Virus genome (UHGV): UHGV-0125199 | Direction: 5' to 3' (one strand) | Length of the DNA stretch: 64,000 nucleotides | Origin: a virus | Program-made: the position numbers and the translations under genes | Shown: positions 1 through 64,000 of the stretch, piece after piece | How positions within the stretch are numbered: position 1 is the stretch's first letter | Layout of the letters: each line of letters starts with the position of its first letter | The notes under the pieces: generated by a model | The model's input: only the letters and a program-made list of their open reading frames with translations | Database searches by the model: none | What the model was told of the DNA's origin: nothing

Positions 1-10
1 TAATAATCCA

Positions 11-982
11 GTGATGGTTAAATATGCCGAAATTTGTTATAGAGATTTTCCAACCATTGTTAATGATCTCAAAGAAAGCGGAATCACATACAAGAATACA
101 TTATTAGAATATGCACGTATGGATAATAAATTTTCTAAATCCAGAATTGGCATTGGCTATTCCAGTAATCTTGCACAATTAGCCTTGACTTATTATTGGA
201 CAGAGTTGCAAAAGGATAATCCTAATGAAGAACGATTGCATGAGTTATATGATAATTTTGTGATTTTATCTGTTCTTGCTCAAGTTATAATTGATGGATG
301 TAAAAGGGAATACGAAATTGATGGAATGAAAGAAATCGACAGGATCAGCAAAATGCCATGTATGAAATTAACAAAGCAAGTAGTTGATGAAAACGGTAGA
401 ATTAAAAGTGTTAAATTTGATTTTCCGAAGTTTATGAAATATACAAGAGCTATAAAAACAACAAAAAACGGGAAAGAAATTCCACAAAAGGAAATACACG
501 AAAAAAAAGTGAAATTGAAAAATAGAATCAACCCATCTCTTGTTTGCCCTATGAATTGGTTAGAGGAATGCTTAGACACTATCAAACCTGCGGCAAATTC
601 ACACTCAACCCCTATTAGTGATTTTTTTATAAAAATGCCTGGCAAACCTAATAACAGACAAATGACAAAAATTAGGAGTCTTATTGAAGAATATGACTTA
701 TTTGTTAAAAATTTACATATAACAAATGACGATGACGATATAATAATCGAAGAAATGATTTCTAAATCCGAAAAATTATTAGACAGCCTATGCAAAATTA
801 AAGTTGGAAATATAGTAACTATAAATAGAATGATAGAGGTGGCTCTAGGTCTCGATAAAGGAATCGGAAATGGATCCAAAACGAAGAACATAAACTTAAA
901 ATATTCAAGAAAAATTTTAAATTATTTACACAAAATGGACAAAGATAAATTTTTATTGAATTTTAAACCAAAACAAATTTAG
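11..982 (+). CDS. hypothetical protein (323 aa); start probably the ATG at 14
   Basis: Long ORF, the only one in this stretch, at the window edge just after a TAA. No motif I recognise. Confidence 0.5.
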   Translation: MMVKYAEICYRDFPTIVNDLKESGITYKNTLLEYARMDNKFSKSRIGIGYSSNLAQLALTYYWTELQKDNPNEERLHELYDNFVILSVLAQVIIDGCKREYEIDGMKEIDRISKMPCMKLTKQVVDENGRIKSVKFDFPKFMKYTRAIKTTKNGKEIPQKEIHEKKVKLKNRINPSLVCPMNWLEECLDTIKPAANSHSTPISDFFIKMPGKPNNRQMTKIRSLIEEYDLFVKNLHITNDDDDIIIEEMISKSEKLLDSLCKIKVGNIVTINRMIEVALGLDKGIGNGSKTKNINLKYSRKILNYLHKMDKDKFLLNFKPKQI

Positions 983-1190
983 TGTTTATGCACAAAAATT
1001 GCCGAATTATTTTGTCAAAAGTTACTAAACCCCTTGTAAATAGTGGGTTTTCAAGAAATCAACTTCGTCCGTAATATGGAAGGATGAGAGTTTTGCTTAT
1101 ATTCAAAATTCTTGAGATGAAATCAAGACTCTTAAGACGACAAACGCTATTGCCAAAGCGTTTAATAAATATGGAGATATATCTATAATA

Positions 1191-1220
1191 AAGCCCCTAT
1201 TGAAAGGGGCTTGGGCTTTG
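1191..1220 (+). terminator. hairpin AAGCCCCT..AGGGGCTT after ORF 11..982
   Basis: 8-bp GC-rich inverted repeat directly downstream of the stop, but only a weak U-tract. Confidence 0.35.
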
Positions 1221-1925
1221 CCCAATATAAGCACTTGCTTATAAATACAAATAACTCAGTGCAGATTGGCTTGTCACCATGCTGAGAATATATGAATAGT
1301 GAGTTGCGGTATAATACGATAGTTTTATACTGCAGCTTCTGGAATGATGTGAATCATAAACAGAAAGACGGAAACCGTCAAAACTAAATATATGTACAAT
1401 AATATATTGCCGTAAAACGCAATTGCCAGATCGCTGACATAATAGACGACTCCAGTGGAGTAATAATCGTGATGCCTGTATCGGTGGAATGTTACAGAGA
1501 GATAAGTAGCGAAAATCCAAATAAGTCAGTTGCGTCGTTGATCGGAAGAAATTCCAGTATAAGATCTGTCGAATGTACGAGTAGCCCAAAGTGACGTGAG
1601 ATTAATACATAAAGAACAAAAAAATTAAATCTTATTATGAATTTTCTTAATACGCTGAATGACATGGGTGAAAGTTTCTCGTAATCAGTCGAGGCTACAA
1701 TTGCTGTTTATCAGATGTAAAGGAAGTCTAAGGGTAGCTCCCTTATTCTCAGCCCTTTACAAGTAGTGGCGGAATATTATGACGATATATTTGAGTAGGA
1801 AGAAGTTCCATTTGTATTTATAATCAAGTGCTTATGCGCGCACTTGACGATTTCTAATCTCCTTTTCAGTTAGTAATAGCATTGCTGTTCTGGTAGTGCT
1901 GTTGCTAACATCTTAGGAGTATTTT

Positions 1926-1997
1926 AGCCCCATCGCCAAGCGGTAAGGCACAGGACTTTGACTCCTGCATTCAGTAGTTCGAATCTACTTGGGGCTG
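1926..1997 (+). tRNA. tRNA-Gln (anticodon TTG)
   Basis: Manual fold. Acceptor AGCCCCA/TGGGGCT (7 bp), anticodon stem CAGGA/TCCTG with loop CTTTGAC, T-arm AGTAG-TTCGAAT-CTACT, discriminator G, 72 nt. Confidence 0.85.
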
Positions 1998-2181
1998 CTA
2001 TCATCCGAAGTGTTGCGCTGACCGTCAATCAGTGGCGCATAAAAACCTATCCCAGTATAAATCCAGGTGACACTGGCTTATATGAAGATACGCTCTAGGT
2101 TTACTACGTTTTATATAACTATTCACATAACAATTATTTTGTCGTCCTTGTGGATGGGTGTTTTGGACGAGCAAACAATAA

Positions 2182-2272
2182 GCTGCATTAATCCTCTGTG
2201 GTAAGGGGTCGATCTTGAAAAATCGATAGTAGCCACTTATGCGGTGTCTAAGTTCAAATCTTAGGTGCAGCG
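2182..2272 (+). tRNA. type II tRNA, most likely tRNA-Ser (TGA); apparent 8-nt anticodon loop
   Basis: Acceptor GCTGCAT/GTGCAGC (one G-U pair). Anticodon stem TCGAT/ATCGA with loop CTTGAAAA. About 21-nt variable arm. T-arm CTAAG-TTCAAAT-CTTAG. 91 nt. Confidence 0.65.
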
Positions 2273-2278
2273 TTATAT

Positions 2279-2351
2279 GCAGGCGAGTGGAACGGATTAC
2301 TACGTCAGACCCATAATCTGAAAATACTGGGTTCGACTCCCAGGCTCTGCA
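2279..2351 (+). tRNA. tRNA-like with CAT anticodon (Met or Ile2); imperfect acceptor and D-arm, possibly degenerate
   Basis: Perfect anticodon arm TCAGA-CCCATAA-TCTGA and T-arm CTGGG-TTCGACT-CCCAG at canonical spacing (T54/T55/C56). Acceptor pairs only 5 of 7, and the D-stem is weak. Confidence 0.45.
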
Positions 2352-2628
2352 ATACTCTCCCACTGTGGAGAAATATACAACGAAAGGAATGTTTTATCAT
2401 AGTTCTTATTACAGACAAAGAATGTAAATTTTTGTTAATCAAAGGATGGAAATGGAGAGATCATATTCATCGCACTGTATCCGGAGCAAACAAAAAATAT
2501 GCAACAGAAAATTATCGATTGATGCAAGATTTAGAAAATTTTAGATCACAGTCGATTAAAGAAACAATTCAGATTAAAAAACGTAAAAAATAACTAGAAT
2601 TAAACTAGAGGAAAGGTGGTTCACCTTA

Positions 2629-3876
2629 TTGGAATGCACATTATTCCTTGATACGAATGCATTACTTAGTCTCGGCGAAAATGCATTTAAAGAAAAATTT
2701 ATTATTGCACAAAAGACACTTGAAGAGATCGAGAATATCAAAGTGTCTAATTCTAAAGATGGAGAAGTAAAATACAAAGCCAGACAAATTTCAAGACTAT
2801 TGGATAAACATGATGGCGAATATGATGTGGTTTTATACTCTCCAAAAATTAAAGAAATAATTGATAGTTATTTCTTATCTGAAACGCCAGACAACATTAT
2901 CTTGGCTTCTGCTTATTATTACAATTCAAATGTATCGGAAGTACTTGTATGTTCTGATGATTTAAATTGCAAATTCATATCTCGTAATATTTTTGGACTT
3001 CCTACAAAGGGAGTTTCGGATATTAACCTTGTCAAAAATCTTGACGAATATCTTGGATATAAAGAATTAACATTGTCTGATGAAGAAATGAGTTACTTCT
3101 ATTGTCATACAAATGAAAACATTTATGATTGTATTTTGAACGAATATCTCATTATTAAAAAATCAGATGGAGAAGTTGTTGATTATAGAAAGTGGGACGG
3201 TTTTGAATATAAAGCTGTATGTGAAAAAACAGTTCGCTCTACTATTTTTGGAGATAAAATTAGACCGAAAGATTCATATCAAGCCTGTGCTATTGATTCA
3301 ATTTTTTCAAATACAATGACAGCTATTACCGGACATGCAGGTAGCGGGAAATCATTGATATCACTAATATCTATGATGAGTCTTATTGAAAATGGAGAAT
3401 ATGATAGAGTGATCATTATGTTTAACCCTAATAAAGCAAAGGGTGCTGCAGATATGGGTTTCTATTGTGGTAATGCTACTGAAAAGGCACTTCAAAATTC
3501 TATAGGTTCCATGTTAACTACAAAATTTGGTGATAGATTTGCTGTTGAAATGTTGTTGCAGCAAGATAAAATTCGATTAGTATCTATGGCAGATGTACGA
3601 GGAATGGAAGTAAGGGATAATGAAATTTTATACATTAGTGAAGCGCAGAATACATCAATCGAATTATTAAAGTTGTGTTTATCAAGAGCAAGTAGCGGAT
3701 GTAAAATTGTTATCGAAGGTGATTATGATAGCCAGGTTGATTCTTATTTATTTGAAGGAAATTCAAATGGTTTTAAACGCGCAATTGATGTGCTTCAAGG
3801 TGAATCAGAATTTGGATATGTACATCTTCCGAATGTTTGGAGAAGTAAAATTGCAATGTTAGTGGATAAATTATAG
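2629..3876 (+). CDS. PIN-domain plus PhoH-like ATPase (YlaK/PhoH2-like)
   Basis: TTG start after GGAGGAAAGGTGG. N-terminus 'LDTNALL' is PIN-like. Walker A 'TGHAGSGKSLI' is typical of the PhoH family. Confidence 0.7.
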   Translation: MECTLFLDTNALLSLGENAFKEKFIIAQKTLEEIENIKVSNSKDGEVKYKARQISRLLDKHDGEYDVVLYSPKIKEIIDSYFLSETPDNIILASAYYYNSNVSEVLVCSDDLNCKFISRNIFGLPTKGVSDINLVKNLDEYLGYKELTLSDEEMSYFYCHTNENIYDCILNEYLIIKKSDGEVVDYRKWDGFEYKAVCEKTVRSTIFGDKIRPKDSYQACAIDSIFSNTMTAITGHAGSGKSLISLISMMSLIENGEYDRVIIMFNPNKAKGAADMGFYCGNATEKALQNSIGSMLTTKFGDRFAVEMLLQQDKIRLVSMADVRGMEVRDNEILYISEAQNTSIELLKLCLSRASSGCKIVIEGDYDSQVDSYLFEGNSNGFKRAIDVLQGESEFGYVHLPNVWRSKIAMLVDKL

Positions 3877-3881
3877 AGAGG

Positions 3882-4097
3882 ATGTTTGTTATAAAAGCTA
3901 AACCTATTTTTAATAGTTTTAATATAAATAACAAAACATTAAACCTTGGAACGTTTGCTAAAATTGAAGATGCAATTGAAGCGAGAAAATCAGCAGAAGT
4001 AAAATATTTTGGTGAATTTAGATTTGATATGTCCAACAAAGATATTATAAATGAAGCTAATCTGGAAGATCATTTAATTTATAAAAAATGCAGTTAA
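3882..4097 (+). CDS. small AP2-domain protein (stand-alone DNA-binding domain of the type fused to HNH homing endonucleases)
   Basis: 'GTFAKIEDAIEARKSAEVKYFGEF' matches the AP2/ERF-like pattern I recall from phage HNH endonucleases. Confidence 0.45.
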   Translation: MFVIKAKPIFNSFNINNKTLNLGTFAKIEDAIEARKSAEVKYFGEFRFDMSNKDIINEANLEDHLIYKKCS

Positions 4098-4115
4098 TTG
4101 CAAATTCGAGTCTAA

Positions 4116-4412
4116 AAATTACAATTTAAATTTTATATTGCAGGTAACGCATATGAAAAAAATAAAACATTATTATCATATATATTAGGTGCATGTACAA
4201 TCGTAATATTTCTTCCAATTGTAGAAGAAATAGTTAATGTAATTCTGTCTTGGATTGAATATCTGAAAATTCTTCCGGGAAAACTTGTTATAAAAGGCAA
4301 TGCAGAATTACAAGAGTTGCAGTCGGATTTTGAGGTTGAATCGACAGATACATGCGCTATCGGGTTTCATTATGAACCAGAAACTGAAGAATATTATGAC
4401 GAGGAAGAGTAG
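4116..4412 (+). other. 98-codon start-less ORF (TM helix plus acidic tail), preceded by an out-of-frame 11-codon ATG ORF (4153) and bridged by an A7 run (4156..4162)
   Basis: AGGTAA sits 6 nt before the ATG at 4153, and that frame stops after 11 codons. The -1 frame is open from 4116 to 4412 with no ATG/GTG/TTG. An A7 run allows -1 slippage or a homopolymer indel. Confidence 0.3.
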
Positions 4413-4457
4413 TCTAATACTGCTCTTCTATTTTTAGTTTAAAGGAGATAATTAGAA

Positions 4458-4661
4458 ATGATTAAAATTACAAAAACAAAAGAAAAATTAACGCCGGCAA
4501 AACAGAATATCCAATTAGATGGTATTTATGTAAAAGATCTAAAATTTGTAGATGAAACAGGTGATATTACACAGCAAGTTATTGAAGCTCTTCCGGAAGG
4601 AACGGAACAGGTTGGATTTAAAATCACTGTGGAATTACCACTGGACTCTGAAGAAGAATAG
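4458..4661 (+). CDS. hypothetical acidic protein (67 aa)
   Basis: ATG 7 nt after AAAGGAG. Confidence 0.5.
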   Translation: MIKITKTKEKLTPAKQNIQLDGIYVKDLKFVDETGDITQQVIEALPEGTEQVGFKITVELPLDSEEE

Positions 4662-4668
4662 AGAGTAG

Positions 4669-5868
4669 GTGGACGATATAGTACATAACTATAAAAGATT
4701 TGATGGTGAAAGTGATGATGAACTCATCCTGAGAATCTGTAATGATAAAGAAAATATCGGTACATGGAATGATGTTGCTGCAGTTCTAAACTCTCTTCTT
4801 GACTGTAACTACACTGAATCGGCATATAGAAAGAAAGTACAGTATTTCCGAAAGGTTCTTGATGCTAATCAGTCTAAATTCACAGACGGTGCAGCACAAT
4901 TAAAAGAACTAAAGGAAGAGCGTATTCTTTTAGAGAAAGAACGTGTCAAAACTCGTGATGAACGAAATGAGTATCGTAGATTGATTCGTGAAGAAGCACG
5001 TAAGGAATCTTATAAAGAACAGATTTTAAGATCCATTTCAGAATATCACGGACAACCATTAGATTATGATAAAAGAAAACAGTTTAATGGAATTTTAAAA
5101 TCAGATAATGATTTAGTAATTTCTGTAACAGATATTCATGCAGGAATTGAAATTGATAACTGGTTTAATAAATACAATACAGAAGTTATGTATGATAGAT
5201 TTAGACAGTACCTGGATAAAATTTTTGAAGTCTATTTACGGCACGGTTCTGAAAATATCTATGTAATTATAAGTGAGTTGGTCTCAGGATTGATTCACAA
5301 CTCACTTCGGATTGAAAGTAATCAAAATCTAATTGAGCAATTCTTATCCGTATCGGATTGTATTTCACAATTTTTATCTGAACTTAGTTATAAATTTAAT
5401 GAAGTTCATGTTTATGTTTGTCCTGGAAATCATTCTAGGTTACATGCAAAAAAGGAAGAATCTTTAAAAGGTGAAAATATGGACTGTCTTGCTATTCCAT
5501 TTTTGCAAGCCAAATTGCAGAACTTTAAGAATATCGAATTTCACGAAAATAAAATTGATGAATCAATTGCAATGTTTTCTGTTAGAGGAACGAAAATTTT
5601 TGGAGTCCATGGAGACAAAGATGACCCTAAAACGGTTGTGCAGAAACTATCGCTTATGACACAAATACGTCCAAATATTTTATATATGGGTCATCGTCAT
5701 GTAAATGCGATGTCTACTGTTTATAATGTGAAAATTTTACAATCAGGTTGTATTTCTGGAACAGATAACTATTGCTTGGATAACCGATTGCAAAATAAAC
5801 CAGAACAATTAATTTCAGTTATTAATAATGATGGATTAGATTGTGTGTACGATGTTAGGTTTCACTAG
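4669..5868 (+). CDS. calcineurin-like metallophosphoesterase (SbcD/Mre11-type nuclease-like) with an N-terminal coiled-coil region
   Basis: Ordered phosphoesterase motifs 'DIHAG', 'GNHS', 'GVHGDKDD', 'GHRH'. Confidence 0.55.
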   Translation: MDDIVHNYKRFDGESDDELILRICNDKENIGTWNDVAAVLNSLLDCNYTESAYRKKVQYFRKVLDANQSKFTDGAAQLKELKEERILLEKERVKTRDERNEYRRLIREEARKESYKEQILRSISEYHGQPLDYDKRKQFNGILKSDNDLVISVTDIHAGIEIDNWFNKYNTEVMYDRFRQYLDKIFEVYLRHGSENIYVIISELVSGLIHNSLRIESNQNLIEQFLSVSDCISQFLSELSYKFNEVHVYVCPGNHSRLHAKKEESLKGENMDCLAIPFLQAKLQNFKNIEFHENKIDESIAMFSVRGTKIFGVHGDKDDPKTVVQKLSLMTQIRPNILYMGHRHVNAMSTVYNVKILQSGCISGTDNYCLDNRLQNKPEQLISVINNDGLDCVYDVRFH

Positions 5869-5879
5869 AGGAGATTGTT

Positions 5880-6023
5880 ATGGAATATAAAGACGGATTA
5901 CCAGTATTAAACTTTGAAGAACTGGTTTCTTATATCATGGAGGAAAGTCAATATCCCAAAACAGATATTGAGAGAATTCTGGATTTAGAAACAGAATATA
6001 TGGAAAAAATTGGAATTATTTAG
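5880..6023 (+). CDS. small hypothetical protein (47 aa)
   Basis: ATG 6 nt after GAGGAG. Below the ORF-track length cut-off. Confidence 0.35.
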   Translation: MEYKDGLPVLNFEELVSYIMEESQYPKTDIERILDLETEYMEKIGII

Positions 6024-6351
6024 AAAGAAGGATATCGGCTATCTGAAGTGTAGAAAGAACTTTTAACGAGAGAGTTCAATCCGCGGCTCAGGATAAGCAG
6101 ATTTACAGATTACCTATGTGGCAATCTACGCCAGTGCTCACGTACATGTTCCCACTTATTAAAGCGGAATCTGTCGTATGCACTAACATGTACAGGAGTT
6201 TCTATAGAATAAAAACTTGCCATACGTATCACCTGCCTTCCAAAATAAACTGCATCATCTTGGAGAACCGATATCCTAGAATGTGGAGAAATCCACGAAA
6301 TAAATTATAAAAATTTACAAATTAGTTGATAGAAAAGGAGACATTTTAAAA

Positions 6352-6630
6352 ATGACAAGATCAGATTTAATTAAAACAATTGCAGAAAAAGTAGACGGAG
6401 TAACACAGGAAAAAGCAAAAGAGATTGTTGCTGTAACTCTTGATTCAATTGCAGATGCGCTTACCGCTGGAGATAAAGTACAGTTCGTCGGATTTGGAAG
6501 TTTTGAAGTAAGAGAAAGAGCTGGAAGAACTGGACGAAATCCACAGGATGGAAGCGAAATTTATATTGAGCCATCTAAAAATGTAAAATTCAAAGCAGGA
6601 AAAGAATTAAAAGATAAAGTAAACGCTTAA
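6352..6630 (+). CDS. hup: HU/IHF-family histone-like DNA-binding protein
   Basis: 'GFGSFEVRERAGRTGRNPQDGSEIYIEPSKNVKFKAGKELKDKV' is the HU beta-arm signature. ATG 8 nt after AAAGGAG. Confidence 0.9.
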   Translation: MTRSDLIKTIAEKVDGVTQEKAKEIVAVTLDSIADALTAGDKVQFVGFGSFEVRERAGRTGRNPQDGSEIYIEPSKNVKFKAGKELKDKVNA

Positions 6631-6648
6631 GATTGGCGGTGTGTCTAT

Positions 6649-7272
6649 TTGAAAAAAGAAATGATTAAGAAAACATATGATAATATCTATGAATTATGTG
6701 AAGATGTTGTGGATACATATGACGTACTAGAATCAAATTATGACAATAATATTGTTTCTATTATTGCTAAATACGATGAGGCAAGTCTCATTGTTTCGGA
6801 ATTATGTACAATGGACTTCTCCATTTTTTCATGCGAATTACACGATCCGGAGTTTGCTGGATATACTGATGAATATTTGATTGAGATTATTGAAGATAAA
6901 ATCTTTTGTGAGCCAGCAAAACGTAACGGTGATTACATTGGTTCTGGCAGTTCTATTGTATATGTATTAGACGACTGCAATTCGAAAGTCATCTCTAAAT
7001 TTGAAGCAGACTATGCATATGAAGTACATTTGTATGATGAGAATGATGAAGATAATATGGAATATGATTGTGATGGATGTATCTTCTGTGATGAGTGCGA
7101 CGAGTATGATGAGTATGGTTTTTTGTTGGATGATTGTGTAGATAACAAAGACATGCATGGATTTTCTGCCAGCAAGAGTGATGATTATGGTTATCACTCC
7201 GTATCATTTTATTCAACAGAGCGAGTTAATCATGATGATATGATGGATTTACTTCGTATTTTTGGATTATAA
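6649..7272 (+). CDS. acidic Cys-rich hypothetical protein
   Basis: ORF with CxxC pairs ('CDGCIFCDECDEYDEY') and a high D/E content. Confidence 0.5.
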   Translation: MKKEMIKKTYDNIYELCEDVVDTYDVLESNYDNNIVSIIAKYDEASLIVSELCTMDFSIFSCELHDPEFAGYTDEYLIEIIEDKIFCEPAKRNGDYIGSGSSIVYVLDDCNSKVISKFEADYAYEVHLYDENDEDNMEYDCDGCIFCDECDEYDEYGFLLDDCVDNKDMHGFSASKSDDYGYHSVSFYSTERVNHDDMMDLLRIFGL

Positions 7273-7302
7273 ATTTTCTGTTATATATGTACATTTCAAA
7301 GA

Positions 7303-7336
7303 TCCGTAGGTGTCAAAACTTACGGGTCTATTTTTG
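7303..7336 (+). terminator. rho-independent terminator
   Basis: CCGTAGG..CTTACGGG hairpin followed by TTTTTGTGTT. Confidence 0.55.
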
Positions 7337-7543
7337 TGTTCTCAGTTAGGAGAATAAGAATTAGAAACATCAGCGAAAGGAATGTGTCGGGTAAGCTCCG
7401 ACCGCGCTGCATGTTCCAATGCAACATTGGATTTTCAGGAGAGATACGGTGGATTAGCTACCTACCGGATAAGTGTAACCTCATTCGCACTTCTCTCCTA
7501 TTTCTATGGAGTGAGGAGAAATAAAATATTTGAATAAAAGGAA

Positions 7544-8578
7544 GTGAGATTATTGAGTGAAGAAATTGCAAAGCGTTCAGAGGACATAACTGATGAGATT
7601 TGGAATCAGGTTAATGAATTCAATAGAGAAATGGTTCAGGATTATCTTGATAATCAAACTGACCTTTCACTAAAGACTCGTCCGGCGTATCGCTCTGGAT
7701 TAAGAGTCTTTTTTGTATATGTAAAAGATCACTTGAACAATAAAGATTTTACACAAATAAAGAAAAAAGAATTTCAAAAATATCTTAATTGGTTGACTAA
7801 TAGAGGTTTATCTGATTCAGCAATTAAATTTAAAAAATCATGTGTAAGTGCATTTTGTAATTATATAATGTTAATGTATGAAGAAGAATATCCTACATTC
7901 AGAAATTTTACTGTTGGATTAAAAGTAGTACAAACAGGATATGTTCATGAGAAAAACCCGCTGACACCGGAAGAATATTTAATGCTATGTAAAGAATTAG
8001 AAAAACGTGAAGAATGGCAAAAATTAGCATATTTAGTTTTTTCTTATAGCACAGGATGTAGACGAGCTGAGGCACGTCAACTTTTGAAAGAAGTTGTTGA
8101 GTATAAACCAAAAGAGAAAGAAACAAAAATTAAAGGTGAAGATGGTGTAGAGCATGTTGCAATTTCTCGCCAATACTTAACACATACAATTAGATGTAAA
8201 GGCGCATCGTTGGTTGGAAAACAACGTAAACTAAAATTCGGAGAAGATGCTATGTATTGGTTAAAAAAATGGATTGAAGCGCGAGGAGAAGATGAATGTC
8301 CTTATATGTTTGTTGTAAAACAAAGAAATGGAGAAACTCGTCAAGTTGGCGAGAATACGTTTAATGATTGGTGTAGTGGACTATTTACAGAAATAGTAGG
8401 TAGACGCGTACATCCGCACCTGTTTCGAGAAAGTCGCGCAACTAATCTAGTAGTTTACGAAAATAAATCTCCAGAAGTTGCTCAAAAACTTTTAGGACAT
8501 AACGATGTTAGTACAACTACAAATCATTACATAATCAGAAATGATGATTTTGACGAGTCTGATGAAGCATTCATCTAA
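7544..8578 (+). CDS. int: tyrosine recombinase / phage integrase (start more likely the TTG at 7553, after AGGAAGTGAG)
   Basis: C-terminal 'HPHLFRESRATNLV…LLGHNDVSTTTNHY' carries the R..H..R…Y catalytic residues. N-terminal SAM-like core-binding region. Confidence 0.85.
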   Translation: MRLLSEEIAKRSEDITDEIWNQVNEFNREMVQDYLDNQTDLSLKTRPAYRSGLRVFFVYVKDHLNNKDFTQIKKKEFQKYLNWLTNRGLSDSAIKFKKSCVSAFCNYIMLMYEEEYPTFRNFTVGLKVVQTGYVHEKNPLTPEEYLMLCKELEKREEWQKLAYLVFSYSTGCRRAEARQLLKEVVEYKPKEKETKIKGEDGVEHVAISRQYLTHTIRCKGASLVGKQRKLKFGEDAMYWLKKWIEARGEDECPYMFVVKQRNGETRQVGENTFNDWCSGLFTEIVGRRVHPHLFRESRATNLVVYENKSPEVAQKLLGHNDVSTTTNHYIIRNDDFDESDEAFI

Positions 8579-8669
8579 CCATCTTTAATTTCCCATAATT
8601 TACCAGATCAATACTCTTCTATTCTGTGTTATACTGTTTCCGAGAATCATAGCACCGGAGGTTTATAGA

Positions 8670-9020
8670 ATGGAAAGACTGGTAAAAACAGGATACGTCA
8701 AAATGATTGCAATTGATGTTCATGATTTGGAGTCAAAAATCTTAGATGAACGGAATACAAATTTTCTGTGTGATATAGAAAATTTTCAGAATAAGTATTC
8801 TAATATATCTACAGTAAAATGTGTGTACATACATATGGACGATAATTATGATATCACTTTCTTAGATTATAAGAAAGTCCATCCACATATACATCCATTT
8901 GATTATATGAGAGACATCGTCAAAAAGCATGATGGAAAGTTAATCAAGGGAAGTGATTATTTGCGGATCACACACGAAGATGATTATGTAGAATTAATCG
9001 AAATAGATTTGAGAGATTAA
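8670..9020 (+). CDS. hypothetical protein (116 aa)
   Basis: ATG 7 nt after ACCGGAGG. Confidence 0.5.
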   Translation: MERLVKTGYVKMIAIDVHDLESKILDERNTNFLCDIENFQNKYSNISTVKCVYIHMDDNYDITFLDYKKVHPHIHPFDYMRDIVKKHDGKLIKGSDYLRITHEDDYVELIEIDLRD

Positions 9021-9021
9021 T

Positions 9022-9050
9022 GGAGAGCTGTGCTGCTCTCCTATTTTTGT
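9022..9050 (+). terminator. rho-independent terminator
   Basis: GGAGAGC-tgtgct-GCTCTCC hairpin followed by TATTTTTGTATTT. Confidence 0.7.
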
Positions 9051-9054
9051 ATTT

Positions 9055-9126
9055 GGCTCCATGGTCAAGAGGCTAAGACATCGCCCCTTCACGGAGGTAA
9101 CACTGGTTCAATTCCAGTTGGAGTCA
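9055..9126 (+). tRNA. tRNA-Glu (TTC), with a C at position 33 and a G/A mismatch in the anticodon stem
   Basis: Acceptor GGCTCCA/TGGAGTC. T-arm ACTGG-TTCAATT-CCAGT. Anticodon arm TCGCC-CCTTCAC-GGAGG. Confidence 0.6.
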
Positions 9127-9203
9127 TTATTATATTCCGGCTTTCAAAAGAAATGCCGGTTTCATATCGGCAGAAAATAGAAAAAAGAAAGCGAGGGAAA
9201 ATA

Positions 9204-10121
9204 ATGGTAACATTACAGAAAATTGGTGGTGACATGAATCGTAATGTATTAGAGATTACTGGATTATCTACAGACGAAAAACCTGTTGAATTTATCGAAA
9301 CAACATACATTACCAATGGAAGCACATATGAAGAAATTGATACTGGTACAGTGTATAAATATAACGAATCTGGCAAGAAATGGATAGAGCAACCTGCAAT
9401 TGGTGGTTCAGGCGGAAATATTTCTCTTGATTATACTGCATTAACAAATAAGCCACAAATTTCCGGAATTGAATTAACTGGAAATAAAACCTTGGATGAT
9501 CTTGGTATTCAGAAAAAAGGTACTTATATTACAAAAGAAACTGATCCAACTGTACCGGCATGGGCGAAAACTGAAGCAAAACCGACATATACCGCAGACG
9601 AAGTTGGAGCCTTACCAAAAACTACGACTACACTTCCAAATCCTAAAAAGATTAAATTTACAGGTGCAGTAACAGATGAGTATGACGGTTCTGTCGAAAA
9701 AACAATTAACATTCCGACAGGAAGTTCTTATACTCTTCCACAGGCAACTGATCAGGTTCTTGGTGGTGTGAAAGCAAAAGCAAAGACAAACGAAACCGTA
9801 GAAGTTGCAATTGATACTACAACAGGCAAATTATTCGTCCCGGCTTATCCAACTGGTGCAGGAGCTGAACTTGACAAAACACTTGCTGTGGAAGGAAAAG
9901 CTGCGGATGCAAAAGCTGTTGGAGATGCATTGAAAACTAAGATTGGATCCGATGCTCTTGCACCATATATGAAGACAGTTGATGCAGATAAAAAGTATGC
10001 ATTAAAAACTGAATTACCACAAAAGGGAGTTGCTGTCGCAGACGCTGGAGATGCAGATGTCAAAGATAAATTAAATGCTTTGTTGGCAAGTCTCAGAACT
10101 GCTGGGATTATTGCTCAGTAA
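9204..10121 (+). CDS. structural (fibre-like) protein with a 'LGGVK' motif and a C-terminal 'L.ALLASLRTAGIIAQ' tail
   Basis: ATG 7 nt after GCGAGGGAAA. The ORF-track extension back to 9030 overlaps the tRNA and is rejected. C-terminus is paralogous to ORF 23411. Confidence 0.55.
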   Translation: MVTLQKIGGDMNRNVLEITGLSTDEKPVEFIETTYITNGSTYEEIDTGTVYKYNESGKKWIEQPAIGGSGGNISLDYTALTNKPQISGIELTGNKTLDDLGIQKKGTYITKETDPTVPAWAKTEAKPTYTADEVGALPKTTTTLPNPKKIKFTGAVTDEYDGSVEKTINIPTGSSYTLPQATDQVLGGVKAKAKTNETVEVAIDTTTGKLFVPAYPTGAGAELDKTLAVEGKAADAKAVGDALKTKIGSDALAPYMKTVDADKKYALKTELPQKGVAVADAGDADVKDKLNALLASLRTAGIIAQ

Positions 10122-10134
10122 ATATGTATAAAAC

Positions 10135-10160
10135 AGGACGGTGCTACTGCCGTCCTATTA
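10135..10160 (+). terminator. hairpin AGGACGG..CCGTCCT downstream of 9204..10121
   Basis: 7-bp GC stem with a weak U tract. Confidence 0.4.
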
Positions 10161-10161
10161 T

Positions 10162-10231
10162 GCTTGGATAGTTTAATGGAAAACGATTGACTTGTAATCA
10201 ATTGTTCCCAGTTCAAATCTGGGTCTGAGCT
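10162..10231 (+). tRNA. tRNA-Thr (TGT)
   Basis: Acceptor GCTTGGA/TCTGAGC (2 G-U pairs). Anticodon arm ATTGA-CTTGTAA-TCAAT. T-arm CCCAG-TTCAAAT-CTGGG. Confidence 0.65.
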
Positions 10232-10272
10232 TTTATTGATATATAAATTAGTTGAGAAAGAAGGGATAAATT

Positions 10273-11313
10273 TTGTCAGAAGAAAAATCAACAAGAAGTC
10301 TAACGATAACAACACCAAAAGACACGACCTCTGTTAAAAAAATACGATATTCCAAAACAGATGAACCAGATTTTTATAAATGTACAGTTTGTGGGACACC
10401 GTATAAAAACTTAGATGGCAATTTTCCTGCATCTCAAAGCGAATTATACTCTGGATGGGATTATCATATTTCAACATGTAGAAAATGTCTTGACAGATTG
10501 TTTGAACATTATACCGAAGCTTATGGTGGAGATGAAGATATGGCAATACGTATAATTTGTCAAAAATATGATATTTATTACGATGTAAGCCTATTAAACG
10601 CAAGTAGAAAAATTACAAAAACAAGATCTCGAATCCATAATTACATTTCGAAATCTAACTTACGACAGTATGCGGGAAAAACTTTTGATACAACATTAGA
10701 TGAAGAAAGAAAGGGCAATGTAATTGAAAACATTGATGATTTAAAAGAAAATAAATCAAAAATAAGAATAAAGACTGTAAAATTTTGGGGAACAGGTTTT
10801 ACAGATGATGACTATGATTATTTGCAAGAGCAATATGACGATTGGACAAGTCGTCATGAGTGTAAAACTAAAACACAAGAAGAAGTATTTAAAAGAATTT
10901 GTTTCAAACAGCTAGAGATACTAAAAACCACTCGTGCAGGAAAAGATACAAAAGAACTTGATAAAACATTTCAAAATTATCTTGATACAGCTAATCTAAA
11001 ACCATGTCAGAACACGAATGCATTATCAGATGCACAAACTCTTGGAACGTTAATCCAAAAATGGGAAAATGAAAAACCTCTTCCGGATATTGATCCAGAA
11101 TTAGAAGACGTAGATAAAATTGGATTATATATCGATGTATTTTTCAAAGGTCATTTAGCAAAAATGATGGGATTAAAAAATGGATTATCTAATTTGTATA
11201 ATAAATTTATGAAAAAATATACCGTTGAAAAACCAGAATATAAAGATGACGAAAATAATGAAGCACTTTTTGATGCTATTTTCGGAAATGATGAGAAATT
11301 TGAGGATTTTTAA
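10273..11313 (+). CDS. hypothetical zinc-ribbon protein; small-terminase role possible only from its position
   Basis: TTG start after AAGAAGGGA. 'CTVCGTPYK…CRKCLDRL' zinc ribbon. Lies immediately upstream of the terminase large subunit. Confidence 0.5.
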   Translation: MSEEKSTRSLTITTPKDTTSVKKIRYSKTDEPDFYKCTVCGTPYKNLDGNFPASQSELYSGWDYHISTCRKCLDRLFEHYTEAYGGDEDMAIRIICQKYDIYYDVSLLNASRKITKTRSRIHNYISKSNLRQYAGKTFDTTLDEERKGNVIENIDDLKENKSKIRIKTVKFWGTGFTDDDYDYLQEQYDDWTSRHECKTKTQEEVFKRICFKQLEILKTTRAGKDTKELDKTFQNYLDTANLKPCQNTNALSDAQTLGTLIQKWENEKPLPDIDPELEDVDKIGLYIDVFFKGHLAKMMGLKNGLSNLYNKFMKKYTVEKPEYKDDENNEALFDAIFGNDEKFEDF

Positions 11314-11538
11314 ATGGCTACATTGAGAAAAATGACAGAACAAGAAGTTGCAAATGAGAAAGCAGAAAGGTTAATGAACGGTATTGCTTATTGGGCAGCT
11401 TTTTACAGAAAAAACCCACAACGTTTTTGTAAAGATTATTTAAATATAACTCTCAAATTATTCCAAAAGATATTGCTATATGCAATGATGTGCAATAATT
11501 ATTTTATGTATATTGCCTCTCGTGGACAGGGTTTGTAA
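11314..11538 (+). CDS. terL: terminase large subunit, exon 1 (functional exon probably ends at 11532, after '…ASRGQG')
   Basis: '[23 protein letters not shown]' is the N-terminal P-loop region of terminase ATPases. The stop comes 2 codons after GQG. Confidence 0.8.
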
Positions 11539-12563
11539 AAATATCACGAGTGGAGGAAATAACAAATGAGTAAATATGTTTACAATAAAGATTATTTCGA
11601 AAAAATTAACACATCAGAAAAAGCATATTGGCTAGGTTTTTTATATGCAGATGGATGTATTACAAGATTTTATAAGGGAGAAGTATTAAAATCTATGTCT
11701 TTAGAAATTACTTTAAAAGACGCAGATTGTGAACATCTTATTAAATTTAAAAACGCTTTAGAAAGTAATATTCCTATTCAACATAGAATTATTACCGGGA
11801 AATATAAAGCAGATAGAATAGTTGTTAATTGCACAAAAATATGTAATGATTTAATCAAATTAGGTTGTACTCCGACTAAAAGTCTAACATTAGAATTTCC
11901 TATAAAAGATATAATACCTCAAGATTTTATAAGAGACTTTATTAGAGGTTATTTTGATGGAGATGGTGGTGTATCTTATACTGAAGGTAAATATTATAAT
12001 AATGCTAGAAAAAAATATTACAAACAGCATCACTATCGATGCTATTTTTGTGGAAACATACAATTTTTAACTGAATTAAAAAAAATATTGAATTCTAATG
12101 GAATTAAAACATCTGATCTAAAAAAAGACAATAGAAGTAATGCAATTAATATTTATATATATGGAAGAGAAAATATAGAGAAATTTAAAAATTATATATA
12201 TACAGAGGGGTGTGTGAACTTATCAAGAAAATTTGATAAGTTCTTTTTTATTTCCCACAATAGCGATCTTCATATAAATAGATAACGCCATGTTTAGCCC
12301 TGTCTAAATTGGGGAAAATCGGTGAAGACTAAATTTATTTAAAATATAAAATAAATATGTTAATACCGAGATAACTTAATAGATTTCGTAAGGCTATTAA
12401 GCATTGTAGAGAGTAGAGATTGAATAAATATAATATCTCCAAGAGTCCCCAACTACATTATTGTAGAAAATGTACTCCAAGCTGAGTTGGAAATGACCAA
12501 CTGATGAAAATGAAGGAAACTTCCAGAGCATAGGATAAAAAACCTATGGTTAATAACATACTG
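11533..12563 (+). mobile_element. group I intron in terL
   Basis: Last exon nucleotide is U (11532) and last intron nucleotide is G (12563). R-like 'GAAGACTAAAT' and S-like 'AAGAGTCC' elements lie downstream of the HE ORF. Splicing gives GQG|KTWLTALF. Confidence 0.65.
11566..12285 (+). CDS. LAGLIDADG homing endonuclease (two motifs), intron-encoded
   Basis: 'LGFLYADGCI' and 'FIRGYFDGDGGV'. ATG 7 nt after GGAGGAAATAAC. Confidence 0.85.
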   Translation: MSKYVYNKDYFEKINTSEKAYWLGFLYADGCITRFYKGEVLKSMSLEITLKDADCEHLIKFKNALESNIPIQHRIITGKYKADRIVVNCTKICNDLIKLGCTPTKSLTLEFPIKDIIPQDFIRDFIRGYFDGDGGVSYTEGKYYNNARKKYYKQHHYRCYFCGNIQFLTELKKILNSNGIKTSDLKKDNRSNAINIYIYGRENIEKFKNYIYTEGCVNLSRKFDKFFFISHNSDLHINR

Positions 12564-14096
12564 AAAACATGGCTTACTGCTCTATTCTGCGTCGTTCGTT
12601 GCATATTATTCCCAGGAAGCAAGATATGCATTGCTTCTTCAACAAGACCACAAGCGAATCAAGTCCTTTTGAAAATAACCGATGATTTTTGTAAAAACTA
12701 TGGATGGGGTTCAGATAATTTGAATAATGAAATAGGGTACAAATCAGTTGGTGCGAATAATGCGGTGATTGAATTTAAAAATGGGTCATGGATAAGAGTT
12801 GTAACTGCATCTGACAGTGGACGAGGCGCACGTGCAAATATTCTAATTGTAGACGAATTTCGTATGGTTGATTTAAATGTTATTAATACTGTTCTTAGAA
12901 AATTCTTAACAGCTCCGCGCACCCCAGGATATTTAAATATAAAAAAATATTCTCATCTAACTGAGCGTAATAAAGAAATATTTATGTCCAGCGCATGGTA
13001 TAAATCTCATTGGTCATTTGAAAAAGCGAAAGCATATGTCGTGAATTTTTTAGATAATAGTAAAAAATATTTTATTTGCGGACTACCGTATCAAATAGCA
13101 ATCAAAGAAAATTTATTATCAAAAGAACAGGTTGAAGATGAATTTTCTGAGCAAGACTTTGATCAAACATCTTTTGATATGGAGATGGGATGTTTATGGT
13201 TTGGTGATACGGACGGTTCGTTTTTTACATTTGATGATTTATCTAAATGTAGAAAAATAAAAACACCGATGGAGACACATTTTTTCAAAAATAAAAAAAT
13301 ACCAGACTTAGCCCTTAATGAAAAAAGAATTATGTCTGTAGATATTGCATTAATGGGTTCTAGTAAATCAAAGAATAATGATGCAAGTTCAATTTTAATT
13401 AATAGTGCTCTTCCAACAGAAAGCAATGAGTACATTTCAAATATTGTATTCTTAGAAAATCATGAAGGACTTACAACTGACGAATTAGGAATTATTGTCA
13501 TGAGATTGTTCTATAGGTATAAATGTACAGATTTGGTAATCGATACAAATGGAGCCGGTTTAGGTGTATATGATTTTATTATAAAGAATCAGTTAGATCA
13601 AGAAACAGGTGATGTGTATAAAGCTCTTACTTGTTGTAATGATAAAGACATGGCAGAAAGATGTAAAGTCGAATCGGCAAATCCATGTATATGGTCGATA
13701 AAAGCCAATGCTGCTTTTAATAACGAGATGTGTGTTATGCTTCGTGCAGGAATACAAAATGGGAAGATCAATCTTCTTGTATCAGAATTTGAAGCAGAGG
13801 AAATATTAAGAGACAAGATTAAGTCATATTCAAAGATGCAATCTTTTGAACAATTAAAATATAAAACACCATATATTCAAACAACATTGCTGATATATGA
13901 ACTCATAAATTTACAGCATAAGATAGAAGGAACAAACATTAAAATAAAGGAAAAATCTGGTATGAGAAAAGATAGATATAGTTCTTTGGGATATAATTAT
14001 CACATATTAAGAACATTAGAAAAAAATCTTAACACAGATTCTTATTCTTCAGATTTTTCAAATTTTACCCCATGTATTTCTTCTATATCATTTTAG
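12546..14096 (+). CDS. terL: terminase large subunit, exon 2 (true exon start about 12564; the ATG at 12546 lies inside the intron)
   Basis: 'KTWLTALF…ILIVDEF' gives the rest of Walker A and the Walker B motif, followed by the nuclease domain. Frame is open from 12534 after a TAG. Confidence 0.85.
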   Translation: MVNNILKTWLTALFCVVRCILFPGSKICIASSTRPQANQVLLKITDDFCKNYGWGSDNLNNEIGYKSVGANNAVIEFKNGSWIRVVTASDSGRGARANILIVDEFRMVDLNVINTVLRKFLTAPRTPGYLNIKKYSHLTERNKEIFMSSAWYKSHWSFEKAKAYVVNFLDNSKKYFICGLPYQIAIKENLLSKEQVEDEFSEQDFDQTSFDMEMGCLWFGDTDGSFFTFDDLSKCRKIKTPMETHFFKNKKIPDLALNEKRIMSVDIALMGSSKSKNNDASSILINSALPTESNEYISNIVFLENHEGLTTDELGIIVMRLFYRYKCTDLVIDTNGAGLGVYDFIIKNQLDQETGDVYKALTCCNDKDMAERCKVESANPCIWSIKANAAFNNEMCVMLRAGIQNGKINLLVSEFEAEEILRDKIKSYSKMQSFEQLKYKTPYIQTTLLIYELINLQHKIEGTNIKIKEKSGMRKDRYSSLGYNYHILRTLEKNLNTDSYSSDFSNFTPCISSISF

Positions 14097-14111
14097 AAAG
14101 GACGGTGAATA

Positions 14112-15797
14112 ATGTCAGATAATATTAACGAATCACAAGTTGATGACATTAAAAACTATAAAATATCTTTCGCATCAGATATTAAAGACAGCATCAGTTC
14201 TGACGATGAAACCGTCATTGTATCAGGATTTGATGTTCAGCTATCAGAACAAGAGACAAATTGGATGCGCGACGCATTGCAGAGATTTGACAAAGGTGGA
14301 AGTCAATATTCTGTTGTGTTAAACGAAGAATCATCATCCGGAACAGCAAAAACCACAACATTAGATGATATTGATGATTTAGCTTTTAACGCGCAAAGTG
14401 ATATTTCAAAAATACAAAAAATAAATGCATTAGTACGGCAAGCATCAAATGAAGATGATATAATTGGAAAAGTTCATGAGGCTGTTGAATCAAACCTTAA
14501 TTCTAACGTAAGAATATCTTTTGATACACTCCCATCAGACTATGACGAAGGAATAAAACTCGAAGCAGAATCAGAAATTGAACGTTTTCACAAAGAGATA
14601 AATGTAAATGACATCGTAACTATTGCAATTACTACAACATATGATGAAGGTAATTGTATACAATACTTGAGATCAAAAAAATCTAAAGGTATTTATCATC
14701 ATGTTGTTGATAGATATCCATTAGGAGTTGCTTTAATAAGCGACTATTCTATGAACACAATTCCTTACGTGTTGATTGACACATCCGAGCTAACAAACAG
14801 ACTGCAGAAAACAATGCTAAAAAGCAAAAAGAATAAACCTTTATTTTTCAAAAATACTGCAGAAGAGATCAAAAATAATTATCCAAAAGAAGTTACGAAA
14901 GCTTACACATCGAAAGAAAAATACGCCATTCTTGATGTTCAAAGGACTGGAGTAAATCGATTTGGCAATATGAATCGTAAATATGGAATTTCGCCAGTTT
15001 TTAAAGCGTTGAAGCCTAAAATTATGCTTGATACATTTGATAAAACAGACAATGTTAATGCTAAAGCAAAGGCAAAAAAAATAATTGCCCAATATCTAAA
15101 AAAAGAAGTTTTAGGACAGCGTGGCGAAAAAAAAGGACTTGAGGATATGGCATATGCCCATGATTGCCTTGTACAGGCTTTTAAAAATAAAACTGTGCTG
15201 TATACTCCACCAGGCAGCGTTGAAAAGATTGAGTATGTAGAACCAAAAGTAGAAATGACTAATACAGAAACGATTACACAATATAGGTCTAGGGTTACAT
15301 CTGCATTAGGCATATCATTTTTGAACACTGACGGAAAACAAACTGTAAGCACAGCAAATATTTCTATTAAACAACTCATGAAAACAATTAACAAAATTGC
15401 AGAAAGACAGGAAAAAATTTTGCAACGTTGGTATGAAGTTGTCTTATCTGAAGCAGGTATACCAATAGAGTATTGCCCTACTCCACATATTTTAGATTCA
15501 GAAATGTTAGAGTTTGAAATCAAAAAGGATCTTGTAGAATTCCTATTTTCAAAACTCAATTGCTCATATCAAACAGCGTATGAATTTCTTGGCATGGATT
15601 TTGATAATGAGGTTGTTCGTAGAAAATCCGAAAAAGAGAATGGTTATGATTTAATACTGACTCCTCATCCAACTTCTTACAATACATCTGGCTCAGATGA
15701 AATTGGTGCAGGTCGACCAATGGGAGGAACAAACGAGGATAATGATGTGAATGAGAAAAAACAGGAATATGATAAAAATTATCGAGAATCTAAATAG
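14112..15797 (+). CDS. putative portal protein, judged from position and size
   Basis: 561-aa ORF directly after terL, ATG after AAAGGACGGTGA. No motif recognised. Confidence 0.4.
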   Translation: MSDNINESQVDDIKNYKISFASDIKDSISSDDETVIVSGFDVQLSEQETNWMRDALQRFDKGGSQYSVVLNEESSSGTAKTTTLDDIDDLAFNAQSDISKIQKINALVRQASNEDDIIGKVHEAVESNLNSNVRISFDTLPSDYDEGIKLEAESEIERFHKEINVNDIVTIAITTTYDEGNCIQYLRSKKSKGIYHHVVDRYPLGVALISDYSMNTIPYVLIDTSELTNRLQKTMLKSKKNKPLFFKNTAEEIKNNYPKEVTKAYTSKEKYAILDVQRTGVNRFGNMNRKYGISPVFKALKPKIMLDTFDKTDNVNAKAKAKKIIAQYLKKEVLGQRGEKKGLEDMAYAHDCLVQAFKNKTVLYTPPGSVEKIEYVEPKVEMTNTETITQYRSRVTSALGISFLNTDGKQTVSTANISIKQLMKTINKIAERQEKILQRWYEVVLSEAGIPIEYCPTPHILDSEMLEFEIKKDLVEFLFSKLNCSYQTAYEFLGMDFDNEVVRRKSEKENGYDLILTPHPTSYNTSGSDEIGAGRPMGGTNEDNDVNEKKQEYDKNYRESK

Positions 15798-15836
15798 TCA
15801 AATCTAACTTATATTTAAATATATGAAGGTGAAAAA

Positions 15837-17420
15837 ATGGTTAATAAAACAGAAATATTTTCTAGTTCACCTATTTCTATTGCAAGTCATGACAATTATA
15901 AAGAGGCAGTTTTTTTAATTAGCGTCTTAGACCAGCCAGACAGGATAAATCGTATTATACCTGTCGAATCAGGTAAAAAATACCATAAAACAATAATTGG
16001 ATATCCGCTTGTTGCAAAACTAAAAAAAGCAACTTCTGATTTTGGCGGTCATGAAATGAAAATAACAAAAACAAAAAAAGGAAAAAAGTTTTCTTTTGAT
16101 ACATTCCCTATTGGAAGCATCACAGATTCGTGGATTGAAGAACGTGAAGTTGATGGATATGACGGAAAACAAAAATGCATCCTAGCAAAAACCAAATTAT
16201 GGACAAGTAGATTTCCTGAATATTTTAAAGTGTTCGATAAATTATGGGATGATGGAGAATTGTCTTCTTCTTGGGAGATGACGGTAACTGACTCAGAAAA
16301 AGATGGTGACTGCACAATTCTTAAAGTGTTTGAATTTATTGGAAATGCATGTTTGGGAAGACTTAAAACTCCATGCGTTCCAGGCGCTGGTGTCATAGAA
16401 TATGCTGAACTAGAAAAAGATATTGATACAGAATTAGCCGAGGCTTTAGAAAAGGACTTGGTTAATTTAGATATAGAAGAAAATGATGTAAAGGAGGATA
16501 TAGGCTTGGCAGAAAATACAAAAAAGAAAATAGAAAACGAAGAGACAGAAGATACAAAAACTTCTGTCAAAGAGACAGATGATAAAGAAAAAAAGACAGA
16601 AGAAACTGCCTCTTGTGGATCAGATTCTACAAAGAAAAAGACAAAAGTTGCAGAAGAAACAAAAGAGATCTCAGAAGAAAATGCTGAAGTAACAGAAATT
16701 GCATCTCTGACTCAATGGGATCTTGAAAGTAAAATCAGGAAAGCTTGTGACGAAAAAATTGGGAAAAGAGTTTATGGATATGTCGCATTTTGGTTCCCAG
16801 AAGATAATACTGTTTGGTATAAAACAGATGATAGCGAAAACCAACTTGATTACAAATTATTTACATATAAAGTTTCTGGAGATGAAGTTTTTGTTTCTGA
16901 ACCAGTAGACGTTAAGCTTACAGTTGCAGTAAAAGATGTAAATATGGAAATTGCAAGTAAAGATGAAGAGATTGGAAATCTAAAAGCTGAATTAGATATT
17001 AAAAATGATGCTGTGATCAACGCAGGTAAAACAATTAATACCTTAAAAACCAAAATTGCTGAATTGGAACCTTTTAAAGAAAAGGTAGAAAAGGCAGAAC
17101 AAGAAAAAATTGAAGCAGAAATTGCTGAAGAAAAAGATGCTCTTAGATGCAAGATGTTAAAAGGTAATTTGTTTACAGAATCTGAAATTGCCGAAACAGA
17201 AATTGCTGAATTAATTGAATCAAGAAATGTTTCAGAAATCAATAATTTAATTGCTGAAAGATATATTGAGCGCATTGATAATGCTGCAGCAGAAGTCGCA
17301 GAATTCGAGGAAACATCAAATGAAGAGTCTGTCGCAACAGCTAGTTTAGAAACTGATGACATTGCAGATGATTCTGTGTCATTTATGAGCAAATTTTTAA
17401 ATGGTAGAAAACATAATTAA
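15837..17420 (+). CDS. acidic coiled-coil protein, putative scaffold/prohead protein
   Basis: C-terminal two thirds are E/K-rich with heptad character. Lies between the portal-like and capsid-like genes. Confidence 0.4.
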   Translation: MVNKTEIFSSSPISIASHDNYKEAVFLISVLDQPDRINRIIPVESGKKYHKTIIGYPLVAKLKKATSDFGGHEMKITKTKKGKKFSFDTFPIGSITDSWIEEREVDGYDGKQKCILAKTKLWTSRFPEYFKVFDKLWDDGELSSSWEMTVTDSEKDGDCTILKVFEFIGNACLGRLKTPCVPGAGVIEYAELEKDIDTELAEALEKDLVNLDIEENDVKEDIGLAENTKKKIENEETEDTKTSVKETDDKEKKTEETASCGSDSTKKKTKVAEETKEISEENAEVTEIASLTQWDLESKIRKACDEKIGKRVYGYVAFWFPEDNTVWYKTDDSENQLDYKLFTYKVSGDEVFVSEPVDVKLTVAVKDVNMEIASKDEEIGNLKAELDIKNDAVINAGKTINTLKTKIAELEPFKEKVEKAEQEKIEAEIAEEKDALRCKMLKGNLFTESEIAETEIAELIESRNVSEINNLIAERYIERIDNAAAEVAEFEETSNEESVATASLETDDIADDSVSFMSKFLNGRKHN

Positions 17421-17434
17421 GGAGGATTGGCTAC

Positions 17435-17920
17435 ATGTTAAGAGATATTCGTAGAAATGGCGCACAGCCAAAAGACACAATGCACAAAGCAAAAGTTGCA
17501 ATGGTAACTGGGATGGGTGTAGTAAAAGAAGATACAAAAAATACAAAAGAGGTAAAGTTGCCTACTGCTGAGACAACAACAAATATCTACCTTGTAACAA
17601 AAGAAAGAATTCCTACAGGAATTAATGCAGCAAGACAGGAAATGTCTGATTACGATGATGATTTTACATCAGTAAAAATCGGAGAGTTTGTTGGTCTGGA
17701 AGTCTATACAGATGGAGAAAAATTTGGAACAGACCAGTTTAAGGCTGCTGATTTTGGAGACGAAGCGGAACCAGGATTCGCAATGTCTGTTGGAGCAGAT
17801 GGAAAATGGCAAAAAGCAACAAAAGGAACTTCAAGATATGTATTTGCAGGAACAATGAAAGATAACGGTCATAAACTTGTGCTCGTAGAAGTTGTTGCTG
17901 ATGCAGTATCTGTTGCGTAA
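17435..17920 (+). CDS. hypothetical head-module protein (161 aa)
   Basis: ATG 6 nt after AAGGAGGA. Confidence 0.45.
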   Translation: MLRDIRRNGAQPKDTMHKAKVAMVTGMGVVKEDTKNTKEVKLPTAETTTNIYLVTKERIPTGINAARQEMSDYDDDFTSVKIGEFVGLEVYTDGEKFGTDQFKAADFGDEAEPGFAMSVGADGKWQKATKGTSRYVFAGTMKDNGHKLVLVEVVADAVSVA

Positions 17921-17944
17921 ATAAAATAAGGAGGACTTGATAAG

Positions 17945-18937
17945 ATGGCTATTAGAACAGAAATCGCAGAACTCATGGATAAAGATGGTGTTCTGTTTGA
18001 AGTTGCTGAAAAGGTAAATTATAAAAGAGAGCTTAACTCTGAAGAAAAAGAAATTGCTGAAATTTCCGATGCATGGGCAAGAGAAATCGGTAAAACAGGA
18101 AAGGATCCTAATTGCGAAATCGCAGAGTTTGTAACTAGAACTGTACAGGAAGAAGTGTACAACGCACCGGACGAACTTCTTGATCAGATTTTTGAAAGAG
18201 GTTCTGTTGGAGAGTTTGATGATTTAGAAGGAACAAAGGAGCCAAAAAATACACTTGTAGCACATGAAGCTGCAAAAGGCGGTAATGTAGATCGTTCTTA
18301 CATTGATATTGAAACTGTAAAACCTACATGGAAAAATCGTCAGGTTGAAACTGATATCTCATATGTAGATTTAAGAAAAAATGGTTTTAAATCCATCGCA
18401 ACCTTAACTACATTTATGAAAGAAGCTTGTCAGAATGCGTTATTTTACGATGCACTTTCTATGGCGGATAACGCGGTTACAGGGGGAGAAGCTCTTATTG
18501 AAGTTACAGGAGCAACACCTACTCTTGAGGCTATGGATAAATTATCTCTTTATCTGAATGATAGGGGTGATGATAATGTTATTGTTACTTTGAATAAATA
18601 TGCTCAGGCAATTAGACGTATGCCTAATTTTGCTCAGTATTTGTCAGGAGCTATGAAAGACGATTTTAACAGATATGGTTTAGTAAAAACATATGATGGA
18701 ATTGGCATTGCAGGTATTTCAGGAGCAAAGAAAACTGGAACTGGACAGCTTCTCCTGCCAGACAAGAGGATCTATGGTATCGCAGATAAAATCGGAACAC
18801 TGGATATGAAAGGTGAAATTCACGTATATCAGGATATGAATAATCAAGGTGAAAAAGTTCATATTATGTTGAAAGATTTTACATACGGCTTTATGCTCAC
18901 ACATATCGAAAACTTTGCAAAGGTTACTTTGAAATAA
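17945..18937 (+). CDS. putative major capsid protein, judged from position and size
   Basis: 330 aa with a strong RBS AAGGAGGA. Follows the scaffold-like gene. Confidence 0.45.
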   Translation: MAIRTEIAELMDKDGVLFEVAEKVNYKRELNSEEKEIAEISDAWAREIGKTGKDPNCEIAEFVTRTVQEEVYNAPDELLDQIFERGSVGEFDDLEGTKEPKNTLVAHEAAKGGNVDRSYIDIETVKPTWKNRQVETDISYVDLRKNGFKSIATLTTFMKEACQNALFYDALSMADNAVTGGEALIEVTGATPTLEAMDKLSLYLNDRGDDNVIVTLNKYAQAIRRMPNFAQYLSGAMKDDFNRYGLVKTYDGIGIAGISGAKKTGTGQLLLPDKRIYGIADKIGTLDMKGEIHVYQDMNNQGEKVHIMLKDFTYGFMLTHIENFAKVTLK

Positions 18938-19012
18938 GGTAGTCTTTTTTTATTGTTTAAATTTCTATCGGAGGGATTCCTTCGATAGAAATTATGAAGA
19001 GGAGGAGATTTT

Positions 19013-19663
19013 ATTAGTAGTAAATTTGGAATCACAAAACATTTTCAGGTTTTAAATTATAATGAACATTCTGTATGCATTACAATTGCGCCAGGTAAAA
19101 CATGTGTAATTGAATCCGCAGTAGATGGATCACCAACTACTCTTCCGCTTACGTGGGATGAAATTGTATACGCAAATAACAGTAACGTATTTAAAAGCGG
19201 ATCACTTGAATTCCAAGGAGATGTCGAAAATGATATCTATAACGAATTAGGAATTGTAAAAGAAAATGTTTTAAAATATGAAGAAATAAAAGAAATTTTA
19301 CTTCATCCAGACAAGGATGGACTGAAAAAAATTTTAAAAATAAAAACGCTATCAGATTTTGATAGAGTTCGTGAAATTTTTCAAAAATTAAAATTTGAAG
19401 GTTATTCAATTACTCTTGATGTAAATAATCTTGTAAAAAAAAGAACAGAAGAATTGTTTATGGGAAAATCATCTTCTTCCATTTTTGTTGATGACCCAGA
19501 AAATACATCTTCAGATTCTAAGAAGGTTAAAGACTTGGAAAAACAGCTTGAGGAAATGAAGGCAATGATGGAATCTTTGCTTAAATCAAATGACACGGTG
19601 AAAACTGATTCTGTCGAAAATACTCAGGTTAAAAAAACAGGAAGACCGAAAAAGTCTGATTAG
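19013..19663 (+). CDS. hypothetical protein whose likely start is ATT at 19013 (the canonical-start fragment is 19454..19663)
   Basis: Frame is open for 217 codons from the TGA at 18995. GGAGGAG at 19001..19007 sits 5 nt before ATT. No ATG/GTG/TTG occurs until 19454. Confidence 0.4.
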   Translation: MSSKFGITKHFQVLNYNEHSVCITIAPGKTCVIESAVDGSPTTLPLTWDEIVYANNSNVFKSGSLEFQGDVENDIYNELGIVKENVLKYEEIKEILLHPDKDGLKKILKIKTLSDFDRVREIFQKLKFEGYSITLDVNNLVKKRTEELFMGKSSSSIFVDDPENTSSDSKKVKDLEKQLEEMKAMMESLLKSNDTVKTDSVENTQVKKTGRPKKSD

Positions 19664-19684
19664 ATAACAGGGAGGTAATTTGGC

Positions 19685-20188
19685 ATGAAGTCAAATTCTT
19701 ATACTCCATTTAGTGAAATTTGTGATAGATTCTATGATCGATTAGAAAAGGATGATAAATTTTTTAATTATTATAACGTAGATGAATTAGAAGCAATTCA
19801 AATTGCACATGAAAGGTCTAAAAGATATCTTATTGAATCATTAGATGACTTAACATCTCTTGGAAATATGCAAGTAGATTTTTCTGATTATGACACAGAA
19901 ATTGAACGTATAAACTTCGAACTATTACCAAAAGAAATTAAAATCATTGTTGATATGATGTTTATTAAATACATGGAAAGAGATTTAGCATTGTTACACG
20001 CTATGGAAATAAATTTTGCACCATCTGATTTAACTGTGTTTTCTCCAGCAAATGAAAGAACAAGTTATCGCAATTTTATTGAAACACTAAAATTAAATTT
20101 GCAAGATGAATTGGCTAATTATCAAGACAGGGATAGAAAAACAGGCAAATTAAAAGCGGTACTTGATTATTCTTTATATGACGAGTGA
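19685..20188 (+). CDS. hypothetical head-tail-joining-region protein
   Basis: ATG after CAGGGAGGTAA. Confidence 0.55.
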   Translation: MKSNSYTPFSEICDRFYDRLEKDDKFFNYYNVDELEAIQIAHERSKRYLIESLDDLTSLGNMQVDFSDYDTEIERINFELLPKEIKIIVDMMFIKYMERDLALLHAMEINFAPSDLTVFSPANERTSYRNFIETLKLNLQDELANYQDRDRKTGKLKAVLDYSLYDE

Positions 20189-20198
20189 GGTGATAAAA

Positions 20199-21212
20199 AT
20201 GAATTTGAATTATTTCAGAAAAATTCAGAATAGTTATCGTGTATCGTCAAAGAAAGAACAACAACTTAATATAATCAACAAGGAATCTGAAAAGCATTGG
20301 AATAATATTGATTGCGAAGATGTTGTTATAAATGGTGAAAATAGAAAATTAATGGTGGTAAAAGACACCGATAATAATGCCTCAAAAAAGAAAATTAAAT
20401 CAATACATAGTGAGCCATTTAATCTTGGAGATTATATATACTGGAATAACCAAGTATGGATTGTAACAGTATTAGATCCTAATGAAAAGGCGTGGCATTC
20501 TGGATATATGTATTTATGTACACTATTGCTAAATACAATAGATGAAAATGGAAGGCTTGTTCAAAAATGGTGCTATTCAGAAGATTTTACTAAGTATTCT
20601 TCTGGCGAAACAGGGAATACAAGTATCAAAGTCGGGGATTATCAATATGGATTGACATTGCCTGTTGATAATGACACCAAACGTTGGCGGCGCGACAAAA
20701 GATTTTGCATTGATTTTGATGATTCGATTGAGCCAGACACATATCGATTAACAAATAGAAAATTGTTTTTATCAGATAATTCATATTTTAATCGAGGTGG
20801 TCTTATTCAACTTACACTTTCTCTCTCGTCATTTAACAAAGAAACAGATGCGCTTGTTGACTTTGATGGAAAAAAGTATTGGATAGCGGATTATATTAAA
20901 TCAGATGTTTCTCAAGAAAAAAATAACACGTGCAAGATTTCTTATAATGGCAAAAACCAAGTTGGTGTTGGCGATATTGAAAAGAAATTTTTGGGCGAGT
21001 TTTATTCTGGAAATGAAAAGATAGAGAACAAAGTTGGAAAATGGTATTTGAGCGATAACGTAAAAGATAAGGTGCATTTAAAAACAGAAAACAACACTGC
21101 GTTTATATGGATAGAAACAGAACAATTTGATCTAATTGGTGAAAAATTTAATTTATTTTTCGGTGACGATTTAGTTACAACAAATATAGAGCTTGAAATA
21201 GTTTACTTATAA
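20199..21212 (+). CDS. hypothetical structural protein (the ORF track starts at 20163; the ATG at 20199 after GAGGTGA is preferred)
   Basis: RBS-supported internal ATG. Confidence 0.55.
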   Translation: MNLNYFRKIQNSYRVSSKKEQQLNIINKESEKHWNNIDCEDVVINGENRKLMVVKDTDNNASKKKIKSIHSEPFNLGDYIYWNNQVWIVTVLDPNEKAWHSGYMYLCTLLLNTIDENGRLVQKWCYSEDFTKYSSGETGNTSIKVGDYQYGLTLPVDNDTKRWRRDKRFCIDFDDSIEPDTYRLTNRKLFLSDNSYFNRGGLIQLTLSLSSFNKETDALVDFDGKKYWIADYIKSDVSQEKNNTCKISYNGKNQVGVGDIEKKFLGEFYSGNEKIENKVGKWYLSDNVKDKVHLKTENNTAFIWIETEQFDLIGEKFNLFFGDDLVTTNIELEIVYL

Positions 21213-21224
21213 TGAGGTGTCATT

Positions 21225-21710
21225 TTGTGGGATAAAAATATAAAAGATCTTGGGACAGTATTATCAAAAGTTATTTCAGCATTCAAGCATTCTGATGAAA
21301 TCCGAGATGTACTGTTTGGCAGTCAAATTAATGAAAATGATTTTGATTTACAAAAGGCTTATGAGGATTGTATATGGGATTGTCTTTATATAAAAGGAAT
21401 TCAAACAGAAGCAAAAACATATATTTGTGCAGATACAACAGTCTCACGAATAAATTCTAGCACAAAAAATGTTAAGCTCATTATACAGGTTTTTTGTGAA
21501 AAGTCGTTACTTAAGTATTCCAAAAAGGGATATGTTGGGAACAGACCTACTATCCTGGCAGAAATAATTGAGGAAATATTAATTAAAGACGAAGAATTTT
21601 CGAGAAATTTTGGCATAGGAAAATTAGAATTGAATAATGTAAACATTTTTACAAATGGCGAAAACCATTATGGTAAAACATTGGAATTTACCATTACAAC
21701 TTTTAGATAA
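21225..21710 (+). CDS. hypothetical protein
   Basis: ORF with a TTG start after GAGGTG. Confidence 0.5.
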   Translation: MWDKNIKDLGTVLSKVISAFKHSDEIRDVLFGSQINENDFDLQKAYEDCIWDCLYIKGIQTEAKTYICADTTVSRINSSTKNVKLIIQVFCEKSLLKYSKKGYVGNRPTILAEIIEEILIKDEEFSRNFGIGKLELNNVNIFTNGENHYGKTLEFTITTFR

Positions 21711-21721
21711 GGATTTTAATT

Positions 21722-22501
21722 ATGAAATTAGATTATTTTGATCTAATCTCCCCTCTCCCACTTGATCTTGTTGGAATTGGAAGAATTAAATCTCCAAAGC
21801 TCATTGAGATTGCTGACATATCTTATTACGTCTATGCACAATATGTGTCGTGTCTAAGAATGACTCCAAGTGATTATATTGAAGATTTTAAAATAGAAGA
21901 TCCAGATATTAATTTGTATACAAAATTTGACCTTATTTTGTATGATTCAAATTTTAGAAATATGATTAAAAATGCTCTCAATTTTTTCTTTGTAGAGGAT
22001 TTCGAATGGTTTGATGAATATAAATCATTTCTATACACAGAGGAAATTGTTAGAGAAAATGACGATACTGAACTTCTAGCAAAAGGAATTATAAATTCTA
22101 AAAATTATTATGATGTGTTGGATATAATTCTTCAACGAGTGCATATTACACCGGACAATACAGAAGTGACTGATATTACAAAGATCAAAAATAAACGTGG
22201 ATTAAAAATATACAAGAGGTTGCAAAAGGTAAAACGTGAATTCAAAAAAACTTCTGGCGGAAATCCAGATATGTCTTTACCTAACATCATATCGTCCGTT
22301 GCTGTAAGAAGTTTATCATTAAACTGGATAAATATATGGGATATTACAATTTATCAATTATTCAATGAATTTGAAAGGCTTCAGATAATTGATCAATATG
22401 ACATTGCTTCTACACAGGTGTCTGTATGGGGAGATAAAGAAAAGAAATTCAAGTTTGGTGCTTGGAGTTCAAATATATATAACAAAAATGACGCTGAGTA
22501 A
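21722..22501 (+). CDS. hypothetical protein
   Basis: ATG after AAGGATTTTAATT. Confidence 0.5.
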   Translation: MKLDYFDLISPLPLDLVGIGRIKSPKLIEIADISYYVYAQYVSCLRMTPSDYIEDFKIEDPDINLYTKFDLILYDSNFRNMIKNALNFFFVEDFEWFDEYKSFLYTEEIVRENDDTELLAKGIINSKNYYDVLDIILQRVHITPDNTEVTDITKIKNKRGLKIYKRLQKVKREFKKTSGGNPDMSLPNIISSVAVRSLSLNWINIWDITIYQLFNEFERLQIIDQYDIASTQVSVWGDKEKKFKFGAWSSNIYNKNDAE

Positions 22502-22554
22502 TTCAGTGTCTTTTTTATTGCAAAAAAAACAAATCTTATATAGGAGGAATTAAA

Positions 22555-23322
22555 ATGGCAAATCAATTTGGAAAACAGATGGCAAACCGAGAAGTCTGTG
22601 ACATGGTGTTTGTAGATTATAAAACAAAAGAACCATTTCTTTTCTGTGATTACGCAAATACATCAAGTCAGGAATTGACAGGTGAAAACGTATTTGCGTA
22701 CGGTGGGAAAGGTCATCCAAAGAAAATTACATTCTCTGGAGAACGTGCTGGTACTCTTACGATTGAAACGCAGATTCAGACACCTAAGCTTTGGGAGCTG
22801 ATGACTGGAGGTAAGAGTTCTAAAACAGCAGAAATTATGAAGAGAGTCAAGGTAAAAGTTGGCGAAAGCAATAAAGTTAGTATTACTGACACAAAAGTTA
22901 CTCTCACAAAAGAAAATGTATGGGTTTATGACGGAGCAGATTCTAACATGGAAACAAAACTTGGGGTAACTACTGTTTCTGGTCAGGACATTACATTGAA
23001 AGATTCAAAGGCAGAAGGAACAGAAGTTGTTGTATTCTACCTTGCTACTAGAAATGATGTATACAATATCAGTATTAGATCTACTGACTTCCCGAAAGCG
23101 TTTACTGTTTACGGCGATACATATATGAAAACAACAGATGAGGATGTGCTTCCATATCTGTTCAAGGCATATAAAGTAGTTCCGCAGGCTAATATGTCTC
23201 TGTCTTTTGCAAGTTCCGGAGATCCGGGTACTGTAACACTTACTTGTGACATGATGGTTGACGATGATGGAAACATGCTTGACCTGACTCTGTTACCGGA
23301 CGAGGACGAACCGGGGGAATAG
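22555..23322 (+). CDS. putative major tail (tube) protein
   Basis: ATG after TAGGAGGAA. Its size and its position ahead of the tape-measure block fit this role. Confidence 0.4.
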   Translation: MANQFGKQMANREVCDMVFVDYKTKEPFLFCDYANTSSQELTGENVFAYGGKGHPKKITFSGERAGTLTIETQIQTPKLWELMTGGKSSKTAEIMKRVKVKVGESNKVSITDTKVTLTKENVWVYDGADSNMETKLGVTTVSGQDITLKDSKAEGTEVVVFYLATRNDVYNISIRSTDFPKAFTVYGDTYMKTTDEDVLPYLFKAYKVVPQANMSLSFASSGDPGTVTLTCDMMVDDDGNMLDLTLLPDEDEPGE

Positions 23323-23410
23323 AACCCCCTGAAGATCTCGCCTTGATAGGCAGGGGGAAAATCGGAAAGGCAAAAGTCGGAAAATCAGAATGAATAAGGA
23401 GTGAGTAAAA

Positions 23411-23818
23411 ATGGCATATACACCAACGACATGGAGCGATGGAGATGTTATTACTGCTGAAAAGATGAACAAGCTGGAGCAAGGTGTAAAAAATGAACAG
23501 GTTGGCGCACCTGGAGCAGCCGCAGGATTCGGAACACCAACTGCAACGGTTGACGCAAATACTGGAGTTCCATCTGTAACTGTAACAGCAAGTGGAGCAA
23601 ACACAGCAAAGGTATTTAATTTTGCATTCAAAAATTTAAAAGGAGCAAAAGGAGATCCTGGTGCGACATACACTCTTCCGGCTGCGAATAAAACAACACT
23701 TGGAGGCGTAAAACAGTCTACTTTGGTTCCTGAAGCTGCAGGAGAAAATGTCACAAAGGCTGAGTTCAAAGCTTTGCTGGACGCTTTGAAAGCAGCCGGT
23801 ATTATGGCTACATCTTAA
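23411..23818 (+). CDS. small 'LGGVK'-motif structural protein, paralogous to the C-terminus of ORF 9204
   Basis: 'TLGGVKQST…FKALLDALKAAGIMATS' versus ORF 9204 'VLGGVKAKAK…LNALLASLRTAGIIAQ'. Confidence 0.5.
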   Translation: MAYTPTTWSDGDVITAEKMNKLEQGVKNEQVGAPGAAAGFGTPTATVDANTGVPSVTVTASGANTAKVFNFAFKNLKGAKGDPGATYTLPAANKTTLGGVKQSTLVPEAAGENVTKAEFKALLDALKAAGIMATS

Positions 23819-23851
23819 AATAACGAGTGATAGATATTTAGTGTGAAGAAA

Positions 23852-23891
23852 GGGGTAAATATCTATTATCGGTATTTACCCCATTTTTTTA
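23852..23891 (+). terminator. rho-independent terminator
   Basis: GGGGTAAATA..TATTTACCCC hairpin followed by ATTTTTTT. Confidence 0.75.
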
Positions 23892-23906
23892 CTCTGCTCC
23901 GAATAA

Positions 23907-24098
23907 GTGAGGAGTGAACTCGAAATTAGAAAGTTAGACAATGAATACCGTACAGAATCTTCTCACGAAGTCTGTTATTTATCAGAATACGGAATTAAAT
24001 ATACATTTGTAAAAAAAGAAGATGGTGTGACGGTATGGAAGTACAAAAAGAGTAAAGAACTTGGACTTGCTTTAGCTAAGTTCTGGGAACAAAAATAA
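23907..24098 (+). CDS. hypothetical small protein
   Basis: ORF-track call with weak start context. Confidence 0.3.
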   Translation: MRSELEIRKLDNEYRTESSHEVCYLSEYGIKYTFVKKEDGVTVWKYKKSKELGLALAKFWEQK

Positions 24099-24222
24099 AA
24101 TAGGTTGTTCAAGATGATGAATATAAAGGTGGGTGTCATATTTTTGAGCGTAGTGTCACGCAGTACACAGGCAATAGTATTAAAGGACTACCACTCTCCT
24201 ATTTGTATGAAAGGAAAAAATT

Positions 24223-24492
24223 ATGGAATTTTTGAATGAATTTATGATGCCGGTCGTACTTGGCATTTGCCTTTGCGTCGGATATATTATCAAGAAATGG
24301 ATTAAAGATGTCGATAACAAGTACATCCCAACAATCTGTGGAGTATTGGGCATTGTGATAGCTGCATGGATTAATGGTTTTGCATTTAGCCCAGAAATTG
24401 TTTTAAGCGGTTTGATTAGTGGTCTTGCATCTACAGGTTTGCACCAGGCACTTACACAATTTATCGAAAAGAAAGAACAGAAAACTGAATAA
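24223..24492 (+). CDS. small membrane protein, putative holin (phiLC3/LL-H-like)
   Basis: Two predicted TM helices ('VVLGICLCVGYII', 'ICGVLGIVIAAWINGF') and a charged C-terminus, as in class II holins. Confidence 0.45.
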   Translation: MEFLNEFMMPVVLGICLCVGYIIKKWIKDVDNKYIPTICGVLGIVIAAWINGFAFSPEIVLSGLISGLASTGLHQALTQFIEKKEQKTE

Positions 24493-24494
24493 AT

Positions 24495-25196
24495 ATGGAA
24501 TATTTAGAAATGTTTTTTGAGCTAGATTTTGTTTCTATTATTCTCGCAATTGTTACCATACTTCTTGCATGGCAGTTTTTAGACAAATTGCTTGTATGGT
24601 TTTGGGAGAAAACAGGAATTGAATTTAGACATATCAGAAAAAGACGAGAAGAGCATGAGCTTCTTGTAAAAACCGCTGAAAATTTATCAAAACTACAAGA
24701 ACAACATCAAGAAGACGTGGAACGTGTTACTCAAAATGATAGGAAAATGCAACAGGAATTTTCAGAATTTGTCGAAGAGTTAAAGTCTGCTCTTACTGCT
24801 CAACGAGAACAGATGGATATTTATGCTAAAAATAGAATTAACGATAGAGAAAAATCACGAGAAATTCAGAGAGATTTTAATGAATCTCAAAAAAAATTAT
24901 CCGAATCCGTTGCTGTTATTTCAAAAAAATTGGATGATATGAAGGCTGAAACAGATATGCGTTTCCACGCCAATGAAGAAAAACAAAATAAAAAAGAGCA
25001 AGCAAAAATAAAGGCTGAAATTAGTAATCGGTACAGTATCTATCACGAAAGAAAGTGTATTACTGATATTGAGTTTGAAGCATTAGAAGGGCTTATAGCT
25101 ACCTATGAATCGTTCGGGGGGCTGAATAGCTTTGTACATAGTGTTGTCCAAAAAGAAATGTTTACATGGAAAAAAGTTAACGAAAAAGAAGATTAA
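24495..25196 (+). CDS. membrane-anchored coiled-coil protein
   Basis: N-terminal TM helix ('VSIILAIVTILLAWQF') followed by a long charged coiled coil. Translationally coupled to ORF 24223. Confidence 0.5.
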   Translation: MEYLEMFFELDFVSIILAIVTILLAWQFLDKLLVWFWEKTGIEFRHIRKRREEHELLVKTAENLSKLQEQHQEDVERVTQNDRKMQQEFSEFVEELKSALTAQREQMDIYAKNRINDREKSREIQRDFNESQKKLSESVAVISKKLDDMKAETDMRFHANEEKQNKKEQAKIKAEISNRYSIYHERKCITDIEFEALEGLIATYESFGGLNSFVHSVVQKEMFTWKKVNEKED

Positions 25197-25243
25197 TAAA
25201 TGGAGAAGTTACTAGTTGGTGACTTCTCTTCTTATTTAAAGAG

Positions 25244-25693
25244 GTGATAAAAATTACAAGATCAAAATTTAATGTAGATAAAGACAAAAGTAAACGAACA
25301 CATAATGGAATCGTATTTGATTCTGTATTAGAAATGAAATACTATCGCGACGTTCTTTGCCCTGCAGTGGAGAGTGGTGATGTGGTTAGTTATGAATTAC
25401 AAAAACCATATGAATTACAACCAAAGTTTCGTCATGATGGAAAATCAGTTCAGCCAATTAAGTATGTGGCTGACTTTTTTATTGTTTATAAAGATGGGCA
25501 TGAAGAAGTTGTTGATACTAAAGGATGTCCAGATTCAGTCGCACTATTAAAAAGAAAATTGTTTTGGCACAAGTTTCCAGAAGTTGATTATAAATGGGTT
25601 ACTTGGGTGGAAAAATTTGGAGGCTGGATCGAATATGAAGAATATAAACGACTCAAACGAGAAGAAAAGGAAAATAAAGTTTCTGATATTTAA
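25244..25693 (+). CDS. DUF1064-like protein
   Basis: 'NGIVFDSVLEMKYY…GDVVSYELQKPYEL…YVADFFIVYKDGHEEVVDTKG' resembles the DUF1064 pattern. Confidence 0.45.
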   Translation: MIKITRSKFNVDKDKSKRTHNGIVFDSVLEMKYYRDVLCPAVESGDVVSYELQKPYELQPKFRHDGKSVQPIKYVADFFIVYKDGHEEVVDTKGCPDSVALLKRKLFWHKFPEVDYKWVTWVEKFGGWIEYEEYKRLKREEKENKVSDI

Positions 25694-25788
25694 TTATTAA
25701 TTTTGTCAAAATATGCGTAACAAAATATCTTTACTACTCTTCTATTCAGTGATATGCTTGTATTATATAATATAAGGAGGCACAAGTC

Positions 25789-26082
25789 ATGGAAGAAAAA
25801 AGAAGAGGAAGACGTAAAAAAGTTGTAGAAAAGAATTACGATGTTTTGATTCAGCAGTGCAACCAAGAAATTTTAACCATCCAAAATAAAATGGATGAAT
25901 TAAAAGTTCAGATGAAAGAAAAGAAAATTGAAATCAAGAAACTTGAAAAAGAAAAAGCTATCTATGATGAGATGAAAGCTGAACAAGAAAAATCTGAACG
26001 TATTCGTGAACTCGCGGAAATGATTGATAAATCAGAATACACTTTGGATGAAATTAAGGAATTATTAAATCATAAAAACTAG
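25789..26082 (+). CDS. small coiled-coil protein
   Basis: ATG after AAGGAGG. Lys/Glu heptad repeats. Confidence 0.5.
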   Translation: MEEKRRGRRKKVVEKNYDVLIQQCNQEILTIQNKMDELKVQMKEKKIEIKKLEKEKAIYDEMKAEQEKSERIRELAEMIDKSEYTLDEIKELLNHKN

Positions 26083-26121
26083 AATTATAAATTACATCTA
26101 AATCATAAAATGTTAATTAAT

Positions 26122-26147
26122 AGAGTCGGTTAACCGGCTCTTTTTTG
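26122..26147 (+). terminator. rho-independent terminator
   Basis: GAGTCGGTTAACCGGCTC palindrome followed by TTTTTTGATG. Confidence 0.8.
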
Positions 26148-26288
26148 ATGCAAAAATTCAAATCAAATTTCGCTTTCATTTAGAAATGAAAAGAGAATAA
26201 GAGATATGGTGCTACTAAAATAGTAACATCATAATGGAAATGAGTTGATGATTTGATAAGCATCGCCAACATTATTGTACCAATCTTA

Positions 26289-26480
26289 TCACTTGGTACT
26301 GTTCTCACTTGCAAATTCGCAATTAACTTCTACAAAACCTTCCTTAAAGTTAGTAATAGCATGAAGTGAAGTCGGATTGTTTTGCAGAACCATCCATACT
26401 ATTCCAAGAACAGTCATGGACAAAAAGGTAAAGATGATTGCGAGTTTTGCAAGTCTGAACGAATTTTTGCTGTCTGTCAT
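26289..26480 (-). CDS. small single-TM membrane protein (63 aa), antisense to the main operon
   Basis: Minus-strand ATG preceded by GGAAGGGAGGTGAAAAA. Contains a hydrophobic helix. Confidence 0.55.
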   Translation of the reverse strand: MTDSKNSFRLAKLAIIFTFLSMTVLGIVWMVLQNNPTSLHAITNFKEGFVEVNCEFASENSTK

Positions 26481-26743
26481 TTTTCACCTCCCTTCCGATT
26501 GTATAGTAATCAACTATCATGGGGAGATCAGAATGAGCAGATCGCTCAGAATTGTATAAACTTCTGATGACTTTCACCTATCTTTCTGACTTATTATATA
26601 GTCGTGGTGATTGGTTTGTAGGTTCCTTGTATGTAGGAGCGTAACAGCCGTGGTTACGCACACGCCTTCCTGCATATAGATATTATACTACTCATAGAAA
26701 ATAAAAACATCCAGAACATTTGTTTTAAAGGAGATAGAAAATC

Positions 26744-27445
26744 ATGAAAAAAGAAAATATGAAAATTAAAGAAATTATTACATTCGAAGATAAAGCAAAC
26801 GCTATTGAATATATTTGTAACAGTTTATTTGATTTTGGAGAAAATGGTGAAATTACCGACTACTCCCCTTATTATATTGAGCCAGCGCAGGTTTGTGCTA
26901 TTATGAATTACTTTGTAGATGGAATTGAATTTGAAGATGGAGAATCTGTTTACGATGTTGCAATTGCAGACAAAGAAGTTAATGATATTGTAAATCAGTT
27001 TTTCATCAAGAATACTACAACAGCAAAAAATCCAAAATTAACATATCCACAGGAGATTATGAAATTCGTCATGTCTCATGTTGTAGAAAAAGTTGAATAT
27101 ATGAAACAGAAAGCTATTCATGCTCCATCATATAGAAAAGATATGGTTGGAGAAGCTCTTGTTGATTTGATCAACGTATTGTCTTCAAAGGCAGAAGAAT
27201 TAAATGTATCCGAGGCGAATAAATTTATCGAGAAGTATAACTCACCAGACAAATCTATGGAAGATATTGCGAAGCAGTTTATGAAAGAGGAATTTGAAAA
27301 ACGTACTGCTGAACTCGAAAATGCAAATACACAACCAATTTATAAGCCGGATAATGAAGAAAAGGCTACTAAAAATGAAAAGATGAGAGAGATGCTTAAA
27401 CGCGCAATGGAGATTCATGAAACAGCCGAAAATCTTCCTTATTAG
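26744..27445 (+). CDS. hypothetical protein (233 aa)
   Basis: ATG after AAAGGAGATAGAAAATC. Confidence 0.55.
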   Translation: MKKENMKIKEIITFEDKANAIEYICNSLFDFGENGEITDYSPYYIEPAQVCAIMNYFVDGIEFEDGESVYDVAIADKEVNDIVNQFFIKNTTTAKNPKLTYPQEIMKFVMSHVVEKVEYMKQKAIHAPSYRKDMVGEALVDLINVLSSKAEELNVSEANKFIEKYNSPDKSMEDIAKQFMKEEFEKRTAELENANTQPIYKPDNEEKATKNEKMREMLKRAMEIHETAENLPY

Positions 27446-27456
27446 AAGGTGTTGCT

Positions 27457-27858
27457 ATGGCAAAAAAAGTTGTTTCCAGTTTTTTGGAAGTTAAAGGATT
27501 GGTTGAAAAAGATGTGCACTCTGGTATGAATGATGCAAGGGATGAAGTTGAAATAAAATTAGAAGATAATGTAATGGGATATTATGACATTGGAAATCCG
27601 GTAAAATACGAAAGAACAGGAACATTATTGGAATCTCCTAACACTACTCCTGTTTCTGGTGGAGGAAATCATTTTGAATTTAAAGCAGAAATGCAAGACA
27701 ATATTTCTTATCATACTGGAACTTACACTGGGGCACAAGTAATTGATGCAACAGAGCAAGGACATTCTGGAACTCTTGGTAAACATGGATATTTTGCAAA
27801 GACAGAAGCGGAAATTCCTGAAATTGTGGATAGGAATATGTCGAAGTATTTGAAGTGA
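27457..27858 (+). CDS. hypothetical protein (133 aa)
   Basis: ATG after AGAAGGTG. Confidence 0.55.
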   Translation: MAKKVVSSFLEVKGLVEKDVHSGMNDARDEVEIKLEDNVMGYYDIGNPVKYERTGTLLESPNTTPVSGGGNHFEFKAEMQDNISYHTGTYTGAQVIDATEQGHSGTLGKHGYFAKTEAEIPEIVDRNMSKYLK

Positions 27859-27867
27859 AAATAATTA

Positions 27868-27892
27868 CCCAGGATGCGGCTAACATCCTGGG
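27868..27892. terminator. bidirectional hairpin between convergent genes
   Basis: CCCAGGATG-cggctaa-CATCCTGGG. Confidence 0.45.
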
Positions 27893-27948
27893 GTCGTAAA
27901 AAGGAAACTATTTAAATGACATATATGCAGAATTAATTAAATGATTTT

Positions 27949-28122
27949 TTACCTACGGTTCTTACGTAATGACAATGAGTATTCAAATTTTATATATTTG
28001 GAGAATTGAATTTTACATTTCGCGTTTTTAACATCCTTAGAAAATGTATTAAACGTAAAAACAAGAATAATTAAAAGAACTAATGCAATAACAATAAGAC
28101 TTAAAATTATAATTGTTGTCAT
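27949..28122 (-). CDS. small single-TM membrane peptide (57 aa), absent from the ORF track
   Basis: Minus-strand ATG preceded by GAAGGGTGGTGAAAAA, nearly identical to the RBS of the gene at 26289..26480. 'TTIIILSLIVIALVLLIILVF' is a TM helix. Confidence 0.45.
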   Translation of the reverse strand: MTTIIILSLIVIALVLLIILVFTFNTFSKDVKNAKCKIQFSKYIKFEYSLSLRKNRR

Positions 28123-28443
28123 TTTTCACCACCCTTCTGTACTTTGATATACAGAACGGGAGTGTTTGCGAAAGAAATCCGCAGAGATATGATGTATAGA
28201 AATGATACATATAATAATTAATCACCTTTCTGCCATATGTACTGTTTTCATTTCGTATACAAGATGTATACTTCCACAGACGCTTCTGCCAGATACATAC
28301 CCGTGGCAACGGATTGGTTGTGGTAGATCCAATCGATATGTATCCAATTTCATTATAACAGAATTTCACTGGAATTAAATATAGATTTTCTCCGTTTCGT
28401 ATAGTATGATAATAACAAACTATTATGAAACGGAGAAATTATT

Positions 28444-28584
28444 ATGTGTGAAAATTCAAGAAACCGTGAACCTATTAGATGGGAAATATCAAGTAAGAAT
28501 CCGTCGAGAGGTGATGCTCCATCTCCTATCGATATTTTCAATCAAGATATTTCTATGAATCAGGAAGGGGAAAACGAAGATTAA
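28444..28584 (+). CDS. possible 46-aa ORF whose RBS lies in the 3' arm of a 9-bp inverted repeat (28390..28435)
   Basis: ATG after ACGGAGAAATTATT. CTCCGTTTC…GAAACGGAG can sequester the SD. Confidence 0.25.
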   Translation: MCENSRNREPIRWEISSKNPSRGDAPSPIDIFNQDISMNQEGENED

Positions 28585-28612
28585 TATAAATATCAATGAG
28601 TTATTATACCAA

Positions 28613-29164
28613 ATGCCGCTCCTACTGGAATTCTTAGTTCCTGGTTTTATATTTATGACAATGTTTAATTATTTCACATCGTCAAAAATAGAACATTCAA
28701 TTCTATGGAGCGTTGCAATAAGCTACATATTAAAAGCATTATGTAGTTTTTTACACGAGTTCATTTTTAAAGATGTTATTTTCAAATGGAATGAACGTGT
28801 TATAATTCTTGTTTTAATATCAATTATTTTAACGATAATTCTAATTCGATTTTACGAGTCAGAATGGTTGCATAAAATATTCAAATTTATCAATTTCAAA
28901 ACCCAACATGATTGTATTTGGAATGATGTAATTGATATGAAAAGAGGAACAACATTAAAAGTTATTTGTAATGACACAACTTATATAGGAATATTGTATA
29001 TGTTTGAAGAACATGGAAAAGATTCTTGGTTTGTGTTATCAGATTATATTATAGAAGAAAATGGGAATGCTTATGATTCAAGTAAATCAAATTTTCCATG
29101 CAAAATTGCAATTAATTTGAATGATGCAAAAAGAATAGAATTATATTATGGAAACACAGAGTAG
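28613..29164 (+). CDS. membrane protein, paralog A of ORF 45325
   Basis: N-terminal TM helices followed by a soluble domain. Aligns along its length with ORF 45325 ('VPGFIF','IWNDVIDMKRGTTLKV','FEEHG','DAKRIEL'). Confidence 0.6.
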   Translation: MPLLLEFLVPGFIFMTMFNYFTSSKIEHSILWSVAISYILKALCSFLHEFIFKDVIFKWNERVIILVLISIILTIILIRFYESEWLHKIFKFINFKTQHDCIWNDVIDMKRGTTLKVICNDTTYIGILYMFEEHGKDSWFVLSDYIIEENGNAYDSSKSNFPCKIAINLNDAKRIELYYGNTE

Positions 29165-29196
29165 ATTTATTTCTCTCTGTGTTTATTTATTTACTA

Positions 29197-29224
29197 CTGC
29201 TCTCCTTTCGTGAGGGCTTTTTTG
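29197..29224 (+). terminator. rho-independent terminator
   Basis: GCTCTCC..GAGGGC hairpin followed by TTTTTTGATG. Confidence 0.55.
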
Positions 29225-29256
29225 ATGTCCAAATTTGAGAGGAGTGATTTTTAAAA

Positions 29257-30471
29257 ATGAGTGAATATGAAGTACGCGTTGACACGAATGTAGACACAAG
29301 TGAACTCGATTCCGCACAGAAAAAATTAGATAGTTTAGTTAAAAATGGAAAACATATTAAAGTTGATTTTGATATTCAGGGAATGAAGAACCTGAATAAG
29401 ATCAATGGTGTCTTAAAAGGAATCGAAAAAAATAATAAGATCAGTGTAAAAGCTGATATGGATACATCCGGAATTAAAAAAGGATTATCTGATATTGAAA
29501 AAGCGAAACGAAGTGTTTCTACTTTAAAGATTGATGCAGATGTTTCAAAAGCGAATGCAGATTTTAAAAAGTTTGAATCTCTTACGACAAAATCCGCGGA
29601 AAAGGCTCGAAAGTTATTATCTGACATCAATAAAGATATTAATAATGTGAAATTGGCTCCAAATGATTCCATTATGGAAATTAATTTTAAAAAACTTACC
29701 AGTGATTTAGAAAAGTACAGGAATCAGATTAAGGTTGTACAAAATGAGCAAAAAGCTCTTGGTAATTCTATTACATCTGTATCAAAATCATTTAGTAAAA
29801 TTGATGCAGTAACTGCCTCTAACAAGACCTTAACGTGGTTAAAAAACAATAGTCGCGCTGCAAAAGTATATGGCGATCAACTAAAAGAAATTGCAGAATC
29901 TCAGAGAAAAGCAACATCAGATTCAGAGCTAACTTCACTAAATAAAGATTTCAACAAAACTGTATCTGAGGCAAAATTACTTGGACTTACTGGTAAAAGT
30001 TTTACAGCGGAATTTAAACGTGCATTTTCTCAAATTGCACAGTTTACGCAAATTTATGGTGGAATTGAAAATGTAATTCAGACTATTCAAAACTCTGTTA
30101 TTGAATTAAAAAATGTTGATTCTATTTTAACAGAAATTTCTAAAACATCTGATATGACAACAGATCAACTTACAAAACTTGGAGAAACATCTTTTGATTC
30201 CGCAAGCAAGTGGGGAAAGAAAGCAAGTGATTACCTACTTGGTATCCAAGAAATGAGTAGATCTGGCTATTATGGCAAACAGGCTGAACAAATGGCTGAA
30301 ACAAGTATTCTTGCTCAGGCAGCCGGTGATTTAAATTCAGATGTTGCAAATAGTTATCTTTTGGCATCGAATGCCGCATATCAATATTCTGGAAATGTTC
30401 AAAAACTTAATGCATTGCTTGATGGACAAAATATGATTAATATAGTGGTCATGCTATATAGAAATATATAG
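29257..30471 (+). CDS. tail tape-measure protein, segment 1 (TP901-type core, N-terminal part)
   Basis: 'DYLLGIQEMSRSGYYGKQAEQMAETSILAQAAGDL…ANSYLLASNAAYQYSGNVQKLNALLDGQNMIN' is tape-measure core-like. The in-frame tail 'VVMLYRNI*' looks like intron read-through. Confidence 0.8.
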   Translation: MSEYEVRVDTNVDTSELDSAQKKLDSLVKNGKHIKVDFDIQGMKNLNKINGVLKGIEKNNKISVKADMDTSGIKKGLSDIEKAKRSVSTLKIDADVSKANADFKKFESLTTKSAEKARKLLSDINKDINNVKLAPNDSIMEINFKKLTSDLEKYRNQIKVVQNEQKALGNSITSVSKSFSKIDAVTASNKTLTWLKNNSRAAKVYGDQLKEIAESQRKATSDSELTSLNKDFNKTVSEAKLLGLTGKSFTAEFKRAFSQIAQFTQIYGGIENVIQTIQNSVIELKNVDSILTEISKTSDMTTDQLTKLGETSFDSASKWGKKASDYLLGIQEMSRSGYYGKQAEQMAETSILAQAAGDLNSDVANSYLLASNAAYQYSGNVQKLNALLDGQNMINIVVMLYRNI

Positions 30472-31639
30472 CTTCATAGTTGGCTTTTATCCCGGAAACT
30501 CCAGAGATGGACAATCGGGAGGATAAGTTAAATAAAATACGGTAGAAAGAGGATATTATAGAAATAAAATTAAAATCATGGCAAACTCTCGCAAACTGTA
30601 AATTTTGTAATAAAGAGTTTGTAACTACTAAATATAAGGTTAATAATAATAAAAATGGTGTTTTTTGTAGTAGAAGTTGTTATGCTGACTACAAAAAAGA
30701 AACGATGACAGGTTCACAAAATATAAATTATAAAGAAAAGGTAAAGGTTCATTGCGATAATTGTGGTAAGGAAATTGAAAAAATACCATCTTTAACACAT
30801 AATATAAACAAACAAGGAGAAAACCATAACTTTTGTTCTTATGAATGTTATTGGGAATTTCGTAAAAAATATTATGTCGGGGATAAATTATATAATACTG
30901 GAAAAAAGATGGACGAAATTTTTTGCAATAAGGTAAGAGAAGCAACATTAAAACAATATCAAGATGGTATACTTGATAGACAAACAATACCACAAAAGAT
31001 AGTTAATAGTATATTAGAAAAAAATAATATTAATTATATCAATGAAAAAACTTTTAAATATTATTCTGTCGATAATTATTTAATAGAACATAATTTAATT
31101 ATTGAAGTTATGGGTGATTATTTTCATGTGAACCCTTTAATTTATACAGATTCAAATGAGATGAATAATATGCAGAAAAAGGATATTGATAGAGACAAAA
31201 GTAAACATACATATATAAAAAAATATCAGGATGTTGAAATTTTATACCTATGGGAATCCGATATAAAAAATAATCCTTTATTATGTGAAGAATTAATAAA
31301 AAAATATATAGAATCAAATGGCAAGTTGGAAGAATATAATTCTTTTAACTTTTCTTTTTGTGATAACAATTTAAAATTAAATAACAATATTATTAAACCG
31401 TATTTTATTTAACCCCCTAACGACTAAGTTGTAATATGGTAACATATTGCACACGCCGACTTCGATAGATATAGTCTATCCGTTACCTATAAGTCCGTAG
31501 GAACGCCTAACGTAAAACGAGGGAAAAGATATAGTCTAGTCTCACGCTATAATCTAAAAATGAAACGTGAGAGGTAGGATTAACGTCCTATCCGCTTTAT
31601 TGTTATTTAACAATAAAGTCCAATGCTTTGTCCTGGAAG
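30447..31639 (+). mobile_element. group I intron in the tape-measure gene (boundaries within about 10 nt)
   Basis: Non-coding flanks around the HE ORF. R-like 'ACGACTAAG' and S-like 'AAGATATAGTCTAG' elements after the ORF. An ATAGT pentamer is shared at both exon edges. Confidence 0.6.
30705..31412 (+). CDS. EDxHD/Vsr-like homing endonuclease with N-terminal zinc ribbons (the frame is open from 30546, so the real start may be upstream and non-canonical)
   Basis: 'EVMGDYFHVNP' carries the E-D-x-H residues, followed by 'DIDRDKSKHTYIKKYQDVEILYLWESDI'. Several CxxC zinc-ribbon pairs ('CDNCGKEI…CSYEC', 'CKFCNK…CSRSC'). Confidence 0.6.
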   Translation: MTGSQNINYKEKVKVHCDNCGKEIEKIPSLTHNINKQGENHNFCSYECYWEFRKKYYVGDKLYNTGKKMDEIFCNKVREATLKQYQDGILDRQTIPQKIVNSILEKNNINYINEKTFKYYSVDNYLIEHNLIIEVMGDYFHVNPLIYTDSNEMNNMQKKDIDRDKSKHTYIKKYQDVEILYLWESDIKNNPLLCEELIKKYIESNGKLEEYNSFNFSFCDNNLKLNNNIIKPYFI

Positions 31640-32393
31640 CATAGTAATAGAACAAACTAACAGGAACAGTGTATCCATGCAGGATATGGCAGAAGCCACA
31701 ACTCAAGCAGCTTCAATGGCATCAGAATTGGGGGTTCAAGAAAATCAACTTTCTGCGATGATTGGAACAATTGAGTCCAGAACAAAAGCAGGTGGCAATG
31801 AGGTTGGTAATGCGATCAAATCATTGTTGATAAACGTTCAGAATGTAAATAACTCAAAAATTGCAGAAACGTTTAAAAAAGCTGGCGTTGCTCAGACAGA
31901 GTTTGTAAACGGTGTAGAAAAAATGCGTAATCCAATTGAAGTATTGGAGGATCTTGCGAAAGTATTTAATCAATTAGAAGAGTCAGATCCACTGCGTACA
32001 GAAATTCTTACAAATATTGGACAGAAATACCAAGCGAACAAACTAAGTGCTTTATTATCTGGATGGTCTGACTATGAAAAAATGCTTGTAGATTATTCTG
32101 AGGGTACAGGAAGTGCTGCAAAAGAAGCAGAAAAATCTGCAAATAACTGGGAAGGATCTCTAAATAAATTATCAAATACTTGGACTGGATTTATTCAGAA
32201 TTTCGCTAATTCCAACATGATTACTTCTGGATTACAAGGACTTACTGGAATAATTAAAATAATCGACACAGTTGTTTCAAAAGCAGGAACACTCGAAACT
32301 GTTATGGGAGTTTTAGGTGGAGGATTAGCGAGTAAAACAGGATGGGGTAAAACTATCGTAGTTTATAATGCCCCTTTCTATAAGGTTGCATAA
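31623..32393 (+). CDS. tail tape-measure protein, segment 2 (continues the core)
   Basis: 'SVSMQDMAEATTQAASMASELGVQENQLSAMIGTIESRTKAGGNEVGNAIKSLL' continues the TP901 tape-measure core. No RBS before the ATG, and an in-frame TAA lies 3 codons upstream. Confidence 0.8.
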   Translation: MLCPGSIVIEQTNRNSVSMQDMAEATTQAASMASELGVQENQLSAMIGTIESRTKAGGNEVGNAIKSLLINVQNVNNSKIAETFKKAGVAQTEFVNGVEKMRNPIEVLEDLAKVFNQLEESDPLRTEILTNIGQKYQANKLSALLSGWSDYEKMLVDYSEGTGSAAKEAEKSANNWEGSLNKLSNTWTGFIQNFANSNMITSGLQGLTGIIKIIDTVVSKAGTLETVMGVLGGGLASKTGWGKTIVVYNAPFYKVA

Positions 32394-32899
32394 TAACGCC
32401 ATGCAATTAACGTAGAGAGTGTTCATATTATATATCGTAGTGTAATATGACCATCCTTGGAAATATAGATTTTCTAAATTGTCGAATATCGGGGGAAGCC
32501 GTAAGCCTATTTATATAGGTACCGGAGCGATGCAATAAAAGCGTATTATTATATAGAAGAAATACGTTCGTGAAGGAATAAGCATTTAATGCGAAAATGG
32601 TAGTCCCGACGCACTATAACTAAAACATGGAAGTGTAGTTCCATATATAGGGCGCGAGAGACTGACAAGACATGACGTGATACAGGCGTAATTGTATCAT
32701 ATGGTACACAACATACAGTCCGTACCTGGGGAAAGCCCAGGGTAGTCAATATGAGATACGGCAGTATACACTACTGCTCTATTGATGCAAACTACACAAC
32801 CTGTTGCTGACTTGCAAAAACAGGACAGGATTATACGGCGTATCTCTCGTCGTTTTCTAATAGAGATAAAAAAATAGACACAAATTGTTTACATTCTAC

Positions 32900-32927
32900 T
32901 TGACTTAATACAAGAAGAATGTATAAT
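32900..32927 (+). promoter_or_regulatory. sigma70-type promoter: TTGACT, 16-nt spacer, TATAAT
   Basis: Exact consensus hexamers. Confidence 0.6.
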
Positions 32928-32970
32928 AATACATGAGTTAAAAAATATAGCTCGAAACACCACGATGTAA

Positions 32971-32998
32971 GGACAGGGGATTACCTCCTGTCCTTTTG
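32971..32998 (+). terminator. rho-independent terminator
   Basis: GGACAGG-ggattacct-CCTGTCC hairpin followed by TTTTGTT. Confidence 0.6.
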
Positions 32999-33140
32999 TT
33001 ATGTTGTGGAAACAAATAAATAGAATAATTTTTTCTTTCCAAAAACACAAGAGATATTTTAAATATAGAGAAAACAACTATATATAGGAAAAATTTATAT
33101 AATTAGTGTGTTTTTTATTTTTCCGCACTATATCTAGCGG

Positions 33141-33169
33141 TTGAACAAATTTAATAAAAAATGTATAAT
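33141..33169 (+). promoter_or_regulatory. sigma70-type promoter: TTGAAC, 17-nt spacer, TG-TATAAT
   Basis: Near-consensus -35 hexamer with an extended -10. Confidence 0.6.
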
Positions 33170-33271
33170 AAGATACACAAAAAATAGTCTAATTTATTTC
33201 TCACGTTATATTTCGACATTTTGTTTAATTTTTTTGATGTATAATTGCTTCAAATACCAAGGGGTGATTAT

Positions 33272-33484
33272 ATGAAGTTAGGTAAAAAAGGATCCATACA
33301 TACAAAAGAGGAGGTAAGACATATGGCAGTCTCAATGGCAGTTGTACCGTTATTAAAAGGGGAAGCGGCTACTAAAATCGTAGATGATTTTAAAAGCAGC
33401 AAATTAAAACCATTTACAGACGATCAACGTAAGAAGACTAATGCTAAAGTAGCTGAGATACTCAAAGGTAAACGTAATGGATAA
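33272..33484 (+). CDS. small basic protein (70 aa), putative antitoxin-like partner of the downstream GNAT gene (the ORF track starts it at 33245)
   Basis: ATG after AAGGGGTGA. Its stop overlaps the GNAT gene start (ATGGATAA). Confidence 0.45.
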   Translation: MKLGKKGSIHTKEEVRHMAVSMAVVPLLKGEAATKIVDDFKSSKLKPFTDDQRKKTNAKVAEILKGKRNG

Positions 33485-34034
33485 CACAGAAAACTTTCAA
33501 TATAAAGAAGAGTTACTAAGCAAAGAGTCATTAAGACATTTTATGTTAGTAGGTGATTTTTGCTGTGGTGCAGACAATCCATTAAATACTTTCTTATCAG
33601 ATGATGCATTTGATTATGCAGAAGAAAAGCAAGGACACACATACATTTTAATGGACAACGAATACACTTGTATACTAGCATTTTACACAATTAAGGCTAA
33701 TGCAATTCATACATTTAATATAGATACAAACGAATATATGGCGTTGCCTGTTGTGGAAATAGCAAGAATTGCTGTAGATTTTGACTTCCAAGGGAATGGT
33801 TTAGGGAAAATATTATTTTATGATTATATAATACCTAAAATAAAAAAAGTAAGTAAGATTATTGCAATATATGGTATCATTGTATTTGTAGAATCGGAAA
33901 ATGGTCAAGGAATACAATTTTATAATTCACTAGGATTTAAAAGAGCCAATAATGAAATACAAAAAGCAGTTGGTGATTCTTATAACGAAAAATGTGAATT
34001 GTATGTGCTGAAATTAGATGATATAAAAGAGTAG
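33477..34034 (+). CDS. GNAT-family N-acetyltransferase (possible AtaT/TacT-like toxin)
   Basis: Acetyl-CoA motif A 'FQGNGLGKILF'. About 185 aa. Translationally coupled to the small upstream ORF. Confidence 0.65.
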   Translation: MDNTENFQYKEELLSKESLRHFMLVGDFCCGADNPLNTFLSDDAFDYAEEKQGHTYILMDNEYTCILAFYTIKANAIHTFNIDTNEYMALPVVEIARIAVDFDFQGNGLGKILFYDYIIPKIKKVSKIIAIYGIIVFVESENGQGIQFYNSLGFKRANNEIQKAVGDSYNEKCELYVLKLDDIKE

Positions 34035-34056
34035 GGAGTAATCCTACTCTTTTATT
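34029..34056 (+). terminator. rho-independent terminator
   Basis: GAGTAGG-gagtaat-CCTACTC hairpin followed by TTTTATTAT. Confidence 0.6.
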
Positions 34057-34159
34057 ATATTGGCTGATGTTTTTATTTTATAGAAACATATGTTCAGACT
34101 ACTCTTCTATTCATTATTGGTATATAATGGAAATACTAAAGATGAATAGGAGTAATATA

Positions 34160-34969
34160 ATGCCGAAATTTAAAGCCAGTTCTGTTATTTCGATGCTGAA
34201 ACGGTTTACAGATGAAGAAAAAAATAAAAAAACTCAGTCTTGTCCGGAATTGAAGAATGAGATTAAAAATGTATTAGACGATACAAAGATCATTCTATAT
34301 AAACAATCCAGAGAGGACGCGATTAAATATATTTTATGGCAAGGATTATTGAATAGATATGGGATTTTTGGGAGCAACAGAAGACAACACCGCTTATTTG
34401 GTCAAGATAAAACAGATTATTATGCTCAAGAGTACCAACATGGAGATATTGTAAGTATAGACTTCGGAACATCGAATATTGGAAGCGAATTTTCGTTTAC
34501 TCATACCGCACTTGTTTTGCATGAATTTACTGATTTTTTAATTGTTATACCTATTACTACTGCTAAAGATGGTAGATTAGAGAATAAGCCATTGGATGAA
34601 CAGGAATCAACATTTGTAATACATAAAAGTGATTTTTCGTTTATAGAAGCTGATTCATATGTATTAATATACCAGATAAAATCTATTTCAAAAAATAGAA
34701 TCACGAAAAGAATTGGGAATATAACAGGGTCAAAGTTTTTGTGTGACGTTGATAGCGAAGTGTTTAACATACTATTAGATCCGCTTTCAAAAAAAATATC
34801 AGAAGAAATAACAAACCTAAATATAAAGATATCAGATTATAAAAATATGATTGAAGAAAAAGATGAAAAAATAAGAGAATTAAATTGCTTGGTGGAAAAT
34901 TTAAAACAAAATATTAAAAATAATGATAAAAATGTGTTGACAAATCTGGATTTCCATGATACCATATAG
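34160..34969 (+). CDS. MazF/PemK-like domain protein with a C-terminal coiled coil (the ORF track starts it at 34067)
   Basis: ATG after AGGAGT. 'HGDIVSIDFGTSNIGSEFSFTHTALVLHEFTDFLIVIPITTAKDG' matches the PemK/MazF 'GDIv.vdf…G.E…RPalVl…V.PiTs' pattern. Confidence 0.45.
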   Translation: MPKFKASSVISMLKRFTDEEKNKKTQSCPELKNEIKNVLDDTKIILYKQSREDAIKYILWQGLLNRYGIFGSNRRQHRLFGQDKTDYYAQEYQHGDIVSIDFGTSNIGSEFSFTHTALVLHEFTDFLIVIPITTAKDGRLENKPLDEQESTFVIHKSDFSFIEADSYVLIYQIKSISKNRITKRIGNITGSKFLCDVDSEVFNILLDPLSKKISEEITNLNIKISDYKNMIEEKDEKIRELNCLVENLKQNIKNNDKNVLTNLDFHDTI

Positions 34970-35010
34970 GCATAAAAGATAGATATTTTTAGCAATGGCT
35001 ATTAAATATA

Positions 35011-35050
35011 ACTACATGGAGAGGTCTTTACGAATAAACGTAAAGACCTT
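35011..35050 (+). terminator. rho-independent terminator
   Basis: GGTCTTTACG-aataaa-CGTAAAGACC (10 bp) followed by TTCTTACTATTT. Confidence 0.55.
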
Positions 35051-35074
35051 CTTACTATTTAAAAATATATTTAC

Positions 35075-35108
35075 GTTTTAATTAAAAAAGACTGGGTTAT
35101 CATACCTA
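35075..35108. terminator. bidirectional terminator (it serves the minus-strand gene 35201..35638)
   Basis: AGACTGGG..CCTAGTCT hairpin flanked by A-runs and T-runs on both strands. Confidence 0.55.
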
Positions 35109-35200
35109 GTCTTTTCTCATGTATATTTTTAAATTCCAACTACTCTCCTCCCCACTAAAAATAGCTCTTACAGTTATTACGCTTCCACTGTTTACCGATA

Positions 35201-35638
35201 TTATTTTGGTATATTATTGATAATTGCACTAATGTATTCCGGATCATTTATTATTGCATTAAAAATTGTACTGGCGAGTGACATAATTCCATGAATAGAC
35301 GCAACCCCCATTTTCTTCGCAGATTTTTTCGTTGCATTCCATATTGTCTCTGGTCTAACCGTATTTATAAAATTATGACCGCTCCATGAAATGTCATCAA
35401 CATGACCTGATAATTTTCTGTCTTTCCCATTATAATTTTTATATCCAGTAATATAGCCAGCGCTCATTAATTGTGTCAGTGTATATGCAACATCTTCTTC
35501 GGAATATTTATTGTCTTGTGATAGTTCATTTATTATCGTTTTAAAAGAAATACCTTTTATAGAAAAATATTCACACATCACAAGATTATCCTCTAAATAT
35601 ATTAATGTGTCTCTTACACATTCAGGATTTAGTTTCAT
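35201..35638 (-). CDS. hypothetical protein (145 aa)
   Basis: Minus-strand ORF with an ATG after GGAGGTATAAC (reverse complement). Confidence 0.55.
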   Translation of the reverse strand: MKLNPECVRDTLIYLEDNLVMCEYFSIKGISFKTIINELSQDNKYSEEDVAYTLTQLMSAGYITGYKNYNGKDRKLSGHVDDISWSGHNFINTVRPETIWNATKKSAKKMGVASIHGIMSLASTIFNAIINDPEYISAIINNIPK

Positions 35639-35668
35639 AAGTTATACCTCCAAGAAAGGAATGATTAA

Positions 35669-35890
35669 ATGAAAGATATTACTATTCATTATAAAACAGA
35701 TGATGAAATGACAAATAAAGATAATCCTCTTTATGATCTACGCAGCCGAATAGCGGTTCTAGTCGATGGAAAACCAATTGAAAGATTAAAAAGGTTCTCA
35801 ATTGATTTTGATGTTAACGACATAGAACCAACTTATTGTGTGGAGCAATATATGGATTTTCCCAATAACGATCAAGACTATACGATATAA
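35669..35890 (+). CDS. small hypothetical protein (73 aa)
   Basis: ATG after AAGAAAGGAATGATTAA. Confidence 0.35.
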   Translation: MKDITIHYKTDDEMTNKDNPLYDLRSRIAVLVDGKPIERLKRFSIDFDVNDIEPTYCVEQYMDFPNNDQDYTI

Positions 35891-35906
35891 GTCTATCACT
35901 CTCCTC

Positions 35907-36386
35907 TCACGGTTTCCATGTATGACCACAGTTAGAACATCTATTGACTGTTTTATTACTTCCTAAGAATCCAGTCAGGATTGAGTAGCCTTTTTGCCCG
36001 GCGGTAATTGATGTAGATCCACATTTCGGACAACGTGGTTTAGATTCCTCTGCTTTCTTACGTTCTTCCTCTGCTTCTTTGGCTTGAACTTGTGACCGGA
36101 ATTGCGACATTTTTAATTCATATTCTATGATATCGTCATCGTGTAATTTTATCATTGCATCGTAGAAATCTGTGGAATCTGAGATTTTTGACAGAATAAT
36201 AAAATCATCATCCGGCATTGATGTCATGATTATTGGATGACCATATGGGCATTCTGTAGCAGTGTCTTCATAGAAATACACATAACCATTTCTATAAATT
36301 CCATCTTGTATTTTTTCTTTTTTGCATGTTGGACATATTTTTAAATGATTAACCATATTTATCCCCCTATATATTTTTAATTGCAA
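35907..36386 (-). CDS. zinc-ribbon protein (159 aa)
   Basis: Two CxxC…CxxC ribbons ('CPTCKKEK…CPYGH', 'CPKCGS…CSNCGH'). RBS GGGGGAT precedes the ATG (reverse complement). Confidence 0.55.
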   Translation of the reverse strand: MQLKIYRGINMVNHLKICPTCKKEKIQDGIYRNGYVYFYEDTATECPYGHPIIMTSMPDDDFIILSKISDSTDFYDAMIKLHDDDIIEYELKMSQFRSQVQAKEAEEERKKAEESKPRCPKCGSTSITAGQKGYSILTGFLGSNKTVNRCSNCGHTWKP

Positions 36387-36510
36387 GTTATTTATATATA
36401 GTTTATCAGAACAATAGACGATTGTAAACTACGACTCTGATGCGGATAAATTCACATCTATTTTTGACAATTTTAAAAAGAAAACAAAACCTAAATTTAA
36501 TCAAGATACA

Positions 36511-39500
36511 TTGGATTTTGCAAAAGAATTCAATAAGCTGGGTAAGAATTCAAATATTGATAATATAGTTTCTCAATTTAAAGAGGTGGATTCTAGTGTT
36601 GTTGATATGGCAAAGTCTGTAAAAGATGGTTCTATGTCAATGGATGAGTTCATTGAAAAATCTACAAAAGCTACAACTACCTCTTCTAAATTCAGTAGAA
36701 TGGCAAAAACTGCTGGTACCGCACTGAAGTCAATTGGTGCTACTGCTCTGAATATGTTTGGTGGTTTTCTTATTGCTGAGGGGCTTAGTCTTGCAATAAA
36801 AGGAATTTATAATCTTATAAACGCAGACAAGATTGCAATTGAAAATGGGGAAAAGGCTCAACAGGAAATTAAGGAAGTATTTGATACTTACAACGGAAAA
36901 GTCGATACGATTAAAACGCTAGGAAAGAAATTTGCCCAAGATGCAGATTCAATCAAGACCACAGGTGATGCCGTAGAATCACTAACTAAAAAATATGCAG
37001 AACTTAGAAAAGGTGTCAGTTCAGATAATACAAATCTTACTCTTTCTGAAAAGGAATACCAGGACTATCTTGACATAAGCAATCAATTAGCTGAATCATT
37101 CCCATCACTTGTATCTGGTAGTGATGCAGCCGGAAATTCTATTTTAAATTTAGGTGACAATGCGTCTGTTGCCGCTGACAAAATGGAAAAACTGCAAAAA
37201 ACACAAATGACGTTGGCTCATAATGATATTGTTGATAAATCAAGAGATACATTTAGGGGTGCATTTGAAAAAGCAGACAATATTGAAGATGAGATAAAAT
37301 CATTAAAAGGTCAAGAAAAACAATTAAAAGAATCTGCTTCTCAAATATCTTTAAGCCGAGATGAAATCAGAGAACAGCTTAAAAGTGGACATCTTATCTT
37401 CAAGGATATGTCTAAAACCGACGCAGACAAGATGGAAAAGGCACTTGGAGCATATGTCGGGAAAGAATTGGGTCGTGTCAGACGGTCTGACGTATCTTTG
37501 GATGGTCACACTATTGACAGAATCGAATTTACAATTGATCCTGTAGTAGATGAGAACAAACTTAATGAAGCAACTGATATGATTGAGGCTAGAGTTTTAG
37601 CTGGAGAAGATGAGATTGCAGCTAAAAAAGGTGAAATACAATCCAATATTAAAGCACAAGAACAAAAGCAAAAAGAAGTCTGGAATAGTTTTGCTGAAAG
37701 CACAGTAAAACCTTATCTTGAAACATCTGCTGCTATTTCTGATATGCCTGTTGAATTACTTAATGCAGTAGAAAGTAATTTACAGAATTTAGATTGGAAA
37801 AAACTTTATAAAGAATACGGCGGAGATGCCGATCAGATGCTTTTGGATGAATTAGTTTCGCCGCTAAACAGTCTAGAAAAACCGGCACAAGAAGCTTTGA
37901 CAAAGGCTCTTAGTTTAGACCCATCAACAATGTCTATTGCTGAATATAATAAAGCTATTGACTCTGCTTTGAAGGAAGTTTCTGATAACAAAGCAACCAG
38001 AAAAGAATGGAAAAATAGATTCTTTAAATCTGCTATCGATTCTGCAACTGAAGATGCTAATGCATTAAAAGAGCAGTTTAAAGGCATAGATAAAGAGATC
38101 GACAACTTAAGCGGAGAAGACAGGGAGTTAGCATACCAAATTGCTATTGAGGATGAGGATTTCGACGGAACTTGGCAAGATGTAATGGACAAGATTAAGA
38201 CCATGAAAGAAGAAGCCGAAAATCCGATGACATTCAATCTTGGTACATTTACATCAGAAGTTGGAGATGCGATTGCTTTAATTGATACATTAAATGCTGC
38301 TCTTGCAAATAGTTATTCTGGAAAAGGATTAAGCGTATCTTATGAAGTAGACGAAGAAACTGGTGTTGTACAGTTAACTGGAGACATCGCAAATCTTCAA
38401 GCAGCTTATTCAGATTTAGAAGGATATGATCCATCTATTCTATTCGAAAGAACAGCAAATGGTGTACATATTAACAGAGAAGCTCTTAGACAATTACAGG
38501 CTCAAGAAGAAGCTTTGAACAAGTCTAAATGGCTCGAAGACGAAAAGAATCTTACAGATCAATTAGCAGTGGCTACCAACAAATTAGCAAATGCAAAGAA
38601 TTCTGGAAGTGAATCTGATGTTGCGTCCGCACAAGCAACCGTGGATTCATTACAACAACAGTTGGAGCAAGTTCAATTGTTGTCAGCTGCATATGACGGA
38701 GCCACTTCTGCATATCAGCAATGGATAAATGTACAATCATCTGGTGAAGATGGAGATATGTATAGAAACGTCTCTGAAACTATGAAAACAAGGGGCGATG
38801 CGTTATACAAAGAAGGTCGATATAATACAGAAGAATTTCGTGCAATTGCCGACTACTTCTCCAATGAAGATTTGTCTACTGCACCAATGGAAAAACTTGT
38901 TGCTGCTTATGAAAATGCTGCTAATGCAAGAGAAAGATACTTTACCGGGAATAAACAGGGTATTGATAATTTCATGGCTGATATGCAAAATGATGCAGAA
39001 TTAATGTCAAAAGGGATTGTCAAAACACTTGAAGACGGAACTATGGAATTCCAAACTGGTTCAGATAAAATATTGGCTGATAAATTCCATCTTAGCGAAG
39101 AAGCAATTCAATCTATTTTAAGAGCTGCATCAGAATATGATGATGGTATAAAAATAGGTAAAATTGACGGTTCAGAAGACTTTAATGCATCTATTGATGA
39201 AATGAAATCAAAAGCTGACGAAGCAAAAGGCAAACTTGAAGAATTAAAGAATGCTGGAAATCAGAGTCTGGATTTAGATTTTAATTTCGATAGTACAGAC
39301 TTAGAAGATTTAGATAGTCAGATTGAACGTGCAAAATCTAATCTTGATCAATTCAAAAATTCAGATGGTCAGATTGATTTAAATGTCGAAGGCGCTCAAG
39401 AAGCTGTTACAATTTTACAAACCCTTATTCAGCAAAAGATTATGGTGAGCCAGCCGGCAATTATGACAATTGACACGACTGGACTTGATGAAGCTACTGC

Positions 39501-42330
39501 TGATACGGTTTCTAAGTTGCAAGAATTTCAAGAGCAATTAAACACTGTTAATTCATTAGAGATGCAACAAGATTTTGGAATTCAAGTAGACACTAACCAA
39601 CTTGACGCTGCGAAGGCTAAGGCTCAAGAATTATTCTCAGAATTGCAAGGAAAATCAGAAGATGGTTCACTTGAAATTACACCAGATGTAAAAGTTGATA
39701 CAGGATCAATGGAGTCATTGGAGCAAAGTTTGTCTTCTATGACGCCTGAAATAAAAGCAAAAATTGTTCCAGATGGAAATGTATCTGATACTCTGGTTAC
39801 TGGTGATATTAAGGTTGAAGACCAGACTGCAAAGGTAGATTATGTAAGAGGAAGCCAAGAAGCTCCTGCTGACAGAACTGCTTCTGTTGATTATATTAAA
39901 AAGGGCACAACACAAATTGAACCTGCCGACAAGAGTGCTGCTGTAACTTATAGTAAGATTGGCGGAGAACAAGCACCTCCATCGGACAAGAACGCAAATG
40001 TTAATTATAAAAAAGGGGAACAAGAAGCACCGAGTAAGAAAAATGCAGTTGTCGATTATAAACGTGGATCACAAGAATTGCCTGATTCACCTAAAAGTGC
40101 AACTGTTAATTATACTCTTGGAAATGTTGCTACTCCACCAGACGCTTATGTAAAAGTACACTATGATACATCCGGAAAACCAAAAGGTAGTAGTCCAGCC
40201 AATGGTACTGCTCATTCACAAGGAAGTGCCAACTCTGGTCATGCATTTTCTAGTGGATCGTGGGGATTAAAACAACCTGAAAAGGGCGCTCTGATAAATG
40301 AATTAGGTGCAGAAATTATTGTCAGAAATGGACAGTGGTTTGTAGAAAATAATGGATATCCTACTATCACTAATCTCAAAAAGAATGATATCGTGTTCAA
40401 TCATGAACAATCCAAAGCTTTGTTAGAACGAGGATATGTTACTGGATCTCATGCTAAATTAGCATATGAAGGCAATTCTCATGCAAAAGGAACTGCATTT
40501 TCTGGGGGGTCTTGGACTTTTGGGAATACAGGTGGTGGAAACATTGGAGGCACCAACACTACTTCCAACAATCTCAACTCCGCATCAAATAATCTTGCCA
40601 AAGCTGCTTCTGATACTTCCAAAGCAGCATCTGATACATCCGAAGCTGCCGAGAAATTATCAGAAGCAGTATCCGGATACACGGACTGGGTTGAGGTGTT
40701 ATTCAAACGCTTAGAATCACAGTATGATTTGCTGATGAGTCAAATGGAGCGTATCGCACATCTCCCAGACAAGCAACAGAAACTGTATGAGGCAATGTCT
40801 AAGAACAGTGAACTACTGAATAGGACTCAGCAAGCAATTGGGACTTATCAAAGTCATTTTGATTCTATTGTACAACAGAGTGGAATAAACCCACTTATCG
40901 TACATCAGATTCAGAACGGGTCTATGGATATTTCAAAATACGACCAGGATACTCAAAAAATAATCAGTGAGTTGCAGTCTTATTATGATAAGCTCGTAGA
41001 CTGCAATAAACAGTACGATGACCTCTTAAATAAACAGAGTGAACTGGCGCAGACAGCATTGGATAATATTGAAGATTACATCGATATGATGACTGGAATT
41101 GAGTCCTCTGCTGTAGATTATCAGGAAGCATTACGTGAATTAGCAGCTGCAAAAGGAGAATCTGCATATTCCGATAATATGTATGGCTCTCTGCAAGAAT
41201 CTATTAAAAATCAACAGGACGTTGCAGGTAAATTACAGTCACAGATTAAATCATATCAAGATGAAATCAATAAACTCATGGCAAATGGGTATATGGCTGA
41301 ATACTCAACGGAATGGTTTGAAGCACAAGCTGCATTAAATGGATTCCGGCAAGAAGCTGCTGAAGCTGAGAAAACACTGATTGAATTACAAGATCAGTTA
41401 AGAGAACTTGATTTACTGAAACTGCAACAGGTTATTGATGAGTTAGACAGAACTGCAAAACGACTGGAAAACAATTCTGACCTTACAGAATCAAAAGGTG
41501 AACAGGTATCTGAAAAAGATTTACAGGCACAGCTTGACAATGCAAATGCACAGATTCAGGCAAATTACGATAAGCGGAATGAACTATTAAAGGATCAGGC
41601 AAAATATGATGTCGGTTCTGACAAATATAATGAAATTGCGGAAGAGATAGAAAAGCTCGATGACGCTATCTTTGATGCAATGGAGAACATTGAAGACCTC
41701 AAAAATAAAATCTGGGAAGTAAGATGGCAACCGTTCTTTGATGGACAGGAAGCATTAGGTGATCTGATTGACCAGACAGATGATTTAAGAGGACTTTTAA
41801 ATAGTGATGCTTTTCTTGATAAGAACGGCGGTTTAACTGTAGATGGTATTGCAAATTTGTCTTTGATTAGTCAGGGTATGAATGCTGCGAAACAGCAAAT
41901 CAAGAATTATCAAGAGGCATTGAAGAAGCTTGATGAGGATTTAAAGAACGGGAATATCTCAACAAGTGAATATAAGGAGCAGCAAAAAGAATTTCTCAAT
42001 CAGATTTCAAGCTCTGTTGGCGTTGTTGAAGACTACAAAGATTCTATTGTTGATCTCTATACAAAGATGCTTGAGCAAGAGAATGAAGTTGCTCAAAAAT
42101 CGATTGATAAGCAGAAGGAATTGTTGGATATCAAAAAGAAAAATGCTGATTACAATAAGACTCTGCGTAAACAGGCTAGAGATGTGAATACATTGAAAGC
42201 TCAGATTTCAGCACTCGAAGGCGTGAAGTTATTTGCGCGACTTCTATTTAATAGCGGGAAAGTCCCCACAACCCTATCTTGCTACAACGGAACTGGAAAC
42301 GGTAAACGTGAATGCGGTACGAGTTTATAA
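36511..42330 (+). CDS. tail tape-measure protein, segment 3 (frame open from 36418; the functional end is probably near 42208, with intron read-through after that)
   Basis: 1939-aa helical/coiled-coil protein with TM-like 'ALNMFGGFLIAEGLSLAIKG'. No RBS before the TTG at 36511. The terminal 'VKLFARLLFNSGKVPTTLSCYNGTGNGKRECGTSL' looks non-coding. Confidence 0.8.
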   Translation: MDFAKEFNKLGKNSNIDNIVSQFKEVDSSVVDMAKSVKDGSMSMDEFIEKSTKATTTSSKFSRMAKTAGTALKSIGATALNMFGGFLIAEGLSLAIKGIYNLINADKIAIENGEKAQQEIKEVFDTYNGKVDTIKTLGKKFAQDADSIKTTGDAVESLTKKYAELRKGVSSDNTNLTLSEKEYQDYLDISNQLAESFPSLVSGSDAAGNSILNLGDNASVAADKMEKLQKTQMTLAHNDIVDKSRDTFRGAFEKADNIEDEIKSLKGQEKQLKESASQISLSRDEIREQLKSGHLIFKDMSKTDADKMEKALGAYVGKELGRVRRSDVSLDGHTIDRIEFTIDPVVDENKLNEATDMIEARVLAGEDEIAAKKGEIQSNIKAQEQKQKEVWNSFAESTVKPYLETSAAISDMPVELLNAVESNLQNLDWKKLYKEYGGDADQMLLDELVSPLNSLEKPAQEALTKALSLDPSTMSIAEYNKAIDSALKEVSDNKATRKEWKNRFFKSAIDSATEDANALKEQFKGIDKEIDNLSGEDRELAYQIAIEDEDFDGTWQDVMDKIKTMKEEAENPMTFNLGTFTSEVGDAIALIDTLNAALANSYSGKGLSVSYEVDEETGVVQLTGDIANLQAAYSDLEGYDPSILFERTANGVHINREALRQLQAQEEALNKSKWLEDEKNLTDQLAVATNKLANAKNSGSESDVASAQATVDSLQQQLEQVQLLSAAYDGATSAYQQWINVQSSGEDGDMYRNVSETMKTRGDALYKEGRYNTEEFRAIADYFSNEDLSTAPMEKLVAAYENAANARERYFTGNKQGIDNFMADMQNDAELMSKGIVKTLEDGTMEFQTGSDKILADKFHLSEEAIQSILRAASEYDDGIKIGKIDGSEDFNASIDEMKSKADEAKGKLEELKNAGNQSLDLDFNFDSTDLEDLDSQIERAKSNLDQFKNSDGQIDLNVEGAQEAVTILQTLIQQKIMVSQPAIMTIDTTGLDEATADTVSKLQEFQEQLNTVNSLEMQQDFGIQVDTNQLDAAKAKAQELFSELQGKSEDGSLEITPDVKVDTGSMESLEQSLSSMTPEIKAKIVPDGNVSDTLVTGDIKVEDQTAKVDYVRGSQEAPADRTASVDYIKKGTTQIEPADKSAAVTYSKIGGEQAPPSDKNANVNYKKGEQEAPSKKNAVVDYKRGSQELPDSPKSATVNYTLGNVATPPDAYVKVHYDTSGKPKGSSPANGTAHSQGSANSGHAFSSGSWGLKQPEKGALINELGAEIIVRNGQWFVENNGYPTITNLKKNDIVFNHEQSKALLERGYVTGSHAKLAYEGNSHAKGTAFSGGSWTFGNTGGGNIGGTNTTSNNLNSASNNLAKAASDTSKAASDTSEAAEKLSEAVSGYTDWVEVLFKRLESQYDLLMSQMERIAHLPDKQQKLYEAMSKNSELLNRTQQAIGTYQSHFDSIVQQSGINPLIVHQIQNGSMDISKYDQDTQKIISELQSYYDKLVDCNKQYDDLLNKQSELAQTALDNIEDYIDMMTGIESSAVDYQEALRELAAAKGESAYSDNMYGSLQESIKNQQDVAGKLQSQIKSYQDEINKLMANGYMAEYSTEWFEAQAALNGFRQEAAEAEKTLIELQDQLRELDLLKLQQVIDELDRTAKRLENNSDLTESKGEQVSEKDLQAQLDNANAQIQANYDKRNELLKDQAKYDVGSDKYNEIAEEIEKLDDAIFDAMENIEDLKNKIWEVRWQPFFDGQEALGDLIDQTDDLRGLLNSDAFLDKNGGLTVDGIANLSLISQGMNAAKQQIKNYQEALKKLDEDLKNGNISTSEYKEQQKEFLNQISSSVGVVEDYKDSIVDLYTKMLEQENEVAQKSIDKQKELLDIKKKNADYNKTLRKQARDVNTLKAQISALEGVKLFARLLFNSGKVPTTLSCYNGTGNGKRECGTSL

Positions 42331-43702
42331 CTCAACAGTCTTCGGATAGAAACCATAAAAAACAGATAGGTCAGGGATAACCGGGTGTGCAAGTCACCCA
42401 GACGCAACGAACTTCCTAAGTCATATATGATTTATGATATGGAAGACGCTCAACGACTGGTAAGTCCTATATATTATAATATGTAGGCATAGGGTTACAA
42501 GCGATTGGTAACTCGAAAAATATAGACTATTTGAATAAGAAATGAAATGAACAATTAAATATGATATATGTTATAATTAAGATACATCTATGATGCACTT
42601 ATGAATACAAGAACGTATGTTTTGTATATATTTAACAATTGTAAACATATCACTTTGTTTGTATTTTGTGTAGAATTTTCTCCGTATATGGGATATAATA
42701 ATAACAAGAAAACAGCAGTGTTTTCTTAAATATATCTGGTGTGATGCAGCGTAATATGACTGCTATAAATAATCTTTGAAGTGTACGCCGGGTTAGGAAC
42801 CGGTTTACATGGAGATTTACAAAGGTGCGAGGATTTACCATAGCCTAACTAGGAACTATGTTCTGAAAGAAAGTCCTTGAATGAATAGAAGGGTCATCAC
42901 CAGTGACTCTTCTATTTTTATACCAAGGAGAAGTTATGGATAATATATCATTGGCACTAAATAATTTCAAAGAATTGATGAATTGCAATTATGATTTTAT
43001 AATAGTTTGTAATAAGCAAAAATCAGATATAAAACTTACATTTGAATCAAAAGATTTTTATCATTTAGTAGGGTTTCAATACTTAAAAGATATAGACATC
43101 CCTAAAAATGAAAAACAGTTATTTAAAAAAATAGAATCTCTTAAGATTACTGATGAGTATTTAGGCAAAAGTGTGTTTTATACAAAAGTGGATTACAGCT
43201 ATGCAAATGTAAAAGAACGAATTTCCGGATTTAAAGATGTTGATAAATTTATAGAAAACAAAAATATTATATGTAGATATATAAAAACTAATAACCCTTC
43301 ATCGGCTATAAAAGCGGATTATTTAATAAAAAGTACTTTATATAACAGAACGGCATATATGTTTTTGAGAAAAAGAAGCAAAGGAGATGAATATTGTATG
43401 TGTTCATTTTTTATGCAACCACAAAATGAATATATAGGTCAAAAAACATATTGGTTGTATAAAGCCAAAAAACGTATATCGGACAATTATGTTAAAATAT
43501 TGTTAGATAGAATATCGGAATCCACAGAGCAGTAACAGGTAATACTACTGCTCTTTTATTATGTCCAAAATCATTTCAAAAAAAATTCCAAATTATTCAA
43601 ATAGAAGGTATAGTCTCAACTTCTGAGGATAACTCAGAGAAGTTCATAAGAGAACTGCATAGCGTAGCGAACTATGTGAAGATAATTGAAATAATGCGAG
43701 TG
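42209..43702 (+). mobile_element. third intervening sequence in the tape-measure gene (intron-like; boundaries within about 25 nt)
   Basis: The coiled-coil reading frame resumes at 43690 with no start or RBS. GCTCAG is shared at both exon edges. Structured RNA-like flanks. An internal hairpin plus T6 at 42884..42918. Internal ORF. Confidence 0.5.
42936..43535 (+). CDS. intron-encoded protein of unknown family (candidate novel homing endonuclease or defence protein)
   Basis: ATG after AAGGAGAAGTT. No LAGLIDADG, GIY-YIG, HNH or EDxHD motif recognised. Confidence 0.55.
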   Translation: MDNISLALNNFKELMNCNYDFIIVCNKQKSDIKLTFESKDFYHLVGFQYLKDIDIPKNEKQLFKKIESLKITDEYLGKSVFYTKVDYSYANVKERISGFKDVDKFIENKNIICRYIKTNNPSSAIKADYLIKSTLYNRTAYMFLRKRSKGDEYCMCSFFMQPQNEYIGQKTYWLYKAKKRISDNYVKILLDRISESTEQ

Positions 43703-43755
43703 CTCAGGCTGAATTAAAGAGGTTAAAAGCACAACTCAGAGATACAGAAGAAGAA

Positions 43756-45102
43756 ATGCAAGACACCCGTGATGACCATGAATATGATGTGCGTCAGAAT
43801 GGTCTGGACGGTTTGAGTGAGGATCTCGATAAGCAGCTGGAGGAAACATTATACGATGTTACTCATAATGCTGAAAAGCAGGAACAAGTAATATCTGGAA
43901 TGTTAAACCGCGTTGTTGGAAACTACCAACAGGCTTATGACAAAATTCAGCAAATCATCAACAGTACAGGATTTGTACCGAATAAGGATTTATCCAATAA
44001 TCTTGGAAATCTTGGTACAAGTAATGGAGCGCAGAACCAGGTAGACAACAGTATGACTACTGCTCCTAATTATAGACCGGATGATTGGACGGATGTGAAT
44101 ACCGGTCAGATTCAGAACGGAACAACACAGGATAAGAATGACCAGATTCAAGGCGATATCAGCAAGAATCCAGACTTATCCAACAGACCTGTTGCAGAAA
44201 TTGTATTAAGTCCGGGGACGCTTTCTATACAGGAAGGTTCCACAGGTACAGTTTCAGCAACAATCAGACCAAATGATGCAAAAAATAAGAGTTTGCAGTG
44301 GGTGTCATCAAATCCAGATGTTGCTACGGTTGCAAATGGAACTGTTCATGCTGTCAAAGCAGGTAGTGCTACTATTAGTGCAATTGCAACAGATGGTGGA
44401 GGTGCTACTTCAACAAATAGTTGTGCAGTAACTGTCACACCAAAACCAGAACCGCCAAAACCAACTACACCACCACCGAGTAATAATGGTGGAGGAGACG
44501 GAGTACCGAATGTTGGAGACAAAGTAATATTCGCAAGTGGAGATTACTACTACTCTTCTGACGGTCAGTCCCCTGCTGGAAATGAAATGCGTGGTCAGGA
44601 AGTATATATTACCAGTGTTAATAATGCTAATTGGGCACAGAAGAAATATCATATTAGTAGAACACCTCGTTTCGGAGAGCGTGACCTTGGTTGGGTAAGT
44701 CTTGACCAGTTAAGAGGTTATGCGTCTGGAACAAAGAAATTTGTAAATGGTTCAGAAATTGTTCGCATCAATGAAGGAAATAATCCTGAAATGATGGTTA
44801 GGCGTGGTGCATTGACAGGAACAGCTACGACAATTACTTATGGTGATGCTGTTGTAAATGCAAGACTGTCAAAGAACATTATGGATCTTGGTGAACACAA
44901 AGATGATATTTATAGTTCATTGAACATTGCCAACAGCCTTGGTGAAAGACCTAATGTAACAAATAATTACTATGACAAGATGATAGAAGTTCAAGGAAGT
45001 ATTGACAAGGAAACTTATCCAGGCATGAAGAAAGTAATTGAAGGAGTTACAAAGGAATTTACCAAAGAGGCAAAAAGAGCTGGTGTACACAGATCATTTT
45101 AA
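43756..45102 (+). CDS. tail tape-measure protein, segment 4 (frame open from 43690): coiled coil, a Big_2 Ig-like domain, and a C-terminal domain
   Basis: 'ASAQAELKRLKAQLRDTEEEM…' continues the coiled coil of segment 3. 'LSPGTLSIQEGSTGTVSATIRPNDAKNKSLQWVSSNPDVATVANGTVHAVKAGSATISA' is Big_2-like. Confidence 0.55.
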   Translation: MQDTRDDHEYDVRQNGLDGLSEDLDKQLEETLYDVTHNAEKQEQVISGMLNRVVGNYQQAYDKIQQIINSTGFVPNKDLSNNLGNLGTSNGAQNQVDNSMTTAPNYRPDDWTDVNTGQIQNGTTQDKNDQIQGDISKNPDLSNRPVAEIVLSPGTLSIQEGSTGTVSATIRPNDAKNKSLQWVSSNPDVATVANGTVHAVKAGSATISAIATDGGGATSTNSCAVTVTPKPEPPKPTTPPPSNNGGGDGVPNVGDKVIFASGDYYYSSDGQSPAGNEMRGQEVYITSVNNANWAQKKYHISRTPRFGERDLGWVSLDQLRGYASGTKKFVNGSEIVRINEGNNPEMMVRRGALTGTATTITYGDAVVNARLSKNIMDLGEHKDDIYSSLNIANSLGERPNVTNNYYDKMIEVQGSIDKETYPGMKKVIEGVTKEFTKEAKRAGVHRSF

Positions 45103-45106
45103 AAAT

Positions 45107-45134
45107 AAGCGGCGGGATTTATTGTCCTGCCGCT
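45107..45134 (+). terminator. hairpin AGCGGCGGGA..TCCTGCCGCT
   Basis: 10-bp GC-rich stem with a weak U tract. Confidence 0.45.
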
Positions 45135-45324
45135 TGTAATAAATATACACATATGATAAAATATATCAAAATATTGTGTATGGAGATAATTATATGTGTA
45201 GTAAAAATGAAATTTCTAATCGTAACGTCATTGTAGAAATATCTTCTACAGAACGTAACGAGTTTACTAATAACATAAAAGGATGGATTCAGCAAGAATC
45301 ATCTAATCAAGAAAATCAAGAGGA

Positions 45325-45921
45325 GTGATCAGTATAAACTGGATTACTGAAATTATAAATCAATTACCACAAATTCTTTCTTATATTGTTCCTGGATATA
45401 TATTTTTAACTATATATCAATGGACAAGATTTAGAGATGGAGATTCTCTAAAAAATATTGTATTGAAAAGTATTGTGGTATCATATGTTATTAAAATTCT
45501 TTTAAACATATTATTTAAAGAATTACATATTGCAATAAATGATGAGATCATATTTGTAGGGATATGTATCATAATTGCAACAATTTCTTCTATATTGTTA
45601 AGCATAATTATATCATCTCGTAGATATAATAAAATACTGCGGATACTAAATATAAGTCGCACAACAAACAAAAACATATGGGATGATGTATATCAAAATG
45701 GCACCGCATTAAAGATATATCAAAGCGATGGAACATTTTACGCCGGTCATTTAAGATTTTGTGAAGAGAATCAGAGAGAGCCACTTGTTGTATTATCAAG
45801 GTATGGTCTGTTTGACGAGAATAATAATATCCTCATGGACAAAACAGAGGATAGTTCAGAAGAAATAATGCTGAATACAAAAGATTTTAAAAAGATAGAG
45901 ATTAAACATTTTAAAAAATAA
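45325..45921 (+). CDS. membrane protein, paralog B of ORF 28613
   Basis: Aligns with ORF 28613 ('VPGYIF','IWDDVYQNGTALKI','FCEENQ','DFKKIEI'). Start codon context is unclear. Confidence 0.55.
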   Translation: MISINWITEIINQLPQILSYIVPGYIFLTIYQWTRFRDGDSLKNIVLKSIVVSYVIKILLNILFKELHIAINDEIIFVGICIIIATISSILLSIIISSRRYNKILRILNISRTTNKNIWDDVYQNGTALKIYQSDGTFYAGHLRFCEENQREPLVVLSRYGLFDENNNILMDKTEDSSEEIMLNTKDFKKIEIKHFKK

Positions 45922-46105
45922 ATCATATTATTACTGTGACCGTATAAATTGTTTGACTCTGTTCTCTAACTAATATTAGAAATAATTTGGAATATTCTGT
46001 CAAACGGATATTCCTGTCATTTATGAATAACGAATACACGAAGAGTTGAGAATTTTCTCAGCTCTTTTTTGATATAAAAATGAAAGAAAGTTGAGGTGAA
46101 TTATA

Positions 46106-47179
46106 TTGATTCTAGTATGTAAAGATTTTGAATTTGATGAGCAAACTTTGAAACAACAGAATCTTTCTTCTGTTAATTTTGATGACGATACTTCCCTTCC
46201 ATCAACTATTGTGAGGGAAATGGAATCTACTACAATGAATAAATATCGACCAGAGGTGACTGGATTTGGAACAACATATACAGAAACACTTGTATTTGAA
46301 ATACATATCACAAAGGATTACGAGGTAAATACATCTCAGGAAGAATTAGAATTATCTACAGAAGAATATGAGGAAACGGTTTCATGGCTCACATCACCTC
46401 AAGAACATAGATGGTTAAAAATCACAACACAGCAAGAAGAAGTTGTAAAAGTAAAGGGTTACTTCTCTTCTGTTACCCCATATGAAAATTGGGGAATTTG
46501 TTACGGTCTCCGCTGCACATTTACATGTAACTCTCCATTTTCTTATGTAGAAAAACAAGATCAACAAATCATTACACGTAGTAAAAACTTTATGTTGCAG
46601 AATACAAGCAGCGACAAATACGGATATGTATATCCAGTTATTAATATACATCCGAAAGCCACAGAACAAATCTATATCCATAATCTGTCAGACAGTAAAA
46701 CACTTGAATCTGGCACAATCTCACTACAATCCACAAACAAATTGACGTTACAATTATTGATGAATAAAATTGAAAATTACGCAAAAATGAATGGGTATAC
46801 TCTTGAATATGTATATGACAAAGATAGTCATGTGGTATCTGTATGCAACAACACTGCTATCCTATTCTATCTTACCGATTCTTACGGAGTGAAGAATAAG
46901 TATGGCGCGTACTATATTGAAAACGGGCAGTATTATATTTTTCAGGGAGGATTTTTCTACTGCCAGGTGCAACGAGACTTACAGTTAAAATTGGATTGCA
47001 AAAATCTTGCATTATATGATGAACTTGGACGACCAGTCGTTTTTGAACGTGTTGGGATTCAAGCAGAGGATAATATTTATTGGATTAGATTAATCAATGG
47101 ATATAATACAATCAGGGCGTTTGGAAATGTTACTTTAGATATAACTTACTTGGAACCAAGGAAAGGAGCGCTGATTTAA
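46106..47179 (+). CDS. putative distal tail protein (Dit-like), judged from position
   Basis: TTG after GAGGTGA. First gene after the tape-measure block. Confidence 0.4.
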   Translation: MILVCKDFEFDEQTLKQQNLSSVNFDDDTSLPSTIVREMESTTMNKYRPEVTGFGTTYTETLVFEIHITKDYEVNTSQEELELSTEEYEETVSWLTSPQEHRWLKITTQQEEVVKVKGYFSSVTPYENWGICYGLRCTFTCNSPFSYVEKQDQQIITRSKNFMLQNTSSDKYGYVYPVINIHPKATEQIYIHNLSDSKTLESGTISLQSTNKLTLQLLMNKIENYAKMNGYTLEYVYDKDSHVVSVCNNTAILFYLTDSYGVKNKYGAYYIENGQYYIFQGGFFYCQVQRDLQLKLDCKNLALYDELGRPVVFERVGIQAEDNIYWIRLINGYNTIRAFGNVTLDITYLEPRKGALI

Positions 47180-50100
47180 TTGCATTTTAATTATGATATA
47201 TACGGAAAGCACGAAAAAACAGTCGCTTACCTTGCCACGCCAAGCAGAGTCATCTTGTGTGCTATAAATGGAATTGATGAATCAACTGGGAGTTTTGAAG
47301 GAGTTTGTAATGATGTGTCTACTATCGCATTTGACGTGAATCGATATATCGAAACTGATGATGGTAAGATGACAGAATCAAATGCGTATAACTGGTTGTC
47401 CAAATATATGAAGATGTATATATCTGGATTAGGCTGGTTTATTATGGATAGCCCGGAAATACATGGAATCGGAACAAAAGAATATAAAAGCATAACGGCG
47501 AATTCCGCTCAAGGAGAGTATGGACAAATACCATTGGACGGATGGAAAGTTAATTGCGGAACAACTGATTCTTTAGAAATGTTGGTAGATGGAAATGTAG
47601 AAGAAATTGAAGGTGTTGAATTTGCAAAGGAACAAATTAAATTCTACAACGAAAAAACTCCTCAATTAAGTCTGGTTAATATTTTAGTAGATAAAGTACC
47701 TGGATGGAAGGTCGGATATATCGATAATATTCCAAAAGAATATGAAACGATTGAAAACGGCGAGGTTAAAAAGAAAATTGTTTACTTAAAAGACGAAATC
47801 GGAACATTCAATATTGATTACAATGATGTGTACAGTTTTATCACACAGGATTTTGAGAAATTTTTTAGCTGTATTGTTGAATTCGATTATAAAAATCTTG
47901 TTGTTAATTTTTATCGTGTAGAGAATTTTGGAGAAGAAACGAACGTCACAATAGGATATCGAAATGTGCAGAACTCACACGATATTACTGTAGATGATGA
48001 AAATGTGTATACAAAATATCGAGTGTCTGGAGCAGATGATTTAGGAATTGAACAATGTAACGGTGGAAGTAACACACTCTTCTATCTCGATCCATTCTGG
48101 CTCAACAATAAATATCTTAGCAATTCTACGATTGAAAAATATAAAGCTTGGTTCAGTTTCTGCGAACAGGCTAGAGTTGACTATTCAAATATGTCTAAAG
48201 AATGGAATACACTTCAGGACAAAATAACTGAAATTTATATTCGCATACCGACCGGAGACTGCGATCCAGATAATTGGCATAGCTTGTCCGATACTGCTCT
48301 CGAAGCTTTAAAAAAGGACTATGAGGCGCAGAAACTTGGATATGAAAAAATATATGTAGACGAGGACGGAAATTTTGATATCGATGCTCTTAATGCATCT
48401 CCCGATGCAAATATGTATCATCAGATTGTGGATACGATTCTTCCTAATATCCAGATTGAATTTGATAATCGAAAATTACCAACATCGGAAGGTGAAAAGG
48501 ATTATATTGAAGACTATGAAACAACATGGAAATATTATGGTATCAATGAACTTGAAGTAAAGTTAAAATCTTATCAAGATCAGGCAAAGTTATTAGCCAA
48601 AAGCCATTATGATTTGACATGGGAAAGGTATCAGGAACTCACAAAAGAAGATCCGGAAAAATATCCGGCTTTAACCGAGGACGGATTTAAAGACAAACAT
48701 GAACTCTATGAAAAAAATGCATATCAAACAGACGAAAATAATTCTGATTCATGTGCTGCTGCTTTAAAAGAGCGTAGAGAAGAAGCTAAAACAGAGGAAG
48801 ATAAACAAAAAAAACTCGGAAAGAAGCGCGCTTCTCTTGGACAAGATATGGCATTAGAATCTTGGACAAGTGATACTCTAGGTGGTTTTGAAAAGGAAGA
48901 ATTGGCGGAGCTTTATCACATAACAAACCCTACTCCATATACGAATGAAAATATATTTGTAGGAAGTCAAGATTCTCTCACAGATATTGTAACTGTACAA
49001 ACAGAATTATGTAGGATTGCAATGGAAGAATTAATGGCATCTTCTGTTCCTCAAACAACATATTCTACTGATGTGGATAATTTACTTTCTGCAATAGGAT
49101 CTGAGCTACACGCTCTGTCTTTAGATTTTGGAAACTTCATTTGGTTAGGAATTCGTGATGACTATTTTGTCAAATTGAGGGTCATGACAATTTCATTTAA
49201 TCCATTTCTTTTTGATAATAATTTTTCTATTACATTCTCCAACATGATAAAGTCCAGATCGAAAAGAAATGACTTTATTTCAATTCTTGGTTCAGGATCA
49301 AACCTTGGTGGATCAGGCGCTCGAAATAATTATGTCGGAAATCTGCAACTTACAGACGATAATATTTATCAAATCTTACAGAAGATACTTCAGTCATCAT
49401 CATTCACTAATAAAGTGCAAAATATTGTAAATGGATCTGGAGGAAGTATTATTGGAGGTTCTGGTGGAAATTACATCACACCAGGAACCCTTGAAGCAGA
49501 AATGATTAAATGTATTAATATACACGCTGAAAATGGATTCTTTCAATATTTACAAGCTGAACTTATTTCTGCTGGACAAATCGTTGCTCAATCTGGTGAT
49601 TTCAAAAAACTTGCTGCTTATGTTGCGAATATTGATAACTTGATCTCCGGTAATGTTTCGGCAGAACTCGGTCACATTATCAATTTGACAGCACAAAATG
49701 TGATAATTGATGAAGCTGTTATTAAAGATTTGATTGCAGCACAGATTACAGTATCAATGTTAAAAGCAGGTACTATTTCTGCAGATAAATTTCAGATTGA
49801 ATCTGATGACGGTGGAATGGCAATTGCAGGAAATACAATGCAATTCAAAGACAAGAACGGAACAGTTCGTATTCAAATAGGAAGAGATTCAAACAATGAT
49901 TTTACGTTCTGTCTGTATGACGAAACTGGAAAAGGTGTTCTTATTGATTCTACTGGAATTAAAGAATCTGCAATTGAAGATGGTTTAATCAAAAATGACA
50001 TGATTGCAGATTCCACAATTGCTAAAGAGAAATTAGCTTTTCAAGCTGTAGAACAAGATAACGATGGGAAAATACATGTGTCTGATGTTGTTATTAATGG

Positions 50101-50482
50101 ACAAGGTATCAACGCATCATTCACTACTATCGAAAACAAATTTTCTAATATGCAAACACAGATTGATGGAATTAAAGTGTCTACTCCGTACACAATGAAT
50201 ATCTATTCCTCTAACGGAACGATGTTCAGACCCGGAATGATAAATACTACTCTCTCACCGACGTTATATCTTGGTCAGAGCAATATTACAGATATGTACG
50301 ATGAGACACATTTTATATGGACAAGACAATCTCCAGATTCTGATGGGGATCATTACTGGAACACAGCACATGCAAACGGAACGAAAGGTTTGCATATTAC
50401 AAACGAAGATGTATTCGGAGGAGCAAGTTTTACTTGTTCCTTTTTTAATGAAGATAAAGAACTCGCAAGAGCAGTTTTTTAA
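47180..50482 (+). CDS. putative tail-associated/baseplate hub protein (Tal-like, 1100 aa)
   Basis: Large ORF immediately after the Dit-like gene, with a start overlapping its stop. C-terminal Gly-rich 'GSGGSIIGGSGG' and a fibre-like region. Confidence 0.45.
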   Translation: MHFNYDIYGKHEKTVAYLATPSRVILCAINGIDESTGSFEGVCNDVSTIAFDVNRYIETDDGKMTESNAYNWLSKYMKMYISGLGWFIMDSPEIHGIGTKEYKSITANSAQGEYGQIPLDGWKVNCGTTDSLEMLVDGNVEEIEGVEFAKEQIKFYNEKTPQLSLVNILVDKVPGWKVGYIDNIPKEYETIENGEVKKKIVYLKDEIGTFNIDYNDVYSFITQDFEKFFSCIVEFDYKNLVVNFYRVENFGEETNVTIGYRNVQNSHDITVDDENVYTKYRVSGADDLGIEQCNGGSNTLFYLDPFWLNNKYLSNSTIEKYKAWFSFCEQARVDYSNMSKEWNTLQDKITEIYIRIPTGDCDPDNWHSLSDTALEALKKDYEAQKLGYEKIYVDEDGNFDIDALNASPDANMYHQIVDTILPNIQIEFDNRKLPTSEGEKDYIEDYETTWKYYGINELEVKLKSYQDQAKLLAKSHYDLTWERYQELTKEDPEKYPALTEDGFKDKHELYEKNAYQTDENNSDSCAAALKERREEAKTEEDKQKKLGKKRASLGQDMALESWTSDTLGGFEKEELAELYHITNPTPYTNENIFVGSQDSLTDIVTVQTELCRIAMEELMASSVPQTTYSTDVDNLLSAIGSELHALSLDFGNFIWLGIRDDYFVKLRVMTISFNPFLFDNNFSITFSNMIKSRSKRNDFISILGSGSNLGGSGARNNYVGNLQLTDDNIYQILQKILQSSSFTNKVQNIVNGSGGSIIGGSGGNYITPGTLEAEMIKCINIHAENGFFQYLQAELISAGQIVAQSGDFKKLAAYVANIDNLISGNVSAELGHIINLTAQNVIIDEAVIKDLIAAQITVSMLKAGTISADKFQIESDDGGMAIAGNTMQFKDKNGTVRIQIGRDSNNDFTFCLYDETGKGVLIDSTGIKESAIEDGLIKNDMIADSTIAKEKLAFQAVEQDNDGKIHVSDVVINGQGINASFTTIENKFSNMQTQIDGIKVSTPYTMNIYSSNGTMFRPGMINTTLSPTLYLGQSNITDMYDETHFIWTRQSPDSDGDHYWNTAHANGTKGLHITNEDVFGGASFTCSFFNEDKELARAVF

Positions 50483-50494
50483 AGGAGGTATTTT

Positions 50495-52984
50495 ATGGCT
50501 TTAGCAAAAGCATATAGTTCTATTACAATTACTGATGCTACAGATGTTGGTCGAATTAGCTTGTATATCACAAGTAGCTTACCACAGACTGTCATCGAAA
50601 ATCCGAATGAAGCTACGACTGTATATACTCCAGATTGGAGTAAAACAAATTTGGTTCTTACACCAATTATGTATTTTAATGATCAACAGCTTACACTGCC
50701 AAAAACAGGTCTTACTGTAACATGGAAAAGACAAGAGGGATCATCTGCTCCAACGGATTTAAAAACAGGAGAAACTGTAAAAGATGGAGTTCTTACAGTT
50801 TCACAGAATTTTCTTGGGACAATTCAAAGCGGAATCCTTACATATATTGCAAATGTACAGTATACAGACCCAAGCACCAATGTAACATTAGAGACACAGG
50901 CTCAGATGACTTTTTCACTGTCTAAGCAAGCAACTGAGGCAAAATATTGTTCAGTTTCTGGAGAGTCTGTATTTTTATATAATTCAAATCAGACTTTAGT
51001 AGGTGTTGATACTATTGTGTTAACTGCTACTTGTACAAACGTAAATATTTCACAGTGGCAATATAAAAATGCAAATGGTTCATTTGTTGCAATGCCAACG
51101 ACAAACAATCCATCCATTAACGGAGCTACTATCAATATTAAAGCATCGGAAAATATTTTATTTAATAATGATGTGGCAGTAATTAAGTTGGTAACAAATG
51201 ATTCATCTGTATATGACTTACATACAATCACAAAAATCAGAGATGGTGCTGCCGGAAACAGTACCGTAGCAGTTGTATTAAGTAACGAAAGTCATACCCT
51301 TCCTTGTAATTCAAGTGGTGTTGTTAATCCAGACACTGGTTATAAAGGAGCAGAAACAACTGTAGGCGTATTTGAAGGTGGTGTTGATGTAACATCTAAA
51401 TGGACTATCAGTGCAGTTCCAAGTGAAGGAATTACAGGTACGTTTGTAGGCAATAAATACACGGTAACAAAAATGGATAATAATATTGATGTTGGTCATG
51501 TTGAATTTTCATGTGTGTCAAAAGCAACAACTTTGAAAAAGAGATTTTCATTAATTAAACAGCGTGCCGGTGTTGATGGGTCTGATGCGGTTATTTATTC
51601 TGTTGAAGCATCTACACTTTCTATGAATCTTGGAAAGAATAATGTATTTGCACCAGCTAATGTAACATTTTCAGGAATGAAGCAAGTTGGAGCAGCAACA
51701 ACACAAACCGTATATAATGGTAGATTTGTTATTTTAGAATCAACGGATGGTTTAAATTTCGGAACAGCTAAATATACATCCTCAACAGATGAGCCTAGTA
51801 AAGTATACACACCGTCCAACACAACTGTAAGAGCAATTAAATGTGAGTTGTATGCGTCAGGTGGAACTACAACAAAATTGGACTCACAGACTGTAATGGT
51901 TACAAGAGACGGTACTGATGGTGGAAATGGTAAACCGGGTGAAGATTCTATTTCTGTAATTATGGGTAATGAAGCAGAGGTCATCCCATGTAATGCAAAT
52001 GGTACTGTTAAGATTTCAAGAGATATCAATATCCCATTTTATGCATATAAGGGATTAAGCAGAGCTGCAGTAACATGCACTCCTGGAACTTTACCATCTG
52101 GAGTTACTGTAAAAACAAACACAGCCGGTACAACATCTAATGATGGATTGCTGATTATAAATGTTCCTGCAGGAAATAACCTCGGTTCTGCTTCTGATTT
52201 ATCAGGAACATTCTCTCTTACTTTCACTGTAGGTGGTGTTTCTGTTGTTAAAAAATTTGGTTGGACAAAGAGTATTCAAGCAACGAATGCGGTACTGTTA
52301 CAGATTTATGCTCCGCAAGGTGATGTAATCGTAAATGGTGGTAATAATGTCGTATTAGAAACTCAACTTTCTGACGGAAGTACAATTATCGCTTCAGGCA
52401 TTACATATAAGTGGGCAAAATTCAAAAGTGGAAATTACGAAATTATTGAGGGGCAGACAACAAGTAAATTAACAGTTACTCCAGTGATGGTAGATTCTCT
52501 CGCTTCATTTAAATGTACAGCGACATATGGCGGGAAAGAATATATTGCATATTGGACTGTGACCGATAAAAATGACCCGCTTGATTTACAAGTGTTATGT
52601 TCTGTAGGTACACAACTTACAAATGAAACAACTTTTGGAGCGGTGTATACTTTAGCATATTTAAATGGAGAAGAAGTTGATCCAATTAAATCAACTACAT
52701 TCTCTACAGAAGCTCCAAAGTCTCCTCATACAGGAGACTTCTATTATCATATTGATAAGGTAAAAAAAGAAGTTGTTCTCAAGAAATATAATGGATCCGC
52801 ATGGGCTGATGCTGTAGAAAGTGATTTACCAACTGGAGTTTATAAGTATTACAGACGGCAAAATGGAGTCGAGCTTGACACAGACAAAGAATGGAAAACA
52901 GGAAAAGTTATTTTTGTCGATAGAGAACTTGTGAATAAGAATCTGGTGATTAATTGCGAGGCAGAAATTTCTTTAACAACATAA
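50495..52984 (+). CDS. tail fibre/receptor-binding-type protein with about 190-aa internal tandem repeats
   Basis: Repeats share 'TFSG…GRF(V/I)I…G..F.T…S…IKC.L.ASG..T.KLD.QTV.V..DG' with ORF 53047. Confidence 0.55.
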   Translation: MALAKAYSSITITDATDVGRISLYITSSLPQTVIENPNEATTVYTPDWSKTNLVLTPIMYFNDQQLTLPKTGLTVTWKRQEGSSAPTDLKTGETVKDGVLTVSQNFLGTIQSGILTYIANVQYTDPSTNVTLETQAQMTFSLSKQATEAKYCSVSGESVFLYNSNQTLVGVDTIVLTATCTNVNISQWQYKNANGSFVAMPTTNNPSINGATINIKASENILFNNDVAVIKLVTNDSSVYDLHTITKIRDGAAGNSTVAVVLSNESHTLPCNSSGVVNPDTGYKGAETTVGVFEGGVDVTSKWTISAVPSEGITGTFVGNKYTVTKMDNNIDVGHVEFSCVSKATTLKKRFSLIKQRAGVDGSDAVIYSVEASTLSMNLGKNNVFAPANVTFSGMKQVGAATTQTVYNGRFVILESTDGLNFGTAKYTSSTDEPSKVYTPSNTTVRAIKCELYASGGTTTKLDSQTVMVTRDGTDGGNGKPGEDSISVIMGNEAEVIPCNANGTVKISRDINIPFYAYKGLSRAAVTCTPGTLPSGVTVKTNTAGTTSNDGLLIINVPAGNNLGSASDLSGTFSLTFTVGGVSVVKKFGWTKSIQATNAVLLQIYAPQGDVIVNGGNNVVLETQLSDGSTIIASGITYKWAKFKSGNYEIIEGQTTSKLTVTPVMVDSLASFKCTATYGGKEYIAYWTVTDKNDPLDLQVLCSVGTQLTNETTFGAVYTLAYLNGEEVDPIKSTTFSTEAPKSPHTGDFYYHIDKVKKEVVLKKYNGSAWADAVESDLPTGVYKYYRRQNGVELDTDKEWKTGKVIFVDRELVNKNLVINCEAEISLTT

Positions 52985-52997
52985 AATTGTCATTCAC

Positions 52998-53028
52998 GGA
53001 GAGTAGGAAGCACTACTCTCCTATTTTA
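52998..53028 (+). terminator. rho-independent terminator
   Basis: GGAGAGTAG-gaagca-CTACTCTCC hairpin followed by TATTTTAAT. Confidence 0.75.
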
Positions 53029-53046
53029 ATATAAGGATGGTGAAAT

Positions 53047-55488
53047 ATGAAAGCATATGGACAAATTACACTAACTGTTGTGAATGATGGCGAACAAGGA
53101 AATCCCGGAACACCCGCATTAAATGTAGTAGTTGCGAATGAATCACAGTCGATCCCATGTACGAATGCAGGACTTGTAAGCAAACAAATGCTGCTTGAAA
53201 TACCTTTCACTGGATATGAAGGCTTTACAAAAATTGCGTGTGAGGTTACAGTTGGTGAATTGCCATCCGGAATATCTCATACCGTTGAAAATGCAACACC
53301 TGAGAAGGACGGAAAAGTTATTTTAAATGTTGCTAAAAATGCAACTCTTGGTGGAGCCGATATTTTGAACGGTGTTATTAATCTAACATTTACGCTAAAA
53401 GGACAGTCTGTTGTAAAACAATTCTCTTGGACAAAAACGAAAGATGGGGCTAATGGTTCTGCGCGAGTATATATGTTACAACCATCTACTTTAATTGTTA
53501 AGAAGCTTTCTGGTGATAAGTTTTCACCAGAAGCTGTTACATTTTCTGGTTTTTATAAAGATGGAAATGCGGCGGCTACAAATGAATATTCGGGTCGTTT
53601 TATCATAGAAAGAAGCATAAATGGAACAACGTTTGAAACAGTATATACCTCTTCAAAAGATGAAGCAATCTCCATATATAAAGTACAAAAAGACGATGCT
53701 GCAATTAAATGTACTTTATGTGCAAGTGGAAGTATTACTAATAAATTGGATTATCAGACTGTTACTGTCTTGAATGACGGAAGCAATACAAATTCTGGAG
53801 GAGTAAATCTTGTAGAAGAAACAAACAGGGGAGATAAAAATTGGCGATGGAATATGGAAGTTGGCGATTATACTACTTCTGCCGAATCTTCAAATAAAAT
53901 AAATTGTGCAAAACTAACGCGAGGGTCTTTGGCACAAACTGGATGGTCTTACATTTTGTATAGTAAAATCATGCCTGAAAAATACAAGCCTAATGAAGAT
54001 TATATGATTTCTTTTGATGTGAAATCTAACGTTACTACTTCTATTAATGCGTATTTATGCGATGAAAACAGTATTAAGAATACCAATGATCTTGGAGAAA
54101 CATATACTGCAATCAAAAATGAGATTGTGAAAGATGAATGGAAACAATGTATTTTTCAGGTGAGAACAAAGAAAGCTATTCCTGATACTAGGCAACAAGT
54201 ACTGTATCTCACTGATATGGATTCAAAACCGAATACATATTATATGTTTAAAAATCTTCAAATTGAACGAGGAACAATTGTTACGGACTGGAAGCCTGCC
54301 CCAGAAGATATTAGTAATGGAATGTCTTCATTGGAAGAAACAATTATTACAAAGATTGGATTAGAGGTCGATAACTTAAATAAAAAGATTAGTGCGAAGG
54401 TTGACCAGACAAAATTCAATCAGTATGTTGGAGAAAATGGAGAAATAATAACAGGCATCAATGATAAAGTAAATGATGTCCAAATTGGATTAGATGGCAT
54501 CAATACAAAAGTAAGCGAAGTTCAATCCACGCTTGACAAGAAAGCTGATGGAAGTACAGTACAAACATTAAGTCAAGAATTTTCTGAATTCAAACAATCG
54601 ACAGAAGGATTTCAACAGACAGTTGTAAAGGACTATGTTACCAAAAAAGGACTTAGCGAAGAATTAAAAAAGAATGCTTCCTTTACTATTTCTCTCACAA
54701 ATGATGACCATACAATCCCAACAGATTCTCAGGGAAATAACGGAAATTATGCAGGGTGCGAAACCATAGTTGCAGCAACATTTGGTTCAGAAGATGTAAC
54801 GAAAGATTGTTCATTTACACAGTCTCCGTCAGAAGGTGTGACAGGAACATGGAATTCTGGCACATTCACGTATACAGTTACAAATATGACAACTGATACT
54901 GGATATGTGGATATTACAGGAAATTATACTGTCACTATTGATGAAAAGCAACAAGTCAAAACCAGTACCAAACGTTTTGTGCTGTCTAAGCGAAAAGATT
55001 CTAATGCAGAAAATGCTATAGTATATATTCTTCAAGCATCTGACACAATCATTAAGAAATTAACTGAAACTACTTTTGATCCTGCAAAAATTACATTCTC
55101 TGCATTTTGTAGAGAAGGAGCATCTGCACAAAAGAAATTTAAAGGTGTGTTTAAGATATCAGAAGCTGAAGGAAATGGCTCTTTCATTGAAAAATATTCA
55201 TCTCAAGTTCTTGAAAATGAAGTTGTATATACTCCAAAATCTAAAAGCGTACAGAAAATACAGTGCATACTTTATAAAGATTTAAACAGGACGGAAGAAT
55301 TAGATAGACATACAATTACTGTTGTGTCAGATGCAACCGTAGATATTGGTTGCAGAAACTTAATCCGTAATTCCAAAACAATGTTGTTTGACGCATACGG
55401 ATTTGTTAATGCTCCGAAAAATATTTACGCAACCGATCAGGACGGTTATAGATTAACAGATGAAAATGGAAATAGACTCATATATTAA
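53047..55488 (+). CDS. tail fibre paralog with the same internal repeats; contains the 'WKPAPEDI' motif
   Basis: Aligns with ORF 50495 over several repeat units. Confidence 0.55.
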   Translation: MKAYGQITLTVVNDGEQGNPGTPALNVVVANESQSIPCTNAGLVSKQMLLEIPFTGYEGFTKIACEVTVGELPSGISHTVENATPEKDGKVILNVAKNATLGGADILNGVINLTFTLKGQSVVKQFSWTKTKDGANGSARVYMLQPSTLIVKKLSGDKFSPEAVTFSGFYKDGNAAATNEYSGRFIIERSINGTTFETVYTSSKDEAISIYKVQKDDAAIKCTLCASGSITNKLDYQTVTVLNDGSNTNSGGVNLVEETNRGDKNWRWNMEVGDYTTSAESSNKINCAKLTRGSLAQTGWSYILYSKIMPEKYKPNEDYMISFDVKSNVTTSINAYLCDENSIKNTNDLGETYTAIKNEIVKDEWKQCIFQVRTKKAIPDTRQQVLYLTDMDSKPNTYYMFKNLQIERGTIVTDWKPAPEDISNGMSSLEETIITKIGLEVDNLNKKISAKVDQTKFNQYVGENGEIITGINDKVNDVQIGLDGINTKVSEVQSTLDKKADGSTVQTLSQEFSEFKQSTEGFQQTVVKDYVTKKGLSEELKKNASFTISLTNDDHTIPTDSQGNNGNYAGCETIVAATFGSEDVTKDCSFTQSPSEGVTGTWNSGTFTYTVTNMTTDTGYVDITGNYTVTIDEKQQVKTSTKRFVLSKRKDSNAENAIVYILQASDTIIKKLTETTFDPAKITFSAFCREGASAQKKFKGVFKISEAEGNGSFIEKYSSQVLENEVVYTPKSKSVQKIQCILYKDLNRTEELDRHTITVVSDATVDIGCRNLIRNSKTMLFDAYGFVNAPKNIYATDQDGYRLTDENGNRLIY

Positions 55489-55500
55489 GGGAGGGAAATT

Positions 55501-56298
55501 ATGGCAGATAAAAAATTAACTGACGTTGATGTGGTGTCCTCTGCGGATGATTCCGATAATTTAATTTTGATTAAGGGAGGTGTTGCAAAAGCGGTTAGAC
55601 AAATTGCTATCTCCTCTCTTAATTTAGGAGGTGGAACATCCGGAACTATTATAGCTGTGGAGCTGCAAAAAACTGGAGATAAAGTACAATGGCGAGCAAA
55701 AATGGAAGATGGACGCTTTAGTAGTTGGAAAGATTTGTTTAGTCTGACGGATGTAAAGGGGAATCCTGGCGATCCTGGAAAAGACGGGACAAGTCCAGTA
55801 ATTTCTATTGGTACAGTTGAAACAGTTGAAAACAACATACCTGCTGCCGTTACTAAAACAGGAACAAGCGCCAGTCCTATCTTTAACTTTAAAATTCCAA
55901 AAGGCAAAAACGGGACAGGTTCTGGTGACGTAACCACAGAAATGCTTAATGCTACAATCAAAACAAATGTAACAGACAAGAATTTCTTACAGCAATCTCA
56001 AGCAGAATCTACTTATTTGAAGATAACTGAAGCAAACAACAAATACCAGACTATTTCTGGAATGTCTAATTATGTGACAAACAGTGCATTGAATAGCAAA
56101 GGATATTTAACACAGTCTACAGCGGATAGTAGGTATATGACACAATCTCAATCCAGTAATTTTCTTACAACTTCTCAGGCATCTAGTACTTATGCCACAA
56201 AAGTAAGTGTTCCTTTTAACTTTGAAGAAATATCACAGGATGACTATGACAGACTTTCTCAAAAAGACAGCAACACAGTTTATATGATTGTGGGGTGA
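55501..56298 (+). CDS. tail fibre-like protein with a short collagen-like stretch 'GNPGDPGKDGTSP'
   Basis: ATG after AAGGGAGGGAAATT. Confidence 0.55.
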   Translation: MADKKLTDVDVVSSADDSDNLILIKGGVAKAVRQIAISSLNLGGGTSGTIIAVELQKTGDKVQWRAKMEDGRFSSWKDLFSLTDVKGNPGDPGKDGTSPVISIGTVETVENNIPAAVTKTGTSASPIFNFKIPKGKNGTGSGDVTTEMLNATIKTNVTDKNFLQQSQAESTYLKITEANNKYQTISGMSNYVTNSALNSKGYLTQSTADSRYMTQSQSSNFLTTSQASSTYATKVSVPFNFEEISQDDYDRLSQKDSNTVYMIVG

Positions 56299-56302
56299 TT
56301 GA

Positions 56303-56929
56303 ATGGGTATGGAAAAGGATGACAACACACTCAATGATGATTATGAGAAGGCAAAAACATGGACTATTACATACAATGCAAATGGTGGAACGAATGCACC
56401 ACCATCCCAGACTGTAAATGTCGGAGAATATATTACGATCACATCGTTAGAGCCTACCAGAAAAGGATATACTTTTTTAGGTTGGTCTACATGGAATGAA
56501 TCGCCAGAACCTGAAGCAATGTTTACGCCGGGATATTCTTATAAGTCTGATTATAATTTAACTTTATATGCAGTGTGGAGGGAAGTACCCAAAAAAACAT
56601 TCACCATTACATATAATAAGAACACTATTGATACCGTTATTGGAATGCCAACAAATCAAACAAAAACAGAAGGAATCGGAATTTCTCTTTCAAAAGAAGT
56701 TCCAGTTAGAAGCGGATATGTATTTGTGCATTGGTCTGAGTCTTCTAGTGATAATGGAATTTCGTATAATCCAGGTGGCACATACACAAAAGACAACAAC
56801 ATGACATTATATGCAATATGGAAACAAGAACATGAAAATATGTACATTGGCTCATCTTCTGTTTCTTCTATATATATAGGTAGTAACAAAGTTTCTGCGA
56901 TGTATATAGGAACAACAAAAATATGGTAA
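56303..56929 (+). CDS. protein with two Listeria-Bacteroides (Flg_new-type) repeat domains
   Basis: Twice: 'T(I/W)TYN.N…G…T……G(Y/y)(T/V)F.(G/H)WS…Y.PG..Y…N.TLYA(V/I)W'. Confidence 0.55.
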   Translation: MGMEKDDNTLNDDYEKAKTWTITYNANGGTNAPPSQTVNVGEYITITSLEPTRKGYTFLGWSTWNESPEPEAMFTPGYSYKSDYNLTLYAVWREVPKKTFTITYNKNTIDTVIGMPTNQTKTEGIGISLSKEVPVRSGYVFVHWSESSSDNGISYNPGGTYTKDNNMTLYAIWKQEHENMYIGSSSVSSIYIGSNKVSAMYIGTTKIW

Positions 56930-56942
56930 AGGAGGCGATATA

Positions 56943-58658
56943 TTGTCATCTTTTGAATCAGTAAAAATGGACAATCCATATGGGATTGATGATGAAGTAT
57001 TAAAACTTACAATAGAATCAGAAGCAGATAGTTATCGTCTGCCTGATCTTGTGACAGAACCTGATAGTTACATATTCGTAATCTGGCATAAAACAGATAC
57101 CCCTTGTACTATCTCATTTGATATATTTGGTGAAACTGTTGAATCTGAATCAAGTTCTCAATGGACGAAACTAGTGAAAGTCAAAAAGATTTCTGACTTA
57201 ACAAATACTTCAATTGATATTACACCACCCACAAACAGCACCACATATTTCTATGAGGCATATCTAGCACGTGGAACAACGGATACATCTTGGACTCCTG
57301 CCCCAGAAGATAACATAGAAGATATTACCGGTCTAAAATCAGAAATCAAACAGACCGCAGAAAGAATTGATTTGGTCGTTGGAAACCTGAAAGGTCAAAT
57401 GGCAGAACTGTCTATACAGGCAGATAAGATTGCTCAGAGAGTTGAAGATGTAAATAGTGGGCTTTCATCACAAATTGAACAGACAGAAAAGAATATTACA
57501 CAAAGAGTAGATGATGTTGAAAATGGATTGTCTACTCAAATTGAACAGACGGAACAGGATATTATTCACTCTGTCGGGAAAACACATGTAACAGCTATTA
57601 GATATATTAGAGACTGGCTTAACGGAAGCAATTTAGATACGTCTAATAGATGGGCAGAATTAAATGTAATGTCTAATAATGTAGATATTGCTTCTGGAAA
57701 AATACCAGTATGTAAAAATGAAGAACATGAAGATGTGACTATATCTAACCCAGAATTGTATACTGACGGAGATACAACGAGATATATCGAAGCATCTGAA
57801 GGCTTAAAATATCTGGAACTTGATCTTGGAGATGTCAGAAATGATATAGACTCAATTACTGTATGGCACGAGTATCCGCTAACAAGTGGAGAAGAACAAA
57901 ACGGTAAAATTTTTAATCATAAACTGCAAGTATCATCAGATAAAAATATTTGGTTTACTTTATATGATTCAAAATATCAGCAAAGCGGAGGATATAAAGA
58001 GGATCCTAGTGGGAAAACTTATTTTATAAACGATACAATTATCAATGACAGCTTCTCTTCTGTTCAGCAGACAATTGATGGAATAAATACAACAATTCAG
58101 AATGTTGAAAATAATTTAAAGACAGAAATCAAAGAAACAGCCAATGGATTTAATGTAAACATTCAAAAAATTCAGAACGATTTAGAGAACGCCAAATCAT
58201 CTTTAAACAATGCAATCGACGCATTGAATACATCTTTTAACGTAGAGTTAGGGAAAATTTCTGGTGTTATTGAGGGTATAGATAAAGAAACAGACGAAAA
58301 GATTTCTTCTGCAATTGAGCAATCTGCTTCTGGGTGGCAAGGTGTTTTCAAAAAGTATGGAATGTTTAAGGATGGAACATCTGTAAAAGAGTTAAATGTT
58401 AATATCAATGGAGAGGGAATTGAAGTACTGAATCCAGGAACATCAAGAAGTACTAAAATGAACACGCAAGGTTTTGAAGGATGGTTTAACGGGAATAAAG
58501 TTTTCTGGATGCAGGAAGATGCTACGAAAACATCACGTGTGTATGCAGACAGAGGTATTGAGTTGCCTACGCTAAAAATGATTCCTTTGACAGTACAAGA
58601 CGGAAATAATATTACACGAAATGGAATCGCATTTGTAAAAACAGGTGGTTCAAGTTAA
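56943..58658 (+). CDS. tail fibre-like protein with coiled-coil repeats ('VEDVNSGLSSQIEQTE' twice) and the 'SWTPAPEDNI' motif
   Basis: TTG after AAAGGAGGCGATAT. Confidence 0.55.
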   Translation: MSSFESVKMDNPYGIDDEVLKLTIESEADSYRLPDLVTEPDSYIFVIWHKTDTPCTISFDIFGETVESESSSQWTKLVKVKKISDLTNTSIDITPPTNSTTYFYEAYLARGTTDTSWTPAPEDNIEDITGLKSEIKQTAERIDLVVGNLKGQMAELSIQADKIAQRVEDVNSGLSSQIEQTEKNITQRVDDVENGLSTQIEQTEQDIIHSVGKTHVTAIRYIRDWLNGSNLDTSNRWAELNVMSNNVDIASGKIPVCKNEEHEDVTISNPELYTDGDTTRYIEASEGLKYLELDLGDVRNDIDSITVWHEYPLTSGEEQNGKIFNHKLQVSSDKNIWFTLYDSKYQQSGGYKEDPSGKTYFINDTIINDSFSSVQQTIDGINTTIQNVENNLKTEIKETANGFNVNIQKIQNDLENAKSSLNNAIDALNTSFNVELGKISGVIEGIDKETDEKISSAIEQSASGWQGVFKKYGMFKDGTSVKELNVNINGEGIEVLNPGTSRSTKMNTQGFEGWFNGNKVFWMQEDATKTSRVYADRGIELPTLKMIPLTVQDGNNITRNGIAFVKTGGSS

Positions 58659-58719
58659 TAAAAATTTTATGTCGTGTGCAGCATGGCATCCTTTTATATA
58701 GATTGGAGAGTGATAAAGT

Positions 58720-61026
58720 TTGGCAAATTATGAAGTAGACTTTCAAGTCATAAGCCAAGTGAGAGATGAAGCAGCAAATGCTAGCAATGTAATAATTGCA
58801 TTAAGATTTAGGAGAACTGATTACTATTACGTTGGGTGGAATTATCTCGATCAAGAAAGATGGAGATTAAACGCAGAAAATTTTTCAAACCAAGACACTG
58901 GGGATGTCTCATGGGACTTAAATTACGGATATAATAATCCACTTCCGCAAAATCAATGGAGAGAAGTAGGAAGGAATAATTTTAGGTTGCCCCATAATGA
59001 AGATGGTTCTCTCTCAATCAATATATATGGAAAAATTTATTTTGGAGTAAATCCAGGAACGCTTGAAGCAAGGAAGACTATTACATGTACTCCTAACAAC
59101 AGAAATGTAAAGATTACTCAATTTGAAAAGAACGGAAGTACATATGGAACGACTGTTGGGTTTAATTGGTCTACATCTGATAATATTGACGCACTACACT
59201 TATACGACGGAGACACAAAGCTTAAAGAATTCTCTGTTTCTGGCAAATCCGGATCAATTACATATACAGTCACACCAAACAGAAATTATAGATTTCAAAT
59301 TCGTGTCAAAAAAACTGGAACAAGTTTATGGACAAATAGTGGATATATAGACCATACTGTCGGGTATCCATCTATTACAGGTGATTTTAACTTTAATATC
59401 AACTCTCCGATAAATTTATATTTTACTGGAACTACTCCAGCATCATCCGTATATTTATATGTAAATTCTAAGGATGACAGTAATTATATTGCTGAGAGAA
59501 CAAATATAACAAGTTCAAGCGTATCTATCAATTTAACCACGGAACAGAAAAATAAAATTTACCAGAAAGCTGGTCAAAAAGACTGGATCACAATAGTTGT
59601 TGTGCAGAACTTGCATTTGAATGGAGTTGAGACTCCGTATCAGCAGTATTCTGCAACAATGCAGCTTAATATATCTGGAACGGCACCAACATTTTCCAAT
59701 TATTCATACAGTAATAAAAACAGTACAATTTCAGGTATTCTTGGACAGAATAAAACACTAGCTAATGTAGAAGGTATGCAAGTTCAAATATCTACATCAA
59801 ATAAAGCATACTCTTCTGTTTCTACAATTAGTAAATACGTATGCACTATTTCCGGTGGCAACAACAATAGTTTTAGCAGAACATATGAAGCGCAGGAATC
59901 ACAATCAGATGTATTGATCGATCTTGGAGCGATTACTGAATATGGAAGATACTCTATATCTGTTTATGCTGTAGATGCGCGTGGAATATCTTCTTCGCCT
60001 GTAACGAAACAAAATGCTTTTGAAGTAATTGATTATCATGTTCCTCTTGCTACGACATTTGAACTGAAAAGGCAAGGGAATTTTGAAAAGGAAGTCAGCT
60101 TGAATGTTGTTTGTAATATCTCTAGGGTAAGCGGATACAACACTTCTTTTGCTGCCTATTACAGATATTGTAAAACTGGAACAAGTATGCCTTCATCATG
60201 GACTACTATAACAAATATTCAAAACGGAGGTACTAATGGTGACGATTATCGAAAAACCATAACAGATTCTAATTTCTTAATACTAGAAAAGGGAGAATCT
60301 TATGATTTCCAATTTAAGTTTAAAGACAGGTTTTCTGAAGTCATCATCAATCCATCTTTGTCTCAAGGTGTTGCGCCACTGTCTGTTTATGAAGATGGTA
60401 CTGTTGCTATAAATCGTGTCCCTGATTTTAATCAGACAGATAGGGCAAAATTGCAGATTGACGGAGATATCATGATAAACAGAAATAGTGATGATGAAGA
60501 GGTATTCGTTGCAGAATCTTTGGAGTCTATGAGCACAAAGCTTAGCACGATTGAAGAAAACAATTCACAAATATTGTCAAAACTTAATGGAAAGATAGAC
60601 CGGTCTGATATTGTTGATAATTTAACTTCCAGCTCGTCAACTGTTCCTTTAAGTGCAAATCAAGGACGAGTTTTAAAAGGGCAAATTAACAGTGTTCTTA
60701 CAGTCGAAACAAGGGATTTATACGGGCTGCCTTGGGGAAATTCTATGAATGTAAGATTAGCAAAACTTGGATCAATTTGTATATGTAATATTGTTTGGAC
60801 TGGTGCTACTGGCACTAGTAAATATGGAACTATATCCGAAATAACTATTCCTGATGGATTTAGACCTTATGGATCGGTTTATGCGACTACACAAAATGTC
60901 ACATCTAATTCTACATATGGCGCTTCAACACGAATTCAAATATCAAGCAATGGTAGGATTAGCTTTGTTACAGATAATACCGGGATGTTGGAACGACATG
61001 TTACATTCGCATACAGTACAGCTTAA
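58720..61026 (+). CDS. large tail/receptor-binding candidate protein (768 aa)
   Basis: TTG after GGAGAGTGATAAAG. Beta-rich, repeat-like composition. Confidence 0.5.
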   Translation: MANYEVDFQVISQVRDEAANASNVIIALRFRRTDYYYVGWNYLDQERWRLNAENFSNQDTGDVSWDLNYGYNNPLPQNQWREVGRNNFRLPHNEDGSLSINIYGKIYFGVNPGTLEARKTITCTPNNRNVKITQFEKNGSTYGTTVGFNWSTSDNIDALHLYDGDTKLKEFSVSGKSGSITYTVTPNRNYRFQIRVKKTGTSLWTNSGYIDHTVGYPSITGDFNFNINSPINLYFTGTTPASSVYLYVNSKDDSNYIAERTNITSSSVSINLTTEQKNKIYQKAGQKDWITIVVVQNLHLNGVETPYQQYSATMQLNISGTAPTFSNYSYSNKNSTISGILGQNKTLANVEGMQVQISTSNKAYSSVSTISKYVCTISGGNNNSFSRTYEAQESQSDVLIDLGAITEYGRYSISVYAVDARGISSSPVTKQNAFEVIDYHVPLATTFELKRQGNFEKEVSLNVVCNISRVSGYNTSFAAYYRYCKTGTSMPSSWTTITNIQNGGTNGDDYRKTITDSNFLILEKGESYDFQFKFKDRFSEVIINPSLSQGVAPLSVYEDGTVAINRVPDFNQTDRAKLQIDGDIMINRNSDDEEVFVAESLESMSTKLSTIEENNSQILSKLNGKIDRSDIVDNLTSSSSTVPLSANQGRVLKGQINSVLTVETRDLYGLPWGNSMNVRLAKLGSICICNIVWTGATGTSKYGTISEITIPDGFRPYGSVYATTQNVTSNSTYGASTRIQISSNGRISFVTDNTGMLERHVTFAYSTA

Positions 61027-61064
61027 TGACAGCCAATACAGACTGTTTTTTTATTTGAAACGAG

Positions 61065-61706
61065 GTGATTACAATTTACACAATAATTATGAATGACGAC
61101 AAATCTCTCACTGCTACTGTCGTCACAACACTATATCAAAGAGAAAAATTAGCAGATAAAATTCAAATTTTAATTCCACAGAAATATGGAGATTTAAACC
61201 TAATTGAATTTACCGCACTGTTAAAATATGTGGATCAGGCAAACGTTCCGCACGTAGAAATTCTACAAAAGGATAAAGACTTATATAAAGAACATATTCG
61301 TTATGTACTTCCTGTAGACACCAATCTTACTCAATACGCAGGAGATATTGCAATTAGAATTACATTGCAAAAGAATGATATGGAAGTGAGAAAAACGTAT
61401 GTAGTGCATACTGGAGAACTGATTATTAATATCAGTCCTTTAAAAGACTATTACACTTTTGTGCCAGATGAATCGTTGGAGTTTGTAGATCAGATTGTTG
61501 CAGATTTACAGAACAAGATTGAGGCACTGGATAAAGTAGCTGACACTTATGACAAAACAAAAGCGGATAATATTCAAATTAAGAATGGAAACGAAATACA
61601 ACTACTTTCAAACAAAGTTCCTATCGGAGACAAAATCACTGTCACAAATGGTGGTTCTGGTGGAGAAACCGGTGGAAGCTGTAGTTTTGAAATTGTTGAA
61701 TTTTAG
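61065..61706 (+). CDS. hypothetical tail-module protein (213 aa)
   Basis: C-terminal Gly-rich 'GGSGGETGGS'. Confidence 0.5.
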   Translation: MITIYTIIMNDDKSLTATVVTTLYQREKLADKIQILIPQKYGDLNLIEFTALLKYVDQANVPHVEILQKDKDLYKEHIRYVLPVDTNLTQYAGDIAIRITLQKNDMEVRKTYVVHTGELIINISPLKDYYTFVPDESLEFVDQIVADLQNKIEALDKVADTYDKTKADNIQIKNGNEIQLLSNKVPIGDKITVTNGGSGGETGGSCSFEIVEF

Positions 61707-61712
61707 AAATTA

Positions 61713-61743
61713 GGCGATAGGATCATTCCTGTCGTCTTTTTTA
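61713..61743 (+). terminator. rho-independent terminator
   Basis: GGCGATAGG-atcatt-CCTGTCGTC hairpin (2 G-U pairs) followed by TTTTTTAT. Confidence 0.7.
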
Positions 61744-61771
61744 TATATGAAAAATAAAGGAGGAACAAAAC

Positions 61772-62761
61772 ATGGCAGATTTAAATGTAAAATTTGCAAC
61801 AGGTGAAAAGGGCAAGATTGAAGAAGCAAAAACAGCCGGAAAGTTGGATGCGAATGATTTTGTTGTGACAAGCGACACAGATGAACTTGCATTCATCAAT
61901 AAAGACGGTGAGACAAAGTTTCTGAAATCTAAGTCTACAAAAGAGTATACACTGAAAGGAACTGATCTTGGTGCTCTTAAAGCCGGGCAGACTATCCCAA
62001 AAGAAATCGATATGGATGGATTACTGAACTTAATTACACAAAAATCTATTCCTGCAACATATACAAAACCGAGTGTTACTCTTACAAATAATGCTGGCTC
62101 TGCGGCGGGTAATGTTGAAGCAGGAACAAGCATTACTCCAAAATTGAGAGCCACATTTAACAAGAATGATGCAGGTGATTTGACAGCTATTTCTATTAAA
62201 AAAGGCGCTCAAAGTGTGAAAGATGGAACAGCATCTCCGCTTGATTACGCCGGAGAAGCAATCATTGTTGGAGATGAGACAGTTACATTTACTGCTTCTG
62301 CTACTTATAAAGAAGGAGCAATTAAGAATGATAACCTTGGTAATCCATCTCCAAACGGACATATTCTGGCAGGAACTGTTGCATCTAGTGGATATTCAAT
62401 TACCGGGAAAAGAAATCTGTTTTATGGAACCGGAGTTGGAAATTTGCCAGAATTAAATTCTGCAACTGTTCGTGGTTTGGCAAATAAACAGTTGAATCCT
62501 TCCAATGGTCTTTCATTCAACATTAATATTGCACAAGGACAGCAGTTTATTATTTTTGCATACCCAGCAACTTTAAGAGACGTTAATCAGGTAATGTACG
62601 TTGAAACAAATGATACCGGAATGGCTTCTAGCTTTACAAAAACACTCGTTGACGTTGCGGATGCAAGAGGTGGAGAAAACGGAAAAACATCATATAAAGT
62701 ATATAGTTACCGGATGTCTACACCCGCTGCTGCTGGAATGACTTTTAAAGTAACCATTTAA
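61772..62761 (+). CDS. hypothetical structural protein (329 aa)
   Basis: ATG after AAAGGAGGAACAAAAC. Confidence 0.55.
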   Translation: MADLNVKFATGEKGKIEEAKTAGKLDANDFVVTSDTDELAFINKDGETKFLKSKSTKEYTLKGTDLGALKAGQTIPKEIDMDGLLNLITQKSIPATYTKPSVTLTNNAGSAAGNVEAGTSITPKLRATFNKNDAGDLTAISIKKGAQSVKDGTASPLDYAGEAIIVGDETVTFTASATYKEGAIKNDNLGNPSPNGHILAGTVASSGYSITGKRNLFYGTGVGNLPELNSATVRGLANKQLNPSNGLSFNINIAQGQQFIIFAYPATLRDVNQVMYVETNDTGMASSFTKTLVDVADARGGENGKTSYKVYSYRMSTPAAAGMTFKVTI

Positions 62762-62780
62762 ATAAAGGAGGATTGTAATT

Positions 62781-64000
62781 ATGGCTATTGATTCTAAAAA
62801 TTTGCTCGTTGCTGTGAAGGCTTTTGCTCCTGCGAATCCACTTCCACTTGATTCACGTTCATTATGGGGTTCTCAAGGAGAAGCTGAAACGTATGCAAAG
62901 CAACCAAATGCTTACGCCGGACAAATTATCACAGCAAAGGTAAACGGTAAATATAAAGCATTTGTACTACAAGGAGAAAACGGAAACTGTACTCTCGAAG
63001 CAGTTGGAGCTGACCCATCTGCTTTAAAACAGTATGTAATCGTTGGAACAAGACCAGAATCCGGACAGCAACAGGGCGTTATCTATATTGATACAAATGT
63101 TGGTTACATTTGGGATGGTGCTAAATGGGTTAAGGTATTTGAAGATGTGTCTACATCTATCACTGATTTCCAGAAACGTATTACGAAATTAGAAAGTGAT
63201 ATTAACCTGAAAGCAAACATTGCAAATGCTAACTTTACAGGAACAGTAAAACTGGAAGGAAAAGATTTAGCAACGAAAGAGTACGCAGAATCTCTCGTTA
63301 ATGCTGCAAAATCTGAAGTTCCGATTGTAATTGACGAAGATCATCAATTCCCATCAGAAGCATATAAAGCTGGTCAGAAGTATGTTGTTGCTCTTGCCGG
63401 AACATACCTTGGACAGAAATGCGAAATCGGTGATTTGATTCTTATCGTAAAAGATTACAATGTTGAATCTGCATCTAATGCTGATGGAATCGTGTTGCAG
63501 TCTAACATTGACGGTGCCGTTACGAGTGCCGATCCTTCTGCTATTGAAGGCGAGATTGTTGTAATGAGCGGTGCTACCGGAAAGGTTATCAAATCTTCCA
63601 AAGTAAATATCTCTGCTCTGAATGAAGCAATCGCAAAAGCTCATGAACATGCAAATAAGGATAAACTTGACACATACACAAAGACTCAGGGAGAATTACT
63701 TGCGGCTGCTTCTGTTGATGCACAGAGCAAAGTAGACAAACTGAAAGAAACTGTAGATGGTAAGGCTGATAAAGCTACAACACTTGCAGGATACGGCATC
63801 GAGGATGCATACACAAAGACTGACATTGACGGAAAACTGAAAGTTATCAAAGATAATGTCAATACAAAAGTAGATGCTGCAACTGTTGATTCTAAGATTT
63901 CTGCTGCAAAACCAGGAATTTTATCTGAAGCTGCGCAGGCTGCCAATGAAGCCTTGAATACAAAAGTTGGCGATTTAGGTGAGTCTGGAACAGTTGTTGA
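62781..64000 (+). CDS. structural (fibre-like) protein, 3'-partial at the window edge
   Basis: ATG after AAAGGAGGATTGTAATT. The frame is open to the window end, so the gene continues beyond it. Confidence 0.55.
   Translation, partial: MAIDSKNLLVAVKAFAPANPLPLDSRSLWGSQGEAETYAKQPNAYAGQIITAKVNGKYKAFVLQGENGNCTLEAVGADPSALKQYVIVGTRPESGQQQGVIYIDTNVGYIWDGAKWVKVFEDVSTSITDFQKRITKLESDINLKANIANANFTGTVKLEGKDLATKEYAESLVNAAKSEVPIVIDEDHQFPSEAYKAGQKYVVALAGTYLGQKCEIGDLILIVKDYNVESASNADGIVLQSNIDGAVTSADPSAIEGEIVVMSGATGKVIKSSKVNISALNEAIAKAHEHANKDKLDTYTKTQGELLAAASVDAQSKVDKLKETVDGKADKATTLAGYGIEDAYTKTDIDGKLKVIKDNVNTKVDAATVDSKISAAKPGILSEAAQAANEALNTKVGDLGESGTVV

Follow-up and report, generated by a model that had tools for sequence, protein, structure and literature searches.

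The interrupted terminase gene and its intron-less allele

The DNA analysed here (the window) is a 64-kb stretch from a virus. At the locus under study, a gene caller yields an endonuclease flanked by a 74-aa orphan and a 516-aa 'terminase', whereas the real product, if the predicted splicing takes place, is one 583-aa large terminase subunit (TerL) with an intact P-loop. The elements of the interrupted gene are:

11314–11532, plus strand: exon 1 of TerL (YonF-like), 73 codons; from the ORF list, colinear with uninterrupted homologues
11533–12563, plus strand: group I intron, 1031 nt; absent from the intron-less allele in L003/L004
11536–11538, plus strand: stop codon (UAA) closing the exon-1 frame at the second codon of the intron; from the sequence
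12546–12548, plus strand: ATG, apparent start of the 516-aa 'terminase' ORF; in the exon-2 frame and within the 3' strand of helix P9.2
12563, plus strand: terminal G (omega-G) and 3' splice site; from the junction against the intron-less allele
12564–14096, plus strand: exon 2 of TerL, 510 codons plus stop; from the ORF list and the homologue alignment

A preliminary description of this DNA had proposed these exon, intron and ORF coordinates, and all of them were confirmed in the sequence. Exon 1 ends with the residues ...YIASRGQG, as described, and U11532 is its last base and the 5' splice site. The frame was said to run from there straight into a stop, but the ORF at 11314–11538 carries one more codon past GQG, TTG (Leu, 11533–11535), and the stop comes two codons later. 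Judging by what is known for phage introns, this UAA would release ribosomes ahead of the intron. Exon 2 begins with KTWLTALF and contains the Walker B motif ILIVDEF; its frame is open from 12534, following a TAG at 12531–12533, and reads KTWLTALF...DEF as previously noted. The ATG at 12546 does lie inside the intron, in the P9.2 hairpin, and because of this placement it is predicted to be a false start. The CCUAUG that includes it is also kept in family introns residing in unrelated genes.

Joining U11532 to A12564 gives a 583-aa terminase whose junction reads GGU|AAA ACA (...SRGQG|KTWLTALF; predicted spliced sequence ...GGACAGGGU|AAAACAUGG...), which restores the Walker A motif SRGQGKT anticipated in the preliminary description. 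The Pfam Terminase_6N score rises from 18.1 bits unspliced, under the cut-off of 22, to 29.3 bits spliced, and the match then begins at profile position 1. The spliced product shows no gap at the junction against any of the 10 aligned uninterrupted homologues, the nearest of which (P0001) is likewise 583 aa long and 97% identical. To the SPbeta/phi3T yonF 'terminase' the spliced product is 46–47% identical across 94% of its own length, and the genes adjoining terL are YonG-like and YonD-like. With full-length TerL homology, and with Walker A (after splicing) and Walker B in an N-terminal ATPase, the homologues and neighbours identify the interrupted gene, at the level of sequence, as a large terminase of the SPbeta YonF type.

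The boundaries are fixed by an allele that lacks the insert. In L003/L004 the site reads GGC|AAAACC, whereas the window has GGT and AAAACA separated by 1031 nt, so the insert is exactly 11533–12563 and separates the Gly codon from the Lys codon in the Walker A motif GQG|KT. The L003 sequence at the intron-less site is CTCGTGGGCAGGGCAAAACCTGGCTGAC. Overall, the exons of the two alleles are 91.4% identical, with 151 nucleotide differences and 15 amino acid differences in 583. The intron is thus polymorphic for presence and absence, and it occurs in five other viral contigs at 99.7–99.9% identity. The six assemblies with the intron are phage contigs of 33–166 kb; these independent assemblies agree fully in the ribozyme part and in both exon flanks and differ only in the ORF.

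The ligated-junction 25-mer GTGGACAGGGTAAAACATGGCTTAC, a proxy for spliced RNA or for an isogenic intron-less allele with the window allele's flanks, had 0 matches in metagenome contigs and 0 in viral contigs. A search with nhmmer and the family profile found no intron copy within the 64-kb window other than this one. At the junction, stretches of 60 nt carry 8–9 substitutions relative to the intron-less allele, where the mean is ∼5; this gives no convincing signal of co-conversion, because the first 60 nt of the gene carry 12.

Guide pairing and core structure

The part of the intron that follows the ORF contains an internal guide sequence at 12288–12304, starting three bases past the endonuclease stop codon, and a structured core. 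The pairing elements are:

12288–12295, plus strand: P10 strand of the guide, CCAUGUUU; exact complement of exon-2 12565–12572 (AAACAUGG)
12297–12304, plus strand: P1 strand of the guide, GCCCUGUC; pairs with exon-1 11525–11532 (GACAGGGU) over 8 bp
12309–12452, plus strand: P3 (12309–12314 with 12447–12452), enclosing P4, P5 and P6; covariation on alignment A3
12319–12324/12364–12369 (P4), 12327–12329/12359–12361 (P5) and 12375–12382/12394–12401 (P6), plus strand; covariation on alignment A3
12411–12477, plus strand: P7 (GAGUA 12411–12415 with UACUC 12473–12477), forming a pseudoknot with P3; covariation
12416–12420/12435–12439 (P7.1, with a conserved UGAAUAAAUAUAAU loop) and 12453–12456/12463–12466 (P8), plus strand, both enclosed by P7; covariation
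12486–12548, plus strand: peripheral 3' domain P9, P9.1 and P9.2; identity to phage introns and covariation
12486–12490/12497–12501 (P9), 12512–12515/12520–12523 (P9.1, with a GAAA tetraloop) and 12529–12534/12543–12548 (P9.2), plus strand

The P1 strand, whose match is unique in the intron, ends the 5' exon in a U11532.G12297 wobble pair at the splice site, and P10 pairs 8 bp with nucleotides 2–9 of exon 2, a complement that occurs once in the intron. Together P1 and P10 form 16 contiguous pairs, matched by 1 of 2000 intron shuffles; because this pairing comes with a junction colinear in 10/10 homologues, the agreement is far more than chance would give. The group I rule invoked earlier, that the 5' exon ends in U and the intron in G, holds here with U11532 and G12563, and the P1/P10 guide places both sites exactly. 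In the 15 aligned family introns a G stands at or beside the aligned 3' end, the true terminal G being placed tentatively by the continuity of the downstream ORF. The exon-1 codon at the 5' splice site is GGU in the allele with the intron and GGC in the one that lacks it. Counting against a group I reading, P1 must form over a 764-nt loop (11533–12296). Because the guide lies downstream of the ORF and pairs with the end of exon 1, the endonuclease ORF is in the P1 loop; therefore the ribozyme core is wholly 3' of the ORF.

Outside the ORF, the intron consists of 33 nt before it and 278 nt after it. The latter fold as a group I core comprising P3–P9.2, with a P3/P7 pseudoknot and an IA-type P7.1, in the helix order P3-P4-P5-P6-P7-P7.1-P3'-P8-P7'-P9, which is the group I (IA) topology. 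Over 15 family introns the P3–P9.2 structure, hand-written and derived from the same 15 sequences on which its pairs were counted, is 95.3% paired, compared with 31–45% in slid controls. Compensatory changes support 34 of its 52 pairs, and none of 500 shuffles attains any of these measures; topology and covariation together bear out the group I assignment of the preliminary description. On alignment A3, both-side changes affect 5 of 6 pairs in P3, 6 of 9 in P4 and P5 (counted as one helix) and 7 of 8 in P6; the covarying pairs are 4/5 in P7.1, 4/4 in P8 and 5/6 in P9.2. P7 is 100% paired in the 15 introns and appears in three compensatory versions (GCGUA/UACGC, GCAUA/UAUGC and GAGUA/UACUC), while the loop of P9.1 is invariably GNRA. 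The window copy has all of its helices intact. P4–P6 were recovered in both the minimum free energy (MFE) and the centroid folds, and the MFE z-score is -2.99.

Between P7 and P3' the window has one covarying hairpin, P7.1, in whose loop a second is nested in some family members. This extension is the single feature by which the architecture is classed, provisionally, as subgroup IA-like. The IA2 type named in the preliminary description, marked by P7.1 and P7.2 between P7 and P3' together with a subgroup-specific P7 signature, is a candidate assignment. The R/S-like sequences are similar to the group I consensus of Rfam (AGAGAGUA/UACUC in the window, AGACUA/UAGUC in the consensus).

The covariance-model check suggested in the preliminary description came out negative. 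Rfam scans returned no group I match at E<=1 over 10500–15000, nor at E<=10 over 12270–12620, and only chance sub-threshold snoRNA or sRNA matches. RF00028 also found no match in the related introns of phage AR9 and of a Clostridium phage (see below). This negative is weak and uninformative, because the same model misses T4 nrdB and scores T4 td at 40.3 bits, below its gathering score of 50.

The intron-encoded endonuclease and the proposed homing cycle

The loop of P1 holds a complete gene:

11552–11556, plus strand: Shine-Dalgarno sequence GGAGG, 9 nt ahead of the ATG of the endonuclease ORF; from the sequence
11566–12285, plus strand: LAGLIDADG homing endonuclease ORF, 239 aa, in the P1 loop; from Pfam and PHROG

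Pfam LAGLIDADG_3 matches residues 120–211 of the 239-aa ORF (45.5 bits, cut-off 22.5; 9.4e-12), and PHROG 4645 'endonuclease' matches at 1.6e-49, in agreement with the earlier assignment. The ORF has the form of a two-motif monomeric enzyme: motif 1 is WLGFLYADG (residues 22–30) and motif 2 IRGYFDGDG (126–134), ∼100 aa apart, and the aspartates D29 and D133 are both present. In Pfam, significance is reached only by the C-terminal LAGLIDADG domain, the N-terminal domain having E = 0.2. Partial NCBIfam matches, all far under their cut-offs, are to long archaeal replication and translation proteins and probably reflect intein endonuclease domains. A sequence search of the PDB with the endonuclease gave no real match, only a spurious ribosomal protein at E = 0.9. 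Homologues of the endonuclease occur in phage introns. Single-A insertions frameshift the ORF in 3 of the 5 other intron copies; the endonuclease may be decaying, or the insertions may be homopolymer sequencing errors. The candidate cleavage target is the L003/L004 sequence CTCGTGGGCAGGGC|AAAACCTGGCTGAC.

These results are best explained by a mobile group I intron of subgroup-IA architecture (11533–12563) that interrupts terL at GQG|KT and carries a LAGLIDADG endonuclease, a reading to which we assign a probability of about 0.92. Splicing of the terL pre-mRNA, catalysis, and the activity and target of the endonuclease are all predicted from sequence. In the proposed mechanism, the guide would form P1 with the final 8 nt of exon 1, placing the U11532.G12297 pair where cleavage would occur, and P10 with exon-2 nucleotides 2–9, and the core P3–P9.2 (12309–12548) would fold round the P3/P7 pseudoknot. 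The first step would be an attack by exogenous guanosine just past U11532; in the second, the 3'-OH released on exon 1 would attack after G12563, giving ligated exons and an mRNA for the intact 583-aa TerL. The 239-aa endonuclease would be made from the P1 loop via its own GGAGG ribosome-binding site and would probably cleave terL alleles lacking the intron, around ...GGGCAGGGC|AAAACCTGG.... With the intron-bearing copy as repair template, the intron would then spread (homing), during co-infection or in prophage-phage encounters.

Three other explanations were weighed. The terminase might be two natural polypeptides (74 aa and ∼516 aa), made without splicing from a gene that a free-standing homing endonuclease gene has divided, as nrdA reportedly has been by mobE in Aeromonas phage Aeh1. 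The in-frame ATG at 12546 would suit this arrangement, and separate CDSs are annotated at such loci (two 'terminase large subunit' entries in Clostridium phage vB_CpeS-1181, hypothetical proteins in Mammaliicoccus phage phi127). However, a break inside the P-loop at GQG|KT would leave neither fragment with a complete Walker A motif, all close homologues are single chains, and the ATG with its preceding sequence is the conserved hairpin P9.2 that recurs in unrelated genes. A free-standing gene needs neither a covarying group I fold nor a guide complementary to both exon ends, and we give this explanation a very slim chance.

An insertion of group I origin that has lost efficient splicing, either in a terL pseudogene of a defective prophage or in wholly protein-dependent form (cofactor or maturase), has a slim chance. 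Splicing is here a prediction, the core is unrecognised by Rfam, and three related contigs have a frameshift in the endonuclease ORF. Against this, variation among the six independent assemblies is confined to that ORF, leaving ribozyme and exon flanks unchanged, the window copy has lost no helix, and the exon frame is open and conserved, as the 15 amino acid against 151 nucleotide differences indicate. Nothing beyond the bare interruption speaks for some other element, and such an origin is scarcely credible. A group II intron is rejected for want of a reverse transcriptase and because the 33 nt and 278 nt outside the ORF are too short for a group II ribozyme; an intein, by the exon-frame stop two codons past the junction; translational bypassing, by a length of 1031 nt, far beyond any known case; and an assembly chimera, by five other assemblies that have this insert at this site.

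Relatives of the intron and consequences for annotation

The mobile group I intron in the window has relatives in other phages. Its P9–P9.2 domain is 96% identical to a stretch of Bacillus phage AR9 and 82% identical to the terL insert of Clostridium phage vB_CpeS-1181. The AR9 stretch lies within the three-piece join of a topoisomerase II (GyrA-like) CDS, BI022_gp044, and we read it as an intron. The AR9/PBS1 gyrA and vB_CpeS-1181 terL introns belong to the same family as that of the window, the whole core being alignable with compensatory changes. The AR9/PBS1 intron occupies a different gene and site (GyrA ...IIG|EYHPHG), and AR9 intron 1 is without a long ORF. In vB_CpeS-1181 the intron sits at the terL Walker B motif (IIAD|DYQ), a different site from that of the window, and its ORF (259 aa, unrelated, no Pfam match) occupies the P5 loop instead of L1. 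The core shared by these introns also occurs in other genes at about 50 more viral loci; by these alignments, it appears to be part of a large family of introns from Firmicutes phages.

The closest match in position is found in the Mammaliicoccus phages phi127 (PV389080) and phi116 (PV389079), which are interrupted at the same codon boundary (ASRGLG|KSF, compared with ASRGQG|KTW in the window). The phi127 intron has a related core and, directly past the 5' splice site, a homologous LAGLIDADG ORF (30% identity, E = 1e-21). It differs in that its terminase is only 36% identical, its ORF is longer (294 aa) and its P9/P9.1 region is reduced. In both records the intron is unannotated and the pieces are listed as hypothetical proteins.

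Terminases have been named among the typical targets of introns (PMC3984707), and terL group I introns with homing endonuclease genes are known in Bastillevirinae Bacillus phages (PMC11878797). Like the window intron, the latter are IA-like, lie inside terL at a conserved catalytic motif and carry their ORF in a peripheral loop; interruption of the covariance-model match by the ORF has likewise been reported for them (PMC11878797). The window terminase is of a different lineage from those hosts (SPbeta YonF-type, from a metagenome phage or prophage), and the terL introns tabulated there encode a VSR-domain nuclease (PHROG 559, 'HNH endonuclease'), in contrast to the LAGLIDADG enzyme in L1 of the window. 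The T4 td, nrdB and nrdD introns (IA2) would share with the window intron their mechanism and a subgroup-IA-like layout in which an insertion of the P7.1/P7.2 type separates P7 from P3'; they likewise have an in-frame stop shortly past the 5' splice site. In the T4 introns the enzymes are of the GIY-YIG or HNH type and are encoded in P6a or P9 loops, unlike the LAGLIDADG gene in L1, and sequence divergence is too great for the Rfam model to connect them with the window intron.

There is about an even chance that the window intron represents a large, IA-like family of Firmicutes phages, largely missed by models, that is spreading over unrelated genes, apparently favouring nucleotide-binding-loop codons and swapping endonuclease genes between loops. 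Insertion sites in such loops include G|KT (window and phi127), RG|QGKT and |LGKS (other YonF-type terminases) and |FGKST and |GKTT (other ATPases). Endonuclease placement ranges from LAGLIDADG in L1 (window) to the unrelated ORF in L5 (vB_CpeS-1181), and Rfam gave no match on the 3/3 family members tested. If such a family exists, many terminase, gyrase, polymerase and tape-measure genes now annotated as 'split' or 'truncated' in phages and metagenomes would be intact.

The window intron is a real but ordinary kind of phage parasite, one more homing element aimed at the most conserved codons of an essential phage gene, and it changes no concept. Its main value lies in annotation. The family escapes Rfam and is unannotated in deposited genomes (phi127/phi116 and vB_CpeS-1181), and a covariance model built from alignment A3 would repair many split phage genes. 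The natural intron-plus/intron-minus allele pair, at 91% identity, also offers a system for studying homing in SPbeta-like gut-metagenome phages.

The interrupted terminase gene and its intron-less allele

Reading of the ORFs at 11314-14096 confirmed the interrupted large terminase (TerL) gene of the preliminary description. The exon-1 ORF starts at ATG 11314 and ends as claimed, but the stop does not follow directly: after GQG, one TTG codon (Leu) precedes TAA (11536-11538). The terminase frame has a TAG at 12531-12533, is open from 12534 to 14096 and reads KTWLTALF...ILIVDEF, as previously noted. Joining U11532 to A12564 gives GGU^AAA ACA, or SRGQG^KT (^ marks the junction). The joined 583-aa product passes the Pfam cut-off for Terminase_6N and matches from profile position 1; the 516-aa ORF by itself falls below it.

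Relatives of the joined protein number in the thousands, and the best 120 listed are single chains of 579-601 aa. The uninterrupted terminase P0001 is 97% identical to it and exactly 583 aa long. Alignment of the spliced product with terminase homologues, proposed as a check in the preliminary description, was performed for 10 sequences, and a 26-residue stretch across the junction was colinear with no gap there. By tblastn, the joined protein is 46-47% identical over 94% of its length to the yonF terminase found in SPbeta, phi3T and their relatives. The P0001 gene has YonG-like and YonD-like neighbours and therefore belongs to an SPbeta-like phage or prophage.

Two contigs, L003 and L004, carry an intron-less allele reading ...CGTGGGCAGGGC^AAAACCTGGCTG..., where the window reads ...CGTGGACAGGGT[1031 nt]AAAACATGGCTT...; the insert is therefore 11533-12563. 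The exons of the two alleles share 91.4% DNA identity, and 15 of 583 residues differ. An insert shifted by one base (11532-12562) encodes the same protein; it is excluded by the RNA structure, in which guide pairing points to U11532 and G12563.

Guide sequence and catalytic core

A bipartite guide, CCAUGUUU-A-GCCCUGUC, is located at 12288-12304, right after the endonuclease stop codon. GCCCUGUC is complementary to the final eight exon-1 bases, GACAGGGU, placing G12297 opposite U11532 as the canonical U.G pair of the 5' splice site, and CCAUGUUU is perfectly complementary to exon-2 bases 12565-12572. Neither 8-mer recurs elsewhere in the intron, and 1 of 2000 shuffles gave a bipartite guide with 16 contiguous pairs, even with wobble pairs allowed. 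By this pairing, the reactive positions are U11532 and G12563, in line with the earlier appeal to a 5' exon ending in U and an intron ending in G. The pairing also places the endonuclease ORF within the P1 loop (11533-12296, 764 nt), with the entire catalytic core on its 3' side. No P2 is present in the window intron; by eye, some relatives also pass from P1 to P3, with a short P1 loop (e.g., the relative L016, AUGGGU^UAAGCAUAUAGCCCAU), and others have a P2 hairpin.

The structure of the window copy was derived from an alignment of the intron family and then mapped onto window coordinates.

Core helices of the window intron, from the family alignment (paired segments, strand, helix)
12309-12314 / 12447-12452, +, P3
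12319-12324 / 12364-12369, +, P4
12327-12329 / 12359-12361, +, P5
12375-12382 / 12394-12401, +, P6
12411-12415 / 12473-12477, +, P7
12416-12420 / 12435-12439, +, P7.1
12453-12456 / 12463-12466, +, P8
12486-12490 / 12497-12501, +, P9
12512-12515 / 12520-12523, +, P9.1 (GAAA loop)
12529-12534 / 12543-12548, +, P9.2

In this model, the helix order, the P3 x P7 pseudoknot and the extra hairpin between P7 and P3' form a group I layout of subgroup IA; the modelled features are IA-type only, IA2 being the suggestion of the preliminary description. Across 15 distinct family members, 95.3% of cells are standard pairs, against 31-45% after sliding the 3' partners by 1-3 columns. Both sides have changed in 34 of 52 pairs, and no shuffle out of 500 reaches any of these measures. 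The same sequences also gave the structure, a minor concern in view of how large the contrast is and how many double changes there are. Three compensatory versions of P7 occur, all fully paired: GCGUA/UACGC, GCAUA/UAUGC and, in the window, GAGUA/UACUC. Thermodynamic folding of 12286-12563 alone recovered P4-P6, P8, P9, P9.1, P9.2 and part of P7.1 (z = -2.99). The stretches AGAGAGUA ... AAAAUGUACUCC flanking and forming P7 are similar to the Rfam consensus R and S elements (aAGACUA ... AAGAUAUAGUC), with the middle pair flipped.

A group I covariance model had also been proposed as a check, and the Rfam model gave no match at E<=1 over 10500-15000, nor at E<=10 when the 3' part of the insert was scanned alone. 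This negative is given little weight because the model also gave no match on the related introns of Bacillus phage AR9 and the Clostridium phage and, as RF00028 on phage T4 (NC_000866; 5956-7720 and 11236-13113), missed the nrdB intron entirely and gave the td intron 40.3 bits, short of the gathering score of 50. The T4 result is a warning for any intron screen built on RF00028. A study of Bastillevirinae introns reports the same problem where the core is split by an endonuclease loop (PMC11878797).

The boundaries, the guide and the covarying fold support the earlier interpretation of a group I intron interrupting the terminase. We estimate a probability of about 0.92 that the insert is a self-splicing group I intron whose predicted removal restores the TerL Walker A loop. 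Little supports a terminase naturally made in two pieces, which would leave the break within the P-loop, the guide complementary to both exons and the covarying ribozyme fold without explanation. Nor does much speak for a dead intron, which is hard to square with an invariant core and constrained exons in six assemblies. An intein, a group II intron, translational bypass and an assembly artefact are each ruled out by simple sequence features. In a self-splicing intron, the in-frame stop at 11536-11538 would keep ribosomes out of the ribozyme; such an early stop is a known phage-intron arrangement shielding the ribozyme from ribosomes.

The endonuclease ORF and intron mobility

The 239-aa ORF of the insert (11566-12285) has its own GGAGG ribosome-binding site. 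As previously described, it belongs to a LAGLIDADG endonuclease family, matching Pfam LAGLIDADG_3 (45.5 bits, cut-off 22.5) and PHROGs endonuclease family 4645 (1.6e-49). Both motifs are present, with aspartates D29 and D133 ~104 residues apart, a spacing as in monomeric LAGLIDADG enzymes. In the phage collection, relatives of the ORF carry the annotation 'mobile intron protein' or 'endonuclease'; examples come from the Bacillus phage 0305phi8-36 DNA polymerase gene and from crAss-like phages.

The intron is found in five more viral contigs (L007, L019, L025, L056 and L058; 99.7-99.9% identity) and is absent from L003 and L004. Among the six copies, every difference falls inside the ORF, and the ribozyme is invariant. 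All five other copies share T11903A (Ile113 to Lys). In L019, L025 and L058, single-A insertions in A-runs (after 11599, 11856 and 12119) frameshift the ORF and may be homopolymer sequencing errors or early endonuclease decay. The endonuclease probably drives homing into intron-less alleles, with both its activity and its target predicted.

Group I introns in phage terminase genes, at conserved catalytic codons and with ORFs in peripheral loops, are established (PMC3984707, PMC11878797). GIY-YIG, HNH, PD-(D/E)xK and EDxHD endonucleases predominate in phage introns (PMC3984707), LAGLIDADG being less usual, though documented and plentiful among the ORF relatives in the phage collection. Mildly new are a widespread intron family with no Rfam match on the three members tested, its lack of annotation in several deposited genomes and its repeated occurrence at P-loop codons.

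Related introns and other RNA features

By megablast, 12362-12558 is 82% identical to DNA that directly precedes the second CDS labelled 'terminase large subunit' in Clostridium phage vB_CpeS-1181, and 12481-12557 is 96% identical to a stretch within the AR9/PBS1 topoisomerase II (GyrA-like) CDS, a three-piece join. A 17-mer from the 3' region recovered 62 viral loci, ~50 of which have the same element before quite different coding sequences. Judged by eye alone, the downstream ORFs resemble several terminases, GyrA, a DnaE-like polymerase, an NrdD-like protein, tape-measure proteins and other P-loop ATPases.

Family introns in terminases of named phages
L067 (PV389080), 241-3215: terL intron of Mammaliicoccus phage phi127 (phi116 likewise), G^K Walker A boundary, 294-aa LAGLIDADG ORF
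L001 (MW478292), 1510-2710: terL insert of vB_CpeS-1181, annotated as two terL CDSs, same intron family

The phi127/phi116 terminase is only 36% identical to the window TerL and has a related intron at exactly the same codon boundary, ASRGLG^KSF. The ORF directly follows the 5' splice site and is homologous to the window ORF (30% identity, E = 1e-21). The phi127 record labels the pieces hypothetical proteins and 'endonuclease', not intron; in the sister phage phi6255 the gene is uninterrupted. The vB_CpeS-1181 insert apparently occupies the Walker B site (IIAD^DYQ), and its 259-aa ORF, with no Pfam match, is in the P5 loop, not L1.

In two IMG/VR contigs with YonF-type terminases, family introns appear six bases upstream of the window's site, with exon 2 starting QGKTWLT (L055) and LGKSFLV (L063). 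Others appear directly before KTF, FGKST and GKTT (L024, L054 and L064). Judging from these sites and the boundary common to the window and phi127, P-loop codons look like a recurrent landing site. In the AR9 GyrA-like gene (L002, ~3170-3550), the 5' half of the second intron is near-identical to that of the first (...GGGGGATTAAGCTGGRAGGGT...CCTGATCAGAGTCCGAAGGAT...), which suggests two copies of one intron family.

Other RNA features of the window
1231-1828, +: ROOL RNA, strong match (RF03087, 340.9 bits, gathering score 99.1)
9054-9127, +: tRNA-Glu(ttc)
10162-10231, +: tRNA-Thr(tgt)
42771-42881, +: drum RNA (RF02958, 66.3 bits, gathering score 43)

ROOL is a large structured RNA; its match adjoins a tRNA gene (Gln, 1926-1998) and a weak, Rfam-only tRNA (2279-2351). 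The drum RNA is directly upstream of the ORF at 42903-43535. The Glu and Thr tRNAs are directly upstream of the packaging genes; the mechanical ORF 9030-10121 begins inside tRNA-Glu, and its true start is therefore farther downstream.

Follow-up and report, generated by a model that had tools for sequence, protein, structure and literature searches.

The window analysed here, 64,000 nucleotides of the viral genome UHGV-0125199, contains four collinear plus-strand segments (open reading frames 29257-30471 and 31623-32393, and frames open from 36418 and from 43690) that are pieces of a single tape-measure gene in a locus spanning 15.8 kb. An earlier note, made from the sequence alone, had placed the segments at these positions and proposed a gene of about 3,000 codons with three group I-type inserts; the exon boundaries in Table 1 are shifted slightly from its reading frame ends. 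Joined in order, the exons form an open frame of 3,030 codons with 0 internal stops, of which exons 3 and 4 together account for 2,405, and all four are intact across 9.1 kb.

Table 1. Predicted exons, introns, RNA helices and intron cargo of the tape-measure locus (window positions).
Feature	Position	Strand	Description
Exon 1	29257..30438	+	394 codons, end ...CAA AAU AUG AUU
Intron 1	30439..31655	+	putative group I, IA-like; P1-P9 core read from sequence
Intron 1 P1	30433-30439/30446-30452	+	two U.G pairs, U30437 and U30438
Intron 1 guide	30443-30453	+	
Intron 1 P2	30453-30472	+	GAAA loop
Intron 1 P3	30478-30484/31455-31461	+	
Intron 1 P4	30491-30495/30515-30519	+	
Intron 1 P5	30500-30503/30508-30511	+	
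Intron 1 P6	30527-30542/31398-31413	+	perfect 16 bp, checked by eye, encloses ORF
Intron 1 ORF	30546..31412	+	in P6 loop, up to 288 aa
Intron 1 P7	31422-31426/31532-31536	+	
Intron 1 P7.1	31432-31449	+	
Intron 1 P8	31464-31480	+	
Intron 1 P9	31540-31546/31566-31572	+	
Intron 1 P9.1	31573-31592	+	
Intron 1 P9.2	31595-31618	+	
Intron 1 last hairpin	31623-31642	+	
Exon 2	31656..32348	+	231 codons, remainder of PhageMin_Tail core, end ...GGA UGG GGU
Intron 2	32349..36420	+	4,072 nt, putative group I, last base G36420
Intron 2 ribozyme core	32349..32893	+	first ~545 nt; conserved in all relatives
Intron 2 guide	32358-32374	+	P1 5 bp with GGGGU32348; P10 12 bp with A36421-C36432
Intron 2 P2 and P2.1	within 32349..32893	+	hairpins
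Intron 2 P4	32489-32494/32604-32609	+	
Intron 2 P5	32498-32502/32597-32601	+	with extension
Intron 2 P6	about 32610-32655	+	
Intron 2 P7	32658,32660-32664/32716-32721	+	
Intron 2 P8	32679-32684/32693-32698	+	
Intron 2 P9	32725-32741	+	GAAAG loop
Intron 2 cargo island	32894..36356		~3.5 kb, strain-variable, small genes on both strands
Promoter and terminator unit	32900-32995		intron 2 island
79-aa ORF and GNAT acetyltransferase	33245-34034		toxin-antitoxin-like
MazF/PemK-like ORF	34160-34969		intron 2 island
Terminator	35021-35050	+	intron 2 island
DUF2513 ORF	35201-35638	-	intron 2 island
73-aa ORF	35669-35890		intron 2 island
Zinc-ribbon ORF	35907-36356	-	intron 2 island
Exon 3	36421..42224	+	5,804 nt, coiled-coil tape-measure body, end ...GAA GGC GU
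Intron 3	42225..43688	+	1,464 nt, putative group I, terminal G43688
Intron 3 guide	42228-42238	+	P1 4 bp and P10 7 bp
Intron 3 P7	42455-42459/43611-43615	+	
Intron 3 P7.1	42466-42487	+	
Intron 3 hairpin	42494-42498/42508-42512	+	
Intron 3 P8	42527-42538/43593-43604	+	exact 12-bp complement, cargo in loop
Intron 3 cargo	42539..43592	+	within P8 loop
Promoter-like site	42548-42577		intron 3 cargo
drum RNA	42771-42881	+	66.3 bits against gathering score 43
Terminator hairpin	42883-42917	+	strong; U run directly after
PBECR4 nuclease ORF	42936-43535	+	199 aa, E 1.4e-20, AAGGAG upstream
Intron 3 P9, P9.1, P9.2	43619-43676	+	
Exon 4	43689..45102	+	470 codons and stop; coiled-coil end, Big_2 domain, C-terminal domain

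The gene is continuous in its relatives. The concatenated exons matched more than 270 giant tape-measure proteins, and among the 120 matches listed, single BLASTP alignments to uninterrupted homologues of 2,000-4,000 aa crossed junctions 1, 2 and 3 in 99, 48 and 44 cases, so that the collinearity of the segments lies far beyond chance. Comparison with such homologues, which the earlier note had recommended, fixes the exact junctions of introns 2 and 3. Junction 2 aligns without gaps to proteins P0006 and P0002 (TGWG on one side, IVNYDSD on the other), and junction 3 is uninterrupted in P0001 (ALEGVNNASAQAELK); at junction 1 the homologues read LDGQNMI-TNRNSVSM. Past the end of homology, segment 1 runs on as NIVVMLYRNI to a stop at 30471 in the intron, segment 2 as (K)TIVVYNAPFYKVA and a stop, and segment 3 as KLFARLL...GTSL and a stop. 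All three tails are short non-homologous read-through, as had been suspected of segments 1 and 3. Because segment 2 covers only positions 85-197 of the 201 of Pfam PhageMin_Tail, this domain is split at insert 1, and segments 1 and 2 share one tape-measure core. The relative L004, which lacks intron 3, encodes a fused 2,375-aa product including Big_2, equal in length to the prediction, (42224-36511+1 + 45099-43689+1)/3.

The inserts themselves have the features of group I introns. In intron 1, whose core was assigned manually, as was that of intron 2, the guide test gave 11 contiguous base pairs (p~0.009). The homologue-exact, guide-supported junction ends this intron in A31655 instead of the terminal G that would be expected, and its 3' end is uncertain; a rule-abiding alternative, 30438-31639, would use G31639, the only in-frame G with a plausible P10, and would add the residues IVIEQ inside a conserved motif. 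This departure from the terminal-G rule had escaped the first reading, as had the non-homing cargo described below. The intron 1 frame is open from 30546, with AGAGGA at 30550-30555 upstream of ATT/ATA codons and the earliest canonical start at ATG 30705. Its product, presumed to be a homing endonuclease, has two zf-FCS zinc fingers (40 bits, E 3.5e-10), an unclassified C-terminal domain and, in PHROG, a weak match to a family of HNH endonucleases (E 2e-4); a PDB search with it returned no match. Compared with its counterpart in L031, intron 1 diverges by 2-4% against 30-40% in the flanking exons, and co-conversion tracts are present, which in sequence terms is a homing signature.

The guide of intron 2 joins exon ends 4 kb apart through 17 contiguous base pairs of P1 and P10 (shuffle p~1.5e-4), and its 3' site outscores every other 3' position within about 90 nt. 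The ACG at 36418-36420 is unchanged in 11 of 11 diverse relatives while the base before it varies, and guide variants in relatives (G.U to G-C, U-A to U.G, G-C to G.U, U.G to C.A) retain pairing. The core folds with a z-score of -4.3, its P3 assignment being tentative. Introns 2 and 3 are each preceded by U and terminated by G. For intron 3 (guide, 11 contiguous base pairs, p~0.004; fold z-score, -3.8), all 18 of 18 pairs form in its homologue I4, 8 of them compensatory, a result matched by 0 of 500 shuffles, and RNAalifold recovered P7, P8 and P9 and found 19 of 64 pairs to be compensatory, a covariation drawn from few lineages. The Rfam search proposed earlier had a divided outcome. The group I model gave no significant score on any of the three introns in the window, with just 9.7 bits on the 3' half of intron 1 and nothing found on the intron 2 core, but it placed I4 (from L019) at 55.1 bits on Intron_gpI, whose gathering score is 50, and I5 at 26.3 bits (E 9e-5).

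The cargoes of introns 2 and 3 are exchanged among relatives. The island of intron 2, which returned no match in PADLOC, is replaced elsewhere by Trypsin_2, Peptidase_S24, an IS200-type Y1_Tnp or a 486-aa ORF, and reaches about 6 kb in L008; in L015, the intron 3 cassette is swapped for a PemK (MazF-type) toxin gene. The promoter-like site of the zinc-ribbon ORF (36428-36400) overlaps the 3' splice site of intron 2, and the strong terminator 3' of the drum RNA inside intron 3 counts against a simple splicing reading. The introns also move: L051 carries, at another tape-measure site, an element like intron 3 whose cargo is the same and whose guide is re-tuned, and relatives have additional intron sites, at least 5 across the population.

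In-frame junctions, the intron-3-less allele, RNA pairings and the homing signature all support the same reading, with which every computational test that was run agrees. We therefore consider, with a probability of about 0.8, that the locus is one tape-measure gene of ~3,030 codons, in an SPbeta-like phage common in gut metagenomes, cut by three group I introns, much as the earlier note had proposed; computation establishes the continuity of the gene, the exact junctions of introns 2 and 3, conserved and covarying helices, intron mobility and cargo exchange, and splicing itself is inferred. A late transcript would cover the entire 15.8-kb locus, and each intron would form its ribozyme core. 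The guide near the intron 5' end would then pair on one side with the final nucleotides of the exon before it (P1, with U.G at the cleavage point) and on the other with the opening nucleotides of the exon that follows (P10), and two standard transesterifications would excise the intron and ligate the exons in frame. Intron 1 would be of the classical mobile kind, its P6 loop carrying a nuclease-like ORF. In introns 2 and 3, ribozyme loops or a 3' extension may serve as a parking place for exchangeable cassettes that bring their own promoters and terminators.

An unlikely alternative is that introns 1 and 3 splice while insert 2 is not excised in cis, so that exons 1 and 2 and exons 3 and 4 are made as separate proteins, or an RNA of exon 2 and ribozyme uses the 12-bp P10 to capture a separately made transcript of exon 3, the unusual length of this P10 being suited to capturing an RNA that is distant or separate. 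Insert 2 has two plus-strand terminator-like hairpins (32969-32995 and 35021-35050), several promoters of its own and two genes in antisense, which count against efficient cis splicing. Its core is confined to the first 545 nt, and since no significant closing stem was found linking the distant 3' splice site to that core, efficient cis splicing over 4 kb is not assured; the cargo of about 6 kb in L008 counts in the same direction. However, exon 3 has neither a conserved start nor a ribosome-binding site (its first canonical start, TTG 36511, already listed in the earlier note, is TTA in relatives), yet coding constraint begins at 36421, with synonymous third-position changes against relatives across 36421-36510. 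Two polypeptides would also leave the intron 2 guide pairing and its compensatory variants without a reason to be kept. Against a need for trans-splicing, a plus-strand promoter is not evident just upstream of 36421. Because the processive YonO polymerase transcribes the SPbeta late genes as one operon (PMC5467207), read-through is plausible, and the terminators inside the introns here may be passed in this way. The three-intron gene remains our preferred reading.

Very improbable is a split gene without splicing, in which nuclease genes or islands were inserted and the four segments are translated apart and assemble non-covalently. The model is provided by genes of the T4 type that are divided by free-standing homing endonuclease genes; gene callers give separate proteins in all relatives, ATG codons stand at 31623 in segment 2 and 43756 in segment 4, and the canonical G is missing at the expected 3' end of intron 1. 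Against this, a ribosome-binding site is absent at every candidate start of segments 2-4, as the earlier note had observed for segments 2 and 3, and an in-frame TAA (31614-31616) lies two codons ahead of the segment 2 ATG. Homology of exon 4, whose frame is open from 43690, starts 22 codons upstream of ATG 43756, its first start, and that of exon 3 starts 30 codons upstream of the unconserved TTG. A Pfam domain interrupted midway, and inserts with conserved, covarying ribozyme helices and guides fitting both exon ends, are further obstacles to translation apart.

Decay of the gene in a defective prophage by disabling insertions, with no functional tape measure made, is scarcely credible: some contigs with the element are 200-380 kb, so that some copies may be integrated prophages, and the intron 1 3' splice site looks damaged, but the exons are intact and under purifying selection (synonymous changes, and a frame kept at 30-40% divergence), and hundreds of samples show this arrangement, which is also present on viral contigs 111-166 kb long. 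In the collection, 164 blocks index the segment 1 protein and 389-649 the neighbouring genes.

Taking the locus as a gene with three introns, its closest architectural counterparts include the td, nrdB and nrdD introns of phage T4, of subgroup IA with an ORF in a peripheral loop (P6 in td, 3' of the core in nrdD), and Staphylococcus phage Twort orf142, with three introns in one gene. The IA architecture, the peripheral-loop ORF and an in-frame stop soon past the 5' splice site are shared with the window introns. Those introns measure 0.25-1 kb and carry 0 or 1 homing endonuclease gene; none with multi-gene, two-strand cargo is known. In hexacoral mitochondria, a giant group I intron of nad5 encloses many other genes, and here too a loop or extension contains several unrelated genes that would be independently expressed. 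The nad5 cargo consists of fixed organellar housekeeping genes, whereas here it is strain-variable, accessory and viral.

Group I introns in phage tail genes are an already known habit, and the rarity that the earlier note called exceptional was overstated, because tape-measure introns have been documented at three sites in prophages (PMC2504315) and one, in ICP1, was shown by RNA-seq to be spliced (PMC10448857). TMP-IVS1/2/3 of Bacillus cereus-group prophages, described by Tourasse & Kolsto in 2008, are IA-type introns that interrupt a prophage's tape-measure gene in several places, are present or absent by strain, occur as related copies at differing sites with re-tuned P1/P10, and hold different ORFs in homologous copies (PMC2504315), features shared by the predicted introns here. 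At most two TMP-IVS introns were described per gene, most of them ORF-less (PMC2504315), whereas here there are three, one of them 4 kb long, and some of the cargo genes are not recognisable as homing endonucleases. The tape-measure intron of ICP1 (Barth et al. 2023) likewise carries a nuclease gene, of the HNH homing type, and its ORF content varies by isolate while the surroundings stay constant; its splicing was established by RNA-seq and RT-PCR (PMC10448857), whereas splicing here is predicted from sequence, and the cargo includes toxin-antitoxin-like genes and a structured RNA.

What is new is this cargo: introns 2 and 3 hold toxin-like genes or an orphan drum RNA, without a recognisable homing nuclease. 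For the drum motif (RF02958; Weinberg et al. 2017) no function was given and a self-splicing role was argued against; the copy here is a full-length match followed by a terminator and a neighbouring protein gene, as described for the motif (PMC5737381). It differs in being cargo of a group I P8 loop, immediately 5' of a PBECR4 nuclease gene. Loci of the ToxIN kind, which are type III toxin-antitoxin systems, consist of a promoter, a structured RNA antitoxin of tandem repeats, an intrinsic terminator and a ribonuclease-family gene. The layout of the intron 3 cargo would fit such a locus, with the drum RNA in single copy instead of a tandem-repeat array, a likeness that we regard as resemblance only.

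The four collinear reading-frame segments that the earlier note took for pieces of a single tape-measure gene are present on the plus strand at the positions it reported (ORF map), and the broken gene is real. The segments were joined into a test protein of 3,034 aa and searched against 5.8 billion proteins. This gave more than 270 matches, nearly all of them single proteins of 2,000-4,000 aa carrying PF10145, some named tape-measure proteins by their sources. Among 120 listed homologues, a single BLASTP alignment runs across junction 1 in 99, across junction 2 in 48 and across junction 3 in 44. The comparison with intron-less homologues that the note had suggested for finding exact junctions shows them reading through all three, and the joined exons form an open frame of 3,030 codons. 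The PhageMin_Tail match of segment 2 covers the second half of the domain only (profile positions 85-197 of 201, E 4e-14), and beyond the end of protein similarity each segment reads on for 10-35 non-homologous codons. The inserts are AT-richer in the parts that hold ORFs, and their edges are more GC-rich. The predicted product has the hallmarks of a TP901-type tape-measure protein, namely a PF10145 core, great length with largely helical structure, and a tail-gene setting. Upstream lie genes with matches to the SPbeta YomU/V/W/X and YonB families, of which YomU/V/W are tail families. The locus is a caution for annotators, as four "genes" here are one gene.

Features of the split tape-measure gene, its introns and their cargo
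Feature	Coordinates	Details
Exons 1 to 4 (+)	29257-30438; 31656-32348; 36421-42224; 43689-45102	
P1, intron 1	30433-30439 with 30446-30452	two U.G pairs (read from the sequence)
P2, intron 1	30453-30472	GAAA loop
P3, intron 1	30478-30484 with 31455-31461	
P4, intron 1	30491-30495 with 30515-30519	CCCGG with UCGGG
P5, intron 1	30500-30503 with 30508-30511	short
P6, intron 1	30527-30542 with 31398-31413	perfect 16 bp, ORF inside
P7, intron 1	31422-31426 with 31532-31536	preceded by consensus S element
P7.1, intron 1	31432-31449	
P8, intron 1	31464-31480	
P9 to P9.2, intron 1	31540-31618	
Last hairpin, intron 1	31623-31642	
Junction 1, local alignment		homologues LDGQNMI-TNRNSVSM; window the same, gap-free
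Junction 1, predicted ligation		CAAAATATGATT/ACTAACAGGAAC, peptide GQNMITNR; alternative 3' site ...ATGAT/CATAGTAATAG, peptide GQNMIIVIEQTNR
Junction 2, local alignment		homologues NGLGILNYDSQ; window TGWG/IVNYDSD, gap-free
Junction 2, predicted ligation		GGATGGGGT/ATTGTAAACTAC, peptide TGWGIVNYDSDADK
Junction 3, local alignment		homologues ALEGVNNASAQAELK; window ALEGV/NNASAQAELK
Junction 3, predicted ligation		CTCGAAGGCGT/AAATAATGCGAG, peptide AQISALEGVNNASAQAELK
Intron 2 promoter	32900-32927	strong, TTGACT-16-TATAAT, 11/12 sigma-70-type match
Intron 2 terminator hairpin	32969-32995	10-11 bp, GC-rich, ~40 nt after promoter
Intron 2 small ORF and GNAT acetyltransferase gene		overlapping; toxin-antitoxin-like layout
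Intron 2 MazF/PemK-like gene		own terminator 35021-35050
Intron 2 DUF2513 and zinc-ribbon genes		minus strand
Drum RNA (RF02958), intron 3	42771-42881	66.3 bits (gathering score 43), model positions 1-112 of 112
Intron 3 terminator and PBECR4 nuclease gene		15-bp hairpin; gene follows AAGGAG
P8-loop cassettes compared	window 42548-43535; L015 2310-3036; L019 4758-5565	
I4, extra intron of relatives	L026 4196-5660; L019 4513-5662	window site ~40980
I5, extra intron of relatives	L029/L030 4449-6339	window site 32152/32153, intact in window

The splicing mechanism proposed in that note, three introns of group I type, is well supported by computation from the sequence: helices, guides, covariation and precise junctions all favour it, although the Rfam model is significant on none of the window's introns. 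Searches with Intron_gpI gave no significant match on the whole window, on the 13.7-kb region or on each intron piece alone; the 3' half of intron 1 reached 9.7 bits. In relatives, however, the model scores 55.1 bits on the extra intron I4 of locus L019, above the gathering score of 50, and 26.3 bits on the extra intron I5. Introns 1 and 3 are missed because of their large ORF or cargo insertions, an explanation that does not hold for intron 2. Manual models contain P4/P4', P7/P7' (GACUA/UAGUC, GACUG/CAGUC and GACUG/UAGUC) and S-like AAGAUAUAGUC elements. In every case a U at the 5' exon end pairs with a G of the internal guide (U30437/U30438-G30448/G30447, U32348-G32370 and U42224-G42235), and P10 is contiguous with P1, with 12 bp in intron 2, 7 bp in intron 3 and 4 bp in intron 1 (3 bp with its alternative site). 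The terminal G is present in introns 2 (G36420) and 3 (G43688), while the homologue-exact end of intron 1, nt 31655, is A. Compensatory changes occur, in few independent lineages overall and with almost no variation within intron 1. Removal of the inserts restores the gene, as seen from the open frame, the homologues that cross the junctions and a fused product in a relative, and at the I4 and I5 sites the window itself represents the allele without an intron. No match came from a megablast of the locus against GenBank phages, from scanning IMG/VR for the patterns of junctions 1 and 3 without their introns, or from scanning GTDB genomes with the peptide of junction 3.

Intron 3 has well-defined ends, with U42224 as the last base of the 5' exon and G43688 as the last base of the intron, and its guide (42228-42238) pairs unbroken over 11 bp with GCGU/AAAUAAU (shuffle p~0.004). 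An exact 12-bp stem, 42527-42538/43593-43604, closes off the cargo and is flanked by R-like CAACGACUG and S-like AAGGUAUAGUC elements that form P7. Without its ORF the RNA folds 3.8 sd better than shuffles. In the relative L004 the gene gives a fused 2,375-aa product with a Big_2 domain, the exact length predicted without 42225-43688. When intron 3 variants and I4 are aligned, all 18 pairs of two helices form, 8 of them with compensatory changes; 0/500 shuffles reach this result, and slid controls are 31-44% paired. RNAalifold on intron 3, L051 and I4 recovers P7, P8 and P9 with 19 of 64 pairs compensatory, and one P8 pair occurs in this set as U-A, C-G and A-U. For P3 there are two competing candidates, 42245-42249 by analogy with I4, and 42270-42276 with one compensatory change in L051.

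The fold of intron 1 (30439-31655) can be read from P1 to the last hairpin. An S-like element at 31466-31480 was rejected as P7' as it forms P8; the true P7' is 31532-31536. The 3' splice site 31655/31656 is backed by the homologues, by an 11-bp guide (p~0.009) and by a 13-nt tail after the last hairpin; against it stand the A at nt 31655 and the canonical guanosine-binding pair in P7. The candidate ends G31650 and G31644 give a stop or a frameshift with every U-ending 5' exon and were rejected. G31639, the only in-frame alternative with any P10, keeps the frame with U30437, forms a 3-bp P10 and adds IVIEQ, for 3,035 codons. On sequence alone, 31655/31656 and G31639 are both candidate ends. 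An intron lacking a terminal G would be a small puzzle of splice-site choice, or a crippled intron tolerated by an abundant phage.

The frame of the intron 1 ORF is open from 30546 and encodes two zf-FCS zinc fingers (40 bits) followed by an unclassified C-terminal domain. Its N-terminal finger is encoded upstream of the first ATG, in a stretch (30546-30705) that offers no canonical start codon, only ATT/ATA after an AGAGGA motif, and this suggests a start that is non-canonical or deliberately weak. The protein weakly matches a PHROG HNH endonuclease family; it gave no PDB sequence match, its C-terminal half gave no Pfam match, and a single-sequence AlphaFold model (pLDDT 38) allowed no classification. 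Our impression is that EVMGDYFH resembles a Vsr/PD-(D/E)XK-like motif. Compared with the relative L031, intron 1 and its ORF diverge by 2-4% and the flanking exons by 30-40%, with near-identical tracts extending 23 nt upstream and 47 nt downstream of the intron; this pattern is the footprint of recent homing with co-conversion. The sole match of the ORF-less intron in a distant blastn was to a Vibrio phage, over 37 nt of the S element.

Intron 2 is 4,072 nt long (32349-36420). All relatives retain its first 545 nt; about 3 kb of variable sequence follow, and conservation returns in the final ~500 nt, which consist of a zinc-ribbon gene on the minus strand with its leader. Rfam did not recognise the conserved 5' block, which folds 4.3 sd better than shuffles and in which P2, P2.1, P4-P6 with an extended P5, P8, a P9 hairpin and a P7 with a bulged A (G-A-GACUG with CAGUC-C) were read manually. 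The guide at 32358-32374 (GUAGUUUAUAAUGCCCC) forms 17 uninterrupted base pairs with the joined exons GGGGU32348/A36421UUGUAAACUAC (shuffle p~1.5e-4), and 36421, preceded by G, is the best of all positions within ~90 nt. We regard this predicted pairing as the decisive evidence for intron 2. The triplet ACG at 36418-36420 is invariant in 11 diverse relatives and is preceded by G or T; G36417 was rejected as the intron end, being T in many relatives, whereas G36420 is invariant and fits the guide. Guide variants in relatives are compatible with pairing (G.U to G-C, U-A to U.G and G-C to G.U). The splice-site pair U32348.G32370 becomes C.A in L004, L029, L030 and L034, which is wobble-shaped, not Watson-Crick; as these four loci share other changes too, one event may explain all four cases.

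Between 36421 and its first start at 36511, exon 3 differs from relatives mainly at third codon positions, and the TTG start at 36511 is TTA in relatives. Therefore, judged by its codons, exon 3 cannot be translated independently. For intron 2 only, the main alternative to splicing in one molecule is trans-splicing or a two-piece tape measure; the codon pattern of exon 3 speaks against a separate second piece. Models with no splicing at all, a dead gene, inteins and group II introns fit poorly. Against inteins, in-frame stops follow each exon within 10-35 codons and the inserts have stops in all frames; for group II there is no Rfam match, no reverse-transcriptase ORF and no fit of the ends. 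If intron 2 is spliced as a group I intron, it is a natural experiment on the distance that can separate group I splice sites and on whether a long P10 makes up for it.

Other features of intron 2 deserve mention. A 10-bp closing stem (32808-32817/36381-36390) was discarded as not significant, with 85/300 shuffles reaching it. Five relatives, among them L007, which otherwise resembles the window, carry both 32397 C>U and 32440 G>A; the two positions lie in loops of different predicted hairpins, P2 and P2.1, and their joint change could reflect a tertiary contact or chance. A promoter-like TTTACA-17-TAAACT of the zinc-ribbon gene (36400-36428, minus strand) overlaps the 3' splice site and the first exon 3 codons, so that this short stretch may serve three purposes.

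The cargo of introns 2 and 3 is diverse. A promoter-terminator unit (32900-32995) with an expected transcript of ~60 nt borders directly on the conserved core of intron 2, at the point where L004 and L008 carry extra insertions. Relatives have Trypsin_2, Peptidase_S24-like, IS200-type or other genes in the island; no endonuclease was recognisable in intron 2, and PADLOC found no defence-system match for any cargo protein. In intron 3 the drum RNA lies upstream of a gene of the PBECR4 family, which is annotated as RNase-type nuclease. Drum RNA is also found in L019 and L026, and in L051 the entire stretch of intron and cargo recurs at ~80% identity. L015 has a PemK toxin gene where the drum/PBECR4 cassette would lie, enclosed by the same P8 strands, and I4 of L019 holds a different cassette of upstream region, terminator and ORF, the upstream region being 75% similar to that of the drum cassette. 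The P8-loop cassettes share a layout of promoter, structured RNA or leader, strong terminator, ribosome-binding site and nuclease- or toxin-family ORF, and are swapped among introns and sites. The paper that first described drum RNA notes its terminator and its strong association with a protein gene next to it, and gives no function (PMC5737381).

Taken together, we tentatively propose, with a probability of about 30%, that the group I introns of this lineage are carriers of exchangeable accessory cassettes, each combining a promoter and a terminator with a structured RNA such as drum and a nuclease of toxin type (PBECR4/MazF-like), with toxin-antitoxin-like islands in intron 2. The cargo would then serve phage-phage competition or host takeover, not homing; drum would be a regulator, antidote or guide of the adjacent nuclease; and the 12-bp P10 of intron 2 would serve its splicing over a distance of 4-6 kb, or in trans. 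If this is true, a cassette in the ribozyme loop of an essential late gene would be hard to lose and would ride with intron homing. The cargo itself shows that ribozyme loops can harbour islands of several genes that vary between strains and bring along promoters, terminators and antisense genes of their own, which to our knowledge is undescribed for phage introns. A limited literature search, which is weak evidence, found no report of phage group I introns with multi-gene, two-strand, strain-variable islands or structured-RNA-plus-toxin cassettes. The orphan drum RNA also gains a concrete, testable setting, as mobile-intron cargo directly upstream of PBECR4 and interchangeable with a MazF-type toxin.

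The window is identical to ENA contig ERZ27293597 k109_7468; related IMG/VR viral contigs measure 111-166 kb, and in the assembly collection the segment 1 protein occurs in 164 blocks and neighbouring tail genes in 389-649. Across the population this gene has at least five intron sites, with I4 and I5 beyond the window's three. I4 is homologous to intron 3, and its site is uninterrupted in the window; at this site L051 carries a version of intron 3 that is 80% identical and holds the same cargo, with its guide re-tuned to the new exons (GCCAC, UUUUAU). At the homologue-exact I5 junction, G rather than U precedes the 5' splice site. Relatives L006 and L007 lack the exon 3 stretches 37925-38797 and 37592-39440, and the L006 gene call breaks just after the deletion. 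Tape-measure length therefore varies within the lineage, and presumably tail length does too.

Elsewhere in the window, a full-length ROOL RNA (1231-1828, 340.9 bits) is directly followed by two tRNA genes (1926-1997 and 2279-2351), with further tRNAs at 9055-9126 and 10162-10231. In SPbeta, an unannotated non-coding RNA lies at the start of the late operon transcribed by YonO (PMC5467207). A LAGLIDADG endonuclease ORF (11566-12285) lies between two ORFs, 10273-11313 and 12546-14096, neither of which has a Pfam match, and 10273-14096 may be another intron-split gene.

The late genes of SPbeta form one operon that is transcribed by the processive phage polymerase YonO (PMC5467207). If the present phage transcribes in a similar way, its pre-mRNA would run on past the terminators inside the introns; self-excision of the ribozymes would follow and leave a message of 3,030 codons for translation, with the cassettes expressed from their own promoters. 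The earlier note considered three introns in one tape-measure gene exceptional. This does not hold for the host gene or for the multiplicity, because both have precedents: prophages of the Bacillus cereus group carry group I introns at three tape-measure sites, with site-switching by P1/P10 changes and ORF exchange (PMC2504315), and in ICP1 the intron of the tape-measure gene undergoes splicing in vivo and has a variable endonuclease content (PMC10448857). The present locus extends this known pattern, group I introns in a phage tape-measure gene, to an abundant, uncultured group of gut phages, and what is new compared with these systems is the cargo and the 4-kb intron, not the number of introns.

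Follow-up and report, generated by a model that had tools for sequence, protein, structure and literature searches.

We asked what interrupts the tape-measure gene of a gut phage of about 166 kb, what the long reading frame inside the interruption encodes, and how that frame could be translated with no canonical start codon at its head. The analysis used a 64,000-nt stretch of UHGV virus genome UHGV-0125199 (the window); all coordinates are positions in it, and all features described lie on its + strand. In our reading, to which we assign a probability of roughly 0.78, the interruption is a mobile group I intron whose P6 loop carries a complete homing endonuclease gene, composed of zf-FCS/TRASH fingers and a Vsr-like nuclease, that is started at a near-cognate codon and not at the ATG at 30705.

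A predicted group I intron in the tape-measure gene

The ORF list and joined-exon alignments place exon 1 of the tape-measure gene at 29257..30437, ending ...GGA CAA AAT ATG AT. Exon 2 lies at 31640..32350 (its downstream end is approximate), begins C ATA GTA ATA GAA CAA ACT AAC, and matches PF10145 in Pfam at E = 4e-14. When joined, the two exons align in a single piece with annotated, uninterrupted tape-measure proteins, as expected from the initial annotation, which had placed an intron in this gene. The same intron and gene occupy one tape-measure site in lineages of 57–100% protein identity, and intron-less alleles exist: the relatives L085 (81% identity) and L089 (57%) are continuous across the site (...QNMI|TNRN...). 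The spliced mRNA predicted for the window (30437|31640) is five codons longer than these intron-less homologs. A megablast search of the locus against phage records gave no match, and a pattern scan of viral contigs for ORF-less copies of the intron returned only endonuclease-carrying contigs.

We analyzed covariation in an alignment from which the ORF had been deleted (A3). A group I fold of 71 pairs is 98.2% paired across this alignment, with 27 pairs showing changes on both sides; 0 of 500 shuffles reached this fold, and slid partners gave at most 3 two-sided changes. The conserved group I core was found, including the P3/P7 pseudoknot, the P4-P5-P6 domain, P8, and P9, and by this predicted structure the intron is a group I intron. 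From the 5' side, the fold begins after P1 with the P2 hairpin GCUAUAUA-GAAA-UAUAUAGC (30453..30472), in which 4 of 8 pairs change on both sides; its 5' strand is the stretch that the initial annotation took for the guide sequence. Covariation then places the 5' strand of P3 (30479-84, pairing with 31455-60), P4, an A-rich J4/5, and P5 with a GAGA loop in 30479..30525. The 5' strand of P6, GUUAAAUAAAAUACGG (30527..30542), forms 16 perfect base pairs with 31398..31413, a 3' strand that consists of the last ORF codons (P-Y-F-I-stop) and one extra base. The P6 duplex has a predicted energy of -15 to -21 kcal/mol in 8 lineages, versus a shuffled mean of -3 to -6. The catalytic core (31422..31536) comprises P7, the P7.1 hairpin (31430-51), P3' (31455-60), two more hairpins, P8, and the AAGAUAUAGUC element; P7 pairs GACUA (31422-26) with UAGUC (31532-36), and AGATATAGTC spans 31527-36. 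P9 and three peripheral hairpins follow (31540..31642), the last of which covaries among relatives. A search of the whole window against Rfam group I models gave no match at the gathering score and none in 30300-31800 at E <= 10; RF00028 stayed below threshold, aligning to 31396-31660 in truncated mode with 9.2 bits (E = 6.9) against a cut-off of 50, a weak score to which the 870-nt ORF in P6 probably contributes.

Splice sites

In the canonical model, U30437 would be the last exon base and G31639, the proposed terminal G, the last base of an intron that most likely spans 30438–31639 (1202 nt). Splicing in this way (U(-1) and terminal G) keeps the frame in every lineage. In the window's clade it uses the first of two wobble U's, and G31639 falls inside the last hairpin. 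An intron placed at 30439-31640 would yield an identical protein. P1 (30433..30452) is predicted to pair exon AUGAUU (30433-38) with the guide GGUCAU (30447-52) around the loop AAUAUAGU. Both of its U-G wobbles at the splice site are unchanged across 8 sequences, and two of its pairs change on both sides, with compensatory variants in L009 (GAGAUU/GGUUUC), L099 (UCGAUU/GGUCGC), and L100 (GAGAUU/GGUCUC). The initial annotation had proposed that folding the intron core would fix P1; the fold does so by covariation, contrary to the splice reading given there. The earlier choice of P1 and guide falls, as it draws on the covarying P2 hairpin. Of the interval 30447-31639 that had been assigned to the intron, the 3' end at G31639 stands, and the 5' site moves 9-10 nt upstream, after U30437 or U30438. 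The ATAGT repeat described at the exon edges is present (30442-46 and 31641-45), but it is not a cause of splice ambiguity.

Two other junctions are likewise in frame, and we consider it unlikely that either is the one used. These are the junction initially annotated (30446|31640), which would add eight codons, and the exact intron-less junction (30438|31656), which would add none. The P1 initially annotated (AUAUAGU/GCUAUAU) can form in the window's copy (WIN), L002, and L007, and it showed apparent covariation in L002. We dropped it on two grounds: it borrows one strand of the covarying, GAAA-capped P2, and the pairing is impossible in L009, L098, L099, and L100. The 30438|31656 junction matches L085 and L089 exactly and permits a 4-bp P10 (UAGU/ACUA), but the intron would then end in A or C and not in the terminal G that is universal among group I introns. 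The 15 nt before ACT, moreover, have a constant length and an open frame in all lineages, while the adjoining hairpins vary in length. The predicted mRNA reads ...AUGAU(C/U)AUAGUAAUAGAACAAACU at our preferred junction (30437|31640), ...AUGAUUACUAAC at the exact intron-less junction, and ...AUAGUCAUAGUA at the junction initially annotated; the intron-less sequence itself is ...AATATGATT|ACTAAC....

The intron-encoded protein

The frame is open from 30546, after a TAG at 30543-45, to the stop at 31410-12. These 288 codons in AT-rich DNA are not a product of chance. The homing endonuclease ORF would occupy 30558..31412, or 284 codons counted from the ATA at 30558. One search returned relatives of the ORF in 548 database clusters, and the ORF is intact in the independent assemblies L005 (100%), L006 (97%), L007 (94%), and L001.

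A profile match to 3r3p_A and structural comparison by Foldseek delimit a Vsr-like nuclease domain at 30984..31331. The catalytic domain of I-Bth0305I (3r3p_A) is the top PDB match of profile A2 (E = 2.5e-5, 26.7 bits), and profiles A1 and A4 match it at E = 5.5e-4 and E = 1.3e-4. Single-sequence searches of PDB, NCBIfam, and PHROGs returned nothing informative, there was no 3r3p match without an alignment profile, and a profile restricted to the C-terminal domain gave no sequence match to Vsr. For the AlphaFold (AF2) model (pLDDT 91.5), the top five Foldseek matches in the PDB are 1cw0, 3r3p_B, 3r3p_A, 1vsr, and 3hrl, each with a probability of 1.00; 3r3p has a target TM-score of 0.82 at 22% identity, and 1cw0 has E = 2.3e-4. 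Profiles and model together support a Vsr-like/EDxHD-type nuclease placed behind Cys4 modules, which is what the initial annotation had suggested from motifs.

The putative catalytic residues are Q150 (30993), D176 (31071), E187 (31104), H194 (31125), and D217 (31194), and the translation contains EVMGDYFH (E187-H194) and DIDRDKSKH (D213-H221). In the HMM alignment to 3r3p, D176 falls on D196 and H194 on H213, and both D176 and H194 are invariant. D196 and H213 are the two residues mutated to Ala in the 3R3P crystal (PMC3239194). The residue aligned to Glu170 of I-Bth0305I (E25 of Vsr) is Gln150 (T-x-P-Q) and not Glu; it never varies in A1 or A4 and hardly varies in A2. D217 (RDKSK) is invariant and resembles KDKRK/ERDRRD; the HMM alignment ends before D217, and its match to D222/Asp97 is by inspection. 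The EDxHD signature initially annotated needs correction at the first Glu, and the motif is better written as Q-D-x-H-D plus E187.

The N-terminal part contains two predicted zinc fingers. Finger 1 (C18, C21, C41, C45; 30597..30680) lies wholly upstream of the first ATG, with its best zf-FCS stretch at residues 16-49, and finger 2 (C70, C73, C97, C101; 30753..30848) forms the second zf-FCS stretch. PF06467 (zf-FCS) matches these two stretches with 40 bits against a cut-off of 22.4, and it matches 19/19 members of A1. The cysteines of finger 1 are conserved in all lineages, and for finger 2 the alignment profile also matches the ZMYM5 finger 2das (E = 3.6e-4). Family searches of the N-terminus for NUMOD or HTH families matched none. 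The "zinc ribbon" of the initial annotation is correct as to the CxxC...CxxxC Cys4 sets, but PF06467 points to zf-FCS/TRASH treble-clef fingers and not to a zinc ribbon.

Translation start

We searched the frame for an in-frame ATG, GTG, or TTG and found none in the window's copy before the ATG at 30705 (codon 54), in line with the earlier observation that the frame is open from 30546, about 53 codons ahead of its first ATG. Near the start of the open frame is the Shine-Dalgarno sequence AGAAAGAGGA (30544..30553), which shares two bases with the end of the in-frame TAG and is kept in ten lineages. It is followed by two candidate non-canonical starts (30555..30560), ATT at 30555 with a 2-nt spacer and ATA at 30558 with a 5-nt spacer, an arrangement already noted in the initial annotation. 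Pairing between the Shine-Dalgarno sequence and the tail of the 16S rRNA has a predicted energy of -8.5 to -10.3 kcal/mol in every lineage; the mean across the ORF is -2.0.

Ten lineages of 57–100% protein identity, all at the same tape-measure site, have no ATG, GTG, or TTG before the first finger (WIN, L002, L012, L009, L098, L099, L100/L156/L186, L184, and L185). Their layout is the same: a stop, the Shine-Dalgarno sequence, a spacer, and ATA or ATT. The spacer is mostly 5–6 nt; in L009 and L098, where two ATA codons stand side by side, it is 4–7 nt. No start position is fixed across all lineages, as L100 has ATT versus ATA elsewhere, and L012 and L185 are off by one codon. In L187, a relative with a canonical start, an ATG lies 3 nt after the same Shine-Dalgarno sequence, and in relatives that start with ATG, the start lies two codons ahead of LKSW and the first finger is part of the protein. 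In the 45 codons before ATG 30705, dN/dS is 0.19-0.35, compared with 0.06-0.21 in the remainder of the gene, with synonymous sites near saturation across lineages; all four cysteines are kept, and there are no indels or stops. The region upstream of ATG 30705 is under purifying selection. Because canonical starts are missing, the Shine-Dalgarno sequence and the ATA or ATT are conserved, and the upstream codons are under selection, initiation at ATA or ATT is the best reading, as the initial annotation had surmised; the first codon itself we infer from sequence. ATA 30558 is most likely the preferred start, given its 5-nt spacer, and ATT 30555, with its 2-nt spacer, is a possible one. We rejected ATA 30564, which aligns with the Met of P0016-type relatives but is AAA in L002. 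A search for local structure that hides the Shine-Dalgarno sequence found no consistent pairing across lineages.

Initiation at the first in-frame ATG (30705..30707) would give a 235-aa enzyme with one finger and leave the 53 upstream codons as an untranslated relic. Gene callers choose this start: the shortened calls include P0001, P0004, and P0015, and at least 20 clusters have 234-245 aa and 81-82% query coverage. The Met at this position is also conserved in 8/8 aligned lineages. We nevertheless find this start improbable. Pfam recognizes a complete finger upstream of it, relatives with a canonical start contain that finger, and the selection on the 45 upstream codons and their four cysteines conserves it as protein. 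The ATG at 30705 has no Shine-Dalgarno sequence (-1.6 kcal/mol), and the strongest one in the region precedes the ATA; duplexes before the internal ATG are -0.5 to -3.9 kcal/mol in all lineages except L156 (-7.8). The initial annotation had named translation from ATG 30705 as the outcome that would overturn its proposal, and these results contradict it. As a separate matter, the conserved Met could start a second, shorter product.

A decaying pseudogene that has lost its ATG and its expression would also lack a canonical start, and unexpressed decay is the usual late stage of the homing endonuclease life cycle. Sister copies with frameshifts (L003, L004, L008, L011, L013, L014, and L142) indicate a gene family prone to decay, L012 is also among the frameshifted or truncated close relatives, and L187 demonstrates that an ATG can follow the same Shine-Dalgarno sequence. 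Yet the window's copy is intact across 288 codons, and ten lineages down to 57% identity lack a canonical start while remaining intact and under purifying selection, which implies expression since their common ancestor and makes decay a poor explanation.

Finally, we give very little credence to a protein reached from an upstream or out-of-frame AUG, by stop-codon readthrough of a short TTG/ATG frame (30480-30545) or by frameshifting from ATG 30578: P0003/L012 does have an upstream frame open back to an ATG/TTG within the ribozyme core, and the out-of-frame ATG in AAATCATGG is conserved, but the latter is part of the K-S-W codons and conserved for that reason, the upstream stop varies by lineage (TAG, TGA, or TAA, in different registers) so that there is no common readthrough product, the stretch upstream of the stop is conserved as RNA (P4-P6) and not as protein, and ATG 30578 is 25 nt from the Shine-Dalgarno sequence, in a frame that ends after 7 codons in the window.

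Proposed mechanism and significance

We propose that the endonuclease is translated from the near-cognate AUA at 30558 (or AUU at 30555) behind its strong Shine-Dalgarno sequence. The two N-terminal fingers would presumably read the DNA target, and the Vsr-like domain would cut intron-less tape-measure alleles, into which the intron would be copied. In E. coli, initiation at AUA or AUU reaches 1-2% of that at AUG (bioRxiv 10.1101/063800), which would mean low production of the enzyme. As the last five codons supply the 3' strand of the 16-bp P6, a ribosome that finishes the gene would melt part of the ribozyme. The weak start may thereby keep most transcripts free to fold and splice, which would link translation to splicing. 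Non-AUG starts in intron ORFs are a recognized means of lowering expression (PMC3073962); such starts are already known in intron-encoded genes, and the AUA/AUU case described here extends them.

More tentatively, and with some doubt, we suggest that the AUA/AUU start fixed across the clade and the ORF end in P6 form a built-in governor, and that the invariant Gln sets apart a "QDxHD" zinc-finger subfamily that would recognize its target in a new way. If the governor is real, IF3-sensitive initiation at about 1% would limit the supply of a toxic nuclease and also protect the intron from being unfolded by ribosomes, leaving the tape-measure mRNA able to splice. The overlap of ORF and P6 gives a direct way to test how endonuclease translation is traded off against splicing, and for comparative work the locus is a clear example of an AUA/AUU start that is conserved. 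As far as the literature consulted shows, I-Bth0305I is the only EDxHD enzyme studied in depth; the clade (548 clusters in one search) would show the EDxHD family with another DNA-binding module and a changed motif residue, and bears on DNA recognition and on uses of the nuclease scaffold. There is also a practical consequence for annotation: gene callers that accept only ATG, GTG, or TTG truncate these proteins to about 235 aa, leaving out the first finger, as in at least 20 of the top clusters.

Comparison with known systems

The closest characterized relative is I-Bth0305I (3R3P), the prototype EDxHD enzyme, from the recA group I intron of Bacillus phage 0305phi8-36. Both enzymes reside in phage group I introns and share the C-terminal Vsr-like nuclease (E = 2.5e-5; target TM-score 0.82), with aligned Mg-binding Asp (D176/D196), general-base His (H194/H213), and an extra acidic residue (E187/E206). 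The bipartite plan, an N-terminal DNA-binding part (putative here) followed by the nuclease, is common to both, but the N-terminus of I-Bth0305I consists of NUMOD/helix-turn-helix repeats whereas ours has two zf-FCS/TRASH Cys4 fingers. Glu170 of I-Bth0305I is replaced by the invariant Gln. His and Asp are 22 residues apart, nearer to the 27 of Vsr than to the 8 of I-Bth0305I. The ORF is in P6 here versus P5 for I-Bth0305I (PMC3239194), and the host gene is a tape-measure gene and not recA, with an ORF that lacks a canonical start codon.

E. coli Vsr (1VSR, 1CW0), the very-short-patch repair enzyme, is the best Foldseek match and has the same core fold; its ERDRRD and VWE resemble, by inspection, the ...RD... 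and ...LWE... found here. Vsr, however, has no sequence match to the ORF; it nicks DNA at mismatches, has an internal zinc site of its own and no separate finger domain, and is not intron-encoded.

The intron itself resembles phage IA-type introns (T4 td/I-TevI, SPO1/I-HmuI, and Twort) in its P1-P9 core, P3/P7 pseudoknot, AAGAUAUAGUC, and extra hairpin after P7. As in those introns, a peripheral loop holds the ORF, the end of which enters a core pairing ("core creep," PMC3073962). A stop in the exon frame likewise comes soon after the 5' splice site (30469-71 here). Unlike them, our intron scores below the RF00028 threshold, and its predicted product is five codons longer than the intron-less alleles. 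Expression here seems to be limited by the near-cognate start and not by a hidden ribosome-binding site.

For the start itself, the closest parallels are the AUU-initiated E. coli genes infC and pcnB, which likewise start at a conserved near-cognate AUN codon preceded by a good Shine-Dalgarno sequence. A start of this type implies low, IF3-sensitive initiation. Of the non-canonical starts in E. coli, these two, both AUU, are the only ones whose confirmation is reported. The codon here, by contrast, is mostly AUA, and the gene encodes a selfish, intron-borne phage endonuclease.

Reading frame, copies and host gene

The endonuclease frame, on the plus strand, opens at 30546, immediately after TAG 30543-45, and runs for 288 codons to a stop at 31410-12. 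Its earliest ATG is at 30705, with no GTG or TTG 5' of it; AGAAAGAGGA occupies 30544-53 and is followed by ATT 30555 and ATA 30558. ATAGT is present twice, at 30442-46 and 31641-45. The initial annotation had described the open frame, the late ATG, the Shine-Dalgarno-like stretch with ATT/ATA and the ATAGT repeat correctly.

The intron interrupts a tape-measure gene. The gene's 3' exon matches PF10145 (PhageMin_Tail, E = 4e-14), the joined exons give one continuous alignment to annotated tape-measure proteins from Bacillus phages and others, and two relatives, L085 (81% identity) and L089 (57%), are uninterrupted at the intron site, which falls between ...LDGQNMI and TNRNSVSM.... The tape-measure frame breaks a second time after ...ASKTGWGK and is not picked up again until about 36511. 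Within the intervening 4.1 kb (~32350-36510) there are several ORFs, on both strands; the counterparts of 33477-34034 and 34067-34969 in the sister loci L003/L004 bear faint GNAT and weak PemK-like Pfam marks. A GC-richer, structured-looking stretch at 32400-32850 gave no Rfam match at E <= 1. Directly 3' of the long tape-measure ORF (36511-42330) is a drum RNA (42771-42881, plus strand; RF02958, 66.3 bits; cut-off, 43). The window also carries a full-length ROOL RNA (1231-1828, plus strand; RF03087, 340.9 bits, E = 6e-78), adjoined by tRNA genes at 1926-1997 and 2279-2351.

An identical endonuclease gene is present on an IMG/VR contig (3300029499_000097, 166 kb), and human-gut contigs of 47-322 kb carry near-identical copies. 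Three loci (L094, L096 and L156) lie on metagenome contigs of 279-322 kb, exceeding the 166-kb viral contig; the element in those cases is possibly a bigger phage, or else a prophage embedded in host DNA. Sister copies in L003/L004 (2639-3504), L008, L013, L014, L011, L142 and L012 have frameshifts or early stops; an example is the loss, in L003/L004, of one A from an A6 run (window 30778-83). Intact and decaying genes therefore coexist among close relatives.

Translation start

One search with the endonuclease protein found 548 related clusters. Many of the nearest are 234-245-aa gene calls that start at the internal Met; the first finger is present in forms of ~284-292 aa, some of which start M-[DET]-L-K-S-W. 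We compared the DNA of related clusters and of 160 loci from viral and metagenome collections. Between the upstream stop and the first CxxC, ATG, GTG and TTG are all missing from ten lineages (listed as the window with L001/L005-7, L002, L012, L009, L098/L010, L099, L100/L156/L186, L184 and L185). These lineages occupy one and the same tape-measure site, and their proteins are 57-100% identical. All ten have a strong Shine-Dalgarno sequence (AGAAAGAGG or GAAAGGA), preceded by a stop codon or frame break. Its predicted duplex with the 16S rRNA tail has an energy of -8.5 to -10.3 kcal/mol, whereas the ORF-wide mean is -2.0; at the internal ATG, the value is only -0.5 to -3.9 kcal/mol in all lineages except L156. 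An in-frame ATA (ATT in the L100 group) follows the Shine-Dalgarno sequence, in most cases after 5-6 nt; L009 and L098, where two ATA codons adjoin, have spacers of 4-7 nt. In the normally initiated relative L187, ATG stands 3 nt 3' of the same Shine-Dalgarno sequence. Local folding revealed no consistent hiding of this sequence.

The 45 codons from L-K-S-W to the internal Met are free of indels and stops, and the four cysteines are all kept. Between lineages with synonymous sites near saturation, dN/dS is 0.19-0.35 for these codons and 0.06-0.21 for the remaining gene. Being intact and constrained, these codons must have stayed translated while the lineages, which lack a canonical start, diverged. 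Together with the kept Shine-Dalgarno sequence and ATA/ATT, this supports the non-canonical initiation proposed in the initial annotation. The simplest reading is that initiation would occur at AUA 30558; AUU 30555 is a possible start.

A 235-aa protein from ATG 30705 as the sole product is contradicted by the selection on upstream codons and by the Shine-Dalgarno energies, although a minor second product may arise there. That the gene is dead, as the decayed sister copies might suggest, is contradicted by ten intact and constrained lineages; such copies are to be expected in the life cycle of a homing endonuclease. A route from upstream or out-of-frame AUGs by readthrough or frameshifting fails: the upstream stops vary in place and frame among lineages, and the stretch upstream of the gene is conserved as RNA.

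A review counts non-AUG initiation of intron ORFs among the known ways to reduce expression (PMC3073962). In E. coli, initiation from AUA or AUU runs at 1-2% of that from AUG, and infC and pcnB are the only non-canonical starts reported as confirmed (bioRxiv 10.1101/063800). The comparative case for AUA/AUU initiation here is unusually clear.

In L100/L186, of the ATT-start lineage, an out-of-frame AUG in the end of P6 opens a 7-codon ORF (AUG GUA GAA AGA GGA AAC UAU UAA). Because the ATT start overlaps the stop of this ORF, termination-reinitiation could occur there; in the window, ACG replaces this AUG and the ORF is absent. Distant members (37-42% identity; L081, L057-L061, L053, L076/L077, L038 and L050) lack a canonical start or have Ile in place of the start Met (FIPAKGQ in L081, MPAKGQ in L067), which suggests that near-cognate starts may be widespread in this endonuclease family.

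Intron structure and splice sites

Because Rfam did not call the intron, we derived its structure from eight relatives. P1 consists of exon AUGAUU (30433-38) paired with GGUCAU (30447-52), with two invariant U-G wobbles and compensatory changes in L009, L099 and L100. The guide previously assigned to P1, GCUAUAU, is instead the 5' strand of P2, a covarying GAAA-capped hairpin (30453-72). P3 (30479-84 with 31455-60) and P7 (31422-26 with 31532-36, within AAGAUAUAGUC) make the group I pseudoknot. In the ORF-deleted alignment, the tested structure (P1, P2, P3, P4, P5, P7, a post-P7 hairpin, two further hairpins, P8, P9 and P9.1) comprised 71 pairs with 98.2% of cells paired. Both sides changed in 27 pairs, against at most three in slid controls, and none of 500 shuffles equalled this covariation.

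P6 is a 16-bp helix (30527-42 with 31398-31413) in which the end of the endonuclease gene (CCG UAU UUU AUU UAA C) serves as the 3' strand; the Shine-Dalgarno sequence, start codon and whole ORF therefore lie within the P6 loop. The duplex is kept in 8/8 lineages (-15 to -21 kcal/mol; shuffled means, -3 to -6), and would be opened by the ribosome terminating on the endonuclease gene. In L009, L098, L099 and the relatives P0003 and P0025, the ORF extends beyond P6 into J6/7 and the P7 strand, a "core creep" into the ribozyme that yields C-terminal tails such as ...NPLTTK.

The wobble pairs mark the 5' splice site, which follows U30437 or U30438. On the 3' side, U30437 with G31639 is the only canonical solution that keeps frame in the window, giving an intron of 1202 nt; U30438 with C31640 gives the same protein. 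L009, L098, L099, L100 and L156 have the second wobble U and a conserved G just past the last hairpin, in frame. Under this model, every lineage is predicted to carry five codons beyond intron-less homologs (IVIEQ here, KVTxx elsewhere), and the extra 15 nt keep a fixed length and open frame while adjoining hairpins vary in length. We assign the U30437/G31639 model a probability of roughly 0.65. Restoring the exact intron-less junction (30438/31656) would allow a short P10 (UAGU/ACUA), but the intron would then end in A or C, and we consider it unlikely. The earlier placement of the 5' site after 30446 is highly improbable given the position of P1. At 31640-31655 and its equivalents in L009/L099/L100, the motif A(A/U)AGU(A/C)A(U/C)AG is kept at the nucleotide level despite diverged flanking exon.

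Zinc fingers and nuclease domain

Pfam identified two zf-FCS (MYM/TRASH-type) fingers (40 bits; cut-off, 22.4), with the best stretch at residues 16-49, 5' of the first ATG. The reported zinc ribbons are thus treble-clef Cys4 modules. The C-terminal half had no PDB match as a single sequence; a 72-sequence profile matched the I-Bth0305I catalytic domain best (3r3p_A, E = 2.5e-5). With an AlphaFold model from the same alignment (pLDDT 91.5), Foldseek ranked Vsr 1cw0 first in the PDB, followed by I-Bth0305I 3r3p (target TM-score 0.82, 22% identity), Vsr 1vsr and DUF559-like 3hrl, all with probability 1.00. The EDxHD/Vsr-like family assignment therefore stands, with the motif amended to Q-D-x-H-D. 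By HMM alignment and the I-Bth0305I paper (PMC3239194), D176 corresponds to the metal-binding D196, H194 to the general-base H213, M189 to N208, the variable "x" position, and E187 to the Glu within the aligned I-E-V motif, taken as that paper's extra acidic residue. D217 (RDKSK) probably matches D222, by inspection.

Each ingredient of this system is already known in kind. In architecture and motif, the enzyme represents a new variant among the EDxHD/Vsr-like homing endonucleases, in a tape-measure group I intron: the DNA-binding half of I-Bth0305I is a NUMOD/HTH region, whereas here it is a different module, the zf-FCS fingers, and the first motif residue of the prototype, E170, is replaced by Gln150, invariant across this clade.
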